IMG/VR virus record: IMGVR_UViG_3300006120_000477
Location: 1 to 52,863 of that record
DNA: 52,863 nucleotides
Source of the DNA: a virus
Taxonomy: Duplodnaviria > Caudoviricetes
Reading direction: 5' to 3' (one strand)
Part shown: positions 1 to 52,863 of the stretch, piece by piece
Layout of the letters: each line of letters starts with the position of its first letter
Position numbering within the stretch: position 1 is the first letter of the stretch
Position numbers and translations under genes: made by a program
Notes under the pieces: generated by a model
The model's input: the letters and a program-made list of their open reading frames with translations, nothing else
The model's database searches: none
What the model was told of the DNA's origin: nothing

Positions 1-477
1 GATACACACGTCTGCCAAGTCTTTACATGGACCACCAGTAAATCCTACAATAGCAATAGTCTTCATATTAAGTTTCTTAGCTTCCTTTAGAGCCTTGACA
101 ATATTAGGACTCTTGCCACTAGAACTAATCACAACCAGAACTTCACCAGCCAATGCAGACCATTCCAATTGCTTTGCAAATACATCTTCATATCCAATAT
201 CATTAGCAATTGCAGTAATCATAGAACTGTTATCTGGTAAAGATACAATTCTTGGATAGAAGTTTGTATCACATGCAACCCCCTTGCAAAGATCCGTACA
301 ACTGTGTGACGAGATTGCCGCAGAACCTCCGTTGCCAGCAAAGTAAACGGTGTGCCCATTATTAAAAGCATCAGTCAGAATCTTAATTACTGATTCTACC
401 GCATTAACATTAATACCATTAATGGCATCTTGTAGTTGCCCAGCATATTGACTTAATGATTTAATCTGTTTAGTCAT
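1..477 (-). CDS. gmhA: Phosphoheptose (sedoheptulose-7-P) isomerase, SIS domain; truncated by window edge
   Basis: Manual translation from ATG at 477: ...YFAGNGGSAAISSH...ITAIANDIGYEDVFAKQL...VISSSGKSPNIVKAL...GFTGG, the classic GmhA motifs. Confidence 0.9.
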   Translation of the reverse strand, partial: MTKQIKSLSQYAGQLQDAINGINVNAVESVIKILTDAFNNGHTVYFAGNGGSAAISSHSCTDLCKGVACDTNFYPRIVSLPDNSSMITAIANDIGYEDVFAKQLEWSALAGEVLVVISSSGKSPNIVKALKEAKKLNMKTIAIVGFTGGPCKDLADVCI

Positions 478-496
478 TTCTATAAAAACTCCGTTG

Positions 497-566
497 TATA
501 AATAAAGTGTCTGTCACGGTAACGCAAATACCCACAGACTCTAACGCTAAACAGGAGCATCAGCAT
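497..566 (+). promoter_or_regulatory. T4-type late promoter (TATAAATA 497-504) plus conserved structured leader, copy A
   Basis: TATAAATA-AAGT-GTCTGT-CAC-GGTA-loop-TACC-C-ACAGAC-TCTAA-CGCT..AGGAGC-ATCAGC; homologous to 14695-14761 and 17806-17872. Confidence 0.8.
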
Positions 567-1566
567 ATGGATATTTATAAGATTCTCGCCAGTAAACCAC
601 ATAATCCTCATTATCTTAATAGATATATAAGATTTATTGAATGGTGTCAACTAGCAAACAAAAATATAACCAGAAAATCAAAAAAGAATCCTGATGGAAT
701 ATATATATATGGAATCGCATCATATATGTCCTAAGGCAAAAGACTTGTTTCCAGAATATGCATCTTTTAGAAAAAACAAGTGGAATAAAATAGATTTGAC
801 TGCTAGACAGCATTTCATCATTCATTGGATCTTATGGAAAACATATAGTGGAAGCCAAACTGATGCTTTTTGGGCTATGCAAAGGTGTTCTGGAAATCAA
901 GAAAGATATTTCAGAGTTTCATCAAAAACCTATGAACAAATTAAACTCGGATTCTCTTCTAGGCATTCAGAAAGAATGAAAGGAGAAAATAATCCTTTTT
1001 ATAAAAAAACACATACAAAAGAAAATTTAGAGTTCTTTAGGGATTCTCAAAAAGGAATTTCTATAGTAGAAAGAGTTGGGGAAGAAAAAGCAAGAGAAAT
1101 AGAAGCAAAACAAAAGGCATATTACGATTCAATCAGAAAACCACCAAAACCAAAAAAGAGCAAAGAGCAAAAAAGTCTTGAGCTGTCTATCAGAATGACT
1201 GGCAAAAATAAGGGACCAAGCAAAAGACCAGATAATCCAAATAATGTCATATTTGAATTTTTAAATGTTCTAACCAATGAAACATTTATTGGAACTGGAT
1301 ATGATTTGCGTAAAAAATATAATTTATTACAAGCTAGTATGAGCGACTTAGTTAATAGAAAAAGAAATAATCATAAGGGATGGGTTATAGTAGAAAACGG
1401 AAAACACAATTATGTGTCTAGATCTGATCAGTCAAGGCAATCGAACAAACGACGGATAGAAGCAGGGACTCACCCATTCCAAAAAAGAGCGGATGGAACA
1501 TCCATCAGTGGAGATAAAGTAAAGAATGGAACCCATCCACTTTTAGCTAAAAATCGAAAAAATTAA
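567..1566 (+). pseudogene. Free-standing HNH (Mob-like) homing endonuclease, frameshifted at an (AT)6 tract
   Basis: ATG 567 follows AGGAG; the first frame (MDIYKILASKPHNPHYLNRYIRFI) joins ESHHICPK...LTARQHFIIH (HNH) plus NUMOD3-like GENNPFY in another frame; break at 699-710. Confidence 0.75.
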
Positions 1567-2516
1567 TCTGCATAAACTACTCTTGCTCCATCATTAGAAA
1601 TATTAACATCCAGACACACTCTATCTGAAAACTCATTCTTAATCTTTGATTTATTACCTGTCATGGCTAACATATAGCCACCGCCACCAGATCCAAGAAG
1701 TTTAGCGCCTGATGCACCAGCAGAAATGCAACGATCATATAAAAGGTCAATTTCTGGATTACTAATTGAATTTTCTGTCTGCTTCTTTAATTCCCATGCC
1801 TTATTGAGCAGAAAGCCATAATTATCAAATGAAGGAAGATATTGAGATTGTTGGTCAGCCATATTAGAAAGTTCTCTAATAATATGCGACTTCTTATCAA
1901 AATCAATTTTCTCAAGAATATCAGAAGAATGTCGTTGAATATTCGTTGGAATTAAAACCATGCAAGAATCAATCCCATTTGGATCCATCTTAGAAACAAT
2001 CACACGATCACTCTGTAGATATTTAATATAGTTCATACCACCAAATGCACTTGCATATGCATCTTGCTTTCCGATTTTGAAACCACAAAGATTGATCTCA
2101 GTGTGGCAGGCAGTTTCTGCAAGTTCATATTCATTATAGGGCTTTAATCCTAAATATTGCACCAATGCAGAAATAAGTGCAGAGGTAAATGCTGACGAGC
2201 CACCAAGTCCAGTACCAATAGTTGGAATATCTGCAAAGGTTGTAATCTCAATATTAGAAGAAATATTAAAAAACTTTAATGTATTTCTAACAATATCATG
2301 CTGAATATCGTCAACATTAGTCACACATTCCTGTTTAGAATAATTAAGTTTAATATGATTCTGTGGAGTCTTACCAACAGCAACATATACGAACTTATCA
2401 ATAGCTAGAGAAATCGTTGCTCCACCCCACTGAAGATAATGAGCAGGAATGTCGGATGAACCACCAAACGCTGAGATGCGAAGAGGCGCTTTAGCTAGGA
2501 TCAATTTCTTGTCCAT
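1563..2516 (-). CDS. hddA: GHMP-family sugar kinase, D-glycero-alpha-D-manno-heptose-7-phosphate kinase-like
   Basis: KAPLRISAFGGSSD, PTIGTGLGGSSA, GKQDAYASAFGG, GAKLLGSGGGG; adjacent to gmhA. Confidence 0.8.
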   Translation of the reverse strand: MDKKLILAKAPLRISAFGGSSDIPAHYLQWGGATISLAIDKFVYVAVGKTPQNHIKLNYSKQECVTNVDDIQHDIVRNTLKFFNISSNIEITTFADIPTIGTGLGGSSAFTSALISALVQYLGLKPYNEYELAETACHTEINLCGFKIGKQDAYASAFGGMNYIKYLQSDRVIVSKMDPNGIDSCMVLIPTNIQRHSSDILEKIDFDKKSHIIRELSNMADQQSQYLPSFDNYGFLLNKAWELKKQTENSISNPEIDLLYDRCISAGASGAKLLGSGGGGYMLAMTGNKSKIKNEFSDRVCLDVNISNDGARVVYAD

Positions 2517-2812
2517 TCATATTCAGAGTTGCCTGTCTTGAAACGGACATAGAGATACTCAGGATTATCTGGATCGGTTCGTTCTTCTAAAATCTCTGTG
2601 ATAACTGTTGTTTGCCAATAATCTTGAGCAGTAAATGATCTTGCATAATGAGAACCAACTCGCATAACAGCACCAACACGAGGCTCGGCATTCTCAATCT
2701 CTTCTACCGAGACAGCCTTACCAGTATCTTGATCAAAGGTTGGAATACAAGCAAGACTCATCAGACCGCTATCTCCAGCACCATCACGAATCCTATACAA
2801 TGAATATGTCAT
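2501..2812 (-). CDS. Hypothetical protein
   Basis: 103 aa ORF coupled to neighbouring genes. Confidence 0.65.
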   Translation of the reverse strand: MTYSLYRIRDGAGDSGLMSLACIPTFDQDTGKAVSVEEIENAEPRVGAVMRVGSHYARSFTAQDYWQTTVITEILEERTDPDNPEYLYVRFKTGNSEYEWTRN

Positions 2813-3813
2813 TATGAAGTCCTATAACTAAACTGTGCAGCAGGAACCTTTAGATCCTTGCCTTCATATTCATATACAAGAGAAGCACACAATGCATTCC
2901 ATTGATTAGCAATCCTTGACCAAGAATATCTATAATCTGAAAAAGTCTTCTGGAACTGTAGATATGGATACATATCAGTTTCTTTCATGCGGTTAATTGT
3001 ATCATTTAAAATAGCATAAAACATATTAGCATGAACATTCTGGTCCTGATCCCAATTATACTGCATGGTAATACCACCAGAAGTATCTGTCAATCCTGCA
3101 TAATTTGGATGGATACAAACACAACCGGCAGACATTGCTTCAATCAATGAACGGCTATTCTGCTCTGGCCAAATTGAGGGATAAGCAAAAATATGAGCCT
3201 TTGCCATATGTTCACGAACAACATCATTTGGTTGAAATCCATGATAATTAATCTTAGGATGATTTCGGCACCGATCAAATAATTCTTCAAATTGTTGATC
3301 TGCTTCAGCCCAACCATAAATCTTATAGCTAGAAAAGACATCCAGAACCAGATTATCGTGATGCTTGCAGAGTTCTTCAAATACAGGAACTAGAAGTGAT
3401 AGACCCCTCTGCGGCGTAGATGCATAAATTAGCCGAATCTCTTCCTTGGCATCACCCTTATTAATTGGACCAAGTGGTTCAATAGCAGTGTCAATCACAC
3501 AAGTCTTTTGATCATGAGGAATACCAAGAAAGTTCTGATATTGATTCATCTGGTAATTTCCGCAGTACACAATTTTGTGGAACTTATTGCGAAAATTTGG
3601 ATCCTTCAGTTGTTGACTCTCAGGATCTTGGGCTGTGTTATGTAGCCATAGAATTCGAATTCTATCATCATATAGTTCTCTTACCCGAGAAGAGATAATC
3701 TGAAACTTATCATGATATTCAGGATTTAGTCGGGCAAGCATACCCTCGACCATCATTTCAGAACCACCGTGACTCTTGGCATTCATCTCATCACGAGAAA
3801 AGATTTCACTCAT
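2812..3813 (-). CDS. Glycosyltransferase, GT-B fold (family 4-like)
   Basis: HGGSE at N-terminus, LIYASTPQRGL, FAYPSIWPEQNSRSLIEAMSAGC. Confidence 0.85.
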   Translation of the reverse strand: MSEIFSRDEMNAKSHGGSEMMVEGMLARLNPEYHDKFQIISSRVRELYDDRIRILWLHNTAQDPESQQLKDPNFRNKFHKIVYCGNYQMNQYQNFLGIPHDQKTCVIDTAIEPLGPINKGDAKEEIRLIYASTPQRGLSLLVPVFEELCKHHDNLVLDVFSSYKIYGWAEADQQFEELFDRCRNHPKINYHGFQPNDVVREHMAKAHIFAYPSIWPEQNSRSLIEAMSAGCVCIHPNYAGLTDTSGGITMQYNWDQDQNVHANMFYAILNDTINRMKETDMYPYLQFQKTFSDYRYSWSRIANQWNALCASLVYEYEGKDLKVPAAQFSYRTS

Positions 3814-4775
3814 ACTTTATTCAATTCCTTCTTTACAAACTCATAATGAGAATCAACAATTTCAGAAATGGTTTTAGTGGGTTCCCACTTTAGTTCCTGC
3901 CTGAGTGCAGTATTATCAGAAAACAAATATCCGGGGTCTCCATCTCGTCTTGGCGCAAAATCATAATTCAAACCATATAGATCTTTAACCATATTAGCAA
4001 GCTGAATATTAGAATATCCTACTCCAGACCCTACATTATATTGTGTATATGAAGTTGGAGCATCAGTTTGGATTTCCTTTGCGGCTGCAATAAGTGCCTG
4101 ACATACATCATAGACATGAATGTAATCCCTAACACAACTTTGGTCAAAGGTATTAAAATCATTGCCATTGATGTAGAATGTCTCATTATTTATAGACGCC
4201 TGACACATCTTGGTGAGAATGTGTGGTTGATCCAAATCCTGCCCCATACCATCAAACCCACCAGTGACATTGAAGAACCTCATGGAATATGCGCGCATAC
4301 CATATGCATTACAAGATTCTTCTAGGATTCGTTCACCGAACCATTTACTCCAACCATAAGGGTTGATAGGATAACCAGCATCTTCTTCTTTAAGAGCAAT
4401 ATTCTTATTAGGATCGCCATATGTTGCAGCAGATGATGCAAAGATAATTGGTGTATCTGGCTGTTCGTTTTTGATATTCTTTAGCATATCAATCATGCCA
4501 GAAACATTATTATCAAAATAATCCAGAGGATTCTTTACAGAAGGGCCAAGTAGACTATTAGCACCTAGATGGAAAATTACATCATACTTATGCTGAATAT
4601 ATGGTCGAGGATTTCCATAATGACCAACATAGTAATGATGAAAATCTGTCTCATCAAGTTCCCAATGAACTGGTTCTTTCAGATCAAGACCAAAGACCTG
4701 CCAGCCTTCATCTTTTAGAATCTTACAGAGAATACGACCGATATAGCCCTCGGCACCGGTTACCAAAGCCTTCAC
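3810..4775 (-). CDS. galE: NAD-dependent sugar epimerase (UDP-glucose 4-epimerase-like)
   Basis: VTGAEGYIG, FASSAATYG, PINPYGWSK (YxxxK), VRDYIHV, RRDGDP. Confidence 0.85.
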   Translation of the reverse strand: MKALVTGAEGYIGRILCKILKDEGWQVFGLDLKEPVHWELDETDFHHYYVGHYGNPRPYIQHKYDVIFHLGANSLLGPSVKNPLDYFDNNVSGMIDMLKNIKNEQPDTPIIFASSAATYGDPNKNIALKEEDAGYPINPYGWSKWFGERILEESCNAYGMRAYSMRFFNVTGGFDGMGQDLDQPHILTKMCQASINNETFYINGNDFNTFDQSCVRDYIHVYDVCQALIAAAKEIQTDAPTSYTQYNVGSGVGYSNIQLANMVKDLYGLNYDFAPRRDGDPGYLFSDNTALRQELKWEPTKTISEIVDSHYEFVKKELNKV

Positions 4776-5224
4776 GATACGCGCTCCTCATATACAGTGG
4801 TAGGAACATAAGGGAAATCAATGTATACACGACTTTCTTTACAGGTGAAATAAGACTTGCTCTTTTCGCCGTCTTCATTTGTATACCAGTCCCAGAAAAC
4901 CTTGCCTTCAATATCATATGCTCTACCATCAAAATCTTTGAATACTCGACTGCATCGCTTATTCTGATAATGAGTTTCATCATCATACTCAAGAAGAGTC
5001 CATTCTGAATCTTCTCCAGTAAGTGGAGACAGAGGCTCCCAACGAAGCAGTTTCTCCAAACAGTTAGTGACATATGATGCTGAGAACCCAGAATGTCCTT
5101 GTTCTGCAAACTTTTCTACCAGTTCAAGAATGGCATTCCGACCCATTGCATTATATTCATCACCATCTTCGGTCATACCAATTCGGTCAAGTTCACTCTT
5201 TGCATATTGTAACATATTACTCAT
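4772..5224 (-). CDS. Conserved hypothetical phage protein
   Basis: 150 aa, QGHSGFSA and QNKRCSRVFK motifs; ATGA coupling to neighbours. Confidence 0.7.
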   Translation of the reverse strand: MSNMLQYAKSELDRIGMTEDGDEYNAMGRNAILELVEKFAEQGHSGFSASYVTNCLEKLLRWEPLSPLTGEDSEWTLLEYDDETHYQNKRCSRVFKDFDGRAYDIEGKVFWDWYTNEDGEKSKSYFTCKESRVYIDFPYVPTTVYEERVS

Positions 5225-5391
5225 TCTTCAATACTTCCTAGTTCTTCTAATTCTCGTTGTTTATACATATCAGCAACTTCTAGAATGAGACTTAACACCG
5301 CCAAGGGACTAATCCTTGTGGCGATATTAACCACAATCCACTTGGCAACCACTGCCTTAAAAGTTTCCCAACGAGTTAATGGCTGCTTCAT
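5221..5391 (-). CDS. Small hypothetical protein (56 aa)
   Basis: Manual ORF MKQPLTRWETFKAVVAKWIVV...; ATGA overlaps at both ends. Confidence 0.6.
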   Translation of the reverse strand: MKQPLTRWETFKAVVAKWIVVNIATRISPLAVLSLILEVADMYKQRELEELGSIEE

Positions 5392-5894
5392 TCTGTAATT
5401 TCCTCAATTACTGTATAACCGATTACACTATCAACATCAAAACTGCGCCAAGAATTCTTATCAAGATCAAACACAGGAACAACTCCTTCAGATTTTTTAC
5501 GAGTGGTTTCCTTAGTCTTTTCTGGTGCGGTATAATACTCAGCAATAATTAATGGATTACGAGTGCAGAGCATAGTTCGCTCGGTGCCATCCTTCTTAGT
5601 GAAAGTAACACGAATTGTCGCACCATTATTAAGATCTTGTTCAATCAGAGATTCTGAAAAATACTTTTCAAGATCATCATAGCCACCGATACCGATATGA
5701 ATTGTAAATTCCTCATCATCTTCAACCCAAATCTGAGGAAAAGTTTTGGCCTCTGGAACTAGTTCTAGAAGTTCTTCACGAGTAAAATCCTTATTTAGTG
5801 TAAGGTAACTATACTCTCCGCCCTTTTGCTTAATTAGTGCCTTGGCTCGTTCACAAAAAGGGCAACCGTCCTTGCCATAAATTACAAAATTCAT
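5388..5894 (-). CDS. Glutaredoxin fused to a WYL_2/SH3-like domain
   Basis: YGKDGCPFC, TFPQI, IGGYDDL, then VTFTKKDGTERTMLCT...VFDLDKNSWRSF. Confidence 0.8.
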   Translation of the reverse strand: MNFVIYGKDGCPFCERAKALIKQKGGEYSYLTLNKDFTREELLELVPEAKTFPQIWVEDDEEFTIHIGIGGYDDLEKYFSESLIEQDLNNGATIRVTFTKKDGTERTMLCTRNPLIIAEYYTAPEKTKETTRKKSEGVVPVFDLDKNSWRSFDVDSVIGYTVIEEITE

Positions 5895-5896
5895 TT

Positions 5897-6028
5897 TCAA
5901 TACTCCAAAAATTCATCAAGCACACGCTGAATGTGCTTCTGTTTAGGCTCCCGTTTCTTATCAGGAACTACCTTAGGCTTATTATATTTCCAGATATTAC
6001 CAGCTACTGGATTACGAGTCTTTGACAT
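5897..6028 (-). CDS. Small basic hypothetical protein (43 aa)
   Basis: Manual ORF MSKTRNPVAGNIWKYNKPKVVPDKK..., GGAGG SD upstream. Confidence 0.6.
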   Translation of the reverse strand: MSKTRNPVAGNIWKYNKPKVVPDKKREPKQKHIQRVLDEFLEY

Positions 6029-6030
6029 AA

Positions 6031-6207
6031 TCACCTCCATGAAATATTATATATCATGATCTCAGAACCGGGATGCTTATTCTGTAGATAAGACTGAACA
6101 GCAAAATCTGATTGAGCGCCATTTAGCTGAACGATATTCCCCTGAATGCGAGTTCGACTTAGAGATCCATTCCTACCGTGGGAATAATCTGCAACAAAAT
6201 TCTTCAT
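6031..6207 (-). CDS. Hypothetical protein
   Basis: ORF with GGAG SD before ATG 6207. Confidence 0.6.
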   Translation of the reverse strand: MKNFVADYSHGRNGSLSRTRIQGNIVQLNGAQSDFAVQSYLQNKHPGSEIMIYNISWR

Positions 6208-6209
6208 AA

Positions 6210-6530
6210 TTATGCTCCATACCTGCAAATATCTTCAAACTCTTCATCGCTCATTGCGAGATAGTCCCACTCGGTGTAGCCCCAGCGGTCAACACCATCA
6301 CCAATGCCGACATAGTTGCCGTCAGCATCAAACGCGCTGTATCCGTAACTGTCGTAACCGTTTTCATCGTAGTTGTCAAAGTAAAGACGAGTGTCATAGA
6401 TTTCGCCTCGCTCTTTCATTTCAAGAGTCCATTCGGGAGGGATCTGGCGGTCTGCATTATAGCAGTAATCAGTGTAGGGGCGATCCACATCCTTGCGAGT
6501 CAGTACCGGGCTGTATTTACCTTTGCTCAT
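6210..6530 (-). CDS. Hypothetical protein with D-x-x-G-Y-D repeats
   Basis: AAGGAG SD before ATG 6530; YDENGYDSYGY, DRWGY. Confidence 0.65.
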   Translation of the reverse strand: MSKGKYSPVLTRKDVDRPYTDYCYNADRQIPPEWTLEMKERGEIYDTRLYFDNYDENGYDSYGYSAFDADGNYVGIGDGVDRWGYTEWDYLAMSDEEFEDICRYGA

Positions 6531-6559
6531 AATAAAATCTCCTTCGTTTCGATATGCCA

Positions 6560-6588
6560 TTTATACCAATGATTCGAAAAGGAGTCAA
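6560..6588 (-). promoter_or_regulatory. Sigma70-like early promoter
   Basis: TTGACT-N17-TATAAA. Confidence 0.65.
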
Positions 6589-6595
6589 GTCTATA

Positions 6596-7120
6596 TTATC
6601 GTCTACCTACAAAAAGGGTTTTGTTGACAAACTTTGGCTTAGAAAATAGATACCAGCAGCAGTTGTCTTTGCCAGAAGATTTGCTGCCCTCAATCCATTT
6701 AACTCTACCAACAGAGATAATGGCTTCACATCTATTCATAAAAGGAATTGATTGTTTGGTATGCATCCAATCTGCGTCAAACAAAAGCCAAGTCGGAAGT
6801 TGGTTGCTAAAATGTTCAATCATAGGATGAAGTAAATTACGATCCCATGGAGGATTAGTAATAATATAATCAGCACCCGAGGACAAATCTAATTCAAGGG
6901 CATCTGCTTCTTTAATATTATCTGCCTGAGGTTCAATATCCCATGCACCTTTACAAAGAAGTTTATTAGATTCTAGATGATTAATTAATCTACCATCACC
7001 AGCACATGGCTCATAAAATGTAGCATTTGGCATAAGATGTGGAAGTAAAGGAATTACTGCTGAAATTGGAGTGGGATAATAGTCTTTAGAAACTCGTTCA
7101 AAATCACTTCGTTTACCCAT
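6596..7120 (-). CDS. Orphan DNA N6-adenine methyltransferase
   Basis: DYYPTP, FYEPCAGDG (SAM-binding), IITNPPW (catalytic). Confidence 0.8.
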   Translation of the reverse strand: MGKRSDFERVSKDYYPTPISAVIPLLPHLMPNATFYEPCAGDGRLINHLESNKLLCKGAWDIEPQADNIKEADALELDLSSGADYIITNPPWDRNLLHPMIEHFSNQLPTWLLFDADWMHTKQSIPFMNRCEAIISVGRVKWIEGSKSSGKDNCCWYLFSKPKFVNKTLFVGRR

Positions 7121-7174
7121 AATAAAATACTTTCATAATTAATATATCCAGATAGAATATGATCGCTTAATACG

Positions 7175-7202
7175 AGTATACACTATCTGGATATATTGTC
7201 AA
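7175..7202 (-). promoter_or_regulatory. Sigma70-like promoter overlapping a 15-bp inverted repeat
   Basis: TTGACA-N16-TATACT; IR arms at 7141-7155 and 7183-7197. Confidence 0.6.
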
Positions 7203-7229
7203 GACCAATTGATAAATCTATTTACATAT

Positions 7230-8024
7230 TTATAGATCACATGCAATCATAGCTAGAATTACTTCCTTAGCAAATCCAGAACGAACAATATCTTCCACAT
7301 TAAACCCAACAGATTTCATTGATGGAATATGAGAGCATAGACGCAAAATAGAGTCTGCACCAGATTCTTCGGAAAACCGCTTAGATGTCAAATCATCCTG
7401 TTTGCGATCACCACAGAGAATAATCTTAGTGTTTTGTCCAATACGAGTTAATACAGTTACCGCATTTTGAAGATTTGTGTTCTGAAACTCATCAAAAATG
7501 ACAATAGTATCATCAATTGTCTGGCCACGCAAGAACGAAGTTGACTCAAATTGAATGATACCTTTATTCTTCAATGTTTGATATGCATTTGGATTATCAA
7601 ATAGTTTAGCACAAATTCCAACATAAGGAGTTTCGAATTCTGCCATTTTTTGTTTAGCAGATCCCGGCAAAAATCCGATATCTTTACCTGATTGAGCACT
7701 TCTAATAATGATTACTTTTTTATATTTGGTATTTGGTTTATTCAATACTTCATCTAGAGCCAAATATAAGCTGATGAAACTCTTTCCGGTTCCGGGGCAC
7801 CCATGGAGTATAAGATTTTTATCTTCTCTATAATACTTAAAAGTTAATTTCTGATTATCCGTCATTGGTTTAATGTTTTGAAGTTCAAGTGGCTTTGGTT
7901 GAGACTTATGAAGTTGAATTACATTATTGGAATTTCTTTTTGCTTTCCTAGCAGATTTACGCTGACGGCGTGATGGTTGTTCAGTATATTCTTCTACAGT
8001 ATCAAAGAAGTTTTGGTGACTCAT
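7230..8024 (-). CDS. phoH: PhoH-family ATPase
   Basis: GCPGTGKS, IGFLPG, FLRGQT, DEFQN, LTRIG, GDRKQDDL. Confidence 0.92.
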   Translation of the reverse strand: MSHQNFFDTVEEYTEQPSRRQRKSARKAKRNSNNVIQLHKSQPKPLELQNIKPMTDNQKLTFKYYREDKNLILHGCPGTGKSFISLYLALDEVLNKPNTKYKKVIIIRSAQSGKDIGFLPGSAKQKMAEFETPYVGICAKLFDNPNAYQTLKNKGIIQFESTSFLRGQTIDDTIVIFDEFQNTNLQNAVTVLTRIGQNTKIILCGDRKQDDLTSKRFSEESGADSILRLCSHIPSMKSVGFNVEDIVRSGFAKEVILAMIACDL

Positions 8025-8089
8025 ACAGGAGGTTACCTTTTATTAGAAGGGTTAGAGTAATTCTCACTTGCTCCATAATAACAGCGAAC

Positions 8090-8404
8090 TTATGATGTTT
8101 TTGTTGATACTCCATGCTTTTTCTGCTGGCGTCTGACTGCATCACGAGACTTGGATGCTCTGATGCCTTTATCACCGTATCTGTCCGCCAAAGGAGAGGT
8201 CGGATTAGAACGGGCGATTCTGCCTAGCATGTCATTGAAACCAGCATCAGTCTTGACGCGATCTCCTGTGCCACCTACAATGTTGATTGAAAATACTTGT
8301 TGAAGATGTGGATTCTCCGCAAGAAATTGCTTGTGGGAATCATAGGACCAGAACTCTTCCCATTCTTCCTGTGTCTCTGTGTTTTTATATTGATAGACTG
8401 GCAT
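8090..8404 (-). CDS. Conserved T4-like hypothetical protein (FmdB-like N-terminus lacking Cys)
   Basis: MPVYQYKNTET...FLAENPHL...GFNDML; typical phoH neighbour. Confidence 0.65.
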   Translation of the reverse strand: MPVYQYKNTETQEEWEEFWSYDSHKQFLAENPHLQQVFSINIVGGTGDRVKTDAGFNDMLGRIARSNPTSPLADRYGDKGIRASKSRDAVRRQQKKHGVSTKTS

Positions 8405-8413
8405 CAATACTCC

Positions 8414-8457
8414 TCTTCATATATCTATTTATCATTCTTCATATATCTATTTATCAT
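8414..8457. repeat. Perfect 22-bp tandem duplication containing a late-promoter-like GATAAATA
   Basis: TCTTCATATATCTATTTATCAT twice (8414-8435, 8436-8457). Confidence 0.9.
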
Positions 8458-8621
8458 TTTCGCCATCTAAAGCCGAAAACCAATTCCTGCATTTTTCTTT
8501 GAAACCAGTTTGGAATATGTCCTTCAATAATTGAAACGGTTATTCCGGGAAACATCTCTACTTTCCAGTCAGAATACTTTGGTTGTAGGATTATCGTCGC
8601 ATCTGGCCAATCAATGGTCAT
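8454..8621 (-). CDS. Small hypothetical protein
   Basis: MTIDWPD...PNWFQRKMQELVFGFRWRK; start just after upstream stop. Confidence 0.55.
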   Translation of the reverse strand: MTIDWPDATIILQPKYSDWKVEMFPGITVSIIEGHIPNWFQRKMQELVFGFRWRK

Positions 8622-8622
8622 A

Positions 8623-9195
8623 TTAGGTCCAGAGTCTCCTATAGTAGATCCCGAAAAGTCTTGTTCCGTTGTTGATTCGTTTTTGCCACTCATTGTATCC
8701 ATCCTTATCAAACCCATTTTTGAAAAACTGTGATTCTACATCATCGTTGTCAATAATCTGGGAAAAACTCCATATCACCTCGTCAAGAACCCATTCCCAC
8801 CGTTTGTGCCAATGTTCATCAGTATCACCATCAACATTGTGCTGTTCAGAACGAATGTGTTCAGGAACATCCTCGTTTGCCACATCAGGAGAACCACACT
8901 TACTCTCCCTCAGTTTCAAAAGCATAGGATGAATGATCAATGCCAATGTATGATCCATACTCCATAAATCATAATTGTCAATCTTGATCTTGATCTTGCG
9001 ATCACGACTATACCACCAACGATTGATAGGAAGAAAGAAATCACTCAACTTATCAAATAAACCAAACACAATCTTATCGTGCCAAGTATATTCTGACTCA
9101 TCTAGATAATACTTGTCCAGCCAATGTTCGTATTTTCTTTCTAGTCCTCGGATAGGAATCAAGTCGCTCCTGTATGGTGGAATATGAATTTTCAT
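8623..9195 (-). CDS. Conserved hypothetical phage protein
   Basis: IDNYDLWSMDHTLALII...WEWVLDEVIWSF...GTRLFGIYY. Confidence 0.7.
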   Translation of the reverse strand: MKIHIPPYRSDLIPIRGLERKYEHWLDKYYLDESEYTWHDKIVFGLFDKLSDFFLPINRWWYSRDRKIKIKIDNYDLWSMDHTLALIIHPMLLKLRESKCGSPDVANEDVPEHIRSEQHNVDGDTDEHWHKRWEWVLDEVIWSFSQIIDNDDVESQFFKNGFDKDGYNEWQKRINNGTRLFGIYYRRLWT

Positions 9196-9464
9196 CCTAG
9201 AATCAACCCTGTAGTTTGACGAAGATATTGATCTGCAACAGTCTTATCTGTCTTGAATGATACGATAATTGACGACTTGGGAAATTCTAGAGTAATATCT
9301 TCTGGCGCTGAAAATGCATAGGGAACAAGACCCAGACCCTGTTGTCCCATCATAAAAGTTACTGGCTTCTTTAGTGCAGTAGTATCACCAACACTTTCCT
9401 GATAACGACCAATAATTTCATCACCAGATACCAGCTTGATAGTAATCACATCATTATATTCCAT
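9192..9464 (-). CDS. Small Sm-like fold protein
   Basis: IKLVSGDEIIG motif, 90 aa. Confidence 0.55.
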   Translation of the reverse strand: MEYNDVITIKLVSGDEIIGRYQESVGDTTALKKPVTFMMGQQGLGLVPYAFSAPEDITLEFPKSSIIVSFKTDKTVADQYLRQTTGLILG

Positions 9465-9476
9465 TATAAATCTCCA

Positions 9477-10373
9477 TTAAATAAAATCTTTAAACGTCAA
9501 TGCTTGTTCTTGAATTGCATCCATATACTTGCCATCATCTTTGATAGACAATTTTGCAAGATGTTTGACTGTAGGAAATGTTTTTTTGATACATTTATTA
9601 TCTAAAAGTTCAATATGAATCTTTTCTCTACTAACATCTTGTTTCATTCTACATTGAATTGGCCTAATATATGCTTTATCTTGACTGGGAACTAAGGCCC
9701 ATTGAAAAATCGTTCTCATTTGTCTAGGCGTATATTCTACTCTAAACAAGTTCATTTGTAAATCATTATCTAACTTCTGTGACATATTATCTAACATTTG
9801 TTCTGGAGTTTTAGCATTTCTTACGGCTCGTTCGGCCAATTCTTTACGTCTCTCACTAGATTTACGCCACATATCTTGTTTACCCTCAACCCCATATTGA
9901 AATCCAGCCCAAGGAAATTCAACTCCATGATTAGTCCTTACTACTGTTTCTGAAGTGGGAACAATTCTTGATGTTGCTTTATATTCACCTTTACCATCAT
10001 TAGTTTTAGCCGCTTCAACCAAGATAAATTTACTTCTGTTACATATAAAAAGAAATCCAGTCAACTTTTTTGATATTAGATACTTAGCTGCTTCTTCTGG
10101 CGTTTCCATTGCCAAAGCTTTTTGAATCTTACTCCCATCAGAACGATCTGTTTCATCATCAATATTTGGAGTTAGGCTGGCTGTGATGATTGTTAACCCT
10201 TTATAATTCATACCTTCATCATATCCAGTATTTTTATCATGCATCAAAAAAACCTCACCAACTTTTGGATGAGTTTCATCTTCAAAACTTATATCAGAAA
10301 CATAATCTTGGTCTCTATTTTTAGCAATCACCCAACCAAGATTTGGAAGATATTTGGCTACAACTACGCACAT
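9477..10373 (-). CDS. N-terminal-nucleophile (Cys) hydrolase, peptidase C45/Ntn-like
   Basis: M-C start, AKNRD, EGMN, VRTNH; GATAAATA upstream. Confidence 0.65.
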   Translation of the reverse strand: MCVVVAKYLPNLGWVIAKNRDQDYVSDISFEDETHPKVGEVFLMHDKNTGYDEGMNYKGLTIITASLTPNIDDETDRSDGSKIQKALAMETPEEAAKYLISKKLTGFLFICNRSKFILVEAAKTNDGKGEYKATSRIVPTSETVVRTNHGVEFPWAGFQYGVEGKQDMWRKSSERRKELAERAVRNAKTPEQMLDNMSQKLDNDLQMNLFRVEYTPRQMRTIFQWALVPSQDKAYIRPIQCRMKQDVSREKIHIELLDNKCIKKTFPTVKHLAKLSIKDDGKYMDAIQEQALTFKDFI

Positions 10374-10400
10374 GAATAATAACTCCTTTGGAACTATTTA

Positions 10401-10838
10401 TCATTTCCTTACTATATGGTCTGCACAAGTCGATGCTGCCCATGCTCTAGGTTTTAATTCTGCGTCAATCCCCAAAGATCCTCTAACCCATCCGAGTGCT
10501 TCACGAACTGCAATATTAGATTTGTATCTTGGGTTCGGATTTAAATCTAAATGGATTGATAAAGATCTATCATCTAAAACCTCTAAAATCTCTGTGGCCG
10601 CTTCTACTGCCATCTGAACTTCCATCATAAGTCTCTGTTTTAAATTGCCATAATCTTTCATATCAACAGAGTTATGGAATATTTTACACCCATGTTTGGA
10701 ATCTATATGGATAATAATAACTGTGGAATATTTGGCATATCTCTCACCATCTTTAGTGAAAATGATCGAGTCGGCCCCCACATAAATGGAACTAGACCGA
10801 CTCGATTCTTTTATAGCATTCTTTGCATCATCAAACAT
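10401..10838 (-). CDS. RNase H-like YkuK (DUF458) family protein
   Basis: IYVGADS, RLMMEV, IHLDLNP, AWAASTCADH. Confidence 0.8.
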   Translation of the reverse strand: MFDDAKNAIKESSRSSSIYVGADSIIFTKDGERYAKYSTVIIIHIDSKHGCKIFHNSVDMKDYGNLKQRLMMEVQMAVEAATEILEVLDDRSLSIHLDLNPNPRYKSNIAVREALGWVRGSLGIDAELKPRAWAASTCADHIVRK

Positions 10839-10852
10839 TAATCACCTATTAT

Positions 10853-10927
10853 TGGCACGGCGGCTAGGATTCGAACCCAGACGAACGGATTTGGAGACCG
10901 TCATGCTACCATTAACATCACCTCCGC
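10853..10927 (-). tRNA. tRNA-Trp (CCA)
   Basis: Cloverleaf, anticodon loop CTCCAAA, GGTTCGAATCC, G73, encoded CCA. Confidence 0.85.
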
Positions 10928-10932
10928 ATTAA

Positions 10933-11703
10933 TTATTTAGTAATAGTCCAGAAATCACAAGCCAACTTTGGATCTATAACATACTTATAGGGCAATGTAA
11001 AGTATCCATTATCGCCCCAATCTGGCCCCCAAGAATTTCTTACAATGAATTTTTTTGTGGAATCTTTGAATCCTACAAGCAAAACTGCATGACCCCCGAT
11101 TGCTTTATCAAAAATTCCCGGCATATCTACTTCGCCACTATCAGCAACGTCTTCAGATTCAAAAGACGGATAAACAGTAAATCCAAATACAATAGGATAT
11201 CCAGAAGCAAGAACTTTTTTAATACTATCTAAATCCTGATTGACTTTAGCATAACCAGAAATCTTACGAGTTAATCCGTCTTGATATGCTTCAACAGTTG
11301 GTTTTATAGTAAACTTTTTCTCATCATATGGCCATACAGTCTCGGAACAGGCTCCTTCTTCTGAAAGAACTTTGATACCATCGCTGATATGGGCACCAGC
11401 ATCTTGAGAAACAGTTCCTTCAACTTCCCGCTCATTATAGTAAACAAATAGTCTACTAAGATGACAGAATTGTCCATTAGATTCTAGGTCTTTATCTTTA
11501 TTTTCTAGGTATTCTAAAGCACCAACTAAAGCATTTCCCGTGCAAGATCCAATATTTTTTTGATCAAATACAGGAGAACAATATTGTCTCAAGTCAATTT
11601 TATCAGGAATTGGTTCAGCAGTTAATTTAAATGCTGCATGGTTTTCAACATAGACATCATCAGGATTTTCTGGGGATTTAACCCAACCGTATTTATTGGA
11701 CAT
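10933..11703 (-). CDS. Papain-like cysteine peptidase, family C1
   Basis: QKNIGSCTGNA, GGHAV, RNSWG catalytic motifs. Confidence 0.9.
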   Translation of the reverse strand: MSNKYGWVKSPENPDDVYVENHAAFKLTAEPIPDKIDLRQYCSPVFDQKNIGSCTGNALVGALEYLENKDKDLESNGQFCHLSRLFVYYNEREVEGTVSQDAGAHISDGIKVLSEEGACSETVWPYDEKKFTIKPTVEAYQDGLTRKISGYAKVNQDLDSIKKVLASGYPIVFGFTVYPSFESEDVADSGEVDMPGIFDKAIGGHAVLLVGFKDSTKKFIVRNSWGPDWGDNGYFTLPYKYVIDPKLACDFWTITK

Positions 11704-11810
11704 AGGAAATTCTCCATTAGGGATCCTATGCATATTTATGAAATGCTGGATGGGGTCAGGAAAAGGCTCAAATTGGCATTAGTGTTATAATGAATCTGCT
11801 CAAGAAGTAA

Positions 11811-12194
11811 TTATTGAGATAATCTTTTGGATTTCGCTGATGCAGCCACAATCTTTAAAGTTCCTTTAATGTCAGAACTTTTTCTCACTATTGCAGCATC
11901 TTCTACTACATCTGGATTATACATTTTAAAATTATCGCCATGGCCGACTAAAATATGGCAATCTAAATCCATACAAAGTGTGATTAGATTGGTTGGGTCT
12001 AATTCAAGTTCTGGATGAAGATGAAATGGTTTTTTATGGTGAATCTGAAGTTTATTTTTAGATCCGCAACAAGCACACTCTGGATTATTTTCTTTATATT
12101 TATATTCAACCTCAGGCCATCTAGAGCTTCTTTTACTCTTATTCTTTAATTGATATACATGATGTCTGGCTAGACGAAGTATATGACCGATCAT
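11811..12194 (-). CDS. Small HNH endonuclease (McrA-like, CxxC)
   Basis: CACCG...LQIHH...PELELDPTNLITLC...CHILVGH. Confidence 0.8.
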   Translation of the reverse strand: MIGHILRLARHHVYQLKNKSKRSSRWPEVEYKYKENNPECACCGSKNKLQIHHKKPFHLHPELELDPTNLITLCMDLDCHILVGHGDNFKMYNPDVVEDAAIVRKSSDIKGTLKIVAASAKSKRLSQ

Positions 12195-12237
12195 TGCATT
12201 TCCCCACAAATAGTTTTTGATTCTATTTATGAAGAAA

Positions 12238-12390
12238 TGGGGTGCCCTATATCCACCGGTATCCAGAAGATATTGTTCTCTTACTCTGCCGACACCCAAC
12301 AGAGTCGTATCCTATCCATCATTTCATCACATTCCAGATAGGAGTACAATGTGATATACTTCTGTTCAGCCTAAGTCGGATCAAGTCCCC
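12238..12390 (-). ncRNA. Candidate ~153-nt structured ncRNA with a pseudoknot and CCA 3' end
   Basis: GGGG...CCCCA ends, CAGAAG/CTTCTG, ATCACATT/AATGTGAT crossed by TCCTATC/GATAGGA, ACTCTGTTGG/TCGGCAGAGT. Confidence 0.55.
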
Positions 12391-12440
12391 TATTAGTGTG
12401 CCTTGATGTTACTTATGCATCAGCAACACCTTCCGAATTC

Positions 12441-14015
12441 TTACGCTCTCCACTTTCCATTTACAATGAAGACCATCTGCCGCTTGCCATTCTTGTGAAT
12501 TAAACAATGTGCATGGTGCCATGTTGACAAACCGCTTACATAGGATAAATTAAAGATACTAGAAGTTCCTACTGTATAGTTGCCCTTATCAATTACAGGA
12601 GAGTGCGAATGTCCAGTAATAGTCTTCACAGGAATATTAGAAAACTGCTTCGAAGATCCACGAGATCCATTAGTTCCGCGATCACCATGATTAGATATTT
12701 CAACATCACAGATCTTAAATGCTTCGTTGCGACTTAGGAACTTTGTGTTTTCGTTCAAATATTCATCAGCAAACAATTCGAATGGTTCTGGACAATGGAC
12801 ATTCCCATCATTCATATTAGTTTGCTTTAGCATTCTATACATCAATTCATGATATAGTAAAGCATTTTCTGGATCATTCTTAGGATCACATTCATTTAAC
12901 CATCTCATCAAATGCTCATTATGATTTGATGCAATCATAATATTGGTGGCACCTTTTGGTGTAGTGTCTTTAATGAAATTAATTGTCAGCATAAGTTCAT
13001 TCAAAACAGACCCCATGCCCTTAGAATGATGTTTAGCGAACTTCAGAAACACATTATTCCGACCATGATGACTGGCAGAAAAGAAATCTAGAACATCGTG
13101 ACGAACAATATACTTTGGTTTAAGAATCTTAGCCAGAGACTTAGGACCATCATATGTTGCCTCCCTTACCTTAGGATCAACAAATAGAGCGTGTTCGTCA
13201 CCAGTAACTAGACCCTCAATAGTCTGATCGGAATTCCAACCAATGTCAGAATAATATCGATCTAGATCAGAAAATCCTTCTCCATCAAAATTTAGATGAC
13301 GAATGAAGAAATCCTTATCCTTATCAAATTCCAGAACAACAGCAGACATTGAATGATTAAATGCGGCCTTATATCCAGCCTTAGTTGTACTATATTGCTT
13401 TAGTGTAACAGCACCAGTTGTTGTGGCAATGGCAGGATATGGCTGTGCATTTCTAGGCAAAGTCCTCAGAGAAACCTGAGGGTGGCCAATAATGACATTA
13501 TATCCCTTTGATAAACCATCAATACCTGTCAAAGGATTCTCTGCTGTTGCCTGAATCTTCAATCCACCAAGGATTCGAATATTATGGCTCACATCAAAAT
13601 TGTTTTCAACTAGATATGGAATAACCCGATGATCATACCAGCATTCATCATCTTCTCCAACGGCAAGCATAGATGGATTCTTATACTTAATAGGAAACAC
13701 AACTAGCTTGGCCTTATTTGCATTACAATATTGAAGAAGTGAATTAAAAAACACCTCATCAACCGGTGAATTGTTTAATGCTGTAGTGAAGACGAGTTTC
13801 TTTGCTGATTTGAGTTCAATAAGATATTCTTCATCACGGAAATAATGAATATCATCATTGAGTGATTCAGACGAATCTTCAGAGGAATTGTCTTCTTTAG
13901 AAACTACAAAAGTCTCTCCGCATTCATTACAAGTATAGCCAAGACATTTATCCTTACCCATAAAACGCATTCCGAGCTTCTTAAGATTTTCAGAATCACA
14001 ATTAATACATTGCAT
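12441..14015 (-). CDS. T5 A1-like protein (metallophosphoesterase-fold nuclease) with N-terminal Zn ribbon
   Basis: CxxC..CxxC; GDEH, HDVLD, SNHNEH, HGDRGTNGSRGS, GHSHSP, VGTSS, NGKR. Confidence 0.7.
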   Translation of the reverse strand: MQCINCDSENLKKLGMRFMGKDKCLGYTCNECGETFVVSKEDNSSEDSSESLNDDIHYFRDEEYLIELKSAKKLVFTTALNNSPVDEVFFNSLLQYCNANKAKLVVFPIKYKNPSMLAVGEDDECWYDHRVIPYLVENNFDVSHNIRILGGLKIQATAENPLTGIDGLSKGYNVIIGHPQVSLRTLPRNAQPYPAIATTTGAVTLKQYSTTKAGYKAAFNHSMSAVVLEFDKDKDFFIRHLNFDGEGFSDLDRYYSDIGWNSDQTIEGLVTGDEHALFVDPKVREATYDGPKSLAKILKPKYIVRHDVLDFFSASHHGRNNVFLKFAKHHSKGMGSVLNELMLTINFIKDTTPKGATNIMIASNHNEHLMRWLNECDPKNDPENALLYHELMYRMLKQTNMNDGNVHCPEPFELFADEYLNENTKFLSRNEAFKICDVEISNHGDRGTNGSRGSSKQFSNIPVKTITGHSHSPVIDKGNYTVGTSSIFNLSYVSGLSTWHHAHCLIHKNGKRQMVFIVNGKWRA

Positions 14016-14045
14016 AAAATTTCCAATAAATTAGTTGAAAAGGTG

Positions 14046-14118
14046 AGCCGGTTAGAGGAATTGAACCCCTGACATCCAACTTACAAGGTTGGCGCTCTAC
14101 CATCTGAGCTAAACCGGC
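14046..14118 (-). tRNA. tRNA-Thr (TGT)
   Basis: CCAAC-CTTGTAA-GTTGG; no full encoded CCA. Confidence 0.9.
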
Positions 14119-14127
14119 ATTAATGTC

Positions 14128-14201
14128 TGGAGCGGAATGAGATAATCGAAATCTCCTAAACGGAATGGAAATCCGTTGCATTGCCACTATGCTAATCCCG
14201 C
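14128..14201 (-). tRNA. tRNA-Gly (TCC)
   Basis: ACGGA-TTTCCAT-TCCGT; U73, CCA. Confidence 0.85.
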
Positions 14202-14215
14202 ACTATCTGTATTTA

Positions 14216-14291
14216 TGGATGCCCCACTAGGCCACGATCCTAAACTCTTCTGACTCAAAATCAGATGTGTTGCCAATTACACCATGGGGCA
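14216..14291 (-). tRNA. tRNA-Gln (TTG)
   Basis: TCTGA-TTTTGAG-TCAGA; variant T-loop ATCGTGG; CCA. Confidence 0.8.
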
Positions 14292-14307
14292 TTAATTTAT
14301 ATAATTC

Positions 14308-14392
14308 TGGTGGGGACACCGGGACTCGAACCCGGATGAGATAAACTCGTCGCGTTTTAAGCACGATGTGGCTACCATTACACCATATCCCC
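14308..14392 (-). tRNA. tRNA-Leu (TAA)
   Basis: TCGTG-CTTAAAA-CGCGA, long variable arm, CCA. Confidence 0.9.
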
Positions 14393-14399
14393 GAATATC

Positions 14400-14482
14400 A
14401 AAACTGTTTAGAAGAACACAGTAGCAAGGTTACTATACCTTTAATTATGTGGCCACATCTACTGCATTCACCTAAAGAGTTT
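14400..14482 (-). ncRNA. Candidate structured RNA filling the tRNA-Lys/tRNA-Leu spacer
   Basis: AAACT/AGTTT, TTTAG/CTAAA, GAATGCAGTAG/CTACTGTGTTC closing two small hairpins. Confidence 0.45.
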
Positions 14483-14558
14483 TGGTGGACCCTGCTGGTT
14501 TCGAACCAGCGACCTAGAGATTAAAAAGCTCTTGCTCTACCTACTGAGCTAAGGGTCC
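14483..14558 (-). tRNA. tRNA-Lys (TTT)
   Basis: AGAGC-TTTTTAA-TCTCT, GGTTCGAAACC, CCA. Confidence 0.88.
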
Positions 14559-14587
14559 AATAAATATTAGCAAATCCTAAAAAAGAA

Positions 14588-14675
14588 ACCTCCCAACATT
14601 TGCATTGACTAGTTACAAATGTTGCCGTCTGTGATCAGATCGGATCTTGTCATATTTCAGACAGGGAACGGAGGC
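14588..14675 (-). ncRNA. Candidate three-way-junction ncRNA (~88 nt)
   Basis: GCCTCC/GGAGGT, CTGTCTG/CAGACGG, CAACATTTGTA/TGCAAATGTTG; imperfect pairs are G-U only on the minus strand. Confidence 0.55.
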
Positions 14676-14694
14676 AATATAAAAATCAAAGATA

Positions 14695-14761
14695 TATAAA
14701 TAAAGTGTGACTCGCGATACTCCAATATCCAGTCACTCTAATTCTGTCAAGGAGAATCAGC
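14695..14761 (+). promoter_or_regulatory. Late promoter plus conserved structured leader, copy B
   Basis: TATAAATA-AAGT-GTGACT-CGC-GATA-loop-TATC-C-AGTCAC-TCTAA-TTCT..AGGAGAA-TCAGC-ATG. Confidence 0.8.
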
Positions 14762-15436
14762 ATGAATATTTATTCAGATTTTGTATTCTATGATAAATTA
14801 ATATCGCCAGTCAATGGTTATGAGTGTAGAATAATTAATATAAAAAATATTAAATTCTTTGGTTATGATACTATAGAATTTCTACATGATCAATATCCAA
14901 ATTTTCCTACACAATGTGAAGAATACAAAGACAAATTGCGCGCAGCAAACAAAAGAAATTCTCACATATATAAAACAGAAGAGTATAGAGCAAAACAATC
15001 AAAAAACGTTAGCGCATATTTCTCTAAACAAGAAAATAGAGATGCACATTCTAAAAAGATGAAAATGGCAGTAATAAATAATCCAGATTCATATTCAAAA
15101 AACAATGTTTCCGGTAGAGCAAAATTATACGAATATAATGGAATGACATTTAAGGGAACTTGGGAATTAATCTTTGCAAAATGGCTAGATGAAAATTGTA
15201 TAAATTTTATACAACCAGAGCCAGTATCATATTTAGATGGCACAGGTAGAGAAAGATTATATTTTCCTGATTTCTATCTAACAGATTATGAATTATATAA
15301 TGAAGTTAAAGGATATGAAAGAGAATTAGATAGAATTAAATGGAACTCTCTTGATAAAATTAGAGTTATAAGAAGTAAAGATATTTCTATGATCAAAAAG
15401 GGAACCTTTACTATATCAGATCTTATATCATATTAA
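14762..15436 (+). CDS. Free-standing PD-(D/E)XK (TnsA-N-like) putative homing endonuclease in the tRNA cluster
   Basis: KGTWELIFAKWLD...YFPDFYL...EVKG; antisense to surrounding genes. Confidence 0.75.
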   Translation: MNIYSDFVFYDKLISPVNGYECRIINIKNIKFFGYDTIEFLHDQYPNFPTQCEEYKDKLRAANKRNSHIYKTEEYRAKQSKNVSAYFSKQENRDAHSKKMKMAVINNPDSYSKNNVSGRAKLYEYNGMTFKGTWELIFAKWLDENCINFIQPEPVSYLDGTGRERLYFPDFYLTDYELYNEVKGYERELDRIKWNSLDKIRVIRSKDISMIKKGTFTISDLISY

Positions 15437-15444
15437 TTATAGAC

Positions 15445-15537
15445 TGGTGCGCCGGGAGGGACTTGAACCCCCAACCGTTCGGTAATCTGCCGATCATGAG
15501 GTATAAGCTCACCGCTCTACCATTGAGCTACCGGCGC
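15445..15537 (-). tRNA. tRNA-Ile (TAT) with long variable arm
   Basis: GTGAG-CTTATAC-CTCAT, extra arm TCGG-CAGATTA-CCGA, GGTTCAAGTCC, A73, CCA. Confidence 0.8.
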
Positions 15538-15586
15538 ACTAATTGTTTATATCTTCACTTTAAAGCTTCCGGAGTAAACTAAAATA

Positions 15587-16090
15587 TCACATACTCAGTG
15601 GGAATGTAGTCACAATCACATGGGGTTCAATATACTGTGGCGTCACCTTATCCTTACCGGGAACCTTACAGAGTACCCATGTGCCATCAGCACTAGCAGG
15701 ACTATAAAGACCATTTGGATCGGCTTGGGGCAATGTCACATTGCCATGATCAGGAGTCTCGTCCATTCGTGCAACTCGCTGAGGATTGGTATACTGAGTA
15801 GCATATGGCAGACCATATCCAATGCTATCACAGACCTTATGAGTATGACCATTGAGATCAACAATGTAAGTATATGTTACTAGATCTGGACGGTCACGAA
15901 GTTCGAGAATGTCCTTCATAAACCGCTTCTCTTGGAAGTTTGTAATTGCAGGAACACCAATCATTTCAACTCCCTGCTTGGTAAGTTCCTCCTGCTTTTG
16001 GTTCTGGATCTGGTCACCAGTTTGTGCAGTCCCATCACACCCAGCAAGAGCCAGAGTAGCGACAGTGAGTAGCATAATATTCTTAATCAT
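15587..16090 (-). CDS. Predicted lipoprotein
   Basis: Signal peptide ending LAGC; SIGYGLPYATQYTNP, QADPNGLYS. Confidence 0.75.
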   Translation of the reverse strand: MIKNIMLLTVATLALAGCDGTAQTGDQIQNQKQEELTKQGVEMIGVPAITNFQEKRFMKDILELRDRPDLVTYTYIVDLNGHTHKVCDSIGYGLPYATQYTNPQRVARMDETPDHGNVTLPQADPNGLYSPASADGTWVLCKVPGKDKVTPQYIEPHVIVTTFPLSM

Positions 16091-16104
16091 AATATAGTTT
16101 CCTT

Positions 16105-16419
16105 TCACTTAATTGATTCATAGAAAGTACGAAGATCGGCAGGCATCTTATTCTCTGGGTAAACTTCAAACCTCTGTCGGATAATTGGGCGAAGTGCTTC
16201 CTTACCCGCTTCATCAGAAGTCACATACTGTCGCTGGAGTTCCGACAAGTCTCGTACCATACCTTGGTTGTACTGCTCAGACTGCTCAAAAACTTTCTCA
16301 TCAACTGCCCGATACTTTGGCGCAAAGAATTCATAAGACTTATAACCACCGTATGATAGACCAAATACCAGTGCTAAAGCCAGAACAATTCCGCCTACTG
16401 TAACAAAAACTTCCTTCAT
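16105..16419 (-). CDS. Membrane-anchored hypothetical protein
   Basis: N-terminal TM helix; VFEQSEQYNQG. Confidence 0.7.
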   Translation of the reverse strand: MKEVFVTVGGIVLALALVFGLSYGGYKSYEFFAPKYRAVDEKVFEQSEQYNQGMVRDLSELQRQYVTSDEAGKEALRPIIRQRFEVYPENKMPADLRTFYESIK

Positions 16420-16429
16420 AGTAATCCTT

Positions 16430-16591
16430 TCAAAGTTCTAGATGTTCCCAATCAATATCATCAAGTCCCTTAGAGACACGATACAAATTGTATGCCAAGA
16501 GTGCAGCAGTTCCGGTAATACCAAATACTGCAAAAATTGCTGCGCGTTTACCCCACTTAATGCTCTCTTGTTTCAGAGTTTCTTTATTCAT
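16430..16591 (-). CDS. Small membrane protein (53 aa)
   Basis: Manual ORF MNKETLKQESIKWGKRAAIFAVFGITGTAALLAY..., GGAG SD. Confidence 0.6.
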   Translation of the reverse strand: MNKETLKQESIKWGKRAAIFAVFGITGTAALLAYNLYRVSKGLDDIDWEHLEL

Positions 16592-16607
16592 ATTAAACTC
16601 CACGAAA

Positions 16608-16684
16608 TGGTGGACCCGGCAGAATTCGAATCTGCAACCCCAAAATTAGAAGTTTTGTGCTCTATCCAGTTGAGCTACGGGTCC
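16608..16684 (-). tRNA. tRNA-Arg (TCT)
   Basis: CAAAA-CTTCTAA-TTTTG, A20, CCA. Confidence 0.9.
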
Positions 16685-16693
16685 TTAAACCTA

Positions 16694-16903
16694 TTAAATT
16701 CGATTATTCAGACGATGCAAAAGATTCACAGTTTGCTTCTCATCCAATTCTGTAACATCTCCACTATGACCAATATAGAACATAAGAGCCTTCTTAATCA
16801 ACGCAATATCATTAGGAGCAAAGATACCACCTTTAACCATCCTAGGTGTAGAACTCTTTCCGGCATCAGTCATACCTTCTTCAATATCAAACGTACTCAT
16901 CAT
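16694..16903 (-). CDS. Hypothetical protein
   Basis: 69 aa, coupled to upstream ORF. Confidence 0.6.
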   Translation of the reverse strand: MMSTFDIEEGMTDAGKSSTPRMVKGGIFAPNDIALIKKALMFYIGHSGDVTELDEKQTVNLLHRLNNRI

Positions 16904-17076
16904 TTACTCTCCATAGTAGCTAAAAAACTATTTGCCGAATCAAACCAATCTAAAACTTCTGGTTCCAGTATAACACCTTCTCGATAATCATGCAATAGTG
17001 AACAATATTGACGTTCAATAATAGTTCGATTTTCATTCTTTAAATCTGGAAACTTGAAGACTAGAACTTCAGTCAT
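16900..17076 (-). CDS. Hypothetical protein
   Basis: AGGAG SD before ATG 17076. Confidence 0.55.
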   Translation of the reverse strand: MTEVLVFKFPDLKNENRTIIERQYCSLLHDYREGVILEPEVLDWFDSANSFLATMESK

Positions 17077-17093
17077 GTCGTATCTCCTAAAAA

Positions 17094-17612
17094 TCATTTC
17101 CTATCAAAATGATGAAACCCATCATGTTCTCCAGAATAATTCCAACCAGAATCATTCATCGACTTATGAAAATGTTTGTTATTAACCATTGTTTTATATA
17201 GACTTCCTAGTTTATCACCAGCACTTCTAAATTTAATGTTTTTGATATTCTTTTCTTTTGCTATGTGATCAATAACATGCATTGATTTTCCAAAGGCCCC
17301 AATCGGATTTGATCTGGTATATCTTTGTTGATCATTGTAATCAAAAATATTATTAGATGGCTTATCGTGAGTTCCTAGAATTGCTTCTCCTGATTGTAAC
17401 ACACTAACAGCATGATGTCCAGTAGTATTATTAGATACATGATGAAAAAATGCATGATGTGTCGGACCCTGATCTGTCATTCTAGTTGATATCTTATTAT
17501 CATCTGCTTCAATATTAGAACCAAATTTAGTGGGAGTATTCGTTATGGCTTCTGATAGACAAAAATCATGAAACGATATGAGTTCACCATTAAAAACTTC
17601 AAAACAACTCAT
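17094..17612 (-). CDS. Hypothetical His-rich protein, possible internal head protein
   Basis: ISFHDFCLSE resembles the SFxEF..E motif of the head-cargo block. Confidence 0.55.
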   Translation of the reverse strand: MSCFEVFNGELISFHDFCLSEAITNTPTKFGSNIEADDNKISTRMTDQGPTHHAFFHHVSNNTTGHHAVSVLQSGEAILGTHDKPSNNIFDYNDQQRYTRSNPIGAFGKSMHVIDHIAKEKNIKNIKFRSAGDKLGSLYKTMVNNKHFHKSMNDSGWNYSGEHDGFHHFDRK

Positions 17613-17666
17613 ATCATTTCTCCATTAAAATATGGCCAGCAGTTTATAGACGTACTAAGGACTTAA

Positions 17667-17742
17667 GGCTCTCCATCCTCGTACCGCCCGAGGCAAATAG
17701 CGGTGTAACAGACCGCCGCGTTCGCTTGCTCGCCCATGGAGA
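17667..17742 (-). tRNA. Aberrant tRNA-Asn-like RNA (GTT) with non-canonical D and T loops
   Basis: TCTCCAT/ATGGAGA acceptor, G73, GCGGT-CTGTTAC-ACCGC, T arm CCTCG-GGCGGTA-CGAGG. Confidence 0.65.
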
Positions 17743-17760
17743 ATAACTCTTTATGTGCAT

Positions 17761-17788
17761 AGTATATCACAATACAAACTAAAGTCAA
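17761..17788 (-). promoter_or_regulatory. Sigma70-like promoter upstream of the tRNA-Asn-like gene
   Basis: TTGACT-N16-TATACT. Confidence 0.6.
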
Positions 17789-17805
17789 CCATAAAATTCA
17801 AGATA

Positions 17806-17872
17806 TATAAATAAAGCGTGACTCGCGAGGAACCAACTCCAGTCACTCTAACGCTAAAAAGGAGCATCAGCA
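17806..17872 (+). promoter_or_regulatory. Late promoter plus conserved structured leader, copy C
   Basis: TATAAATA-AAGC-GTGACT-CGC-GAG-loop-CTC-C-AGTCAC-TCTAA-CGCT..AGGAGC-ATCAGC. Confidence 0.8.
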
Positions 17873-18502
17873 ATGACTATTTATATCTGCAAGTATTGCA
17901 AAAAAGTTTGCAAAAATCCAAACTCATTAAGAAATCACGAAAGATTATGTAAACTGAATCCTAATAGACAGTTTACCCCCTTCAGCGACCCAGAATTTCA
18001 AAAACTCATACCCAGAGGCCAAAATCAATACACCAAAGCCAAAGAACTTGGTATAGAATACGAAATTAAACAATCCACGAGAGATAAACTTTCTCTATCT
18101 ATAAAAAATCGTACGGATGAGTTTAACAAAGCGGTTGGTCGAAAAATATCAAAGGCCATCAATACAAAGGTAAAAGAAGGCACTTGGCACACTTCATTAG
18201 CTAAAAATATGCATATAGATTATAATGGTGTGGATTTACATGGTTCTTGGGAATTGGCATATGCAAAACATCTAGATACAAATAATATAGATTGGAAAAG
18301 GAACACTGAACATTTTCCGTACTTTTTTGAAGGAAAGTGGAGAAGTTATACGCCAGACTTTTATTTGATAGAAACTTTCGAATACATCGAAATAAAAGGA
18401 TATAAAACACAGAAAGACGTAGCAAAGTGGACTCAATTTCCAAAAGATAAAAAATTAATAACTATTATGAAAGACGACATGAAAAAGATGTCTTTAATAT
18501 AA
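17873..18502 (+). CDS. Free-standing PD-(D/E)XK putative homing endonuclease with N-terminal zinc finger
   Basis: CKYC..LRNHERLC; HGSWELAYAKHLD...YTPDFYL...EIKG. Confidence 0.75.
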   Translation: MTIYICKYCKKVCKNPNSLRNHERLCKLNPNRQFTPFSDPEFQKLIPRGQNQYTKAKELGIEYEIKQSTRDKLSLSIKNRTDEFNKAVGRKISKAINTKVKEGTWHTSLAKNMHIDYNGVDLHGSWELAYAKHLDTNNIDWKRNTEHFPYFFEGKWRSYTPDFYLIETFEYIEIKGYKTQKDVAKWTQFPKDKKLITIMKDDMKKMSLI

Positions 18503-18505
18503 ATG

Positions 18506-18826
18506 TCAACTACTATAATCACCTTTTATATATTTATTTGCTCTATCAATCACCCACTGATCAAATGGCAAATGCATACCAGTTGAACCGGACCAATCTC
18601 GAAAAGCATCATCATAGAAACCAATATCAGATTTTCGTTTCTGAAGTTCTACTAATTCATCTGCCCATTGTTGCCATTTATCATCACTGATTATAGTATC
18701 ATCTATAACATAATATAGATATGAATGCAACAACATTTGTATTCTTCGTTGACGAATTTTTTCAGACACTGTCTGAACAGAATTTACCTTTGGGTCATCG
18801 TCATCATCGAAGAATGCATCAAGCAT
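18506..18826 (-). CDS. Stand-alone protein resembling subdomain Ia of NAD-dependent DNA ligase
   Basis: HSYLYYVIDDTIISDDKW (cf. YY..D.P.ISD.EYD); no adenylation lysine motif. Confidence 0.55.
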   Translation of the reverse strand: MLDAFFDDDDDPKVNSVQTVSEKIRQRRIQMLLHSYLYYVIDDTIISDDKWQQWADELVELQKRKSDIGFYDDAFRDWSGSTGMHLPFDQWVIDRANKYIKGDYSS

Positions 18827-19086
18827 TAATTTCGCCGATCTGTATTTTTAAACTCATTCCAATCTTTTTCTGCTCGATCCCGACACATCTCATAAATTTC
18901 ATCTTCTTCATCTTGAGTAAGTTCAAAATCAGCATCATCACAATATACACCGATCAATTCAACTTCACCGCCTTCAGCAGGCTGATAATATGTCTCTGGA
19001 ACAATTGCATTACAAGCATATTCAACTTCAACCAGAAACACTTCTTCATCTCGAATGATTTCTGTATCAAATGTAAACGTTGCCAT
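18826..19086 (-). CDS. Acidic hypothetical protein
   Basis: AGGAG SD; YYQPAEGGEVE. Confidence 0.6.
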   Translation of the reverse strand: MATFTFDTEIIRDEEVFLVEVEYACNAIVPETYYQPAEGGEVELIGVYCDDADFELTQDEEDEIYEMCRDRAEKDWNEFKNTDRRN

Positions 19087-19139
19087 AAAATCTCCTATTG
19101 GTTTCGATGGAGACAATATAAGATGATTCGCAGATGATG

Positions 19140-19595
19140 TCAATATATATTTTTGAGTGCCTCGCGTAAATCTAATGCTTCATCTGGCTTGCACCAATTT
19201 GTATAAATTTTTGATCTAATATTTCCATTAATCCATTGATCTGGATTTTCTAAAGCACCAACCAAATATAACGCCAATTCTTCCGTATACACCAAAGATC
19301 CTTTAGAAGTCACAAAGGTTAAAATTTCTCTGGCGAAATCATCAGTTCCATGTTCTTTAACAAATTCAATAATAACCGGAGAAGATGAATAATAAGTCAT
19401 CCAATCAGAAGATACCATTGTTTTCTTCTTTTTTTTATTCACGGTTGTATATTTTGGCTTCTGCAAAAGTTTACGCCCGATATATTTTTTTCCTGTAGAT
19501 TTTTGAACAAGAAGATATATGAAACCTATATACTTTTTGTCCTTAGGCAAATCGTCTTCAGAGTTTATCGGTTCACCCCTGTAATACCAAGTCAC
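19140..19595 (-). CDS. denA: GIY-YIG nuclease, T4 endonuclease II-like
   Basis: GFIYL...KKYIGRK...DWMTYYSSS...FAREIL; located near nrdB as in T4. Confidence 0.65.
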   Translation of the reverse strand: MTWYYRGEPINSEDDLPKDKKYIGFIYLLVQKSTGKKYIGRKLLQKPKYTTVNKKKKKTMVSSDWMTYYSSSPVIIEFVKEHGTDDFAREILTFVTSKGSLVYTEELALYLVGALENPDQWINGNIRSKIYTNWCKPDEALDLREALKNIY

Positions 19596-19738
19596 TCTTC
19601 TTCGTCCAAATCCTCATCAAAAAGATCCAGAGGAGAAGAACAAAATGGACAATATTCTGGTCCATTATGATTTGATGATAGAACGCTAAACTCTTCTTCG
19701 CAATCTTGACATGTTATCCAGTCTGATCTTGTTGGCAT
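19592..19738 (-). CDS. Small zinc-ribbon protein with acidic tail (48 aa)
   Basis: Manual ORF ...CQDC...YCPFC...DEDLDEEE. Confidence 0.65.
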   Translation of the reverse strand: MPTRSDWITCQDCEEEFSVLSSNHNGPEYCPFCSSPLDLFDEDLDEEE

Positions 19739-20130
19739 ATTTTTACTCCACATTTTTCTAGAAAGTCAATACCACTGGTATCGCGATATTTATCTTTGTA
19801 GAAAACAGTAGAGATTCCTGCTTGATGTATAGCCTTGGCACAATCAATACAAGGAGAAAGTGTGATGAACATCGTGGCGTCAGATGAGGATTCGGTAGAT
19901 TGACACAACTTCATCAAAGCATTCATCTCAGAGTGCAATACTTCTGGTTTGGTCAGACCATGTTCATCTTCACAACAGTTATCAAATCCCTTTGGAGTTC
20001 CGTTGTATCCAAAAGATAGAATGCGACCATCTTTGACGATCACACAACCAACTTGTTTCCTTTTGGCATAGGAAAGAGTGGCTGTTTCTTCAGCCACTCT
20101 CATGAAATAATCGATGAACTTTTTTTTCAA
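19714..20130 (-). CDS. cd: dCMP deaminase
   Basis: GYNGTP, HSEMNA, LSPCIDC. Confidence 0.9.
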   Translation of the reverse strand: MKKKFIDYFMRVAEETATLSYAKRKQVGCVIVKDGRILSFGYNGTPKGFDNCCEDEHGLTKPEVLHSEMNALMKLCQSTESSSDATMFITLSPCIDCAKAIHQAGISTVFYKDKYRDTSGIDFLEKCGVKICQQDQTG

Positions 20131-20255
20131 GGACGACCTTGCCCCCGATAAGGTTTGAAGCTCCTCTTTTTGCTCTTATTCATAGATGCCATCTTCGGAT
20201 TACGAATGCTCTGTGAAGTCTTCTTAGTAGTAGTAATTGCATTCTTTAGTGCCAT
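20127..20255 (-). CDS. Small basic protein (42 aa) ending in YRGQGR
   Basis: Manual ORF, AAGGAG SD. Confidence 0.6.
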   Translation of the reverse strand: MALKNAITTTKKTSQSIRNPKMASMNKSKKRSFKPYRGQGRP

Positions 20256-20267
20256 AATAAAATCTCC

Positions 20268-20675
20268 TTAAAGTTTAAATCCAGTAAAAGTGTTTTCAGT
20301 GACATCTTGATTTACACCGCCAATAACATAGGAAACTAGCTCCGATTCTTGTGGTGCGATTTGGACTTCAGATCCGGCAATCCATTTAGTAGTCCATGGC
20401 AATGGATTTGGACCCGGCTTACCATTTAATCCAATAGTTCCCATACGCTTTGCTGCAATATGATCAATATATTCGCAGAGTAGTTGCTCATTTAGACCGA
20501 TCATCGATCCATCCTTGAAAAGGTAATGTGCCCACGCCTTTTCTTGTTCGACCACCTCATAAAACATCTTGATGCATTCATCCCTTGTCTCTTCCTGTAT
20601 CTTAGCAAAGTCTGCATCTTCTTTTGGAAGAATCTTCAGGAGGTTTTGAGTCGCGGCAAGATGCAAATTTTCGTC
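20268..20675 (-). CDS. nrdB: Ribonucleotide reductase beta subunit, 3' exon
   Basis: DENLH (iron ligands)...EKAWAHYLF...APQESE..SY. Confidence 0.9.
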   Translation of the reverse strand, partial: DENLHLAATQNLLKILPKEDADFAKIQEETRDECIKMFYEVVEQEKAWAHYLFKDGSMIGLNEQLLCEYIDHIAAKRMGTIGLNGKPGPNPLPWTTKWIAGSEVQIAPQESELVSYVIGGVNQDVTENTFTGFKL

Positions 20676-20876
20676 CGTTTTGTTCTAGAAAATTCGTTAT
20701 TCTTTCTACTGTTATTAACAGCTTTATGTTTCCATAAAGACCAGACTATATCATATCCCATAATTCATATCCTTAGACTTAGAAGTATGGAACCCCTACG
20801 TTTCGTTCATACTTATGAACTACTCTACTAAGTTCTATATTAAAAGTTTCCCAATAATATATCCGTTCGATAGTCG

Positions 20877-21611
20877 TTAGCGTCGTGTGTCGTATATTTT
20901 CCAAGCAATTTTCCAAGATTTTCTTAAATTAATCTGCACTATTGTATTTGATTTCATTGCATATTCGGTAGCGATGTCTTTTAGTAGTTTGTTTCCTCTA
21001 TTGACAATCGCATCTATTATTTCGAGTTGAGATTCTAGATTAATTTTTCCGCACATGCCGTTCGATTTGAAAGCGGGAATTTTAGAGATTGGGTGTTTTT
21101 CAAACAGATGCTTCCATCTTTTATTATATCTTATAGCAGATACTTGTCTATTATCAATTCCAGTAATTCTCTCTATTTCAGTATTACCACAACCTTCAAC
21201 AATCAAATCCATAACACGTATAATTTCATCTTCGGAATATATATTAGCCGAATTCAATGTTCCTTGATTTATTTTAGATAACTTTTCTAAAGTATGATTT
21301 GATGTATGAGTTGCCCCTCGTCCCCAACCTATTTTTAAATTGGTAAGAGTTCCGCCATCCTCTACTCTTTTATACTTCATAATAAGTTCATATTCAATAT
21401 CAAAAGCATCAGATTCCGTCAAACAATCTTTTACTATATTAATTGTTGCTTTGTGACCATCGCGTTCTATAGATTTACATTTTCTAGTAAAAAATTCATT
21501 TCTATGTTTTTCGTAAGTATTATAGACTCGCTTACCTTTACCTTTGCCAACATAAAACACTTCATCATTTCTTGGATCAACATATTCATATACGTAATAT
21601 ACACTTTTCAT
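20877..21611 (-). CDS. Intron-encoded GIY-YIG homing endonuclease
   Basis: YYVYEY...FYVGKG...R...E...LTN, C-terminal HTH-like repeats; own late promoter. Confidence 0.85.
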   Translation of the reverse strand: MKSVYYVYEYVDPRNDEVFYVGKGKGKRVYNTYEKHRNEFFTRKCKSIERDGHKATINIVKDCLTESDAFDIEYELIMKYKRVEDGGTLTNLKIGWGRGATHTSNHTLEKLSKINQGTLNSANIYSEDEIIRVMDLIVEGCGNTEIERITGIDNRQVSAIRYNKRWKHLFEKHPISKIPAFKSNGMCGKINLESQLEIIDAIVNRGNKLLKDIATEYAMKSNTIVQINLRKSWKIAWKIYDTRR

Positions 21612-21633
21612 AGTTCGCTCCTATTTCGCACAC

Positions 21634-21641
21634 TATTTATA
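21634..21641 (-). promoter_or_regulatory. Late promoter for the intron endonuclease
   Basis: TATAAATA followed by hairpin ATAGT..CG/CG..ACTATG around AGGAG. Confidence 0.75.
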
Positions 21642-21742
21642 AAATGTATATTCTCTACACGGCGTCGGGATTGTCTTCTTCAAGATGTCCCCCGATTTAT
21701 AGGGTTTTCAACATCATATTACTATGATGTGCCGCCAAATTA

Positions 21743-21916
21743 ACGGGCAATTAGTTTGATAATCTTTGCGTTGCCTTCCATTTTTTTGAGTTCGGCAAAG
21801 TTCCATGAACACGCAAAACTACAGTAAAAGCGAATCCCTTCCAATGCATTAACTGCATTCAGAGTTAGCCACAATCTCTTTTTGTGCTCATATTTTGATA
21901 ATTTTGTTTTCATCAT
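21743..21916 (-). CDS. nrdB: Ribonucleotide reductase beta subunit, middle piece (first exon of second fragment)
   Basis: [58 protein letters not shown]; absent from the ORF track. Confidence 0.88.
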
Positions 21917-22467
21917 TACTCCTTTTCTTCTTGGTTAATCTCAATTTCTGCATCATAACCATGTGCATTCACTAAATTTGTATATTCGATCAAATCATCA
22001 TAATACTTGCTGATGCTACCAGCACAATCTACGATTTCTGGGATGTCAAGCATCTCATCAAAGATCTTGGAAGGGTCAGGATAAACGTTGCGAATGATAT
22101 GAGTGTAAGAACGGGAATGAATCGTCTCGAAAAATGCCCAAGTCTGGATGAAGGTTTCCAATTCAGGAAGCGAACAAATTGGGAGAAAAGCCAAAGATGG
22201 AGCGCGACCCTGTACCGAATCCAATAGAATCTGGCGCTTGAGATTACTGGTGAAAATGTGCTTTTCATGATCTGTTAGCCCTTTAAAATCTTTACTATCA
22301 CGAGACAAGTCAATTTCTTCCGGACGCCAGTAGAAACCAAGATGTTGATCAATTAGCTTCTCAAAAATTGGATATCGTTGCTTTTCGTATCGTGCAATAT
22401 TAACTGGCTCTCCAAAAAAACAAGTTTCCTTTGTAGCATCAATTTTATTAATATCAAAAACGCTCAT
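21916..22467 (-). CDS. nrdB: Ribonucleotide reductase beta subunit, N-terminal fragment
   Basis: [24 protein letters not shown]; ends TAA overlapping the next ATG. Confidence 0.9.
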
Positions 22468-22646
22468 TCTTTATTAATCCATTCAATTTGATTTAGTGGA
22501 ACTGTTCTATTTTCAATTATACCAAAAGAATCTTTAAGTGTCAAGTCAATTGCTGTGCTATTTTCTCTAGTCTTATATTCAACAACAAACCAGAGTTTTC
22601 CAGCATCATCCCAATTATCACAATTAATTCTTATATAACTCTCCAT
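22464..22646 (-). CDS. Hypothetical protein
   Basis: 60 aa, ATGA coupling to nrdB. Confidence 0.6.
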   Translation of the reverse strand: MESYIRINCDNWDDAGKLWFVVEYKTRENSTAIDLTLKDSFGIIENRTVPLNQIEWINKE

Positions 22647-22648
22647 AA

Positions 22649-24304
22649 TTATTTCCTAAAAATATAAAGGATATGTCCACAATCCCATGTCCTAACATAA
22701 CCAGAATCGATCATATTTTCATATTCCGTCTTGTTTGCATCAAAATTATGAATGATGTTTTTCAACCTATGCTTCATTGTCTGATATCTAGATAGAGTTC
22801 GATTGCCCCTATGATAACAATAAGACTGTGGGGTAATACTCAATTCATCAAATCCACATAAAGTATATATGTTCTTTTTACGAGAAGTATATCGCCTATC
22901 AGCAAATGAATAAATGTTTTGGCATGACATTTTAGATATACATTTCTGTAGCGCACCAACAAGTTTAACATTTGTGCAATATCGGATCAATTCCAATCCA
23001 TCTCTAAATTTTCCAAACGTTGCAACTCCAACCAAAACTCCATTATTATAAAAACCATATCGAATAGATCCAATTCGTTTTGAATCTTGGATATGATTAT
23101 TATTAAGAAATTGTCTGGCAACACTATTAGAAATTTGATGTAATTCTAAATATTTAGCATAAATTACATCATTTTCCTTGCACAACATCGAACGAATTTT
23201 ATTTAGAACTTTATCTTTATTTTCTAAATATACGTTTTCTTGTATAGTGACAAGATGTATACCCAAATTCTCGCATTTATTAAGTTTGTCTATTACATGT
23301 TCTTTTGGCCGCAAACTATCACAATGCCAATATGTTCCATTATATTCTATAGCAAGATTCATAGATGGAATATAAATATCCAATTCTCCATCTATAACGT
23401 TTCTGGTATTATTTTCAAAATCAAACCCCAATGATTTCACAAAATCCCCAATCTCAATTTCTCCCTTAGAACGAAAGGTTGGTTTCCATCTTTTGTTTTG
23501 CGGAAGATTTGGGTCTAATTCTAAATTATGTAAAATTTTATTAAAATGAGATTGACTATACCCAATCTCATCACACAGTTTATACGATGGCATACCAGAA
23601 GAATAATTATCTACAATATATTCTGCTTGCTCTCTCCAACCTTTATAGTTTGCGTTTATATTATTTTTCTTGAAAGATTCTGATTGAGTAAAATGTTCTA
23701 CTCCATATCTTTCTAAACAGGTTGCCTTAGTTTTGTCATTATACTCTTCAGTTTTATTATAATGATCAACTCCATATCTTTCTAAACAAGTATATTTGGC
23801 TCTATCTCTTATAATTGGCGATTTAAATGCATTATCCACTCCATATATTTCTAGACAAGTGGATTTAACCTCATCTTTAAATTGTTCACTACTAAAGTTT
23901 TTCACATATCCATATCGTTCAACCATAGTAGTTTCTCTTTTACGATTTAATTCATCCTTTTTGTCTATCCACATACATCCAGAACAGGTTTCTGGATAAC
24001 GTCTTTTTGATATAGAATATGATAAGGGTTTTTCACAATATTTACAGTTTGGGTGCTCTGTCGCTCCAATTTCAAATAAATGTAATCGTTCATTCAGTGA
24101 ATAATCTCCAAAATTGATCTTGGAATGAATATAATCGAATAGCCAATTATATTCATTCCATTGTGTTATATCATTAGCAGACTTTCTAATTCTACCCTTT
24201 TCATTACTAATGATTGACCGCAGAATTTTAACCATCATTACAGTATCAAAATCAACAATATTGGTTTCATTTAGAGGATATAAAGGAGAAAAATCAAATC
24301 TCAT
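22649..24304 (-). CDS. Large Hef/Vsr-like putative homing endonuclease with TCLERYGV repeats and GNAT-like C-terminus
   Basis: Four T(C/M)xE(R/I)YGV-type repeats; SKGE..ELDIYIP..AIEYNGTYWH; FLNNNHIQ..ELIRYC..SFADRR..WDCG. Confidence 0.7.
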   Translation of the reverse strand: MRFDFSPLYPLNETNIVDFDTVMMVKILRSIISNEKGRIRKSANDITQWNEYNWLFDYIHSKINFGDYSLNERLHLFEIGATEHPNCKYCEKPLSYSISKRRYPETCSGCMWIDKKDELNRKRETTMVERYGYVKNFSSEQFKDEVKSTCLEIYGVDNAFKSPIIRDRAKYTCLERYGVDHYNKTEEYNDKTKATCLERYGVEHFTQSESFKKNNINANYKGWREQAEYIVDNYSSGMPSYKLCDEIGYSQSHFNKILHNLELDPNLPQNKRWKPTFRSKGEIEIGDFVKSLGFDFENNTRNVIDGELDIYIPSMNLAIEYNGTYWHCDSLRPKEHVIDKLNKCENLGIHLVTIQENVYLENKDKVLNKIRSMLCKENDVIYAKYLELHQISNSVARQFLNNNHIQDSKRIGSIRYGFYNNGVLVGVATFGKFRDGLELIRYCTNVKLVGALQKCISKMSCQNIYSFADRRYTSRKKNIYTLCGFDELSITPQSYCYHRGNRTLSRYQTMKHRLKNIIHNFDANKTEYENMIDSGYVRTWDCGHILYIFRK

Positions 24305-25317
24305 ATTTTACACGAATCGCAATCATTTTCGTCAATTCCATCAGAACTTAATTGTACATCAAGATTGATTTCTCCAGCACCATCATTGGTATTGAGATAA
24401 TATCCGCATTTTCCACCAAAACGATAATGCATTAACATATCACCCAATAGAACCGACATGGGAATCTTATTATCTGGATAGTGGGCTGGATTATAAGAGA
24501 AATTAACCGAAATTGCCTGATCAATAAACTTCTGAAGCACAGCACAAATCTTTAGATAACCCTCTGGTGACTTTTGATCCCATAGAAGTTCATACTTGTT
24601 CTTATACTTAGCAATACCGGGAACGACCTGCTTCAGAGTTCCGTCCTTTGATTGTTTTACTGACACCAATGCTCTTGGTGGTTCAATGCCATTCGTCGAG
24701 TTGGAAATCTGAGCGGACGTTTCAGCAGGCATTAGAGCCATCAGAGTTGAATTGCGAATACCATAAAGAAAAGCATCCCCACGAAGAGTATCCCAATCCA
24801 TTTTATAATCTGGATTTGGTATAAGTTCGTCAACTTCTCTCTTATATGTATCAATAGGCATTACGCCCTCGCCATATCTAGTTTCGGTATGTTTAGGACA
24901 AGGACCGACACCAGATTCCTTTGCTAAATCTACAGAAGCCTTGATAAGGTAATAAGACCATGCCTCAGCATATTCGTGAACCAATTCAAGATTCGGATCG
25001 GAATAGTTACTGCCATTGCGAGAAAGCCAATAAGCCAAGTTGATAATACCGACACCCAGAGGGCGACGATTAAGAGTAGACATACGAGCGGCGTTGACAG
25101 GGTAAGACTGATAATCAAGAAGCGCATCCAAAGCTCTGACTGCAAGTGTGCAGGGTTTCTCGAAGTCGCTTGGCTTCTTGATCTTGCCCCAGTTGATGGC
25201 CGACAAAGTACACAACGACACCTCTGATTTACTATCAGATTCAAAAACTTCTGTAACATAGACATGATCCTTATCCGATACATCAATTTCATCTACTATT
25301 TCATATTTAAAGTTCAT
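24301..25317 (-). CDS. nrdA: Ribonucleotide reductase alpha subunit, C-terminal fragment (NrdA-b)
   Basis: SLCTLSAIN, RRPLGVG, LMPAETS, DQAIS, GYY, C-terminal CDSC. Confidence 0.92.
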   Translation of the reverse strand: MNFKYEIVDEIDVSDKDHVYVTEVFESDSKSEVSLCTLSAINWGKIKKPSDFEKPCTLAVRALDALLDYQSYPVNAARMSTLNRRPLGVGIINLAYWLSRNGSNYSDPNLELVHEYAEAWSYYLIKASVDLAKESGVGPCPKHTETRYGEGVMPIDTYKREVDELIPNPDYKMDWDTLRGDAFLYGIRNSTLMALMPAETSAQISNSTNGIEPPRALVSVKQSKDGTLKQVVPGIAKYKNKYELLWDQKSPEGYLKICAVLQKFIDQAISVNFSYNPAHYPDNKIPMSVLLGDMLMHYRFGGKCGYYLNTNDGAGEINLDVQLSSDGIDENDCDSCKI

Positions 25318-25918
25318 TTTGTTTCCTTAAATGCTTTGCAAGATTACCCAAATCCCATTCGCGCCGACAACATAAACAACAAGCCTTTTTGCCAGAATTA
25401 AGATATGAAAATCCATGAGGTTTCTTTTTAAAATTATATTTACCTCTCTTAACTCCTCGTCTAGTTTCAGCAGATTTTTTACCTACTTCTTTACTTTTTT
25501 CCGTGCTACCTAATTTTAATCCTTTATTCCAGGCTTTTTGACCCATATGACCTAAAGAATTGTTGATTCTGTGTTCCGTCGATTGCGGACCTATCTTTCT
25601 ACCTTTAGTTTTTATACTCATGGCGACATAATCTCTAAAAGCAGACGTATCTCCACCACTTCCATTTTCTTCAATAAAATTGGCCCAGTTAGGAGAATTA
25701 ACCACATCCCATAATTTGGAATAGTATAACCCTTGTTCTTTTATTTGTAATATATCATCAGATTGAAATAGAATCTCTGTTTGAATATCTTTACCATATT
25801 TGTTCAGTTCTCTTTTCCATCTCTTTCCTGAACCCAAGTATTTGAATGGATCTTGCTCTGTCTTACCAAGATATTTTAGCCCTGTAACTTTATGCGTTTT
25901 AACATATAGTGTAATCAT
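25307..25918 (-). CDS. Free-standing GIY-YIG (Seg-like) endonuclease splitting nrdA
   Basis: LYVKTH..TGLKYLGKT..YLGSG; NUMOD3-like KAWNKG; C-terminal CxxC..H. Confidence 0.8.
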   Translation of the reverse strand: MITLYVKTHKVTGLKYLGKTEQDPFKYLGSGKRWKRELNKYGKDIQTEILFQSDDILQIKEQGLYYSKLWDVVNSPNWANFIEENGSGGDTSAFRDYVAMSIKTKGRKIGPQSTEHRINNSLGHMGQKAWNKGLKLGSTEKSKEVGKKSAETRRGVKRGKYNFKKKPHGFSYLNSGKKACCLCCRREWDLGNLAKHLRKQNEL

Positions 25919-25946
25919 AGTAGTGTTCTCCTCACTACTATTTATA
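25915..25946 (-). promoter_or_regulatory. Late promoter and SD-sequestering hairpin for the nrdA-splitting endonuclease
   Basis: TATAAATA 25939-25946; ATAGTAGTG-AGGAGAA-CACTACTAT(G). Confidence 0.8.
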
Positions 25947-25948
25947 CT

Positions 25949-27400
25949 TTATCTGCTTTTAATTGGGGTATTTAGATTATTTTTCTTCCATTCAAGATAT
26001 TTTTGATACTCTTCTTTAGTCATTTTCATTGTTTTGACTACTGGGCCACCATCATGAATATCCTTCAGTGGTGTGGTGGGCAAACATATTTCCTGGCACA
26101 AATTTGACATACGAATAGGAGCCAAATCCTTGATAAAGGAACCATGATCGTTTGCATGATCAACATTCATAAAATAAATACGACCAGTATCCTTTCGTTC
26201 TTGCATGAATGCAGAAAACAATTCAATCGCAGGAACAACCTTCTTGCGAATCTTCTTGTCCTTTTCATACTTCTCATAGAGAGTTCTGAACTTATCTACG
26301 TCAACGAAAAACGAATCATAAAGATCAGGCACATCACTTGGAGAAAACAAAGTAATATTTCCACCAGAGAGCAACCGTTCATACATTACCTTATTGAACT
26401 GAACAGAATAATCTAGATGACGAATACGATTATCTTCAGTTCCCTTGTTGTTCTTAAGGACAAGAAGATCCTCCACTTCGTAATGCCAAAGGGGGTAATG
26501 GAGCGTCGCTGCCCCGGACCTTGTGCCGCCTTGCGAGCACGACTTAACCGCACTCTGAAAATACTTGTAAAAGGGTATGACGCCAGTATGAGAAGTGTCA
26601 CCATTACGGACGGGAGAACCAATAGCCCTAATCCTACCAGCACCAATGCCGATTCCAGCCTTTTGTGAAACATATTTTACAATGGCCGATGATGTAGCAT
26701 TGATTGAGTCCAATGAATCATCGGTTTCGATAAGTACGCAAGAACTAAATTGGCGCTGAGGCGACCTGACTCCTGCCATGATTGGAGTAGGAAGACTGAT
26801 ATCAAAAGTGCTGATTGCATCGTATAGTTCCTTTACCCACTTGAGTCGATCTTTGGTGTAGTTCTGAAAGAGAGTCATGGCAATCAACATGAAAGCCATC
26901 TGAGGAGTTTCATAGAACTGACCGGTTACGCGATTCTTGATTAGATACTTGCCTCGGAATTGTTCCATCGCAGCATATGTGAGAAGATTGTCTCGGTCAT
27001 GATCAATATACTGACCGAGTTCTAACCATTCTTCTGCTGAGTAAGCATGTTTAATCTCCGAGTCATAATAACCCCGGTTCATTACTACTTGGTAATGATA
27101 GTTCAGAGGTTCTGGGTTATATTTACCATAGACTTCCTTACGAAGATGATAGTTAATCAATCGGCCAGCAACATATTGATAATTAGGAGATTCTTCTGAG
27201 ATTAGATCTGCAGCAGCCTTGATCAGAGTTTCCTGAATGGCAGAAGTAGTAATTCCTGTATAAAACTGCAAATGGCTATTATGCTCAAGATCAGAGATTG
27301 ATACTCCACTTAGTCCCTCACATGCCCATCCCACAACCTTATGAATCTTCTCAATATTCAAAGATTCCTTAGTGCCGTCTCTTTTAGTAACCTGAACCAT
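25949..27400 (-). CDS. nrdA: Ribonucleotide reductase alpha subunit, N-terminal fragment (NrdA-a)
   Basis: ATP cone VTKRDG, PTPIMAG, QFSSC, SQGG, SNLCQEI. Confidence 0.92.
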   Translation of the reverse strand: MVQVTKRDGTKESLNIEKIHKVVGWACEGLSGVSISDLEHNSHLQFYTGITTSAIQETLIKAAADLISEESPNYQYVAGRLINYHLRKEVYGKYNPEPLNYHYQVVMNRGYYDSEIKHAYSAEEWLELGQYIDHDRDNLLTYAAMEQFRGKYLIKNRVTGQFYETPQMAFMLIAMTLFQNYTKDRLKWVKELYDAISTFDISLPTPIMAGVRSPQRQFSSCVLIETDDSLDSINATSSAIVKYVSQKAGIGIGAGRIRAIGSPVRNGDTSHTGVIPFYKYFQSAVKSCSQGGTRSGAATLHYPLWHYEVEDLLVLKNNKGTEDNRIRHLDYSVQFNKVMYERLLSGGNITLFSPSDVPDLYDSFFVDVDKFRTLYEKYEKDKKIRKKVVPAIELFSAFMQERKDTGRIYFMNVDHANDHGSFIKDLAPIRMSNLCQEICLPTTPLKDIHDGGPVVKTMKMTKEEYQKYLEWKKNNLNTPIKSR

Positions 27401-27445
27401 TCATATTCCTCATTATTGAAAGCATATTCTATATATATTAATTTA

Positions 27446-27607
27446 TTATTGCCAGTGCCTAATTACACCACAGATAATGACAAGATTCGTAATGATGGAC
27501 TGAACAATCAGAATAGTGCGAACAATTCCAACTTGATCCGATTCACGATCACAGTCGCTGGCTTTCTCGCCAAGTGCTTTAAACCAGATTCTCTTAAATC
27601 TATTCAT
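27446..27607 (-). CDS. Small membrane protein (53 aa)
   Basis: Manual ORF MNRFKRIWFKALGEKA...VIRHWQ. Confidence 0.65.
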   Translation of the reverse strand: MNRFKRIWFKALGEKASDCDRESDQVGIVRTILIVQSIITNLVIICGVIRHWQ

Positions 27608-27821
27608 CTTTAGACTCTACTTCAATCGCATCAAAATTATATTTATGGGTTACATCTACAAACTCAGATAATACCACAGAACCATCATCATGAAGTTGCC
27701 ATTCTAGTAAAGTTTCTTCATCCCAACCCATCTGATTCAGAAGTTCTGGTGGAAACTCTAGATAGCATTCTCCATTTATATCTTCTTTTACAATCGAAGT
27801 AAAGACTTTTTTGTCAGTCAT
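27600..27821 (-). CDS. AbrB/MazE-like swapped-hairpin protein
   Basis: LEFPPELLNQMGWDEETLLEW. Confidence 0.6.
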   Translation of the reverse strand: MTDKKVFTSIVKEDINGECYLEFPPELLNQMGWDEETLLEWQLHDDGSVVLSEFVDVTHKYNFDAIEVESKDE

Positions 27822-27972
27822 CTTTGTTTTCCTTACAATTAGGTACACCAAAAAGCAACAGCAGCAGAAACCACCAAGCATTATCTGTGTGCCAGAATAG
27901 AGCAGTAGAAGCAGTAAGCAATGCAATATTCTGAATAACAGCCATGGTCCAAATGATAGACTTCTCAGACAT
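27814..27972 (-). CDS. Small membrane protein (52 aa)
   Basis: Manual ORF MSEKSIIWTMAVIQNIALLT...WWFLLLLLFG. Confidence 0.55.
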   Translation of the reverse strand: MSEKSIIWTMAVIQNIALLTASTALFWHTDNAWWFLLLLLFGVPNCKENKDD

Positions 27973-28168
27973 TTTTCATCCTATCTTCTTTTATCAATCT
28001 GCCAATTTCTTTTTGCAGCAGAGTGTATATGCCATTCTTCCCGGTAAGTGCATCTTGAATCCGATCTAGTTCAGCAACAGTTTCTGCTTCTACCATAAGA
28101 CGATCAGCAACTTCTTTTAGAACGCCAAGAAACGTCTGTAAAAGTTCAACTGCTTCTTTGTCAGTCAT
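27965..28168 (-). CDS. Hypothetical protein
   Basis: 67 aa, coupled ORF. Confidence 0.6.
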   Translation of the reverse strand: MTDKEAVELLQTFLGVLKEVADRLMVEAETVAELDRIQDALTGKNGIYTLLQKEIGRLIKEDRMKNV

Positions 28169-28491
28169 ATCAAATCCGATCTTAGATATACAAGTTCTCT
28201 TTCCAAACTAGAAATATCATCATGCAACTGTATAACTTCCGCCTGCAACTCTTTGATTAGTTTCAACAGATAGGGGGCGCAAGTGTGGGAATGAACAGAA
28301 CCATCAGGAATCTCTTCATGGCAGACGCTGCATGTTACTTTGACTGTTGATGCTATTGTTGCTTGATAAACTACTTCTTTGTTTGATCTAGTAAGAAAGA
28401 ACTCATCGTGCCAGTTACACCCACCACAATGTCCATTTTGAACTACAGGAGATGTGGCTCCACACTTTGAACATCTTTCAAGATTACTCAT
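28165..28491 (-). CDS. Hypothetical Cys-rich/coiled-coil protein
   Basis: CxxC motifs and C-terminal heptads. Confidence 0.6.
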   Translation of the reverse strand: MSNLERCSKCGATSPVVQNGHCGGCNWHDEFFLTRSNKEVVYQATIASTVKVTCSVCHEEIPDGSVHSHTCAPYLLKLIKELQAEVIQLHDDISSLERELVYLRSDLI

Positions 28492-29152
28492 CTTTCATTG
28501 CCTCCACAATATCAGGAAACTGTTCCGTAATGATTTCCCAGCACTGTTCTGCAACAATACGATGTTCCCTCTGTGTTTCTGGGGCCATCCTAAGTATGCA
28601 ATAGTGGATCCAACTCCGAAGTGAACCCTTCATAATGAGAACAGATTCAGTTAGACCCTCAGGGAGAACTGATCTTGCCTGTTCCTTAGCAATGCCATGA
28701 TCGATTGCCCACCTATATGATTTCAATGCTTCGTTTTTGACAATATTTTGAGCATCAGCCCATAATGCTTCTAAATGATCATCACTAACCTCAACACTAT
28801 TCTGACGATTCTTCGGGTCCTGCAACCGTGCTTCACGAGTAACAAAGTTTAAATCCTTGGTAGGATCGGCATAGCGTTGGCTGTATTCCTGAAATACAAA
28901 AGAACGATGCCGCAACATCTGTCGAGCAATATCTCTAGTTGTGCGAACTTCTAGTGACACATCGACCATTTCAAGTGGACTAAAGTGCTTATGAGTGATC
29001 AGATATTTTAGCAGCTTGGGGGCTGATTGATGGTTCTGCTGATTGCCGGGATTACTAATCCTAGCACACCATGCAATTAGTTCCTGAGCACTTACACAGC
29101 CGGTATAATCATAATCAGGCTGTGTGATACTTACCAAATTTACTTCAGACAT
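28484..29152 (-). CDS. thyX: Flavin-dependent thymidylate synthase
   Basis: HFSPLE, RHRSFVFQEYSQRY, EQARSVLP, TQREHR. Confidence 0.93.
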   Translation of the reverse strand: MSEVNLVSITQPDYDYTGCVSAQELIAWCARISNPGNQQNHQSAPKLLKYLITHKHFSPLEMVDVSLEVRTTRDIARQMLRHRSFVFQEYSQRYADPTKDLNFVTREARLQDPKNRQNSVEVSDDHLEALWADAQNIVKNEALKSYRWAIDHGIAKEQARSVLPEGLTESVLIMKGSLRSWIHYCILRMAPETQREHRIVAEQCWEIITEQFPDIVEAMKDE

Positions 29153-29388
29153 TAAAATTCCACTCCTAGTTCATCTTGATGTGTTGTGAGTCCATACTGC
29201 TCGTGATTTATATAGTGATTGCACCTAGTGTAGCGTTCTGGATCATAAACCTTCCACCAGAACCAACTCCAAAACCATTTATACTTGAATCTTTCCCATC
29301 GTGTAGTATTCCTCACATAATCACACCTAGACGGTTTGGTGTAAGATTCTCCGATAACATTATTTGCAAATCCGTCAGAATTATTCAT
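29152..29388 (-). CDS. Hypothetical protein
   Basis: ATGA-coupled to primase stop; Trp-rich. Confidence 0.5.
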   Translation of the reverse strand: MNNSDGFANNVIGESYTKPSRCDYVRNTTRWERFKYKWFWSWFWWKVYDPERYTRCNHYINHEQYGLTTHQDELGVEF

Positions 29389-30440
29389 TTTCGTCTCCAT
29401 CCCAATCGTAGTTCTCTTCCTAAATCTCCAACTTTCTGCCAAGCACCAAACCTAAGTTTAGCCATGGGACCTCTATATGTATTAGCGTCAATAATCGCCT
29501 TTGGATTCATATTATTATTAACCATATCATTAATGTCCTTGTGTGTCAAGTCATTTGGCCATATGCACACAGAATAATCATCCTCAATCGCTTTTCTAAT
29601 CTTATTGACAATCTGAACATTCCTAGATTCATTATCAAAACAAATAACTGTATTATTTTTATCCAGAAAATCAAATATTACATCAGAACCGGCCATAGCC
29701 AGACAATTTGGAATAAAAAGAGAATCCAAAGGACCTTCCACTAAATATGTTTTCTGATCTCTTTTCCATTGATCCAGACCATATATTTTAGTCATATCGG
29801 AATCAATCATAATGGTTATATATCGTAGTTCATTATTAGGATCAAATGTTCTTCCCTGATATCCAAACATATTACCATATTGATCAAAAAACGGTATCAA
29901 TAATCTAGGTTCATCACCATTCTTCAAATTGAATTTATCGGGAATAATTGAATTTGTCCATGCAAAAAACTTAGGAACATAATAAAGCCTAAAATGTTGG
30001 CTAGATGGAATGCCGCGAGATTCAACATATGCCTTAGCTGGATGGCCAACAGGAAGTTGAGAAATCTTCTTTAATCCCTTTAGATAATCATCTCTCTTTG
30101 GCTTAAGAATATATTGTTCTGCAACAGGCTTTTCTGTTTCTCTATTCGAAGAATTATTATCTGTGAAACACTCCAGATCATATTCCTTACGGAGTTCTGG
30201 ATTAAATTCACTTAATAAACTCTTCATGTTCCTAGTGATACCACAGTTGAAACACTTGGCAAGAATACAATCTTTATGTTGATAAAGATGGAATCGTTTC
30301 TTGTAAAGATTCTTCTTGGAATCTCCACAGACAGGACATCTACTAAATGCCTTAAAAGGACTACTAGACTTTACTTGATATTGAGGTAACTGAGAACTCA
30401 ACATAGATAAATACTTCAAATCAATCCAAAACGCCATCAA
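29385..30440 (-). CDS. 61: DNA primase (gp61)
   Basis: CPVCGDS..CFNC zinc finger, YQGR, VEGPLDSLF, FDNE, KDIND. Confidence 0.93.
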   Translation of the reverse strand: MMAFWIDLKYLSMLSSQLPQYQVKSSSPFKAFSRCPVCGDSKKNLYKKRFHLYQHKDCILAKCFNCGITRNMKSLLSEFNPELRKEYDLECFTDNNSSNRETEKPVAEQYILKPKRDDYLKGLKKISQLPVGHPAKAYVESRGIPSSQHFRLYYVPKFFAWTNSIIPDKFNLKNGDEPRLLIPFFDQYGNMFGYQGRTFDPNNELRYITIMIDSDMTKIYGLDQWKRDQKTYLVEGPLDSLFIPNCLAMAGSDVIFDFLDKNNTVICFDNESRNVQIVNKIRKAIEDDYSVCIWPNDLTHKDINDMVNNNMNPKAIIDANTYRGPMAKLRFGAWQKVGDLGRELRLGWRRK

Positions 30441-30474
30441 ATATCCTTTACATAAATTATGCAGCGATATTATC

Positions 30475-30502
30475 AGTATATCATGTCTGAGAAATGTGTC
30501 AA
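30475..30502 (-). promoter_or_regulatory. Sigma70-like promoter for the primase-thyX-nrd block
   Basis: TTGACA-N16-TATACT. Confidence 0.6.
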
Positions 30503-30515
30503 GTCATTTAAGAAA

Positions 30516-30881
30516 TTATTTGCTGTTGAGTGTCCAACCAAACACAGAAGTAATCTGAGAAACGATGAATCCGACGATAGTCGCTGCACCAACAACTATC
30601 CACCGCCATTTATCAATATCATTCAGTTTTGTGTCTATCTTATTAAGAATATCATTTTGAGCATTGATTTGCTCATCAAGTTGCTTCTTCAAAGTAAGAA
30701 GATCTTCTTTTAATTCTTGTCTAAGATCTTCCATACGGTCGTAAACTCTATTATTGCTTTGGGAGCTTTCTTCACGATGCTTCTCTAAAGAGTCTTGCAT
30801 CTTCTCAAGACTTGCATAGTTTCGCTTTAAGTCTTGCTCGACCAATGATATTCTAGTTTCTTGAGAAATGGTCATAGTCAC
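30516..30881 (-). CDS. Coiled-coil protein with C-terminal TM helix
   Basis: Heptad repeats then KWRWIVVGAATIVGFIV. Confidence 0.7.
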   Translation of the reverse strand: MTMTISQETRISLVEQDLKRNYASLEKMQDSLEKHREESSQSNNRVYDRMEDLRQELKEDLLTLKKQLDEQINAQNDILNKIDTKLNDIDKWRWIVVGAATIVGFIVSQITSVFGWTLNSK

Positions 30882-31747
30882 CTCTTTTTATTGGGTTTTA
30901 CTAAATCATTCTCAATATTTTTCACAAGATTATTTTCTTTGGATTGTGTGGTAAATCCAGTTGGATTCTTTTCAGTCTGTGCATTGGCTTTAACCAACTC
31001 TTTTTGTTCTGGCTTAGTTTCTTCATGGCATCTCCAGCGACGAAGTGACATTGCTTTACGAGTTGGCCTGCCTTTATCATCTTTCATTGGACCGGGCATA
31101 CCAGACATTCTTGCACAAAATGATTTGCGGCGCTTTCCAGATTTTGAATCTGGATCTACATGTTTTGCTGTAACTGCAGTATGAACACCAAAATGTTCTG
31201 CTCCTTTACGAGTTAACCCTGCACCAGATTCTGTTGAGCGATAATATCCTTTAGAATCTGCACCACGTTCTAAGAGAGTTTCTTCATTAGCAGGAACACA
31301 GTTAGGAACTTCTTTTTTGCCCTTCTTCTTCATACCTACCATCTCATATCCCTTCCAGCAGGGATCTGAGTCTTCTTTGGTCATGAAGGATTCTGGTGGA
31401 ACAGTCTGATTTCCGCCTTTAACTCCAGTCTTCTTTTCAAAGTCTTTGAATCCAACTACCGTTTCAATTTTACGGGGAGAAGTTTCTTCAGTTTTTACTT
31501 CTCTAGTTCTAATAGCACGAGCATGTAAAGATGGTGTAGAAGGTCTAGTAGACTTAACGATTTGTTGCTGTCTTTTCTTTGAAACAGGAACCGTGGTATT
31601 GTCATCACCAGTACCAGATACCCCTCTAGTATTAGTAGTAGGAACCGCTGAAGATCCGGGATTTGAAGCAGCAGACGCAGTGGCACCCATTGCACCACCG
31701 AAGCCACCCGCACCATCTTCTCCAATAAATTCTCTAAAACTCTTCAT
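30878..31747 (-). CDS. Probable internal head protein, multi-module
   Basis: MKSFREFIGE; PCWKGY..VPNCVP; RRKSFCARM..LRRWRC. Confidence 0.7.
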   Translation of the reverse strand: MKSFREFIGEDGAGGFGGAMGATASAASNPGSSAVPTTNTRGVSGTGDDNTTVPVSKKRQQQIVKSTRPSTPSLHARAIRTREVKTEETSPRKIETVVGFKDFEKKTGVKGGNQTVPPESFMTKEDSDPCWKGYEMVGMKKKGKKEVPNCVPANEETLLERGADSKGYYRSTESGAGLTRKGAEHFGVHTAVTAKHVDPDSKSGKRRKSFCARMSGMPGPMKDDKGRPTRKAMSLRRWRCHEETKPEQKELVKANAQTEKNPTGFTTQSKENNLVKNIENDLVKPNKKR

Positions 31748-32136
31748 ATCTTATTCAATGCCTTCTTTATATAATCATCAGCCATTATATCATAACAGTT
31801 GATGGTTTTACCATAGAAACCTATTTTTTCAACTTCTTTGGGCAAGTATCCCAAAAATTCTAGAAATGGTTTTAAACAACGATGATGTTCTTCTAATCTA
31901 AAGAATAACATTCTTGTTGTTGCTACTACACCAAATACATTGTATAAGATAATAATATGATTTAATATCAAACGATCTTTTAGATCACCAGTCTCTTCAT
32001 ATTTATTAAATAATCTTTTTATATATTTGAACCGCCTTAAGTCTGACATAAACTCTTCAGTATCAAAGCAACCCGGATTGTTATAATGTTTAGCCCCGTA
32101 TAGAACAAAGTTGGTTTCATCTAATTTATCAAACAT
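31744..32136 (-). CDS. Conserved T4-like hypothetical protein
   Basis: KHYNNP..EF..DL.RFKYIKRL..RLILNHIIILYNVFG. Confidence 0.75.
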   Translation of the reverse strand: MFDKLDETNFVLYGAKHYNNPGCFDTEEFMSDLRRFKYIKRLFNKYEETGDLKDRLILNHIIILYNVFGVVATTRMLFFRLEEHHRCLKPFLEFLGYLPKEVEKIGFYGKTINCYDIMADDYIKKALNKI

Positions 32137-32384
32137 TATGACAATCTTATTCTAACAATCCCGTTGCTGTCGTAATAAAGATTATTTATATTAACACTAT
32201 TACTATTGGCGACTGCATCATTAGCAAAGGGGCCGGACAAACCGACCCCTGCATTTTTATATAGATTATTAGCATATAGAGCATATGTGTTACCATCTGC
32301 TCTTTGAAGAACAAAGAGGTCTGAGTTTGCTACAGTCGATGTATTAGACGTAGATATTATATCGCTATATTTCTTCCCAGCCAT
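32136..32384 (-). CDS. Hypothetical protein, possibly structural
   Basis: 82 aa, Asn/Ser-rich. Confidence 0.6.
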   Translation of the reverse strand: MAGKKYSDIISTSNTSTVANSDLFVLQRADGNTYALYANNLYKNAGVGLSGPFANDAVANSNSVNINNLYYDSNGIVRIRLS

Positions 32385-32397
32385 CTTATATTCTCAA

Positions 32398-33531
32398 TTA
32401 TACTAGAGTTGAACCACCAGTTGGTGAAGAAGAATTATTACCCATCTTTTGAACACAGGCCAGAACTTCATAACGCTTACGACCAGCATGGCCACCCATT
32501 GTACTAATGGTAATTGAACCACCGGTTGATGCAACGAGATTGGCTGTAGTAAATGTTGCGCCAGAACCTGTGCCATTAGCAATGCCATTGGCAGCATATA
32601 TTGTTATAACAACCTGATTATTTGCGGTGGTATTTGCAAATGTTCCAGTCTTGCTGAATGTAAATGTTAGAGAGCCTCCAGTTGTGTTTGTTGAAACATT
32701 GGCTGTGGCATTAATGATTGAGTTTGAAACAACAACATAGTCTGTGTTTGAATATCCTGTTGCTGTTCCTGTGTAGTTGATGTTTGCAGCATGTTTTTCA
32801 CGATTGAAGCCAGCAACAACAGATGATGTGTTGGGGAAGCCAGCACCACCATAAACGACGGAAGATGATACAAGATTTCCTGTGGCATTTGTTGTTAATG
32901 TTGCAGTGCCATTTGCTGAACCATTTGAAAAAGTAATGGTATCACCATTAGCAAAACCAACACCAGCGGATACGGTTAAACCAGTAACAGGACCAGTTCC
33001 AATTGTCTCAAGAACCCATCCGGGGGTTAATCCGGGTGAACTTCCCTTAGATGATTCGATTGTCAGAATTTCATCAGTTGATACGCCATATAAACCAATA
33101 GTTAGATTGTTGATGAATGCGCCTTCAGTATTATTAGCATAAAGCTCTGCACCAGCAACTCTGGTATCTACAGTTGCAGAAAAGCCAGTTGCAGTCGAGT
33201 TTCCAGATGCAGTACCAAATGTGGTATTGGTAATTGCATACTGAAGATTGGCAGCACCTGCACTGAAAGATCCGGGAAGGAATTTGCTTACGCTCTGAAT
33301 ATATCCAGTTGCATTTGTGAATAGAGCATATGCGGCATTGGCATAAGTTGTGCCGGGAGTGCCGACATTAACTCGTAATACGTCATTATTTGAGTATCCA
33401 GCACCGCTTGGAAACACTACTTTTGATGCGGGTCCAACATGTTCATATGCCTGAACATAATTTGGATTCGCCAGAACACCTTTATACTTAGGTGCATTAT
33501 TGGCTTGATCGACATTTCCCCATAAACTCAT
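32398..33531 (-). CDS. Probable virion structural/decoration protein
   Basis: MSLWG start, G/T/N/A-rich beta repeats, PGWV..GRKRYEVL. Confidence 0.65.
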   Translation of the reverse strand: MSLWGNVDQANNAPKYKGVLANPNYVQAYEHVGPASKVVFPSGAGYSNNDVLRVNVGTPGTTYANAAYALFTNATGYIQSVSKFLPGSFSAGAANLQYAITNTTFGTASGNSTATGFSATVDTRVAGAELYANNTEGAFINNLTIGLYGVSTDEILTIESSKGSSPGLTPGWVLETIGTGPVTGLTVSAGVGFANGDTITFSNGSANGTATLTTNATGNLVSSSVVYGGAGFPNTSSVVAGFNREKHAANINYTGTATGYSNTDYVVVSNSIINATANVSTNTTGGSLTFTFSKTGTFANTTANNQVVITIYAANGIANGTGSGATFTTANLVASTGGSITISTMGGHAGRKRYEVLACVQKMGNNSSSPTGGSTLV

Positions 33532-33542
33532 TATAGTTCTCC

Positions 33543-34757
33543 TTAAACTTTGTACTTATCTAGATAGTCCATGAAATTTAGCTTACCCATTTCAACATTC
33601 ATCCAATCCTGACGTTGTTCAGGTGTAACGATTGAAATGTTTGTGGCTTCTTCATAGAGTGCGCGCTTTCTGAACGATTCTGCCATAACATCAGCAATAG
33701 CAGACTCTAGGGCAGGAACGCGCTTAGTAATTCCTGTTGTATTATATGCCTCACCAGTCTTACCAGCAACTACATGAGTTGTAGTTCCAGTTGGTTTTGA
33801 AGGCGCAGTTGACTTTTCTGAAGTCTTTTTGTATATTTCGCCTTCTTTGCCGGGAACGACATCTGATAGAGATGTATCAAGTTGATCTGCTTCTGTTTCT
33901 TCAGTAGCATTTACTTTGGCCTGACCAGATAGCTTTTTTAATCCAGTATCAATGCCTCTAAATCTATTGTGTTTTTTCACAAATGCCCTATCATATTTTT
34001 TTGCCCCTTCTGGATCGTTTGCTCCGGGTGCAGTAGCATCAAAATTTGCAACTTCCGTTCCACGCTGTATAGCCATATCTACAGCAGCCTTTTTAACGTG
34101 TTTTGCAACAAATTCTTTCGATAATTCATCAATCTGTTCGGCTTCTTCATTAACCTTAGAGACTAACTTTCCACGTTTAACATGGAAATTCTTAGTTGTG
34201 TATTCAGCAGTATCTGTGGCATCTTCTCTGCCTTCTCTACCATCACCATGATAAGAAACTGGACCTTCACCCAGATGCTTGCCATCATGATAATGATGGA
34301 CTGAGTGTTCTTGCCATTCGGGATTATAGCGAACTTCAGCATGATGTCCGTCAGTTCCAACATGCCGAGAAATCAGACGAGTTCCTGCGATTGGGCTGGG
34401 AGCCTTGGCTTCAGCGATAGATTCTTCATGAGTCTTTACAGGCTTAACAATTGAAGTTTGCTTTTTATCTTTGACTGGCTTTGCATCAGTTGGTGAATGT
34501 GATGTGGTATCATATGTCTCGCCCTTACCAGAATCTTCTTTCATATGCTTGGCACGAATCTTGGCTAGAATTGCACCAGCTACTTTCTTACCACGTTCAG
34601 CAGATCCATATTCTTCACCAGCAGACTTAGCAATCTTAGCAAAGTTCTTACCGGGCTTTCCTAGATCCTTACCAGCGGCACCAGCCTTGGCCGAATAGGC
34701 AGATTCCTCGAACTTTTCACGAGCTTCTCTAAGGGTCATTTTCTTTTTATCGGACAT
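33543..34757 (-). CDS. Probable internal head protein, multi-module
   Basis: GKDLGKPGKNFAKIA; repeated xxE linker motifs; late promoter upstream. Confidence 0.65.
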   Translation of the reverse strand: MSDKKKMTLREAREKFEESAYSAKAGAAGKDLGKPGKNFAKIAKSAGEEYGSAERGKKVAGAILAKIRAKHMKEDSGKGETYDTTSHSPTDAKPVKDKKQTSIVKPVKTHEESIAEAKAPSPIAGTRLISRHVGTDGHHAEVRYNPEWQEHSVHHYHDGKHLGEGPVSYHGDGREGREDATDTAEYTTKNFHVKRGKLVSKVNEEAEQIDELSKEFVAKHVKKAAVDMAIQRGTEVANFDATAPGANDPEGAKKYDRAFVKKHNRFRGIDTGLKKLSGQAKVNATEETEADQLDTSLSDVVPGKEGEIYKKTSEKSTAPSKPTGTTTHVVAGKTGEAYNTTGITKRVPALESAIADVMAESFRKRALYEEATNISIVTPEQRQDWMNVEMGKLNFMDYLDKYKV

Positions 34758-34793
34758 TCTACTCTCCCTGAGGATTTTATATTTTCTATTCTG

Positions 34794-34801
34794 TATTTAT
34801 A
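34794..34801 (-). promoter_or_regulatory. T4-type late promoter
   Basis: TATAAATA. Confidence 0.7.
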
Positions 34802-34812
34802 ATTTTTGAAAC

Positions 34813-35208
34813 TCAGTCGTAATCGTGATGTTCCGCATCGACATGAGTTTCTCCGCGCAATCTAGCAGCCATAACTGCATGATGACCATCATCAATATAA
34901 TGTTTTCCACCATGAGTAATGACTTTGATATGATCTGGATTTTTATTAGCGATCTTATCTCTCAACTTCTTCTTATCATCTACTCGCATTACCAGATTAG
35001 TTGGTTTCAGATCTTTAATTCTAAATCTCTGCCTAGAAATCTTTGGAGTTTTGGTTTTTGCAGCATCTTCGATTTCAGCTTCATGCTCTTCAAAATCCGG
35101 AGTTTTGATAGGAATATGCCCATTCTTGCCACGCATTCGACCAATCCTATTCGCAAACTTTTCAGGATCGACTTTAGATTCTTTCAGAAATTCAGCAAAA
35201 GATAACAT
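34813..35208 (-). CDS. ParB/Srx-like domain protein with head-cargo-type N-terminus
   Basis: MLSFAEFLKES; YIDDGHHAVMAA. Confidence 0.6.
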   Translation of the reverse strand: MLSFAEFLKESKVDPEKFANRIGRMRGKNGHIPIKTPDFEEHEAEIEDAAKTKTPKISRQRFRIKDLKPTNLVMRVDDKKKLRDKIANKNPDHIKVITHGGKHYIDDGHHAVMAARLRGETHVDAEHHDYD

Positions 35209-35209
35209 A

Positions 35210-37267
35210 TTACTTACCAATCTTAGCCAGATGCTGTCTTACCTTAGTTGAACTAAGTTCGCCCATGAATTGCTCTGTAATATGCTCTTCGCCCATAGAA
35301 TCTACATATCCAAAAGTATTCATTGTGCCACGAACACTCTGAGATTTACGATGGAATGGTTGGATTGATTCTTTAACAAGTCTACCATCTTTATCTAAAG
35401 GACGACCTTTATGATCAGTTACAGTATGTGTTATTTTTTTGGCATTTTCTGGAGAAAGTTCAATTTTAATTTTGTCTTTTGCTTCATGAATTTCTTCACT
35501 CATTTGAGAAAGCACATAATCTGATGCAGTCTGAATATAATCAGTGGCTAAAGTAATCTTAGATTGAACCCATTCAGGAAGATCGGTATCTGGCTTTAGA
35601 ACGCTCATAAGTTCACCGAGATGATGTTGGATCTGCTTGAGTTGTGATATGGCCATATCGCCTTCATAACCATATTCATGATCTTTATCTTCAGCAACTT
35701 TCTTAGCAGTGGATGTGGCAATAGCCATTTTCTTGCCCATAGGCATATTAGGATTTTCCTTTGCCATTGCTTTAGCGATTTCCTCACGCTTTGATTTTTC
35801 TGCTGGGGTTAGATGCTTCTCTTCCAGTTCTACTTCTTCACCAAGACTAGGGTGGTCTAAACTAAAATCTTTCCACTTAACAAAGTTTGGATGCTTCTCC
35901 ATACGATCCTTGGCGTGTTGAAAACTTTTAGCGACTAATGGTCTATGGCCCGGCACATCGAATGCAACTCTATCTGGATTGTATCCTTGAGTTTTAGATT
36001 TTGTTTTATATATATGACCTTCTTCGTCTCCATATTGACCCTTGAAAATTGCAGTACCATATCTTTTCACAGATTCATCCAATTCAACTTCTTCTTTAAC
36101 GTTGATTCTTTTGTTGTTGCGATGATCCCATCTCACACCAGATTTCCACTCGGCTGCAGAAATGCCTTCTGGATGCTTTTCACTTTTCTTTGAACCATAC
36201 ATCTGGGCGTGTGTATACCATCCTTCGTCTTCTTCACCAACAAACTTCTGAGCAGCATCTTTAGCGGCTTCGATGTCACCATGCAGGGTAATCTTTCTAC
36301 CATCCGAATACTCAACATGATGTGGCAACCAATCACTATTACTAGGATGAACTGTGGCGCTCTTACCTTTACCTTCAAAGGTTGTTGGCTTTAGTTTCTT
36401 GGCTTCATCAAGATCTACTTCTTCGTTCTGATTATGTCTTCCCACACCACTAGAATATGTATTCAATTCATAAGGATGTGAACCGCCTTTATTATAAACC
36501 TGAATATGAATCGTATGTTTTTTGCCTGTAGTGGCGTGTGTAGCAGGAAGATTTACTGAAGTTGTATTACCTTCACTTGGCTTCTTTGACATGACACCAA
36601 CGTGATGAAATCTATCATCATCAGATACAGTTAAGCCGCTCTTACCATGATGACCAAGTGCATGATTAATCGCATCAGTATATGACTTATGATATAGCGC
36701 ATAATCAGAACCACGAGATTCATCAAGTTCGACTTCTTCTTTAGCTAATTTTTCGCCCGCTTCGCGCTTTCTAATTGCATTTTTAGATCGATCAATTTCG
36801 GCCTGACGAAACTTTTGCATCTCTGGAGAATCTTTGCCTTCTTTTTGTTTTTCTGTATCAAATTCAAGAGTCCCCAAATTCACAATTTTGTTAAATTTGG
36901 CAGCAGTCTTATATCTATCTTTTAATTCATCAGAAATCTCATCAATCTGATCAATATCTTCCTTATAATAATCAGACATCTTTGGCTCTCTTAGATGATC
37001 TTTATGAACCGAAATGTCTTTATATGTATCATCATTCTTTGATCTTACACCACCACCTTGATGGACACTAAGAATTACATGATCTTGTTTATTTGGATCA
37101 TATCCAGTGACATATCCAGCACCACCTTCGCCTTTATGGTCACCAGTAGTAGTAAGATACTTTCCTTTATGCCTTTCAACATCAGCATATCTACGACGAA
37201 ATTCTTTTTCATCGAAATGTGCAACTTCATTCAGTGCATCTTTTACTTTCTTGTAGATATTATCCAT
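35210..37267 (-). CDS. Probable internal head polyprotein with repeated EEV(E/D)L(D/E)E linkers
   Basis: Four EEVELDE-type linkers plus related E sites; EGDMA..QL..LPEWVQSKIT.A.DY module. Confidence 0.7.
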   Translation of the reverse strand: MDNIYKKVKDALNEVAHFDEKEFRRRYADVERHKGKYLTTTGDHKGEGGAGYVTGYDPNKQDHVILSVHQGGGVRSKNDDTYKDISVHKDHLREPKMSDYYKEDIDQIDEISDELKDRYKTAAKFNKIVNLGTLEFDTEKQKEGKDSPEMQKFRQAEIDRSKNAIRKREAGEKLAKEEVELDESRGSDYALYHKSYTDAINHALGHHGKSGLTVSDDDRFHHVGVMSKKPSEGNTTSVNLPATHATTGKKHTIHIQVYNKGGSHPYELNTYSSGVGRHNQNEEVDLDEAKKLKPTTFEGKGKSATVHPSNSDWLPHHVEYSDGRKITLHGDIEAAKDAAQKFVGEEDEGWYTHAQMYGSKKSEKHPEGISAAEWKSGVRWDHRNNKRINVKEEVELDESVKRYGTAIFKGQYGDEEGHIYKTKSKTQGYNPDRVAFDVPGHRPLVAKSFQHAKDRMEKHPNFVKWKDFSLDHPSLGEEVELEEKHLTPAEKSKREEIAKAMAKENPNMPMGKKMAIATSTAKKVAEDKDHEYGYEGDMAISQLKQIQHHLGELMSVLKPDTDLPEWVQSKITLATDYIQTASDYVLSQMSEEIHEAKDKIKIELSPENAKKITHTVTDHKGRPLDKDGRLVKESIQPFHRKSQSVRGTMNTFGYVDSMGEEHITEQFMGELSSTKVRQHLAKIGK

Positions 37268-37715
37268 TTTTATTCCCCGTTTTGCTTGAAGCTCTTAGCA
37301 TCCATTGATGTTTTTGATGTGAATCTAATCTATCTTGCAAGAAGTTCTCAATGCCCTTATGCATTGGATCTTTACCCGCTTCTGAAATAGCAGATACAAT
37401 AGACCTCATAACAACTTCATTATCTTTTAATAGGATATTTATCATTTGTTTAAGATCTGGAATGGTTTCTATTGTCTCGATATTTGAAAGCTCCTGAAAG
37501 CGTTTATAACTTCCGGGAGCATATTCGTCTAGAGTTCTGATATGTTCAGCAATTCCATCTACCGCCTCAAAAACTTCATCATAGATTTCATTGAATAGTT
37601 TATGATATTCGTAGAAGTCTGGCCCCTCAACATTCCAATGAAAATAATGGGTCTTCAAATAAAATGTAAAACTGTCCGCCAGAACAACTTTTAAATTATC
37701 ACCAAGTTTACTCAT
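37260..37715 (-). CDS. dps: Dps / ferritin-like DNA-protection protein
   Basis: HYFHWNVEGPDF..YHKLF..Y..DGIAEHIR..HQKHQWML. Confidence 0.9.
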   Translation of the reverse strand: MSKLGDNLKVVLADSFTFYLKTHYFHWNVEGPDFYEYHKLFNEIYDEVFEAVDGIAEHIRTLDEYAPGSYKRFQELSNIETIETIPDLKQMINILLKDNEVVMRSIVSAISEAGKDPMHKGIENFLQDRLDSHQKHQWMLRASSKTGNKNG

Positions 37716-38865
37716 CACCAGATTCCTCACTCATTTTATTACGCCATGATTGTGAGGGCTGCTGCAATTTAGTAAGATGTGTTGCGATTGATTTTTTATT
37801 TTTTTTCTGAAGTTGTCTTAGTAATCTTTTAATTCTAAGAATTTCTGCTCTACCGAGAGAAACTAATTCAGTTCCATGATGTGAAGTAAGATTTGGTTTC
37901 TCAAGACTGACAGATTCTTTCATTGGCTCAATATCGGCCTTATCTAAATGAAGATTATGTCCATATCCAGAAACTGATACGATATACTTTCCGCTGTCTT
38001 TATCAAAGAAATCAATGTTACCATGCCCCTCATATCCGGGTTTGTTGATTTTTACCTTAGAGCCTCTTTGAAGTCCCCCATCAACCGGAGATTTAATCTC
38101 TTGAGCATCATCATTATCTTGTTTACCAGATGTGGGAATGCCTACGTGCATGGCAGCAAAGTCGGCAGATTCTTTCATTGGAGTTATTTTAACATGATCG
38201 TGATCTGGATGGACATAAAGATTTCCACCGTCATCTAGACTGATTTGTCTATGAGTTTTTCCTTCATGGTCCTTATGAGACGAATGAATTCTACCATATT
38301 TTTCTTCACCAGCATAATTTATCTTTACTCTTTGACCAGCGCCACAAACATCTAGATTTGATCTCACGGGAATCCCCTCCATGCTATTGTTTGGACTGCC
38401 ACTTTCGCCAGTATCACCATTTGAAATATCAGCCGCAAACATTCCTTCTTTGACTGTTTTTTTCTTAGGAAGAACTGTTGGAACTGGTGATGTTGTTGGT
38501 ATTGATGAATCTGGTTTGCCACTGGGTAAGTCTACAGATGGAAAAAGATCATCGGCACCTTCTTTTATACCAACCTGAACCAATCTATTATATGCCTTTC
38601 TACGACGAAGATTGGTATTTTCCGAATCCTTTTTTTCTAGATCTTTATCATATCCAATATCGCCAACTTCTCCATCAATAGGATTATTAACAAGCGGTCT
38701 GGTGCTTCTAATCGCTCTGGTAGGAATAGCAGAAATCGGATATCCATCTTCCTTCATGGTATCACGATTAACTATAACCTCATTGGGTTCTTTTCCAGTG
38801 AGAGTAATATTTCTTCTGGGTTCCATACCCAATTTTTTCCTAATTAAATTAACAAACTGGCCCAT
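37708..38865 (-). CDS. Probable internal head protein, multi-module
   Basis: Repeated (M/I/V)KE linkers, two SH3/KOW-like G.(R/K)VKIN modules; late promoter upstream. Confidence 0.6.
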   Translation of the reverse strand: MGQFVNLIRKKLGMEPRRNITLTGKEPNEVIVNRDTMKEDGYPISAIPTRAIRSTRPLVNNPIDGEVGDIGYDKDLEKKDSENTNLRRRKAYNRLVQVGIKEGADDLFPSVDLPSGKPDSSIPTTSPVPTVLPKKKTVKEGMFAADISNGDTGESGSPNNSMEGIPVRSNLDVCGAGQRVKINYAGEEKYGRIHSSHKDHEGKTHRQISLDDGGNLYVHPDHDHVKITPMKESADFAAMHVGIPTSGKQDNDDAQEIKSPVDGGLQRGSKVKINKPGYEGHGNIDFFDKDSGKYIVSVSGYGHNLHLDKADIEPMKESVSLEKPNLTSHHGTELVSLGRAEILRIKRLLRQLQKKNKKSIATHLTKLQQPSQSWRNKMSEESGDE

Positions 38866-38901
38866 TATGGCTCCCTTTTTATCATTATTTATCTGATAAG
38901 T

Positions 38902-38909
38902 TATTTATA
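38902..38909 (-). promoter_or_regulatory. T4-type late promoter
   Basis: TATAAATA directly after a terminator. Confidence 0.7.
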
Positions 38910-38936
38910 AAAAAACAGGGGCTACTAACCCCTGTT
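38909..38936 (-). terminator. Rho-independent terminator
   Basis: AACAGGGG-7nt-CCCCTG followed by T run. Confidence 0.75.
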
Positions 38937-38938
38937 CA

Positions 38939-39487
38939 TTAAATCCATGCCGGAACTTCTCGCTTAGTCCACTTATGCAAATTTACTTTACCATGACGAT
39001 AATATTCTCGATAACATTCTACCGGATTGTTACTAATGATATATTCTTCTGGCATACAACATGGCATTGGAGTTGGATCATATTCACGCAAATTAAATGG
39101 TGGAGATTGAATCATATAACCCAGCTTATCCAATGTTTTGTGTCGTTTGCCGTAACGATAAGTGTACTCATCACCGAGAGCAAAAAGATGATCGACCAAC
39201 CAAGCATAGTTAGCGACCGATTGACGAACCCATACAGCAGAAGGGTGATTGCAATGAGTAGCATTATAAAGGACATCGTTGCGATCATCGTCTATCACCC
39301 ATACTTTCTTCTTACGAATCTTATCAGCGTCTGGGACTTTATATGTAACTTCAACTGGAGCACCGTCAAGAACTCTATGAGCAGTTGATAAAAGTTGAGC
39401 AGATTCTAGAATCATTTTGATCGTGTGTTTGTCTACTAGTGCTTGTGCGGCTTCAATTGGATTTTCATCCACATAAAAAATATTAAT
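38939..39487 (-). CDS. Pyrimidine-dimer DNA glycosylase / endonuclease V family protein, probable ATT start
   Basis: (I)NIFYVDENP..DKHTIKMILESAQLLSTAH..THCNHPSAVW..EYTYRYGKRH..YREYY. Confidence 0.75.
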   Translation of the reverse strand: MNIFYVDENPIEAAQALVDKHTIKMILESAQLLSTAHRVLDGAPVEVTYKVPDADKIRKKKVWVIDDDRNDVLYNATHCNHPSAVWVRQSVANYAWLVDHLFALGDEYTYRYGKRHKTLDKLGYMIQSPPFNLREYDPTPMPCCMPEEYIISNNPVECYREYYRHGKVNLHKWTKREVPAWI

Positions 39488-39509
39488 TTTTAGCCTCCAT
39501 AATGAAAAA

Positions 39510-39731
39510 TTAATCAGGATTAGGATCAGAATTGATGTCTTTGATTTCTACAATATCTTCTTCAATTTCATAATTGGCTGTGTAATTTTCCATTATTAGT
39601 TTTGAAGAATCATACAAAGCAGATGCCAAAATCATCAGATCTGCATAATCATCACACATTCCAATTTCCCTGTCAATAGAAGATTGGATTCTCTGGCGGA
39701 TTTCTTTTTGTTCTCTAGTCAATGTAACCAA
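39510..39731 (-). CDS. Hypothetical protein
   Basis: AAGGAG SD with TTG start. Confidence 0.55.
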   Translation of the reverse strand: MVTLTREQKEIRQRIQSSIDREIGMCDDYADLMILASALYDSSKLIMENYTANYEIEEDIVEIKDINSDPNPD

Positions 39732-39742
39732 GTTCGAACTCC

Positions 39743-39895
39743 TTACTTTAGAGGAAGATCGATATTATTTATCTTTCGAGACAAGTCTAGAACCCATCCT
39801 TTACAAGGATCATAATAACTGACATTCCTACGATATTGCTCTTTAAGAGCTAACTTCTCAAATTCGTTGTATTCTTGGAACGTCATAATACTCAT
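39743..39895 (-). CDS. Small hypothetical protein
   Basis: GGAG SD before ATG 39895; promoter-like TTGACA near 40010. Confidence 0.45.
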   Translation of the reverse strand: MSIMTFQEYNEFEKLALKEQYRRNVSYYDPCKGWVLDLSRKINNIDLPLK

Positions 39896-40013
39896 TAAAT
39901 AATCTCCAAAAAAAGAAAGCAAAATCCACCCGGCAATATTAACCATTTACGAAAGACCATTCGGTTGCTTTATCGTGTTAACACAATATACTAAATCAAA
40001 ACGAATGTCAAGT

Positions 40014-40430
40014 CTATCCTTCCAACCTCAGCCCAGAAAAATCTTTCTTCTGATTTCCAAACTGTGGCTTCTGAAATCCCGACTCATGAACATCCTCCTG
40101 AGCCTTATCATCTACATCATATAGTTTCATCTTTGATCTGTCAATGCCAGCAACAAACCTCCTGTGGTTGTTTAGATCGCCGTAGCGATTCTTTAGTTGC
40201 TTGATCATGATCTGCCCCATACCTTCCAGTTCCTCTGTGCTGATAAGAGCCAACATTAGATCAACCGTATGCACAAGACCCATTGATTCGGAGGTATTGG
40301 TGAGATCCATATCAGAAGTTGAATTATGTGTCAGAATATCATTAGCATAGAATAAATGATTTCCGGATACTTCGATGTCCAACATTTCCATGTTGCCGAT
40401 ACATTCTATAGAAACTATTTCATCAAGCAT
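40014..40430 (-). CDS. 41: Replicative helicase gp41 C-terminal fragment preceded by a 36-aa C-intein
   Basis: MLDEIV...DIEVSGNHLFYANDILTHN/S then TSESMGL..KQLKNRYGD. Confidence 0.92.
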   Translation of the reverse strand: MLDEIVSIECIGNMEMLDIEVSGNHLFYANDILTHNSTSDMDLTNTSESMGLVHTVDLMLALISTEELEGMGQIMIKQLKNRYGDLNNHRRFVAGIDRSKMKLYDVDDKAQEDVHESGFQKPQFGNQKKDFSGLRLEG

Positions 40431-41184
40431 ATAATTTTCCTTCGTTTTTTAAGATGACGTTCAGTTTGGGGTGTAATTTGTTGGGATATCGCATACTATA
40501 TGTTTTTAAAGTTTGAAATTGTCTTTCTGTTATGTTGAGAATATTTTTGATAATTCTTTTTGTTATTCGATTTGCAATGATATTTCCATCAGCGGAATAT
40601 GTGCTATAGACGTTAGCAAATCCAGATTCTCCTCCATTTTCATGAAATTGTTTTTTAGATATTGATATTTTATCTTTAGTTTCATTCAATTGAGGGCGCT
40701 TATATACATCACCATATAATCCATGTTGATGTTTATATTTTTTGGTATCACTCATTTGCTTTATAGATTCTTGTGTGTGATTTTTACTCCACATTCCATT
40801 CTTCTCACCCATAGTCGCCAGCCTCTTGTTTTCTATGGTCTCAGTCGAGTCTTTTCTTCCTCTCAATTTTGACATTGAAATTCTATGATTTTTCAATCGT
40901 TCTTCTGTCCATTTTGGAGAATTTTTCTTCTTTCCTTTTCCTCTTGATCCTCCTATTTTTCCAGCTTCAGACGCCGCCTGTATGAATTTTCCATTCAATG
41001 CAACAACGTCTCCTCTGTTGAAGTGTATTTCATAATGTTCTTTTGCAGAAACGCAAATAAGATTATATGGACTATTATTACTCTTATCACCATCTATGTG
41101 ATGTATGTGATATCCTTTGGGTATAGATTTTTTATTGTGTTCTTCCCAAATCTTTCTATAATTTATTCTCTTCGTCATATACAA
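40423..41184 (-). CDS. Free-standing HNH homing endonuclease between the split-intein halves
   Basis: YRKIWE..IHHIDGDKSNN..NL..EHYEIH; NUMOD3 repeats. Confidence 0.85.
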   Translation of the reverse strand: MYMTKRINYRKIWEEHNKKSIPKGYHIHHIDGDKSNNSPYNLICVSAKEHYEIHFNRGDVVALNGKFIQAASEAGKIGGSRGKGKKKNSPKWTEERLKNHRISMSKLRGRKDSTETIENKRLATMGEKNGMWSKNHTQESIKQMSDTKKYKHQHGLYGDVYKRPQLNETKDKISISKKQFHENGGESGFANVYSTYSADGNIIANRITKRIIKNILNITERQFQTLKTYSMRYPNKLHPKLNVILKNEGKLYA

Positions 41185-41204
41185 CTCCGATGTCGATCTA
41201 ACAA

Positions 41205-42545
41205 CTACTTATTGTATATATGAATTTTGTCTCCTACAGAAAGCCCTTTGTTTATGGAGATTTCCGAGAAATTCTCTATCGGAAAAAGATGTTCTCCGGA
41301 ACAGATGATTTCCTTTCCGCTAGAAGTTTTAATTTTATATGCTACCTTTTCTGTTTTTGAAAACACATTGACAACAACATTGTATCCAGAATTAGAGAGA
41401 ATTTTATCTCCAATTTTAATGTCTTTCAATTGCTTCTTTTCATTTTCTGCACGTATCATAGTATTAGGATCCAAGCAATAACCATCACGGTTGCTCTGAG
41501 TGGCTGAAACAATAGGAACATTGAACTCTACTGCCAATGCTCTAATCTCTTCAGCAATAGATTTAATATAAGAATAACTGTTGACAGATCCACCCATCTT
41601 TATTCTTGATGAACTACAAATATTGATATAATCGACATAGATAATATCTGGGACAAAGTTCTTTTTTAGTCGAAGTTCATTTAGAAGATGTCTGAAATGT
41701 GCCGATCCAGCAGATGATGTTGGATATTCTTTAACAATTAATTTACCAATCCCCTTTGACTTCAAAGATGAGATCTTCTTTAAGAATGTTTCTTTTGGCA
41801 TGATTTCTAAATCATCCATTGTTACATTCATTCTATTCGCATCAATTCGTTTAGAGATTTCTTCTTCAGACATTTCCATTGTGATGTATAGAACATTCTT
41901 ACCTTGACCAATGTTATTGGCAGCAAAGTGACACATTAAAGCACTTTTGCCAACACCAGAACCGGCCAAAAGTACTGCAAGAGTTTTATTCTTCAATCCA
42001 CCCTTAGTGATATTATTCAACAGTTCGATGTCAAATTCAACTCTAGTATCCTTTCGATGATAAAATTCATAACGAGATTCTGCATCTTCAGTATAATCGT
42101 GACCAATGTTAGTATCAAAAGAAACCGATAGTGCTTTAGTCAGCAGTTCTGGAATGGCACCTCGACCAATATCCTTCTTCTCGTTATCAATAATTTCAAT
42201 TGAATCCACGATAGCATTATAAATTGCTTTATCTTGACAATGTTTCTCAGTCTCTTGCAGAAGCCAATCAATATTCTCTGGTTGAAGATCAACTAAATTA
42301 TCAACTCTTTCTTTGACTTCTTTATATTGATCTTCAGATAGTCCCTTAAGTTTGTCAATCGAAACTGATATTACTTCTTTGGTAGGCATCTTATTATATG
42401 TTTCAACAAAGGCATTAATAATCTTAAATAGTTGTTTTTCTGAATTTGAAGTGAAATAATTCAATTCAAGAAAGGGTAATGCTTTTCTTGCATATTCTTC
42501 TGAGCAGATCAGATTATTAATGATAGTCTGTTCAATTTTACTCAT
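41205..42545 (-). CDS. 41: Replicative helicase gp41 N-terminal fragment ending in a 90-aa N-intein
   Basis: AGSGVGKS, ITMEM, VDYINI, SATQSNRDGY/CLDPNT...CSGEHLF. Confidence 0.93.
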   Translation of the reverse strand: MSKIEQTIINNLICSEEYARKALPFLELNYFTSNSEKQLFKIINAFVETYNKMPTKEVISVSIDKLKGLSEDQYKEVKERVDNLVDLQPENIDWLLQETEKHCQDKAIYNAIVDSIEIIDNEKKDIGRGAIPELLTKALSVSFDTNIGHDYTEDAESRYEFYHRKDTRVEFDIELLNNITKGGLKNKTLAVLLAGSGVGKSALMCHFAANNIGQGKNVLYITMEMSEEEISKRIDANRMNVTMDDLEIMPKETFLKKISSLKSKGIGKLIVKEYPTSSAGSAHFRHLLNELRLKKNFVPDIIYVDYINICSSSRIKMGGSVNSYSYIKSIAEEIRALAVEFNVPIVSATQSNRDGYCLDPNTMIRAENEKKQLKDIKIGDKILSNSGYNVVVNVFSKTEKVAYKIKTSSGKEIICSGEHLFPIENFSEISINKGLSVGDKIHIYNK

Positions 42546-42820
42546 TCAAATTCCTCATATTCTTTCTGGATATAATAAATTGCTAAAGAAACCCAGATGG
42601 TGTTGGATGCTGCTAAGGTTCCGCCAGCAAATAAAGAGAACCATTGTGCTAGGTGCCAATAATAATACACATTCCAATATCCCCATGATGCAAAGAATGC
42701 CATAGTTCCCCAATGAACACCTTTGATGGTTTTGTCAATAAGGATCTTTCGAATGTTAACGAGGGTTGATATGAAACCAACCCCCTCGAAACATCCGTTG
42801 ATAATATCAGGCAGATTCAT
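42542..42820 (-). CDS. Small 3-TM membrane protein, PQ-loop/SemiSWEET-like
   Basis: Three hydrophobic helices, K..KGVHW loop. Confidence 0.5.
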   Translation of the reverse strand: MNLPDIINGCFEGVGFISTLVNIRKILIDKTIKGVHWGTMAFFASWGYWNVYYYWHLAQWFSLFAGGTLAASNTIWVSLAIYYIQKEYEEFE

Positions 42821-43895
42821 CAGTTAGATCTTCCAATTCATTTTCAAGTTCAACATCGGCTTCTTCATCACTTAAGAGGGTTCCACCAGATGCTGCAAAC
42901 TTATGTTCAACAAATTCATTAAAAGACAACTCCTTTAGAATTGGAATCCAGAAATCTGCATTGTCAGTATCAGCAGCACGATATTTCTTCTCGGACACTT
43001 CTCCGGTTGTAGGATCAACCTTCTGATACCAACCATTAGATGGTTTAATTACATGACCAGATTCAAGAGCAAGATCTAGTAGACCAGACCAACGAGAGAT
43101 ACCTCCCTTATATGTCACAAGGAAAGTGAACTTAGACTTTTCCTTCACAAAACGAGACTTCTCAATATTGATTGTGAAATTCCAGCCAATAAGATCTGTT
43201 CCATCTTTTTCTTGTGCTTTACCGATAATAAATACCTGATTTGCGGAATACATGCCACCAGTACCACCAGACATAATTGCCTTAGAATATAATTCCATCG
43301 ACTGATAAGTATGATTCACAACAATACATGGGATATCCTTGGTAGACAAACTAGGAGTAACAATTCTCCATAGAGACTTCATTTGTCGTGCGCGTGACAT
43401 ATCTGCAACAGTCTTACCATCAAGCGCATCATCTAGTTCTTTCTTTGATGCTAGATTGCCAACAGAATCAATGAAAATAACAACTTTATCTCCTCGCTTA
43501 ATTTCTTCCAACCGCTTCGAAATATCAATCTTTAGTTGCTCAAGGTGTTCAATTGGAATGTGTAAAACTCGATCTGTATCAATACCATTAGATGAAATAT
43601 ATTCCGGTGTGATACCAAACTCAGAATCATAAAATAAACAAACCGCATCCGGATATTTATTCATATATGCCTTAACGAGGACCAAACCAAGAAGTGACTT
43701 AAAATGTTTCGATGGTCCAGCGAGAAACGTTAGTCCCGAAGTTAGTCCACCATCCAAATGACCAGATAGTGCTGCATTAATAATGGGAACTTCTGTAGGG
43801 ATGCAATCTTTCTTATTGAAAAATGAAGATTTTGATAAAACTTCAGTTTCCTTAATGGAACCAGCAGACTTCATACGCTTTAGTAATTCGCTCAT
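42807..43895 (-). CDS. uvsX: RecA-like recombinase
   Basis: AGPSKHFKS, FYDSEFG, IDSVGNLAS, SGGTG. Confidence 0.95.
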   Translation of the reverse strand: MSELLKRMKSAGSIKETEVLSKSSFFNKKDCIPTEVPIINAALSGHLDGGLTSGLTFLAGPSKHFKSLLGLVLVKAYMNKYPDAVCLFYDSEFGITPEYISSNGIDTDRVLHIPIEHLEQLKIDISKRLEEIKRGDKVVIFIDSVGNLASKKELDDALDGKTVADMSRARQMKSLWRIVTPSLSTKDIPCIVVNHTYQSMELYSKAIMSGGTGGMYSANQVFIIGKAQEKDGTDLIGWNFTINIEKSRFVKEKSKFTFLVTYKGGISRWSGLLDLALESGHVIKPSNGWYQKVDPTTGEVSEKKYRAADTDNADFWIPILKELSFNEFVEHKFAASGGTLLSDEEADVELENELEDLTDESA

Positions 43896-43906
43896 AATAT
43901 ATCCTC

Positions 43907-44311
43907 TCAGTGAACAGTTGGTTTATTAGATCCAGTTTTTACTGGAACAAAATCATCTTCATTGTCTTCTTCATCTTCTTCATTCAAGATATCTGTTAAC
44001 GAAAGATCTTCTTCATCAATTGGATTGCCATCAGAACCAATAACAAGAACTTTATCACAAATATTATCGAACATGCCTAGTAGTCTAGAGGCAACTTCTC
44101 TGGCTGCACAATAACGACATTCTTCAAAAATGTCCAGAAAAATATCAATATATTTCTGTTCATCAACATCTTCTGATTCTTCATTTCCATCATTAAGAGA
44201 AAATGATATTGCAGGTTGATACAAAACTTCATCATCATGTTCATACTTATGAAGAACAATCATTACAGATCGTGTTCCAAACATCGACCAATTACTAATT
44301 GAGTTTTCCAT
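43907..44311 (-). CDS. Acidic hypothetical protein
   Basis: AAGGA SD before ATG 44311. Confidence 0.6.
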   Translation of the reverse strand: MENSISNWSMFGTRSVMIVLHKYEHDDEVLYQPAISFSLNDGNEESEDVDEQKYIDIFLDIFEECRYCAAREVASRLLGMFDNICDKVLVIGSDGNPIDEEDLSLTDILNEEDEEDNEDDFVPVKTGSNKPTVH

Positions 44312-44324
44312 ATTCTTTCCTTTA

Positions 44325-46841
44325 TTAAACAAAGAATGCATCCAAAGTATTTTGTTTTTCTGCATTCCAATCAATTGTATTGAGAATAATATCCAGAGGG
44401 TCTAGATAGGTCTTCTCAAATTGTTTATTATAGTCAATGTATTTTTCTAGATCAAATTCTGATGGGATTTCTCCGGGAGAAGCAAGAACATTAGAGTGAT
44501 ATGGGTTTGGTTGCTTCAGATATACAAATTTAATCTTATCACCATTTGTGATAGTTTCATATTTGCCATGAAGTTTATATTTCTCCACCAATCTGTTATA
44601 TAACAGACTTCCTTTAACATGGATTGGACACCCTAAGGGAAATTCTCCATCTTTGGTTTTATACTTAGAAATATCAGAAATTCCTCTTGGGAATGCAATA
44701 TATTCAAACTTCATTTTACTAAATTCTGATCTAAATGTCTTGATATATTCCTGAAGGGTTTCTTCGTCTTTGTTCATGATGAGACTTAAAGCATTTTTCA
44801 ATGCGTCCCGACATGCCTGAGGTGTTGAAGATTTAATGGCCTCAATTCCAGTCATCTTCAATTTACCAGTCTGATATGTAACCCCCTCCTGATACCAGAC
44901 ATTCATGATATAACGCTTCTTACCAGTCCAGATAGCCTTATCTGCAATACACTCCAATTTCATTCTCATTTTCTGTTGATATGCAGACATTCTATTAGCA
45001 AGATGTTGATATGAATTATCAATAAATGGATTTATCTTTTGATCACAAACTTTCTCAAGCCAAGATACGATTTTTTTAGTATCACTTTGATCTTCAAAAA
45101 CTGCATCAACTAAATCACTAAGATTTAAGTAGCAAGAATCTGTGTCATTTGCAACCACTCTATCCACATTATTGGTTTCACAAATCTTGTTTAGGTATTC
45201 ATTAAGACGATCAGAGACCCATCGAATAGAAAGCTGCCCTGAAATGGTAATCGCTTCAGCATGATTAATATCAAACCAATTGAAGAATCTGTTTCCTAAA
45301 GCTCCGTAAGCAGAGTTTAACAAAATTTTAAAAGCCATCTGAAGATTATTCAGACGAGAAATTTCTTTCTCAAGGTTCTTGTCTTTTGTCTTCTCATATT
45401 CCTTCTTAACTGATATCATTTCTTTCTTGTAAATAGATCGGTTAGAATACATACTTTCCATCAAAGCAGGAAGAAACCCTTGCTTATCTTTTCGATACAT
45501 GCATCCATTTGCTGCATATGAACACCCAGAATTAGGATCAACCAGATCTAGATTATAATCTTTATCCAAAAGTTGATCAATGCTGTAAAATGAGGGAAGT
45601 CGTTTTACAAATGTATCTGGTGAAATATTATATCCCATAATAAGATGTGGATATAGACTGTCAAGATCGAATGAGGTTACCCACCGATGCATTCCTGTCT
45701 GAACTTCTTTGACATATCCACCCGCATATTCCATTGCTGAATTATGTTTCTTCTGTGGAACAACTCGGCATCGTTCCATCAAATAATTATGAATAATCAC
45801 TTCCCAGATTTTAACTGTACCCAAAACATCTACATAATTAACTTTACCCAAATATGCAATAGTAAAGACCAACTCAATGAGTCCCATCTTATCTTCAAGC
45901 ATATCCACTAGAGTTACGTCATGCACATTGTATTCGCAAAAAAGTTGAAAGTTACGATCATGAAGATCATTTAGGCTAGTATAACCAGCATCTCGATAAT
46001 CTATCTTATTTTGACCAAGTTCTACAAAGGCAATATGATCTAGACGGTAAGATTCCTGACTTGAATACGTAAACTTCTTATATAGTTCAAGATAATCAAG
46101 AATTGCAATACCACGAAGTTCATAAGAAGTTACAACCTTACCCCGGATCTCAGTATCATATGGACAAATAATTCCCCATGGGCTAAGTTTATTCGCCGCC
46201 TCTTGTCCAAGAATCCTTACAATTCTGCCAACTAGATATGGTACGTCATACCCATTTACGTTCCACCCGGTAACTACATCTGGGCTATATTCAACAGAAT
46301 TCCAAATCTCTAAGAATACTTGAAGAAGATGCTCTTCATCCTTACATCTAATATATTTGATATTTGGGTCATCAGTAGTGAACTCACCGCAGCCCATAAC
46401 AGTTTTCTTACCAGAACGACTAATCGTAATGGCTGTTACTTCATTAGGAGTAGTCTGAATAGATGTGGCAATATCTTCTTCACCAACTCGGTTTTCAATG
46501 TCAATGCTGCATACAGAAATTGTGGAGGGATCATATTTAATTTCTCCACGATAATTATCAAACACATAATTGTATGCCCAATTAGTCTGCCCATACACAT
46601 TAAAATTGTCTACATCTTCATATTGCTTGGAAAATTCACGGGCGTCATAGATGGAATCGAAATCCAACTTCTCTACAACCTGATCGTGGATTGTCCGATA
46701 TTTTGATTCAGAATCTTCTTCCTTAGAAGGCACAAAAAGATATGGTTTATAATATTCCTTCTTGGCAAAAGATTTGCCATTATCATATCCACGAAGGTAA
46801 ATATAATTTCCCTTTTGAAAAACATTAGTATAAAATTTCAT
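44325..46841 (-). CDS. 43: DNA polymerase family B (gp43), uninterrupted
   Basis: DIE exonuclease, SFDLDSLYP, KILLNSAYG, NDTDS, KKRY. Confidence 0.96.
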   Translation of the reverse strand: MKFYTNVFQKGNYIYLRGYDNGKSFAKKEYYKPYLFVPSKEEDSESKYRTIHDQVVEKLDFDSIYDAREFSKQYEDVDNFNVYGQTNWAYNYVFDNYRGEIKYDPSTISVCSIDIENRVGEEDIATSIQTTPNEVTAITISRSGKKTVMGCGEFTTDDPNIKYIRCKDEEHLLQVFLEIWNSVEYSPDVVTGWNVNGYDVPYLVGRIVRILGQEAANKLSPWGIICPYDTEIRGKVVTSYELRGIAILDYLELYKKFTYSSQESYRLDHIAFVELGQNKIDYRDAGYTSLNDLHDRNFQLFCEYNVHDVTLVDMLEDKMGLIELVFTIAYLGKVNYVDVLGTVKIWEVIIHNYLMERCRVVPQKKHNSAMEYAGGYVKEVQTGMHRWVTSFDLDSLYPHLIMGYNISPDTFVKRLPSFYSIDQLLDKDYNLDLVDPNSGCSYAANGCMYRKDKQGFLPALMESMYSNRSIYKKEMISVKKEYEKTKDKNLEKEISRLNNLQMAFKILLNSAYGALGNRFFNWFDINHAEAITISGQLSIRWVSDRLNEYLNKICETNNVDRVVANDTDSCYLNLSDLVDAVFEDQSDTKKIVSWLEKVCDQKINPFIDNSYQHLANRMSAYQQKMRMKLECIADKAIWTGKKRYIMNVWYQEGVTYQTGKLKMTGIEAIKSSTPQACRDALKNALSLIMNKDEETLQEYIKTFRSEFSKMKFEYIAFPRGISDISKYKTKDGEFPLGCPIHVKGSLLYNRLVEKYKLHGKYETITNGDKIKFVYLKQPNPYHSNVLASPGEIPSEFDLEKYIDYNKQFEKTYLDPLDIILNTIDWNAEKQNTLDAFFV

Positions 46842-46898
46842 TTGTTCTCCTATCGAATGTAAACGCAACCATATCATATAAAACGGAATATGTAAATA

Positions 46899-46925
46899 TA
46901 TAAATAGACGGCCTAATTATAAATA
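46899..46925 (+). promoter_or_regulatory. Tandem late promoters for the lysis cassette
   Basis: TATAAATA at 46899-46906 and 46918-46925. Confidence 0.75.
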
Positions 46926-46937
46926 TGGAGATTTATT

Positions 46938-47456
46938 ATGCCTCAGGCAACTATAATCAAATATCTTGTGTCCGGTATTATTGGTCTAGGTATCATCATT
47001 GCTGCCTTCTTTTATGGACTACATCTAGGAAAACTAGACGGACAAAAACAAATTGATGAACTCAACACAAAACTGATAACACAACAGGATCAGTATGAGA
47101 ACGAATTGAGTGAGAAGAAAGTTCAAATAGTAACACAATATGTTGATAGATGGCATACCATCAAGGAGAATCATGATGAAAATTCAAATATTATTCAAAA
47201 CAATGTTCCTGCCGGTAATATCCTTAGCCTTGGCTTCGTGTACACCCACAATTCAGCCGCCAGTAATACAAAGGCTGATCGTACCGCAGCAGCTAACGCA
47301 GCGCCCTCAGGCGTTAGAGACAATCAAGCTCTCGCCACCATCAACGACAACTACGCCCAATATTATCAATGTGTCAACCAAGTAAACGCTTTACTCGATC
47401 TTATTGATGCACACAACAAAACTATTGATGATATAAACAAAGGAGTCAAGAAATGA
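46938..47456 (+). CDS. Rz-like inner-membrane spanin
   Basis: N-terminal TM, coiled coil, C-terminal NY..Y.QC; next to endolysin. Confidence 0.7.
   Translation: MPQATIIKYLVSGIIGLGIIIAAFFYGLHLGKLDGQKQIDELNTKLITQQDQYENELSEKKVQIVTQYVDRWHTIKENHDENSNIIQNNVPAGNILSLGFVYTHNSAASNTKADRTAAANAAPSGVRDNQALATINDNYAQYYQCVNQVNALLDLIDAHNKTIDDINKGVKK
47173..47385 (+). CDS. Rz1-like outer-membrane spanin lipoprotein fully embedded in the i-spanin gene
   Basis: AAGGAG at 47163, ATG 47173, lipobox LASC, Pro-rich mature part, +1 frame. Confidence 0.7.
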   Translation: MMKIQILFKTMFLPVISLALASCTPTIQPPVIQRLIVPQQLTQRPQALETIKLSPPSTTTTPNIINVSTK

Positions 47457-47632
47457 TCAACTATCTAAAGAAAATCTGGGAAGCCATCAAGGCTTTCTTC
47501 ACAAAAGAAAAGACAACTCTGATTGAAGATTTCAAGAAAATCGAGGCTGAAGCCAAGACCGTGGAAGCAGAAGTTGTGGCTGAAGTGAAGAAGGTTGTCA
47601 GCAGGAAGAAAAAGACTGATGGCAGCAAATAA
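47453..47632 (+). CDS. Small amphipathic/charged protein (59 aa) in the lysis cassette
   Basis: Manual ORF MINYLKKIWEAIKAFFTKE...; AAGGAG SD, ATGA coupling. Confidence 0.65.
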   Translation: MINYLKKIWEAIKAFFTKEKTTLIEDFKKIEAEAKTVEAEVVAEVKKVVSRKKKTDGSK

Positions 47633-48137
47633 CTTTGAAAACTGTCTAAAAGTCACTCTCAAATATGAGGGTGGCTTTGTGAATGATCCTGAGGATCCGG
47701 GCGGAATGACAAATATGGGTGTTACTCAGAAAACATACAGTCAATGGATCAAACATTCTGCATCAAAAGTAGAAATGCTAGGTCTAACACCAGATAAAGT
47801 TTCTCCTCTTTATAAAGCATATTTTTGGGATTTGGTAAAAGGAGATATTCTTCCTAAAGGCCTTGACCTGTGTATATTTGACTTTGATGTCAATGGAGGA
47901 GTTCATTCTGCTAAGGCTCTGCAAACACTTGTTGGAGCAACAACAGACGGTCACATAGGTGACGGAACAATCGGCAAACTAAACTCATATATTGCCGCAT
48001 ATGGTGTGGATAAAGCAATCGCAGGATTTCAAGATTTACGCGCACAATATTACCATACGCTATCAAAGTTTGATAGATATGGTGCGGGTTGGATTAGAAG
48101 AACCAACGAGATAAAAGACATAGCACTAAAAATGTGA
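47619..48137 (+). CDS. Endolysin, glycoside hydrolase family 108
   Basis: YEGGFVNDPEDPGGMTNMGVT, FDFDVNGG, DGHIG..T, GWIRR. Confidence 0.9.
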   Translation: MAANNFENCLKVTLKYEGGFVNDPEDPGGMTNMGVTQKTYSQWIKHSASKVEMLGLTPDKVSPLYKAYFWDLVKGDILPKGLDLCIFDFDVNGGVHSAKALQTLVGATTDGHIGDGTIGKLNSYIAAYGVDKAIAGFQDLRAQYYHTLSKFDRYGAGWIRRTNEIKDIALKM

Positions 48138-48165
48138 AGAGGGGATTTCTCCCCTCTTCTTTTTT
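48136..48165 (+). terminator. Rho-independent terminator
   Basis: GAAGAGGGGA-TTTC-TCCCCTCTTC-T6. Confidence 0.85.
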
Positions 48166-48266
48166 GTTAAATGATTGGTTGAATAATATATGCGCCCATA
48201 AAAAGACACAACGCAATAATTGTCCACGCACAAGTGTGCGAAACTAAAACGATGTTACTTGACATA

Positions 48267-48758
48267 TTACTTAACCTTCTCTGATTTATCTGCAATATCA
48301 ATCTTGCGGGGCTTCTTATGCTCAGGAATTACATATTCCAGACCAACACGAAGAATGCCATTTAGAAGATCTGCACCTTTAATCTCGACATGATCTGCGA
48401 GTGTGAACTGACGAGTGAAAGGTCGCATAGCAAGGCCTTGATAGATAAATTGTGGCCAAGTCCACTCACCCTTTGAATCTTGTTCTGCTGGTTCTCCAGA
48501 ACCTACATTACCCTTGATGACTAGCTTACCATCAGCCAGTTCAAGTTCAATATCTTGCTTTCCGAAACCAGCAACTGCCATTTCAATGACATATCGATTA
48601 TCGTCAACTTTTTTAATATTATATGGAGGATAGTTTTGAGCAAGCTTTGCTGTTTGCTCTGCGGCTTCTGATAGTTTTTGAACTAGTGGATCAAAGCCAA
48701 CAAAAAATCGGTCAAATTCCTTTGGAAGGAAGTTATGACGAAAGTCCCATGTAGTCAT
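48267..48758 (-). CDS. hsp20: Small heat-shock protein (Hsp20/IbpA)
   Basis: NYPPYNI, MAVAGF, GLAMRPFTRQF, NGIL. Confidence 0.92.
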   Translation of the reverse strand: MTTWDFRHNFLPKEFDRFFVGFDPLVQKLSEAAEQTAKLAQNYPPYNIKKVDDNRYVIEMAVAGFGKQDIELELADGKLVIKGNVGSGEPAEQDSKGEWTWPQFIYQGLAMRPFTRQFTLADHVEIKGADLLNGILRVGLEYVIPEHKKPRKIDIADKSEKVK

Positions 48759-48815
48759 ATTATTTCTCCTATTTAAGCGAGTTTGCGTTTCCCTATCCCA
48801 TTAGGCGATAGAGGT
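48759..48815 (-). promoter_or_regulatory. ROSE-like RNA thermometer leader
   Basis: CTCGCTT-AAAT-AGGAG (U(U/C)GCU opposite the SD) preceded by a CTATC/GATAG hairpin. Confidence 0.55.
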
Positions 48816-48847
48816 AGGATGTTAAGGTACATCCTACAAAACCATTC

Positions 48848-49249
48848 TTATTTATGCGTTCCGATTGAATATTTAGACTGCAAATTCCAATTTTTCTTAT
48901 CTTTATATGAAACAATTTTTAAATAAGATACAGGAACAACCGGCTCCTTTGTCTTGTCTTTATTGATAATTTCTACTAAACCCCAATCATCGAGTAAATT
49001 GGCGATAGTATTTAATCTTGCCTGATCATTTTCAGAGAAGTTACTGGGTTTCCCATCAAGTTTGAACATCTGAAGAAAATGCATAATAGCATATCTTCCT
49101 TGCTTATGCAATATATGGCACGATTGAAAAAGCGTATTATCTTTTTTGGAGGCAACACCAATTCTAGTCAGAGTTTCTTTTATCACCAGAAAATCATCTG
49201 GGTCGAGTAATCTTATTTCTACACCTAAACCCTTAAAAATATCGTCCAT
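48848..49249 (-). CDS. regA: Translational repressor RegA
   Basis: DDFLVIKETLTRIGVAS..QSCHILHKQGRY. Confidence 0.93.
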   Translation of the reverse strand: MDDIFKGLGVEIRLLDPDDFLVIKETLTRIGVASKKDNTLFQSCHILHKQGRYAIMHFLQMFKLDGKPSNFSENDQARLNTIANLLDDWGLVEIINKDKTKEPVVPVSYLKIVSYKDKKNWNLQSKYSIGTHK

Positions 49250-49254
49250 TAGTT

Positions 49255-49647
49255 TTATACCCCGCCAGTATCGGTCTTTTTCTTTATCTCTGAGATCTGG
49301 TCAGCAGTTAAATACTTGATAGTTTCTTCTGCTCTCCGCAAACTATACCCGAAATAATCTGATATAGCATGAACTTCATCAGAAGTAATATGTTTTGACT
49401 GCTTAGTGAATCTCTTACGCTTACTGATACTATTTATGAGATAATCAAATGCCATCTGGTTAGGAAGAAAAGAATACTTATTCATCTCTGATGCATATAG
49501 TGCAGTATCTGGAAAATATGAAAAGGTTTTATTAGTTAACCATGGCTGATATTCTTTCTCATCCAATTCCGGATTATCAGAGTTTCTAATAATATCCTTT
49601 TTATTATATGAAATATCATTAATATAGTCGAAAGGATTAATAGTCAT
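49255..49647 (-). CDS. 62: Clamp loader small subunit (gp62)
   Basis: PFDYIN, ASEMN, SKRKRF, YFGYS; synteny. Confidence 0.88.
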   Translation of the reverse strand: MTINPFDYINDISYNKKDIIRNSDNPELDEKEYQPWLTNKTFSYFPDTALYASEMNKYSFLPNQMAFDYLINSISKRKRFTKQSKHITSDEVHAISDYFGYSLRRAEETIKYLTADQISEIKKKTDTGGV

Positions 49648-50579
49648 TTGAATGATACGCTTGCCATAATCTCCAGAACACATGCTGCCAAATTAATCTC
49701 AGCATTAGCCACGAATGCGTGTTGATATTGATAACGAGCAAGGATTAAAACTAATTCTGGAATACTCTGTGGAACAACAAAATCATGCATATTATCATAT
49801 AGGCTCTTAAACAGAGAATCAACATCAGTATCTGAATTCTCGCCAACCCACTTACGAGCATTCGGCCAATCTTTATTCTTAAGATGGTTTACTAGAGACT
49901 TAAACGATTCTTCAGAAAAGTTTACAAGGATTCCCTCATCAATCTTGCCTACAACAGAATATCGTTGAAGTTCGTTTAGAACTCGTCGCCAGTCTGGATA
50001 ATGTTGTGTGATAACAGAGGCAATAACCTTCTTTTCATACTCAACCCCTTCCTTATCCAAAATTCCACAGACCCGTTTTAGGAACTGAGATGCCAGAGAA
50101 GGAAGATCAGACTTCTTGATCTTAAAATCAATTACAGAACAGCGAGAATGAAGTGGCTCAATAATTCGATTCTTAAAATTGCAAGTCATAATAAACCCAC
50201 AATTACTAGAATACTCTTCCATGAAATTACGAAGTGCTGCTTGAGTCTGCGGGGTCAGATAGTCGCTTTCATCAATAATGATATACCTACGGCCACCATA
50301 AAAACTTACTGCTGATGCATAATTCTTAATTTCATTACGAAGAGTATCAATGTTTCCGTTCATAGACCCATTGATAACAATATAATCGCAATGTAGTTCT
50401 TCTAGCATCGCCTTAGCCACAGTTGTCTTGCCGCAACCAGAAGACCCAGAAAGCAAAAGGTTAGGAATATTCTTCTGTTCTACAAATTGCTGAAACGTGT
50501 TCTTTAGATTTTCTGGTAGAATGCAGTCTTCAATCTTCTGTGGTCGATAATCTTCCGACCACAAATAATTATCGCGCAT
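49644..50579 (-). CDS. 44: Clamp loader large subunit (gp44)
   Basis: YRPQ, GSSGCGKTT, IDESD, LHSRC. Confidence 0.93.
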   Translation of the reverse strand: MRDNYLWSEDYRPQKIEDCILPENLKNTFQQFVEQKNIPNLLLSGSSGCGKTTVAKAMLEELHCDYIVINGSMNGNIDTLRNEIKNYASAVSFYGGRRYIIIDESDYLTPQTQAALRNFMEEYSSNCGFIMTCNFKNRIIEPLHSRCSVIDFKIKKSDLPSLASQFLKRVCGILDKEGVEYEKKVIASVITQHYPDWRRVLNELQRYSVVGKIDEGILVNFSEESFKSLVNHLKNKDWPNARKWVGENSDTDVDSLFKSLYDNMHDFVVPQSIPELVLILARYQYQHAFVANAEINLAACVLEIMASVSFK

Positions 50580-50664
50580 AATAAATCTCCATAATAAAAA
50601 GCAGAAGCATCAACGGTGGTACAGGCACCTACGCTTCCGAGTCTTCCTGTACTACATCACATAT

Positions 50665-51330
50665 TTATTCAAAAGAACTGGAATCTGCCTCAAGACATAC
50701 CCAATATGTAATATCATCTCCAGTAAATCGGGAAATAAGCTTAGATGAAATATCTACCTGATAATTTCCAGAAATAAGCTTAGAAAGATATTCAGGCTTA
50801 ATTACCGCAACGAATGTCTGATCAGTTTCTCCAAGTTCAATATCAAACTTATTGGTTCCAACATCCTTGGTATTAATTGCTCGAATATAGAGCTTTCCGT
50901 CTTCGCCAGCAACAGCAATTTCTGGAAGACCAAGAACTCCGGTTGCCTTAATTACTGATGAAAGATCTTCTGACTTTAGTTCAAAAGAAACTTCTGGATT
51001 AGGAAAATTAATTTCCTTTGATGGGACTGTAACCTTAATCATAGATTCATCAGCAAATCGAAATACAACTTTCTGCCGACCAGAACTAATTACTGCATCA
51101 CTATCACGCAATTCAATTTCTGCATCCTTGAGCATCGAAAGAGTGGCAAGGAACTGAGGTAGATCATAGATGCAAAACATCTTCTCAAAATCTTCCTCGA
51201 TAGAAGTCTTTGCGAGAATATTCTTTGTTGGTGAGATTGTTGACAGAGTGCTTCCTTGATTAATCTTAATACTAGGATTAATCGTTGAAAAACTCTTTAG
51301 AATACTCAGGGTCTTTTCACTTAATTTCAT
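50665..51330 (-). CDS. 45: Sliding clamp (gp45)
   Basis: MKLSEKTLSILKSFSTIN, IYDLPQFL; synteny. Confidence 0.9.
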   Translation of the reverse strand: MKLSEKTLSILKSFSTINPSIKINQGSTLSTISPTKNILAKTSIEEDFEKMFCIYDLPQFLATLSMLKDAEIELRDSDAVISSGRQKVVFRFADESMIKVTVPSKEINFPNPEVSFELKSEDLSSVIKATGVLGLPEIAVAGEDGKLYIRAINTKDVGTNKFDIELGETDQTFVAVIKPEYLSKLISGNYQVDISSKLISRFTGDDITYWVCLEADSSSFE

Positions 51331-51351
51331 AATATACTCCATGTTATAAGA

Positions 51352-51388
51352 AGAGGGCCAGTATATTGTATCTGGCCCTCTGTGTCAA
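51352..51388 (-). promoter_or_regulatory. Sigma70-like promoter overlapping a 10-bp hairpin
   Basis: TTGACA-N17-TATACT; AGAGGGCCAG/CTGGCCCTCT. Confidence 0.65.
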
Positions 51389-51393
51389 TAGTT

Positions 51394-52356
51394 TTATGCC
51401 TTCTTCCCCAACTTTCCCGGATCAGCGGTGGCACTGACACCGATGCTGGCAATATCGGCAAGAGAACCGGAAAAAGTATAGGTCCCAGTATGGGCTAACT
51501 TAATCCAAGGACACAGCCATACCTTCAGACCAATCTTTCTGGCGCGTTGGCAGAAGAAATAATCTTCTGATAGATATCTCTTAGAATACTTATGACCAAA
51601 TGCAGAATTTTCAGTATCATCGACAAAATCAATAATATCATCTGGAGTTGCCTTAGGATTGTTCTTTAGGAACTCTCTCATCTCAGTACGAATGTGAGTG
51701 TGCTTATTATCAATAGCAGCATCAAATGCCATACAGATTTCACGAGAACCATCAAATGCGGCTGTGCGAACATGATCAGGCTTATACATCAGTTCTGGAT
51801 GTCCTGCGACAAAAGTTTCGAGTGCCTTACGACTAATCATCATAAAGCCTGTGCCAGACTCTAGAACCTCTTCTGGTTGGTCTAGACGAATCGATGCCTT
51901 GCCACCTGCTGGATTGAAAACATAATCACCAACAAACTTTTCTAGAACATTTGGATCCTGATCGGCTACACCCATGTCACAAGCCTGCTTGATCTTTTCC
52001 CACGAAATGCACTTCTTGGGGTATGGAGCAGCCAGAACATCATATTCGGATTCATCCGTCATAAGTGCAAGCATACCAATAACATCATTTGCATCAAACG
52101 AAATGTCAGAGTCAATGAATAGCAGATGGCTACAGTCCGAACGAAGGAACTCATCACAAATATAAGCACGGGCACGAGTGATAAGGCTTTCATTGAAAAG
52201 ATAGTAGAACCGAATATTGATGCCATAATGGGCACCTAGTGCGGTTAGATCATTTGATGACTTAGTGAAGTTCCCAAAACATTGGCCCGCATACATGGGG
52301 ACTCCGCAGAATATAGACTTCTTCCGAAGTTCCTCGATTGAAACACTAATTTCCAT
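51394..52356 (-). CDS. GT-A fold glycosyltransferase-like protein
   Basis: NESLITRAR, LFIDSD (DxD), GTGFM, YLSEDYFFC, L.HTG. Confidence 0.7.
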   Translation of the reverse strand: MEISVSIEELRKKSIFCGVPMYAGQCFGNFTKSSNDLTALGAHYGINIRFYYLFNESLITRARAYICDEFLRSDCSHLLFIDSDISFDANDVIGMLALMTDESEYDVLAAPYPKKCISWEKIKQACDMGVADQDPNVLEKFVGDYVFNPAGGKASIRLDQPEEVLESGTGFMMISRKALETFVAGHPELMYKPDHVRTAAFDGSREICMAFDAAIDNKHTHIRTEMREFLKNNPKATPDDIIDFVDDTENSAFGHKYSKRYLSEDYFFCQRARKIGLKVWLCPWIKLAHTGTYTFSGSLADIASIGVSATADPGKLGKKA

Positions 52357-52405
52357 ATTTATTTATTCTCCATTTTTGCAAAATTGCCATTATGATCTCT
52401 TGCGA

Positions 52406-52861
52406 TCAATCTTCCTTATTATGTTCTAAATCGTGGATAAAGAGGGTGATGATACCATAATGAACGACTTTCATTAGGTCCTTACGCCAATCTTCAGGAG
52501 TTCCCTTTTGACCGTATCTACCTGAATACTTGTCAACATTACCTAGACAGAAGTGCAATCCTCTGCCACGATCAATAGCGATTTCTGTTGATTGGATCTT
52601 GCCTTTGGAATAATGTTCGCCGTATGTGCCGTCGATATATTCGGCAATCTCTTGAAGAATCTTATCCTCGTTGTATTTATAGTTGATTTTAGAATGGGAT
52701 TCTGAACCCGCCTGTGTGCTACGTTCCATCTTGTCAAATAATCTCTTATTGAGATCTTGAACATATTTCTTTGTTTGCTCATTGTCAAAACCGACTGTAT
52801 TGTGGTGATTCATCTTCTCCTCCCTATCATCATTTTCCTCATAATATTTGTAAGCACTCAC
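52406..52861 (-). CDS. DUF3310-like (T7 gp1.7-related) protein; start uncertain near window edge
   Basis: HY...IQ..E..FCLGNVDKY..RYG.K..DLMK..HY. Confidence 0.65.
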   Translation of the reverse strand: MSAYKYYEENDDREEKMNHHNTVGFDNEQTKKYVQDLNKRLFDKMERSTQAGSESHSKINYKYNEDKILQEIAEYIDGTYGEHYSKGKIQSTEIAIDRGRGLHFCLGNVDKYSGRYGQKGTPEDWRKDLMKVVHYGIITLFIHDLEHNKED

Positions 52862-52863
52862 TT

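Follow-up and report, generated by a model that had tools for sequence, protein, structure and literature searches.

The window analysed here is the whole 52,863-nt stretch of viral DNA (Caudoviricetes; positions 1 to 52,863 of the IMG/VR record IMGVR_UViG_3300006120_000477). It carries three copies of a module of about 80 bases that includes the start codon of an endonuclease gene. Copy 1 (497..580, minus strand as assigned below) overlaps the start of an HNH/NUMOD3 homing-endonuclease gene (phrog_655, 567..1566, plus strand), copy 2 (14695..14775, minus) that of a PD-(D/E)XK-like endonuclease gene of 224 aa (phrog_15137, 14762..15436, plus) and copy 3 (17806..17886, minus) that of a gene for a C2H2 zinc finger plus PD-(D/E)XK-like endonuclease of 209 aa (phrog_15137, 17873..18502, plus). 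The two phrog_15137 genes have a PD..E-[IV]-K core in common, and the endonuclease genes of all three copies are antisense to their neighbours. An earlier note on this DNA had described one HNH and two PD-(D/E)XK genes in this arrangement, which holds; the HNH gene, however, is frameshifted (567-734, then 694-1566). A contig from another run covers positions 1-2486 of the window with 0 gaps. The Shine-Dalgarno sequence GGAG and the ATG of the endonuclease gene are located at 554-557 and 567-569 in copy 1 (feature 554..569, plus strand), at 14751-14754 and 14762 in copy 2, and at 17861-17864 and 17873 in copy 3.

All three elements are present on the plus strand where the earlier note had placed them, with the stems it had listed: stem1 is GTCTGT/ACAGAC or GTGACT/AGTCAC, stem2 is GGTA/TACC, GATA/TATC or GAG/CTC, and stem3 is GCT/AGC or TTCT/AGAA. 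The end of the layout had been set too early, as conservation continues for about 14 nt, through ATG-NN-TATTTAT. A covariance model built from relatives (R1), run on the plus strand of the window with filters off, scored copies 1, 2 and 3 at 81.4, 89.8 and 84.0 bits, and the next best place at 15 bits. The corresponding minus-strand scores of model R2 were 77.8, 88.4 and 75.6 bits, with zero non-standard pairs in copy 1. The pattern TATAAATAAAGYGT, allowing at most one mismatch, matched 3 times in the window versus 0.07 expected, and at least 3 matches were obtained in 0 of 100 shuffles. As had been noticed before, the endonuclease-like genes that start at 21611 and 25918 have a plain late box (21634 and 25939) and the module motif is absent from them.

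Copy 1 belongs to an inserted cassette of 1102 bp (469..1570, plus strand) that is flanked by an 8-bp direct repeat, TTAATCTG (461-468 and 1563-1570). In a close relative whose flanks are 86% identical (L229), window positions 469-1570 are absent and the site is empty; in another (L230), the same site is empty and a different cassette with the module is found 1 kb away. The comparison with empty alleles that the earlier note had proposed thus places the module within the endonuclease cassette, and because the close relative has an empty site, we conclude that the module travels with this cassette. The presence/absence polymorphism together with the endonuclease ORF identifies it as a free-standing homing-endonuclease cassette. 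Positions 469-496 supply a new Shine-Dalgarno sequence and start codon to the minus-strand host gene 477..1, whose counterpart in the empty allele overlaps its upstream neighbour.

Two scans of IMG/VR combined yielded at least 140 distinct copies in contigs of T4-like phages, with up to 5 copies per phage record. The first, a pattern scan, gave 62 matches, 60 of which were true members, and the second, which did not require the promoter, the Shine-Dalgarno sequence or TATTTA, gave at least 120 stretches. Because the search patterns imposed CTCTAA (both scans) and CAGC (second scan), the invariance of these motifs is partly due to ascertainment; in 13 copies found by the model alone, CTCTA was present in 13, CTCTAA in 12 and CAGC in 12. 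The ORFs of at least 60 aa that follow the element are mostly of homing-endonuclease type (HNH, GIY-YIG, PD-(D/E)XK-like), with phrog_314 in 76 and NUMOD3 in 59 of 129 downstream genes. This tally agrees with the earlier suggestion of a portable module common to unrelated endonuclease families. The module is also more conserved than the proteins that follow it, and its helices show very strong covariation in the larger set, as that suggestion had held for three copies. Both flanking ORFs are antisense to the endonuclease gene in 59 of 140 members and co-oriented with it in 26; among the 25 listed of 36 protein families matched in the 52 flanks of these 26 members, there were no inteins. An Rfam 15 search of the whole window on both strands returned 8 tRNAs only and no match to the module at the gathering threshold, in line with the view that it belongs to no named RNA family, and the best hit of a permissive Rfam 15 search of 14660-14800 reached 18.6 bits (gathering score 70, E 0.85). 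The module is absent from the three cyanophage genomes that are nearest by gp43.

The conserved structure consists of two hairpins. Helix A (541..563, minus strand; also 14738-14760 and 17848-17870), the 5′ hairpin of the proposed antisense RNA, has 8 bp with G·U pairs and a 7-nt loop bearing the anti-Shine-Dalgarno sequence CUCC. Hairpin B (509..539, minus strand; also 14707-14736 and 17818-17846), the 3′ hairpin, has a 6-bp stem, then a G-C, G·U or A-U pair between two invariant bulged G residues, and an upper stem of 3-5 bp; read on the plus strand, it is the stem1/stem2 structure of the earlier note.

That note had interpreted the element as a structured leader of the endonuclease genes. 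Taken as a structure of the endonuclease mRNA, it would be a 5′-terminal hairpin plus a small Shine-Dalgarno hairpin that binds a protein or ligand or protects the 5′ end. The plus-strand hairpin shows many double changes and still pairs in 97.4% of its cells, it begins at the expected start of a late transcript, and the Shine-Dalgarno sequence is flanked by a 3-bp stem, all of which fits a leader. However, because the gene strand shows A·C mismatches and almost no G·U pairs, the structure has to be assigned to the minus strand. Read on the gene strand, the non-Watson-Crick cells of hairpin B comprised 17 A·C versus 1 U·G in 59 copies and 28 A·C versus 3 G·U in 82 further copies (45 versus 4 in total). 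Likewise, CTCTAA and TCAGC, described earlier as unpaired, pair with each other on the opposite strand: in 137 copies, helix A comprises 854 Watson-Crick pairs, 240 G·U pairs and 2 mismatches on the minus strand versus 854, 0 and 242 on the plus strand (1096 cells), a tally that leans towards structure in that the bulge position was chosen by the analyst in 29 of the 137 helices. With 242 mismatches against 2, a CTCTAA/TCAGC helix cannot form on the gene strand.

Folding energies point the same way. Hairpin B is more stable as antisense than as sense RNA in 124 of 139 copies (means of -11.6 and -9.0 kcal/mol), and 55 of the 139 antisense folds have U·G as the closing pair of the apical loop. 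RNAalifold gave -23.2 kcal/mol for the antisense and -13.9 kcal/mol for the sense strand. The alignment of 82 distinct copies, which is model-fitted and leans towards structure, pairs in 98.6% of 1558 cells, whereas shuffles reach 80.1% and slid controls 30-51%; one of the pairs is G·U in all 82 aligned copies, and the candidate RNA family comprises 82 positions with 19 covarying pairs. In the window, the antisense and sense folds amount to -19.5 (two hairpins) and -11.8 kcal/mol for copy 1, -17.2 and -12.2 for copy 2, and -17.7 and -12.9 for copy 3, with z values of -1.3 to -2.4 (antisense) and -0.6 to -1.2 (sense). A leader on the endonuclease mRNA, which would also leave CTCTAA, TCAGC and TATTTAY unexplained, is therefore improbable; the conserved structure sits on the minus strand, opposite the endonuclease gene.

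The module is bounded by convergent late-promoter boxes approximately 75 bp apart. The box for the endonuclease gene, TATAAATA, is located on the plus strand at 497..504 (also 14695-14702 and 17806-17813); NNTAAATA is found upstream in 133 of 140 family members, and the reverse complement of this late box forms the U-rich tail past the antisense 3′ hairpin. The inverted box (TATTTATA on the plus, TATAAATA on the minus strand) is located at 572..579 (also 14767-14773 and 17878-17884), where TATTTAY, just past the ATG, lies in codons 2-5 of the endonuclease ORF. ATAAATA occurs 43 times in the window versus 25 expected, often just upstream of genes, and is listed on the minus strand at all three inverted-box places. 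Across the family, 135 of 140 copies contain a TAYTTA-like motif (exact TATTTA in 111 of the 135), which lies 4-6 nt past CAGC in 130 of 135 and is distributed over the three reading frames as 107/23/5. Its last base varies (T>C>G,A), mirroring the variable base of the sense box, and 19 of 140 inverted boxes have a core change to TAAGTA. In an endonuclease of the same protein family that has no module, the TATTTAY motif is missing too. Each box is followed at 5-7 nt by the start of a hairpin; the distance is 5 nt in 101 of 138 copies for the sense box and 6 nt in 89 of 135 for the inverted box. T4 late transcripts start (+1) about one helical turn downstream of the box (PMC2988020), and the hairpin start positions match the expected transcript starts. 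The family thus exists, travels with the cassette and has conserved both boxes at a consistent spacing.

The two boxes could also serve a control of the I-TevI/mobE type, in which the late box of read-through transcripts would pair with TATTTAY and lock the Shine-Dalgarno sequence and AUG in a closed junction, while late transcripts would start inside the structure and therefore be translatable. TAAATA and TATTTA are exact complements that flank the Shine-Dalgarno sequence and AUG, and the mechanism is established for I-TevI, segB and Aeh1 mobE (PMC2988022). RNA structure around the Shine-Dalgarno sequence limits expression in these hairpins of T4 and Aeh1, and I-TevI, I-TevII, I-TevIII and segB of T4 and mobE of Aeh1 resemble the module in having a late promoter directly upstream and structure around the Shine-Dalgarno sequence (PMC2988022). 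Their structure, however, is on the sense RNA, with the late start inside it and upstream read-through needed (PMC2988022), whereas the conserved helices of the module are antisense-only and most copies face away from upstream transcription. The Shine-Dalgarno sequence of the module has a 3-bp stem only instead of a stable sense hairpin, and whereas genes of the I-TevI/mobE type are embedded in an upstream early or middle transcription unit of like orientation, both flanking ORFs are co-oriented in only 26 of 140 members and all three window copies are antisense. In the 59 of 140 members with antisense ORFs on either side, sense transcripts should not enter from upstream. Moreover, the bases flanking the boxes do not covary (C before TAAATA goes with G after TATTTA in 0 of 15), an all-A/U helix of 6-8 bp closing a 60-nt junction would be weak, and the minus-strand wobble pattern would be left unexplained, which makes such control highly improbable.

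The module probably specifies a small antisense RNA that keeps the endonuclease in check. In the reading to which we give about an even chance, the element is a cis-antisense RNA of 65-70 nt that has two hairpins, one loop complementary to the Shine-Dalgarno sequence and a tail rich in U. It would constitute a compact two-way expression unit that heads the free-standing homing-endonuclease cassettes of uncultured T4-like phages at their 5′ end: the left late box would fire rightwards to give the endonuclease mRNA, and the right, inverted box would fire leftwards to give a short RNA antisense to the 5′ untranslated region (predicted from roughly 566 down to 497 in copy 1, 14761 down to 14695 in copy 2 and 17872 down to 17806 in copy 3). 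This RNA would comprise the 8-bp hairpin A with the Shine-Dalgarno complement in its loop, one nucleotide, hairpin B and the tail A-C-U-U-U-(U)-A-U-U-U-A, reverse-complementary to the endonuclease promoter; the tail may act as an intrinsic terminator, perhaps a leaky one. A simple terminator scan did not call hairpin B, whose stem is bulged and whose first two tail bases are not U, and an efficient terminator at the tail of copy 1 would silence the host gene because that gene starts only 19 nt beyond. Pairing with the mRNA leader would probably begin from the complementary loops and would cover the ribosome-binding site, so that translation or stability of a potentially harmful nuclease would be held down late in infection. 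The loop of helix A is complementary to GGAG within a structured RNA, as expected for ribosome-binding-site complementarity of a cis-antisense RNA. The activity of the inverted box as a promoter, the ends of the RNA and the direction of regulation are inferred. The two invariant bulged G residues and the near-invariant G·U pair exceed the needs of a plain antisense or terminator function and might point to a dedicated protein partner.

The same outward promoter could provide hairpins A and B as a leader on the mRNA of the neighbouring host gene, with the small RNA as a by-product; it would restore or boost a gene cut off from its own promoter, and the structure would be an mRNA stabiliser or attenuator. 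In copy 1, the cassette gives host gene 477..1 its Shine-Dalgarno sequence and ATG 19 nt past the module, the counterpart gene overlaps its upstream neighbour in the empty allele, a minus-strand upstream ORF starts within 40 nt of the module in 35 of 83 members, and T4 endonuclease genes with embedded promoters for downstream host genes are known (PMC2988022). Yet 44 of 127 members have an upstream ORF in the orientation of the endonuclease gene, its stop abutting or lying inside the sense box, and the leftward transcript of such members would be antisense to the host gene although structure and box are equally conserved. Where the flanks are co-oriented, the minus-strand signature holds (A·C 6 versus G·U 1), with helix A and the inverted box kept in 26 of 26 members, and the RNA consequently needs its own promoter. 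Copy 3 has a good sigma-70-like promoter between the module and the next host gene, and a simple leader needs no invariant G·U pairs, bulges or anti-Shine-Dalgarno loop. We consider a host-gene leader unlikely.

Most improbable is a structure of minus-strand single-stranded DNA through which endonuclease cassettes would be recombined, replicated or shuffled, much as with PeSL, the composite stem-loop terminator/early-promoter cassettes of T4-like phages (PMC2839356, PMC4122927). DNA also tolerates G·T wobble, the module and the cassette coincide at their left edge, several copies per genome offer homology for exchange, and PeSL elements have been proposed as shuffling mediators (PMC4122927). 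Like the module, they combine a small conserved stem-loop with a promoter and recur within a genome where they border variable genes, and they have been put forward as mobile regulatory cassettes. PeSL, however, carry an early sigma-70-type promoter and flank ORFans in hyperplastic regions, whereas the module has late boxes (NNTAAATA), is endonuclease-specific (see the phrog_314 and NUMOD3 counts above), extends over the start codon and contains two hairpins that covary. Homing does not depend on DNA ends specific to an element, and recombination by itself selects neither compensatory changes nor conserved G·U pairs; two boxes oriented as promoters, with hairpins where +1 is predicted, are more in keeping with transcription.

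Among known regulators, the candidate antisense RNA is closest in design to P22 sar and lambda OOP, short phage cis-antisense RNAs of single loci in temperate phages. RNAs of the P22 sar type are 60-80 nt long, with a promoter facing that of the target, complementarity to the ribosome-binding site and a hairpin end, and the candidate RNA would resemble them in its short length, a predicted facing promoter, ribosome-binding-site complementarity and a predicted hairpin end. In contrast to sar, the module forms a portable family of at least 140 distinct copies with three nuclease superfamilies, and its late boxes double as the partner's tail or codons. It is a possibility, at somewhat below even chance, that it represents a widespread, previously unrecognised cis-antisense sRNA gene family, a portable governor for GIY-YIG, HNH and PD-(D/E)XK endonucleases.

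Among the selfish elements of T4-like phages, homing endonucleases are the principal ones, and what keeps their expression from doing harm is only partly understood. The textbook control is a sense-strand hairpin over the ribosome-binding site. The present family suggests another, portable answer, in which the nuclease brings along its own antisense RNA gene, and the candidate is common to three unrelated superfamilies of nucleases in uncultured phages that are abundant in freshwater and marine habitats. If true, the design would be palindromic, each late box being the other transcript's tail or first codons, and endonucleases would settle in T4-like genomes without harm thanks to a portable governor. 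With 82 positions, 19 covarying pairs and no fewer than 140 natural variants, it makes a compact and well-defined candidate for a new RNA family, for which convergent late promoters 75 bp apart are predicted, and the asymmetry of G·U and A·C shows how a strand can be assigned to a structure that resembles an mRNA leader.

An antisense RNA at a homing-endonuclease gene has precedent in T4-like phages: CfrI of cyanophage S-PM2 (Millard et al. 2010) is an antisense RNA of approximately 225 nt that links an endonuclease gene to psbA; it has been called the first antisense RNA to be reported from T4-like phages (PMC2984593). Compared by description, it resembles the candidate RNA of the module in being antisense, associated with a homing-endonuclease gene and encoded by a T4-like phage.

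The module or a sister element has probably been seen before, and its novelty is lower than suggested earlier, the lack of an Rfam match notwithstanding. In metagenomic "fractured gene" phage loci, Dassa et al. (2009, NAR; PMC2677866) described hairpins, TATAAATA and two conserved complementary motifs upstream of free-standing ORFs for Vsr-like and GIY-YIG endonucleases and read them as an mRNA hairpin of the Aeh1 mobE type. These elements share with the module the uncultured T4-like phages, a late box with a hairpin and complementary motifs, and endonucleases of different families; likened by text description alone, they are probably the same element or a sister element. The passages of that paper on these hairpins contain no strand assignment, antisense promoter or helix A, whereas the module has all three (the promoter being predicted). 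In the loci of Dassa et al., the hairpin was kept after endonuclease loss (PMC2677866).

The window comes from an uncultured freshwater T4-like phage (an IMG/VR virus record that is ~29% complete), and its DNA polymerase shares only 49% identity with those of Synechococcus myoviruses, the nearest cultured phages. The three structured elements described in the earlier note were found where it had placed them, and the module copies 1, 2 and 3 (497-580, 14695-14775 and 17806-17886; plus denotes the endonuclease-gene strand) have the layout TATAAATA-AAG-YG, bulged hairpin, CTCTAA, small stem at AGGAG, TCAGC and ATG in common. The 14-mer TATAAATAAAGYGT occurs three times in the window versus 0.07 expected, and a covariance model in gene-strand orientation recovered the three copies only (81-90 bits; next-best place 15 bits).

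The endonuclease genes, which start at 567, 14762 and 17873, are all antisense to their neighbours, and they are, as the earlier note had described them, one HNH gene and two PD-(D/E)XK-like genes, except that the HNH gene, of HNH/NUMOD3 type, is frameshifted; the two PD-(D/E)XK-like genes belong to phrog_15137. Both phrog_15137 proteins contain the PD-(D/E)XK-like core ...PDFYL...E-[IV]-K-GY, and one carries an N-terminal C2H2 finger; a PDB sequence search with this zinc-finger endonuclease returned spurious RecA-construct matches and a zinc finger only, and cultured phages encode proteins homologous to the PD-(D/E)XK-like protein of the window. The HNH/NUMOD3 gene occupies two frames (567-734, then 694-1566) with the shift between ~650 and 735. 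Because a contig of another sequencing run spans 1-2486 with 0 gaps, the frameshift is probably real, and it could reflect a decaying gene or a programmed shift; the module ahead of this gene (567-1566) is intact. Eight tRNA genes are located on the minus strand at 10856-16684, seven of them within 14046-16684, and copy 2 and its endonuclease gene are embedded in the cluster, flanked by the tRNAs at 14486-14558 and 15448-15537. This position is reminiscent of segB, which sits in the tRNA region of T4.

A scan of IMG/VR with the pattern TATAAATAAAG..CTCTAA..GGAG yielded 62 loci, 60 of which were clearly homologous; the matches in L028 and L060 were dropped as chance. A second scan anchored on TCGCG..CCA....CTCTAA..CAGC only, without imposing the promoter, the Shine-Dalgarno (SD) sequence or the coding part, yielded at least 120 stretches. 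The gene-strand covariance model recovered the hits of both scans plus 13 copies missed by both patterns, with a maximum of five copies per phage record, which brings the family to at least 140 distinct copies at 126 loci. Five of the 140 (L079:1501-1588, L128:3263-3344, L114:446-537, L175:131-212 and L146:3003-3095) were excluded from the module alignment for long inserts or a missing motif. The proteins were tallied for the 129 copies with a distinct downstream ORF of 60 aa or more; the remaining 11 stand before decayed or missing ORFs (<60 aa or none). Among the 129 proteins, NUMOD3 (59), three HNH families (17, 11 and 8), GIY-YIG (11) and SegE-type (6) domains were found, and 76 and 39 matched phrog_314 'homing endonuclease' and phrog_655, respectively. 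The module is therefore attached to at least three nuclease superfamilies. The Rfam search proposed in the earlier note found no matching family, either at gathering or at permissive scores. Among 50,697 records of cultured phages, neither window 1-2600 (megablast) nor one module (blastn) had a match, and with the gene-strand model no module reached E ≤ 0.01 in any of the three cyanophage genomes closest in gp43 (a single 19-bit match had E 0.78).

The covariation reported in the earlier note was reproduced: RNAalifold on the gene strand gives the same helices, with compensatory changes in 13 of 14 pairs, and in 59 copies 97.4% of cells pair, versus 74.9% for shuffles and 26-51% for slid controls. 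However, the non-Watson-Crick cells on the plus strand are almost all A.C rather than G.U (17 versus 1 in the first set; 28 versus 3 in an independent second set), which points to the minus strand, since an A.C on plus is a G.U on minus. The reverse-complement fold of the hairpin is the more stable one in 124 of 139 copies (mean -11.6 versus -9.0 kcal/mol), and its loop is closed by a minus-only U.G pair in 55 of 139.

RNAalifold on the reverse-complemented alignment revealed an additional 8-bp helix (helix A, the 5′ hairpin of a predicted antisense RNA), in which the complement of ..TCAG(C) pairs with the complement of (CT)CTAAYNNN. Across 137 copies (three of 140, in which CTCTAA or CAGC was not parsed, were skipped), either strand gives 854 Watson-Crick pairs for this helix, and the remaining cells are 240 G.U pairs plus 2 mismatches on minus but 242 mismatches and no G.U pair on plus; its pairs shift through G-C, G.U and A-U exactly like those of RNA helices. 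CTCTAA and TCAGC, taken in the earlier note to be fixed and unpaired, seemed so because they are the partners in this minus-strand helix. The antisense-orientation covariance model (19 pairs) aligns 82 distinct copies with pairing in 98.6% of 1558 cells, versus 80.1% for shuffles and 30-51% for slid controls; one pair is G.U in 82 of 82 copies, and the three matches of the model in the window all lie on the minus strand. The antisense folds of the window copies form two clean hairpins (-19.5, -17.2 and -17.7 kcal/mol, respectively); the corresponding sense folds have -11.8, -12.2 and -12.9 kcal/mol. The earlier reading as a portable expression module thus stands and its strand assignment does not: the conserved structure very probably belongs to the minus strand, an assignment that we consider solid.

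Hairpin B, the 3′ hairpin of the predicted antisense RNA, consists of the stem1 and stem2 of the earlier note read on minus. The two bulged bases flanking its single R-Y pair (plus-strand positions 515 and 517, 14713 and 14715, and 17824 and 17826) are C on plus and G on the antisense RNA, and they were invariant in all alignments made; within helix A, 135 of 137 copies have G.U as the third pair. A plain antisense or terminator function would require neither the two bulged G nor this G.U. By inspection, a pseudoknot (loop-to-CAGC pairing), a ribozyme (hammerhead-like CUGAUG) and a tRNA-like fold (GTTAGAG arm) were not consistent across members.

Conservation of the module runs past the ATG, where 135 copies contain a TATTTAY-like motif (exact TATTTA in 111, TACTTAT in 19) that is located 4-6 nt after CAGC in 130 of them. 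Because the motif is found in each of the three frames (107, 23 and 5 copies), encoding M-x-I-Y, M-Y-L or M-I-F, the constraint acts at the nucleotide level; a module-free endonuclease of the same protein family in the window also lacks the motif. The late-promoter box upstream of the endonuclease gene (sense box), NNTAAATA, is present in 133 of 140 copies, and its core TAAATA is the reverse complement of TATTTA. The variable base beside the core shows the same preferences in the sense box and in TATTTAY read on minus (inverted box). Pairing between the two motifs was rejected as the main explanation, since their flanking bases show no covariation. In the window ATAAATA is enriched (43 versus 25 expected), typically just upstream of genes. 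The hairpins start 5 nt past the sense box in 101 of 138 copies and 6 nt past the inverted box in 89 of 135. These are the positions expected for the starts of late transcripts, given that +1 follows the T4 late box by about one helical turn (PMC2988020). The conserved module thus coincides exactly with the stretch bounded by two convergent late boxes, the boxes themselves included.

The best-supported mechanism, to which we give about even chances, is control of the endonuclease by a discrete antisense small RNA. The inverted box would direct synthesis of a 65-70 nt RNA antisense to the endonuclease leader, with an anti-Shine-Dalgarno sequence presented in the loop of hairpin A, and hairpin B together with a U-rich tail (the reverse complement of the endonuclease promoter) would end or pause the transcript. 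Pairing of this RNA with the mRNA leader would then limit translation or alter stability, in a manner whose closest analogue is presumably P22 sar. The effect may be up or down, because antisense RNAs can also shield mRNAs from RNase E in phage infection (PMC3113571). The main rival is a leftward transcript that runs on into the neighbouring host gene, which copy 1 seems to need, as the start of that gene lies 19 nt past the tail; if termination is partial, the discrete antisense RNA and the run-on transcript could both be true. In general the predicted minus-strand RNA cannot derive from a transcript of the host genes, because copies with antisense flanking ORFs and copies with co-oriented ones alike show the minus-strand signature and contain the inverted box (140 members: both antisense 59, both co-oriented 26, mixed 24, one or both sides unknown 31). 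A good sigma-70-like promoter (17761-17788, minus strand; TTGACT, 16 nt, TATACT, upstream TG) separates copy 3 from the next host gene on the minus strand (start 17612), and it may re-start host transcription past the module.

The comparison with an empty allele that the earlier note had suggested was possible for copy 1: window 469-1570, including the module, is absent from the close relative L229 (flanks 86% identical), in which the gene-strand model found no module. The 1102-bp cassette consists of 28 nt, the module and the HNH gene, and is flanked by the 8-bp direct repeat TTAATCTG (461-468 and 1563-1570). In the empty allele (L229:4420-4540) the two host genes overlap, with the ATG 8 nt before the upstream stop, and the 28 nt of the cassette supply the downstream host gene with a replacement SD and start, including the codons ATG-ACT-AAA. 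Where the upstream gene is co-oriented, its stop codon is often located within the sense box; the left edge of the module is therefore the edge of the cassette. Contigs of four DNA runs compared with 1-19500 were short pieces, none of which joins across any of the three cassettes, and are uninformative on empty alleles. A look-up of RNA runs for window 12000-19000 listed none that contains this phage, a result with no bearing on whether the module is expressed. A more distant relative (L230:3371-3459 and L231:3371-3459, both minus strand; 69% identical protein) also has an empty copy-1 site, and another endonuclease cassette with a module lies ~1 kb off, between neighbouring host genes and antisense to them. 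The 52 flanks of the 26 co-oriented members include the T4 core genes DNA polymerase B, topoisomerase, UvsY, UvsW, clamp loader and terminase; a link to split-intein 'fractured genes' was rejected, with no intein family among the 25 Pfam families listed of the 36 matched by these flanks.

In the T4 paradigm, a sense-strand hairpin extends across the ribosome binding site (PMC2988022). For free-standing endonuclease ORFs (Vsr-like and GIY-YIG) at metagenomic loci, Dassa et al. 2009 reported that 15 of 16 leaders contain hairpins, ten of them including TATAAATA, as well as two conserved complementary motifs, and read them by analogy with the Aeh1 mobE hairpin (PMC2677866); theirs is probably the same element as the module or a sister element. 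Other described systems are the PeSLs, which are early-promoter/stem-loop cassettes (PMC4122927), and CfrI, a 225-nt antisense RNA at an endonuclease gene of S-PM2 (PMC2984593). No paper found in the literature search describes an inverted late promoter or an antisense RNA at the start of such endonuclease genes; the motif could already be listed in Figure 4A or Supplementary Figure S4 of Dassa et al. 2009, or in the supplements to the catalogue of >10,000 candidate viral structured RNAs (PMC10690425).

Elsewhere in the window, nrdA is in pieces (24301-27400, minus strand). Its N-part (25949-27400; profile positions 62-497 of 975) and C-part (24301-25317; positions 502-795) are separated by a phrog_314 endonuclease gene (25307-25918) on the same strand that begins MITLYVKTH. 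This endonuclease gene lacks the module; its late box is a plain one, with an SD-in-loop hairpin (GTAGTG-AGGAGAA-CACTAC). Directly downstream of the nrdA C-part, a 551-aa ORF (22649-24304, minus strand) shows 29-32% identity, over 86-96% of its length, to 'Hef-like homing endonucleases' from T4-like phages of Yersinia, Acinetobacter and Escherichia.

Follow-up and report, generated by a model that had tools for sequence, protein, structure and literature searches.

The analyzed stretch of DNA (hereinafter, the window) comprised all 52,863 bases of a virus record belonging to a freshwater T4-like phage, with a G+C content of 37% and an estimated completeness of 29%. The genes of the ribonucleotide reductase locus followed a T4-like order, namely, nrdA, an endonuclease gene, a small ORF, nrdB and the gene for dCMP deaminase. 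The nrdB gene was located on the minus strand, as were all of the features given below, and consisted of three coding parts with a combined length of 183 + 57 + 135 residues. The first part, nrdB-a (piece 1, positions 22467..21919), encoded 183 aa corresponding to the N-terminal half of the R2 fold and ended in an acidic tail. The second part, exon 1 of nrdB-b (piece 2, 21743..21913), encoded 57 aa comprising a basic head, helix E and the equivalent of E204, and the 5′ splice site lay directly after its final ...KLIAR (3′ end at 21743). A putative group I intron of 1067 nt (20676..21742) was located between ...LIAR and DENLH... and carried a gene for a GIY-YIG-like homing endonuclease of 244 aa (20877..21611; phrog_5356 and phrog_314). 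The third part, exon 2 of nrdB-b (20268..20675; 135 aa plus the stop codon), extended from DENLH, which holds the equivalents of E238 and H241, to the C-terminal ...FTGFKL.

The junction AAGGAG-TAA-TG-ATG between nrdB-a and nrdB-b was found at positions 21911..21924. The terminal codons of piece 1 were GAA GAA AAG GAG TAA, followed by ATG ATG AAA. The last two sense codons (K-E) doubled as the Shine–Dalgarno (SD) sequence AAGGAG (21924-21919), the stop codon TAA (21918-21916) had one A in common with the first ATG (21916-21914), and the second ATG (21913-21911), which was homologous to the ATG of the other junction types described below, was the likely start of nrdB-b. The spacing from AAGGAG was 2 nt to the first ATG and 5 nt to the second. 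Since the A of TAA begins ATG ATG AAA, piece 2 was in the −1 (= +2) frame relative to piece 1. Counted from the first ATG, the ORF of piece 2 encoded 58 aa (21916..21743), and upstream of the ATG its frame was open for just 6 codons, without any other start codon. The stop and restart within nrdB that the original prediction had described, with overlapping TAA and ATG ATG and an SD 5 nt before the second ATG, were confirmed from the sequence.

Each of the three parts was compared with the PF00268 profile (cut-off of 33.6 bits). Piece 1 and exon 2 scored 76.9 and 41.9 bits, respectively, piece 2 alone scored 26.6 bits, which is under the cut-off, and jointly the parts spanned profile positions 7-271 of 281. 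In comparison with E. coli NrdB/R2, the small subunit of class Ia ribonucleotide reductase, to which the window gene was matched by sequence (structures PDB 1RIB, 1MXR, 6W4X and others), residues 3-166 of piece 1 corresponded without gaps to R2 residues 4-167 (E-value = 4e-65; about 59% identity in the printed alignment), and residues 6-58 of piece 2 corresponded to R2 residues 184-236 (E-value = 1.3e-15). The ligand and radical positions of E. coli R2 are D84, E115, H118, Y122, E204, E238 and H241. The offsets of the alignment put the counterparts of W48, D84, E115, H118 and Y122 in nrdB-a (21919..22467), the ungapped alignment placing the ligand and radical residues at D83, E114, H117 and Y121 of piece 1 and at E26 of piece 2, while the remaining two were in the DENLH that opens exon 2. 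The ligand positions were invariant across alignments A2, A3 and A4. It had been proposed that D, ExxH and Y lie in piece 1 and that E and a second ExxH lie in piece 2; this distribution held for piece 1 and for the E of piece 2, but the second ExxH (DENLH) was not in the 58-aa ORF. It was encoded downstream of the intron, in exon 2 (20675..20271), and is joined to piece 2 by splicing only.

The cut mapped to the loop equivalent to residues 168-183 of E. coli R2, which connects the fourth long helix to the fifth; these residues we take to be the sole β-hairpin of R2, located on its surface. The coding parts were aligned end to end with the continuous NrdB proteins of phages CBB and 121Q and with 237 continuous loci. 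The tail of piece 1 aligned with THVINGEE and the stretch KTKLSKYE of piece 2 aligned with IVVDMYE of the CBB and 121Q proteins, and exon 2 aligned with their C-terminal halves. According to this alignment, the first strand and the turn of the hairpin are probably encoded by piece 1, and the second strand by piece 2. The G-to-Y distance was 23 residues in the window versus 17 in CBB, that is, about six extra residues were present between the strands; the tail and head together were likewise about 6 residues longer than R2 168-183. The net charge was −5 for the tail and +5 for the head in the window, and among the split forms it ranged from −2 to −6 for tails (8 of 8) and from +2 to +5 for heads (4 of 4). 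E. coli R2 and the split gene have the same total length (375 residues), with every ligand and radical position kept in the latter, whereas R2 is a single chain with residues 168-183 in place of the tail, the stop/start and the head.

The break in nrdB is real DNA, neither a sequencing error nor an assembly error. Logan contigs of four further runs (X8, X9, X10 and X15), spanning positions 21846-22116 or more, crossed the junction without indels, with zero gaps and at most three differing letters; these are assembled contigs, in which rare variants drop out, and not raw reads. A missing A at the junction, which had been suggested as a point to be checked, was therefore not indicated by the contigs of these runs, which had neither inserted nor missing letters. 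The junction was also identical to that of the window in the metagenome contigs L088, L089 and L091. In favor of the loss of one A from an AAAA run, which would make the true gene continuous, it can be said that the virus record of the window derives from a metagenome and that a four-A run is present in the overlap zone. However, besides the identical junctions in the other runs and in the separate metagenome contigs, relatives with 85% and 79% identity were also broken, with different junction sequences, and N-terminal pieces of 183-184 aa were reported six times by gene callers in other collections. The probability of such an artefact is practically nil.

The search with a degenerate DNA pattern for the tail motif gave matches in two IMG/VR and five metagenome stretches (L087, L091 and L006 being duplicates of the same contig). 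The six N-terminal pieces of 183-184 aa in the protein collection, with identities of 99, 93, 85, 86, 79 and 75%, all ended in ...GY.A..EI..EE[KR]E; the constancy of EE[KR]E may be due to the terminal K-E codons doubling as the SD. Three remoter N-terminal pieces, seen at the protein level only (P0017, P0021 and P0032; 72, 69 and 68%), had HGYGAEIEI or YGYDVELEI and longer ends. At the DNA level, three types of junction were distinguished: TAATGATG, TAATAATG and TAAGTAATG. Type 1 (AAGGAG TAA TG ATG AAA) was present in the window, L006, L088 and L089, type 2 (AAGGAG TAA TA ATG AAA) in L086 and L092, and type 3 (AGGGAG TAA GTA ATG AAG) in L090. The stop codon, the SD (AAGGAG or AGGGAG) and the ATG were kept in all three types, with 5-6 nt between the SD and the ATG; stop and start overlapped in the window and were separated by 2-3 nt in the relatives. 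In L090, piece 2 (34 aa) was in the same frame as piece 1, behind an in-frame TAA (TAA GTA). Homologous short ORFs of piece 2 were represented by P0241, P0242 and P0250, P0242 being a 57-aa ORF with 81% identity to piece 2 (MKIKLSRYEHKKK...FIAR). Exon 2 of nrdB-b was 100% identical in L088, and a search with this exon for intron-less C-terminal pieces gave the candidates P0204 (MANAELARYKHKERLWL...), P0227 and P0218. As judged by these comparisons, the recurrence of the split, with sequence changes, in diverged relatives is more than chance.

The dN/dS ratio between the window and the split relatives was 0.06-0.20 for piece 1 (dS from 0.25 to above 2) and 0.03-0.13 for piece 2 (dS above 1), the synonymous sites being near or beyond saturation in the more distant split pairs. 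For the 17-codon tail, dS was 0.42-0.75 and dN was 0.10-0.24. All pieces of all split loci were free of internal stop codons and of further frameshifts. These estimates (dN/dS of 0.03-0.20) indicate that both nrdB pieces are under strong purifying selection.

The related loci numbered 245, some of them being the same contig counted twice; 237 were continuous, seven were split, and one (L089) ended just beyond the junction. Continuous relatives had up to 86% identity to piece 1 (L007). Their stretch between KYYD and LWL was 25-60 residues long and could not be aligned between loci with about 80% overall identity, while the canonical GEGTHTVNGK hairpin was seen in more distant continuous relatives only. 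Because the KYYD-LWL stretch is hypervariable in continuous relatives, the loop is a tolerant, fast-changing spot. The original prediction had raised the possibility that the break is the scar of a lost endonuclease; no ORF was found at the position of the break among the 245 loci, and the largest gap between the matches to piece 1 and piece 2 was about 127 nt (L048). Scans of IMG/VR with P0017 and P0032 as queries returned continuous relatives only, and no named phage was matched when the locus was searched by megablast; the closest named phages had a continuous nrdB with a protein identity of about 60-67%. The original prediction had named continuity in close relatives, together with a failure of the pieces to reconstitute activity, as evidence against it. 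Such relatives do occur, at up to the identity given for L007, but split relatives exist as well, and the continuous ones therefore do not refute the split. With 237 of the 245 loci continuous, the split is a minority state, and rather than being useful it may represent hitch-hiking that is neutral or slightly costly.

In all of the 6-7 split loci that could be scored, an insert followed 105-175 nt downstream of the junction, whereas no inserts at the LIAR or YVSFA sites were found in 236 scorable continuous loci; scoring covered these two sites only, and the split loci form a small, mutually related set. The insert was located after LIAR in the window type and after YVSFA in L086 and L092, and the break of L090 was after SFA. 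In the window, exon 1 ended in T and the intron ended in G, and excision restored LIAR|DENLH, which was uninterrupted in 236 relatives. The Rfam family RF00028 (Intron_gpI; gathering score of 50) gave a partial match at 20722-20840 of the window (30.6 bits, E-value = 1.2e-5) and a match to the L086 insert (26.5 bits, E-value = 2.1e-4), both under the gathering score; the window match came from a narrower Rfam search, the intron having been missed by a 9-kb search at E ≤ 1. The product of the intron ORF matched phrog_5356 (E-value = 9.7e-14) and phrog_314, “homing endonuclease” (E-value = 3.3e-8), and weakly the Pfam family LEM-3_GIY-YIG (E-value = 0.0035). The inserts of L086, L090 and L092 were at the site of the T4 nrdB intron and contained an HNH ORF. 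Overall, three endonuclease genes were found at the window locus: one splitting nrdA, one between nrdA and nrdB at the position of T4 mobE (551 aa; phrog_3339, E-value = 2.8e-96) and one in the intron.

Between the window and L088, only two differences were found across positions ~19560-22300, a 2.7-kb block that covered exon 2, the intron with its endonuclease gene, piece 2, the junction and the greater part of piece 1. The flanks of this block had 23-36 differences per 100 nt, the sequences were identical again from ~22660, and elsewhere the identity was 65-82%. The junction thus appears to have been passed between phages in recombination tracts that include the intron. In a FastTree phylogeny of the N-terminal 160 residues, which is a short alignment, split and continuous forms were interleaved, with 6 of 10 split tips nearest to continuous ones; because of recombination, this tree cannot settle a single origin. 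The split lineages are likewise not independent of one another: with a junction that is moved by recombination, what appear as several lineages may have had a single origin. In phage T4, according to the accessible text of the source, conversion reaches up to 2 kb from the cleavage site and MobE mobilizes the nrdB intron in trans (PMC2790892), and transfer of the junction together with the intron fits both of these features.

Alternative explanations of the break were considered. Fusion of the pieces into one ordinary NrdB chain by a programmed −1 frameshift or by stop readthrough, with the SD and ATG being incidental or the SD acting as a stimulator, would agree with the −1 frame of piece 2 in the window and in L086/L092, where the 6-8 codons upstream of the ATG are free of stops in this frame. 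In E. coli dnaX and prfB, frameshifting is known to be stimulated by an SD-like AAGGAG next to the shift site. However, piece 2 of L090 lies in frame 0 behind TAA, the −1 frame of this locus hits a stop, and no single recoding event fits the three junctions because the L090 pieces share one frame. Moreover, the overlap CCAAGAAGAAAAGGAGTAA, read in frame 0 as CAA GAA GAA AAG GAG TAA, had no X_XXY_YYZ heptamer. The 81-nt fold had an energy of −7 kcal/mol (z = −1.08), with 34 of 200 shuffles being equally stable, and in the minimum free energy fold of the junction the SD and both start codons were unpaired. The ATG was retained in every split relative, and TAA, the usual stop codon of this phage, terminated 24 of the 37 minus-strand ORFs of at least 150 aa in the window. 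Fusion by recoding is thus very unlikely, and the −1 frameshift at A_AAG, which had been put forward as an alternative to two separate chains, was not supported in view of the frame of L090 and the lack of both a slippery heptamer and a stable downstream structure. A minor frameshifted fusion product may be formed from the junction types of the window and L086. Two candidate mechanisms were dropped: translational bypass of the gene 60 type, as the gap is just 0-3 nt, and split inteins, as intein halves would be much longer than these tails.

The rarity of the split (7-8 of 245 loci), its constant position beside a mobile intron and its travel in recombination tracts, where homing drive could temporarily retain a damaged allele, would also be expected if nrdB were a decaying pseudogene, broken by a nonsense or frameshift lesion and carried by selfish introns and endonucleases while the phage used a host or other reductase. 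Decay is, however, at odds with the low dN/dS values (0.03-0.20) both before and after the break, where synonymous sites were saturated, with intact pieces free of additional stops and frameshifts, with the retention of all ligand residues, and with an SD and ATG that were kept despite the turnover of the junction (tail dS of 0.42-0.75). No second PF00268 gene was found in the 52.9-kb record, which represents only 29% of the estimated genome. A pseudogene is accordingly extremely unlikely. The split could also be kept as immunity, the insertion destroying the target of a homing endonuclease in the hairpin-coding stretch and the protein merely tolerating the cut. The locus is crowded with three endonuclease genes, and the hairpin-coding stretch is hypervariable in relatives. 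MobE of T4, encoded at the same gene position, is reported to nick within nrdB (PMC2790892), and protection against MobA has been ascribed to the bypass insert of gene 60 (bioRxiv 10.1101/2022.08.31.505936). Meanwhile, the cleavage sites of the locus endonucleases are not known, the hypervariability is explicable by a lack of constraint in a surface loop, and hitch-hiking in conversion tracts accounts for the linkage without immunity, so that this explanation appears improbable. A somewhat broader form of it, namely, that the stop-SD-start insert with its charged tails is a small portable “cut-and-zip” cassette, carried in the conversion tracts of the nrdB introns and their endonucleases and kept for immunity to a homing endonuclease targeting the hairpin-coding stretch of continuous nrdB, is speculative and also doubtful. 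If it were true, an essential radical enzyme would be kept in two pieces by a conflict of mobile elements and not by a benefit to the enzyme.

The preferred reading, to which we assign a probability of about 0.82, is that nrdB is a genuine two-cistron gene, the two chains of which are predicted to form one R2-like subunit. At the DNA and evolutionary level, the reading of nrdB as genes in pieces is well supported by these comparisons: as judged across the loci, a stop codon, an SD and a start codon within 14 nt are heritable and have been maintained by selection in a number of diverged lineages of phages. The heterodimeric NrdB in pieces that had originally been proposed was thus supported as regards the conserved break, the kept SD and ATG, selection and the intact ligands, while assembly of the center in trans remains a prediction. 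According to this two-cistron reading, translation of NrdB-a would terminate at TAA, and that of NrdB-b would begin at the ATG located 5-6 nt after the SD. Initiation at this ATG would be coupled or independent, with coupling or re-initiation being the probable route; the two pieces would then be made in roughly equal quantities. The group I intron would be spliced out, giving an NrdB-b of ~192 aa, and NrdB-a and NrdB-b would associate non-covalently as one R2-like protomer. The diiron-tyrosyl site would be composite, with D, ExxH and Y contributed by NrdB-a and E and ExxH by NrdB-b. The former hairpin may be replaced by pairing of the acidic NrdB-a tail with the basic NrdB-b head, each standing in for one strand, and the charges could help the halves to come together and stay together, much as in Aeh1 NrdA, which also has tails of opposite charge; this zipper role is suggested by their charge and by the alignment to GEGTHVINGEEIVV of continuous relatives. 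The junction itself would spread in the gene-conversion tracts of the neighboring intron and homing-endonuclease genes.

The diiron-tyrosyl cofactor of class Ia enzymes is normally built in one four-helix bundle of one chain. In the split NrdB, the cofactor appears to be assembled from two chains, one providing three ligands and the tyrosine and the other providing three ligands. The split NrdB may therefore be a ready-made system for studying cofactor assembly and fold tolerance, and its cut would offer work on protein fragments a split site already validated by nature. Phage genes in pieces are already known, and the split NrdB would add the small subunit to their list. Friedrich is said to have described, in 2007, the NrdA of Aeromonas phage Aeh1 as split in the order nrdA-a, mobE, nrdA-b. 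In a later study, mobE is reported to split this NrdA between adjacent β-strands, and activity to require its oppositely charged tails (PMC3045599, Crona 2011). Aeh1 NrdA and the window NrdB are alike in that a T4-like class Ia subunit is encoded by two adjacent cistrons, active-site residues are divided between two chains (in the window, by prediction), and the cut lies between neighboring β-strands, with charged tails that are absent from continuous homologues. The window gene differs in that it concerns the small subunit, which would generate the radical, that no endonuclease gene separates the pieces and the stop and start overlap, and that the charges are reversed, the C-terminal tail being acidic and the N-terminal head basic. 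It should be noted that nrdA of the window was also split, at the place equivalent to that in Aeh1, between the equivalents of C439 and C462.

Splits with little or nothing between the cistrons were encountered in the accessible portions of other reports, namely, gene 43A/43B of Aeromonas phage 44RR, with no endonuclease between the pieces (PMC2988022), nrdJ-a/nrdJ-b of Thermus phage phiYS40, with a 12-nt gap (PMC3653736), and some Topo II ORFs split without MobA (bioRxiv 10.1101/2022.08.31.505936). These portions describe neighboring cistrons with a short spacer or none and with retained tails, as in the window; unlike the window gene, none of the three is a ferritin-like diiron subunit, and no tie to a nearby intron is reported in them. 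In the part seen of the 2013 survey of phage reductases, nrdB is listed just as intron-interrupted, in T4 and T4T (PMC3653736). The window and T4 share the order nrdA, endonuclease, small ORF, nrdB, an intron in the helix E/F region and, as far as the text of the T4 source was accessible, co-conversion of flanking exon sequence (PMC2790892). The T4 nrdB group I intron (I-TevIII) lies after ...YVSFA, a site shared with L086, L090 and L092, whereas the window intron lies 22 codons further downstream, after LIAR, and has a GIY-YIG-like ORF. Unlike the window NrdB, T4 NrdB is one polypeptide after splicing. A full-text literature search, with most subscription journals outside its reach, found no report of a split NrdB polypeptide, in agreement with the earlier statement that no equivalent split class Ia NrdB was known.

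The small subunit joins the T4-like replication and nucleotide enzymes that are fragmented in endonuclease-rich loci, and the block shared with L088 points to a gene break having been transferred between phages along with an intron. Gene callers listed the nrdB halves as truncated NrdB fragments, and such entries in annotations should be treated with caution.

The stretch of the nrdB product between KYYD and LWL, which includes the loop matching residues 168-183 of E. coli R2 and thereby the site of the split, ranged from 25 to 60 residues in the continuous relatives among loci L007-L248 and was also hypervariable in sequence, in proteins about 65-86% identical in the rest; in many of these relatives, the canonical hairpin was wholly lost. 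Homologous proteins P0243, P0244, P0246, and P0204 were short or C-terminal NrdB ORFs, in which the Met start lay within the second strand of the hairpin or immediately ahead of it (starts in this group: MVKKVKISKYEIKK..., MNYARDRGLQSYNEYDHKK..., MQTNLYVDLKKK..., and MANAELARYKHKERLWL...), and some of them were found on contigs of 67-160 kb. They may represent further, independent cuts of the same NrdB loop. Separately, in locus L010 (4882-4903), where nrdB is otherwise continuous, the segment matching the final part of nrdB switched frame near residues 76-82, owing to either a frameshift or an error in assembly.

In the split lineages, the nrdB intron was found at either of two different sites. 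The intron of the window type (20676-21742, minus strand) follows LIAR and carries a GIY-YIG-like ORF, whereas that of split loci L086, L090, and L092 (2767-3850 in L086) follows YVSFA, which is also the site of the nrdB intron in T4, and carries an HNH ORF (phrog_12324, E = 5.7e-37). Comparison of window positions 19134-23133 with positions 6129-10127 of L088, another locus with a split nrdB, revealed a sharp-edged mosaic: between about 19560 and 22300, the two sequences differed at two positions, and no difference was seen beyond about 22660, whereas the intervals 19134-19599, which holds a 151-aa ORF, and 22300-22699, which covers a 60-aa ORF and the 5' end of nrdB, showed 13-36 differences per 100 nt. 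The intron endonuclease ORF differed by one 1-nt gap (21100-21199), and one of its two copies, in the window or in L088, is therefore probably frameshifted; the ORF of the window is intact (244 aa). In sequencing run X10, contigs of a related phage matched the window on both flanks (19 other letters in 128) and skipped 1328 nt between 20660 and 21989, probably representing a co-occurring allele that lacks the intron and has a different loop sequence.

The nrdA gene of the window is likewise split into pieces (24301-27400, minus strand), namely, nrdA-a (27400..25949, 483 aa) and nrdA-b (25317..24301, 338 aa). Between them lies a homing-endonuclease-like ORF of 203 aa (25918..25307, minus strand; phrog_314, E = 4.3e-7), which overlaps nrdA-b by 11 nt and had distant tblastn matches to annotated homing endonucleases. 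The cut, located after ...NLCQEICLPTTPLKD and before ...SLCTLSAIN, falls between the equivalents of C439 and C462, the same position as in nrdA of phage Aeh1, and both of its sides carry long extra tails; in L086, nrdA is continuous at this place. Between nrdA-b and nrdB, a 551-aa ORF with repeated ...C/TLERYGV... motifs (22649-24304, minus strand; phrog_3339 "homing endonuclease", E = 2.8e-96; Pfam DUF7487, E = 1.3e-20) occupies the position of mobE in T4, and an unrelated 229-aa ORF is present at its place in L086. The 60-aa ORF upstream of nrdB (22464-22646, minus strand), which overlaps the nrdB start by ATGA, is at the position of T4 nrdB.1, to which BLASTP revealed no similarity, and has a 62-aa homologue in L086.
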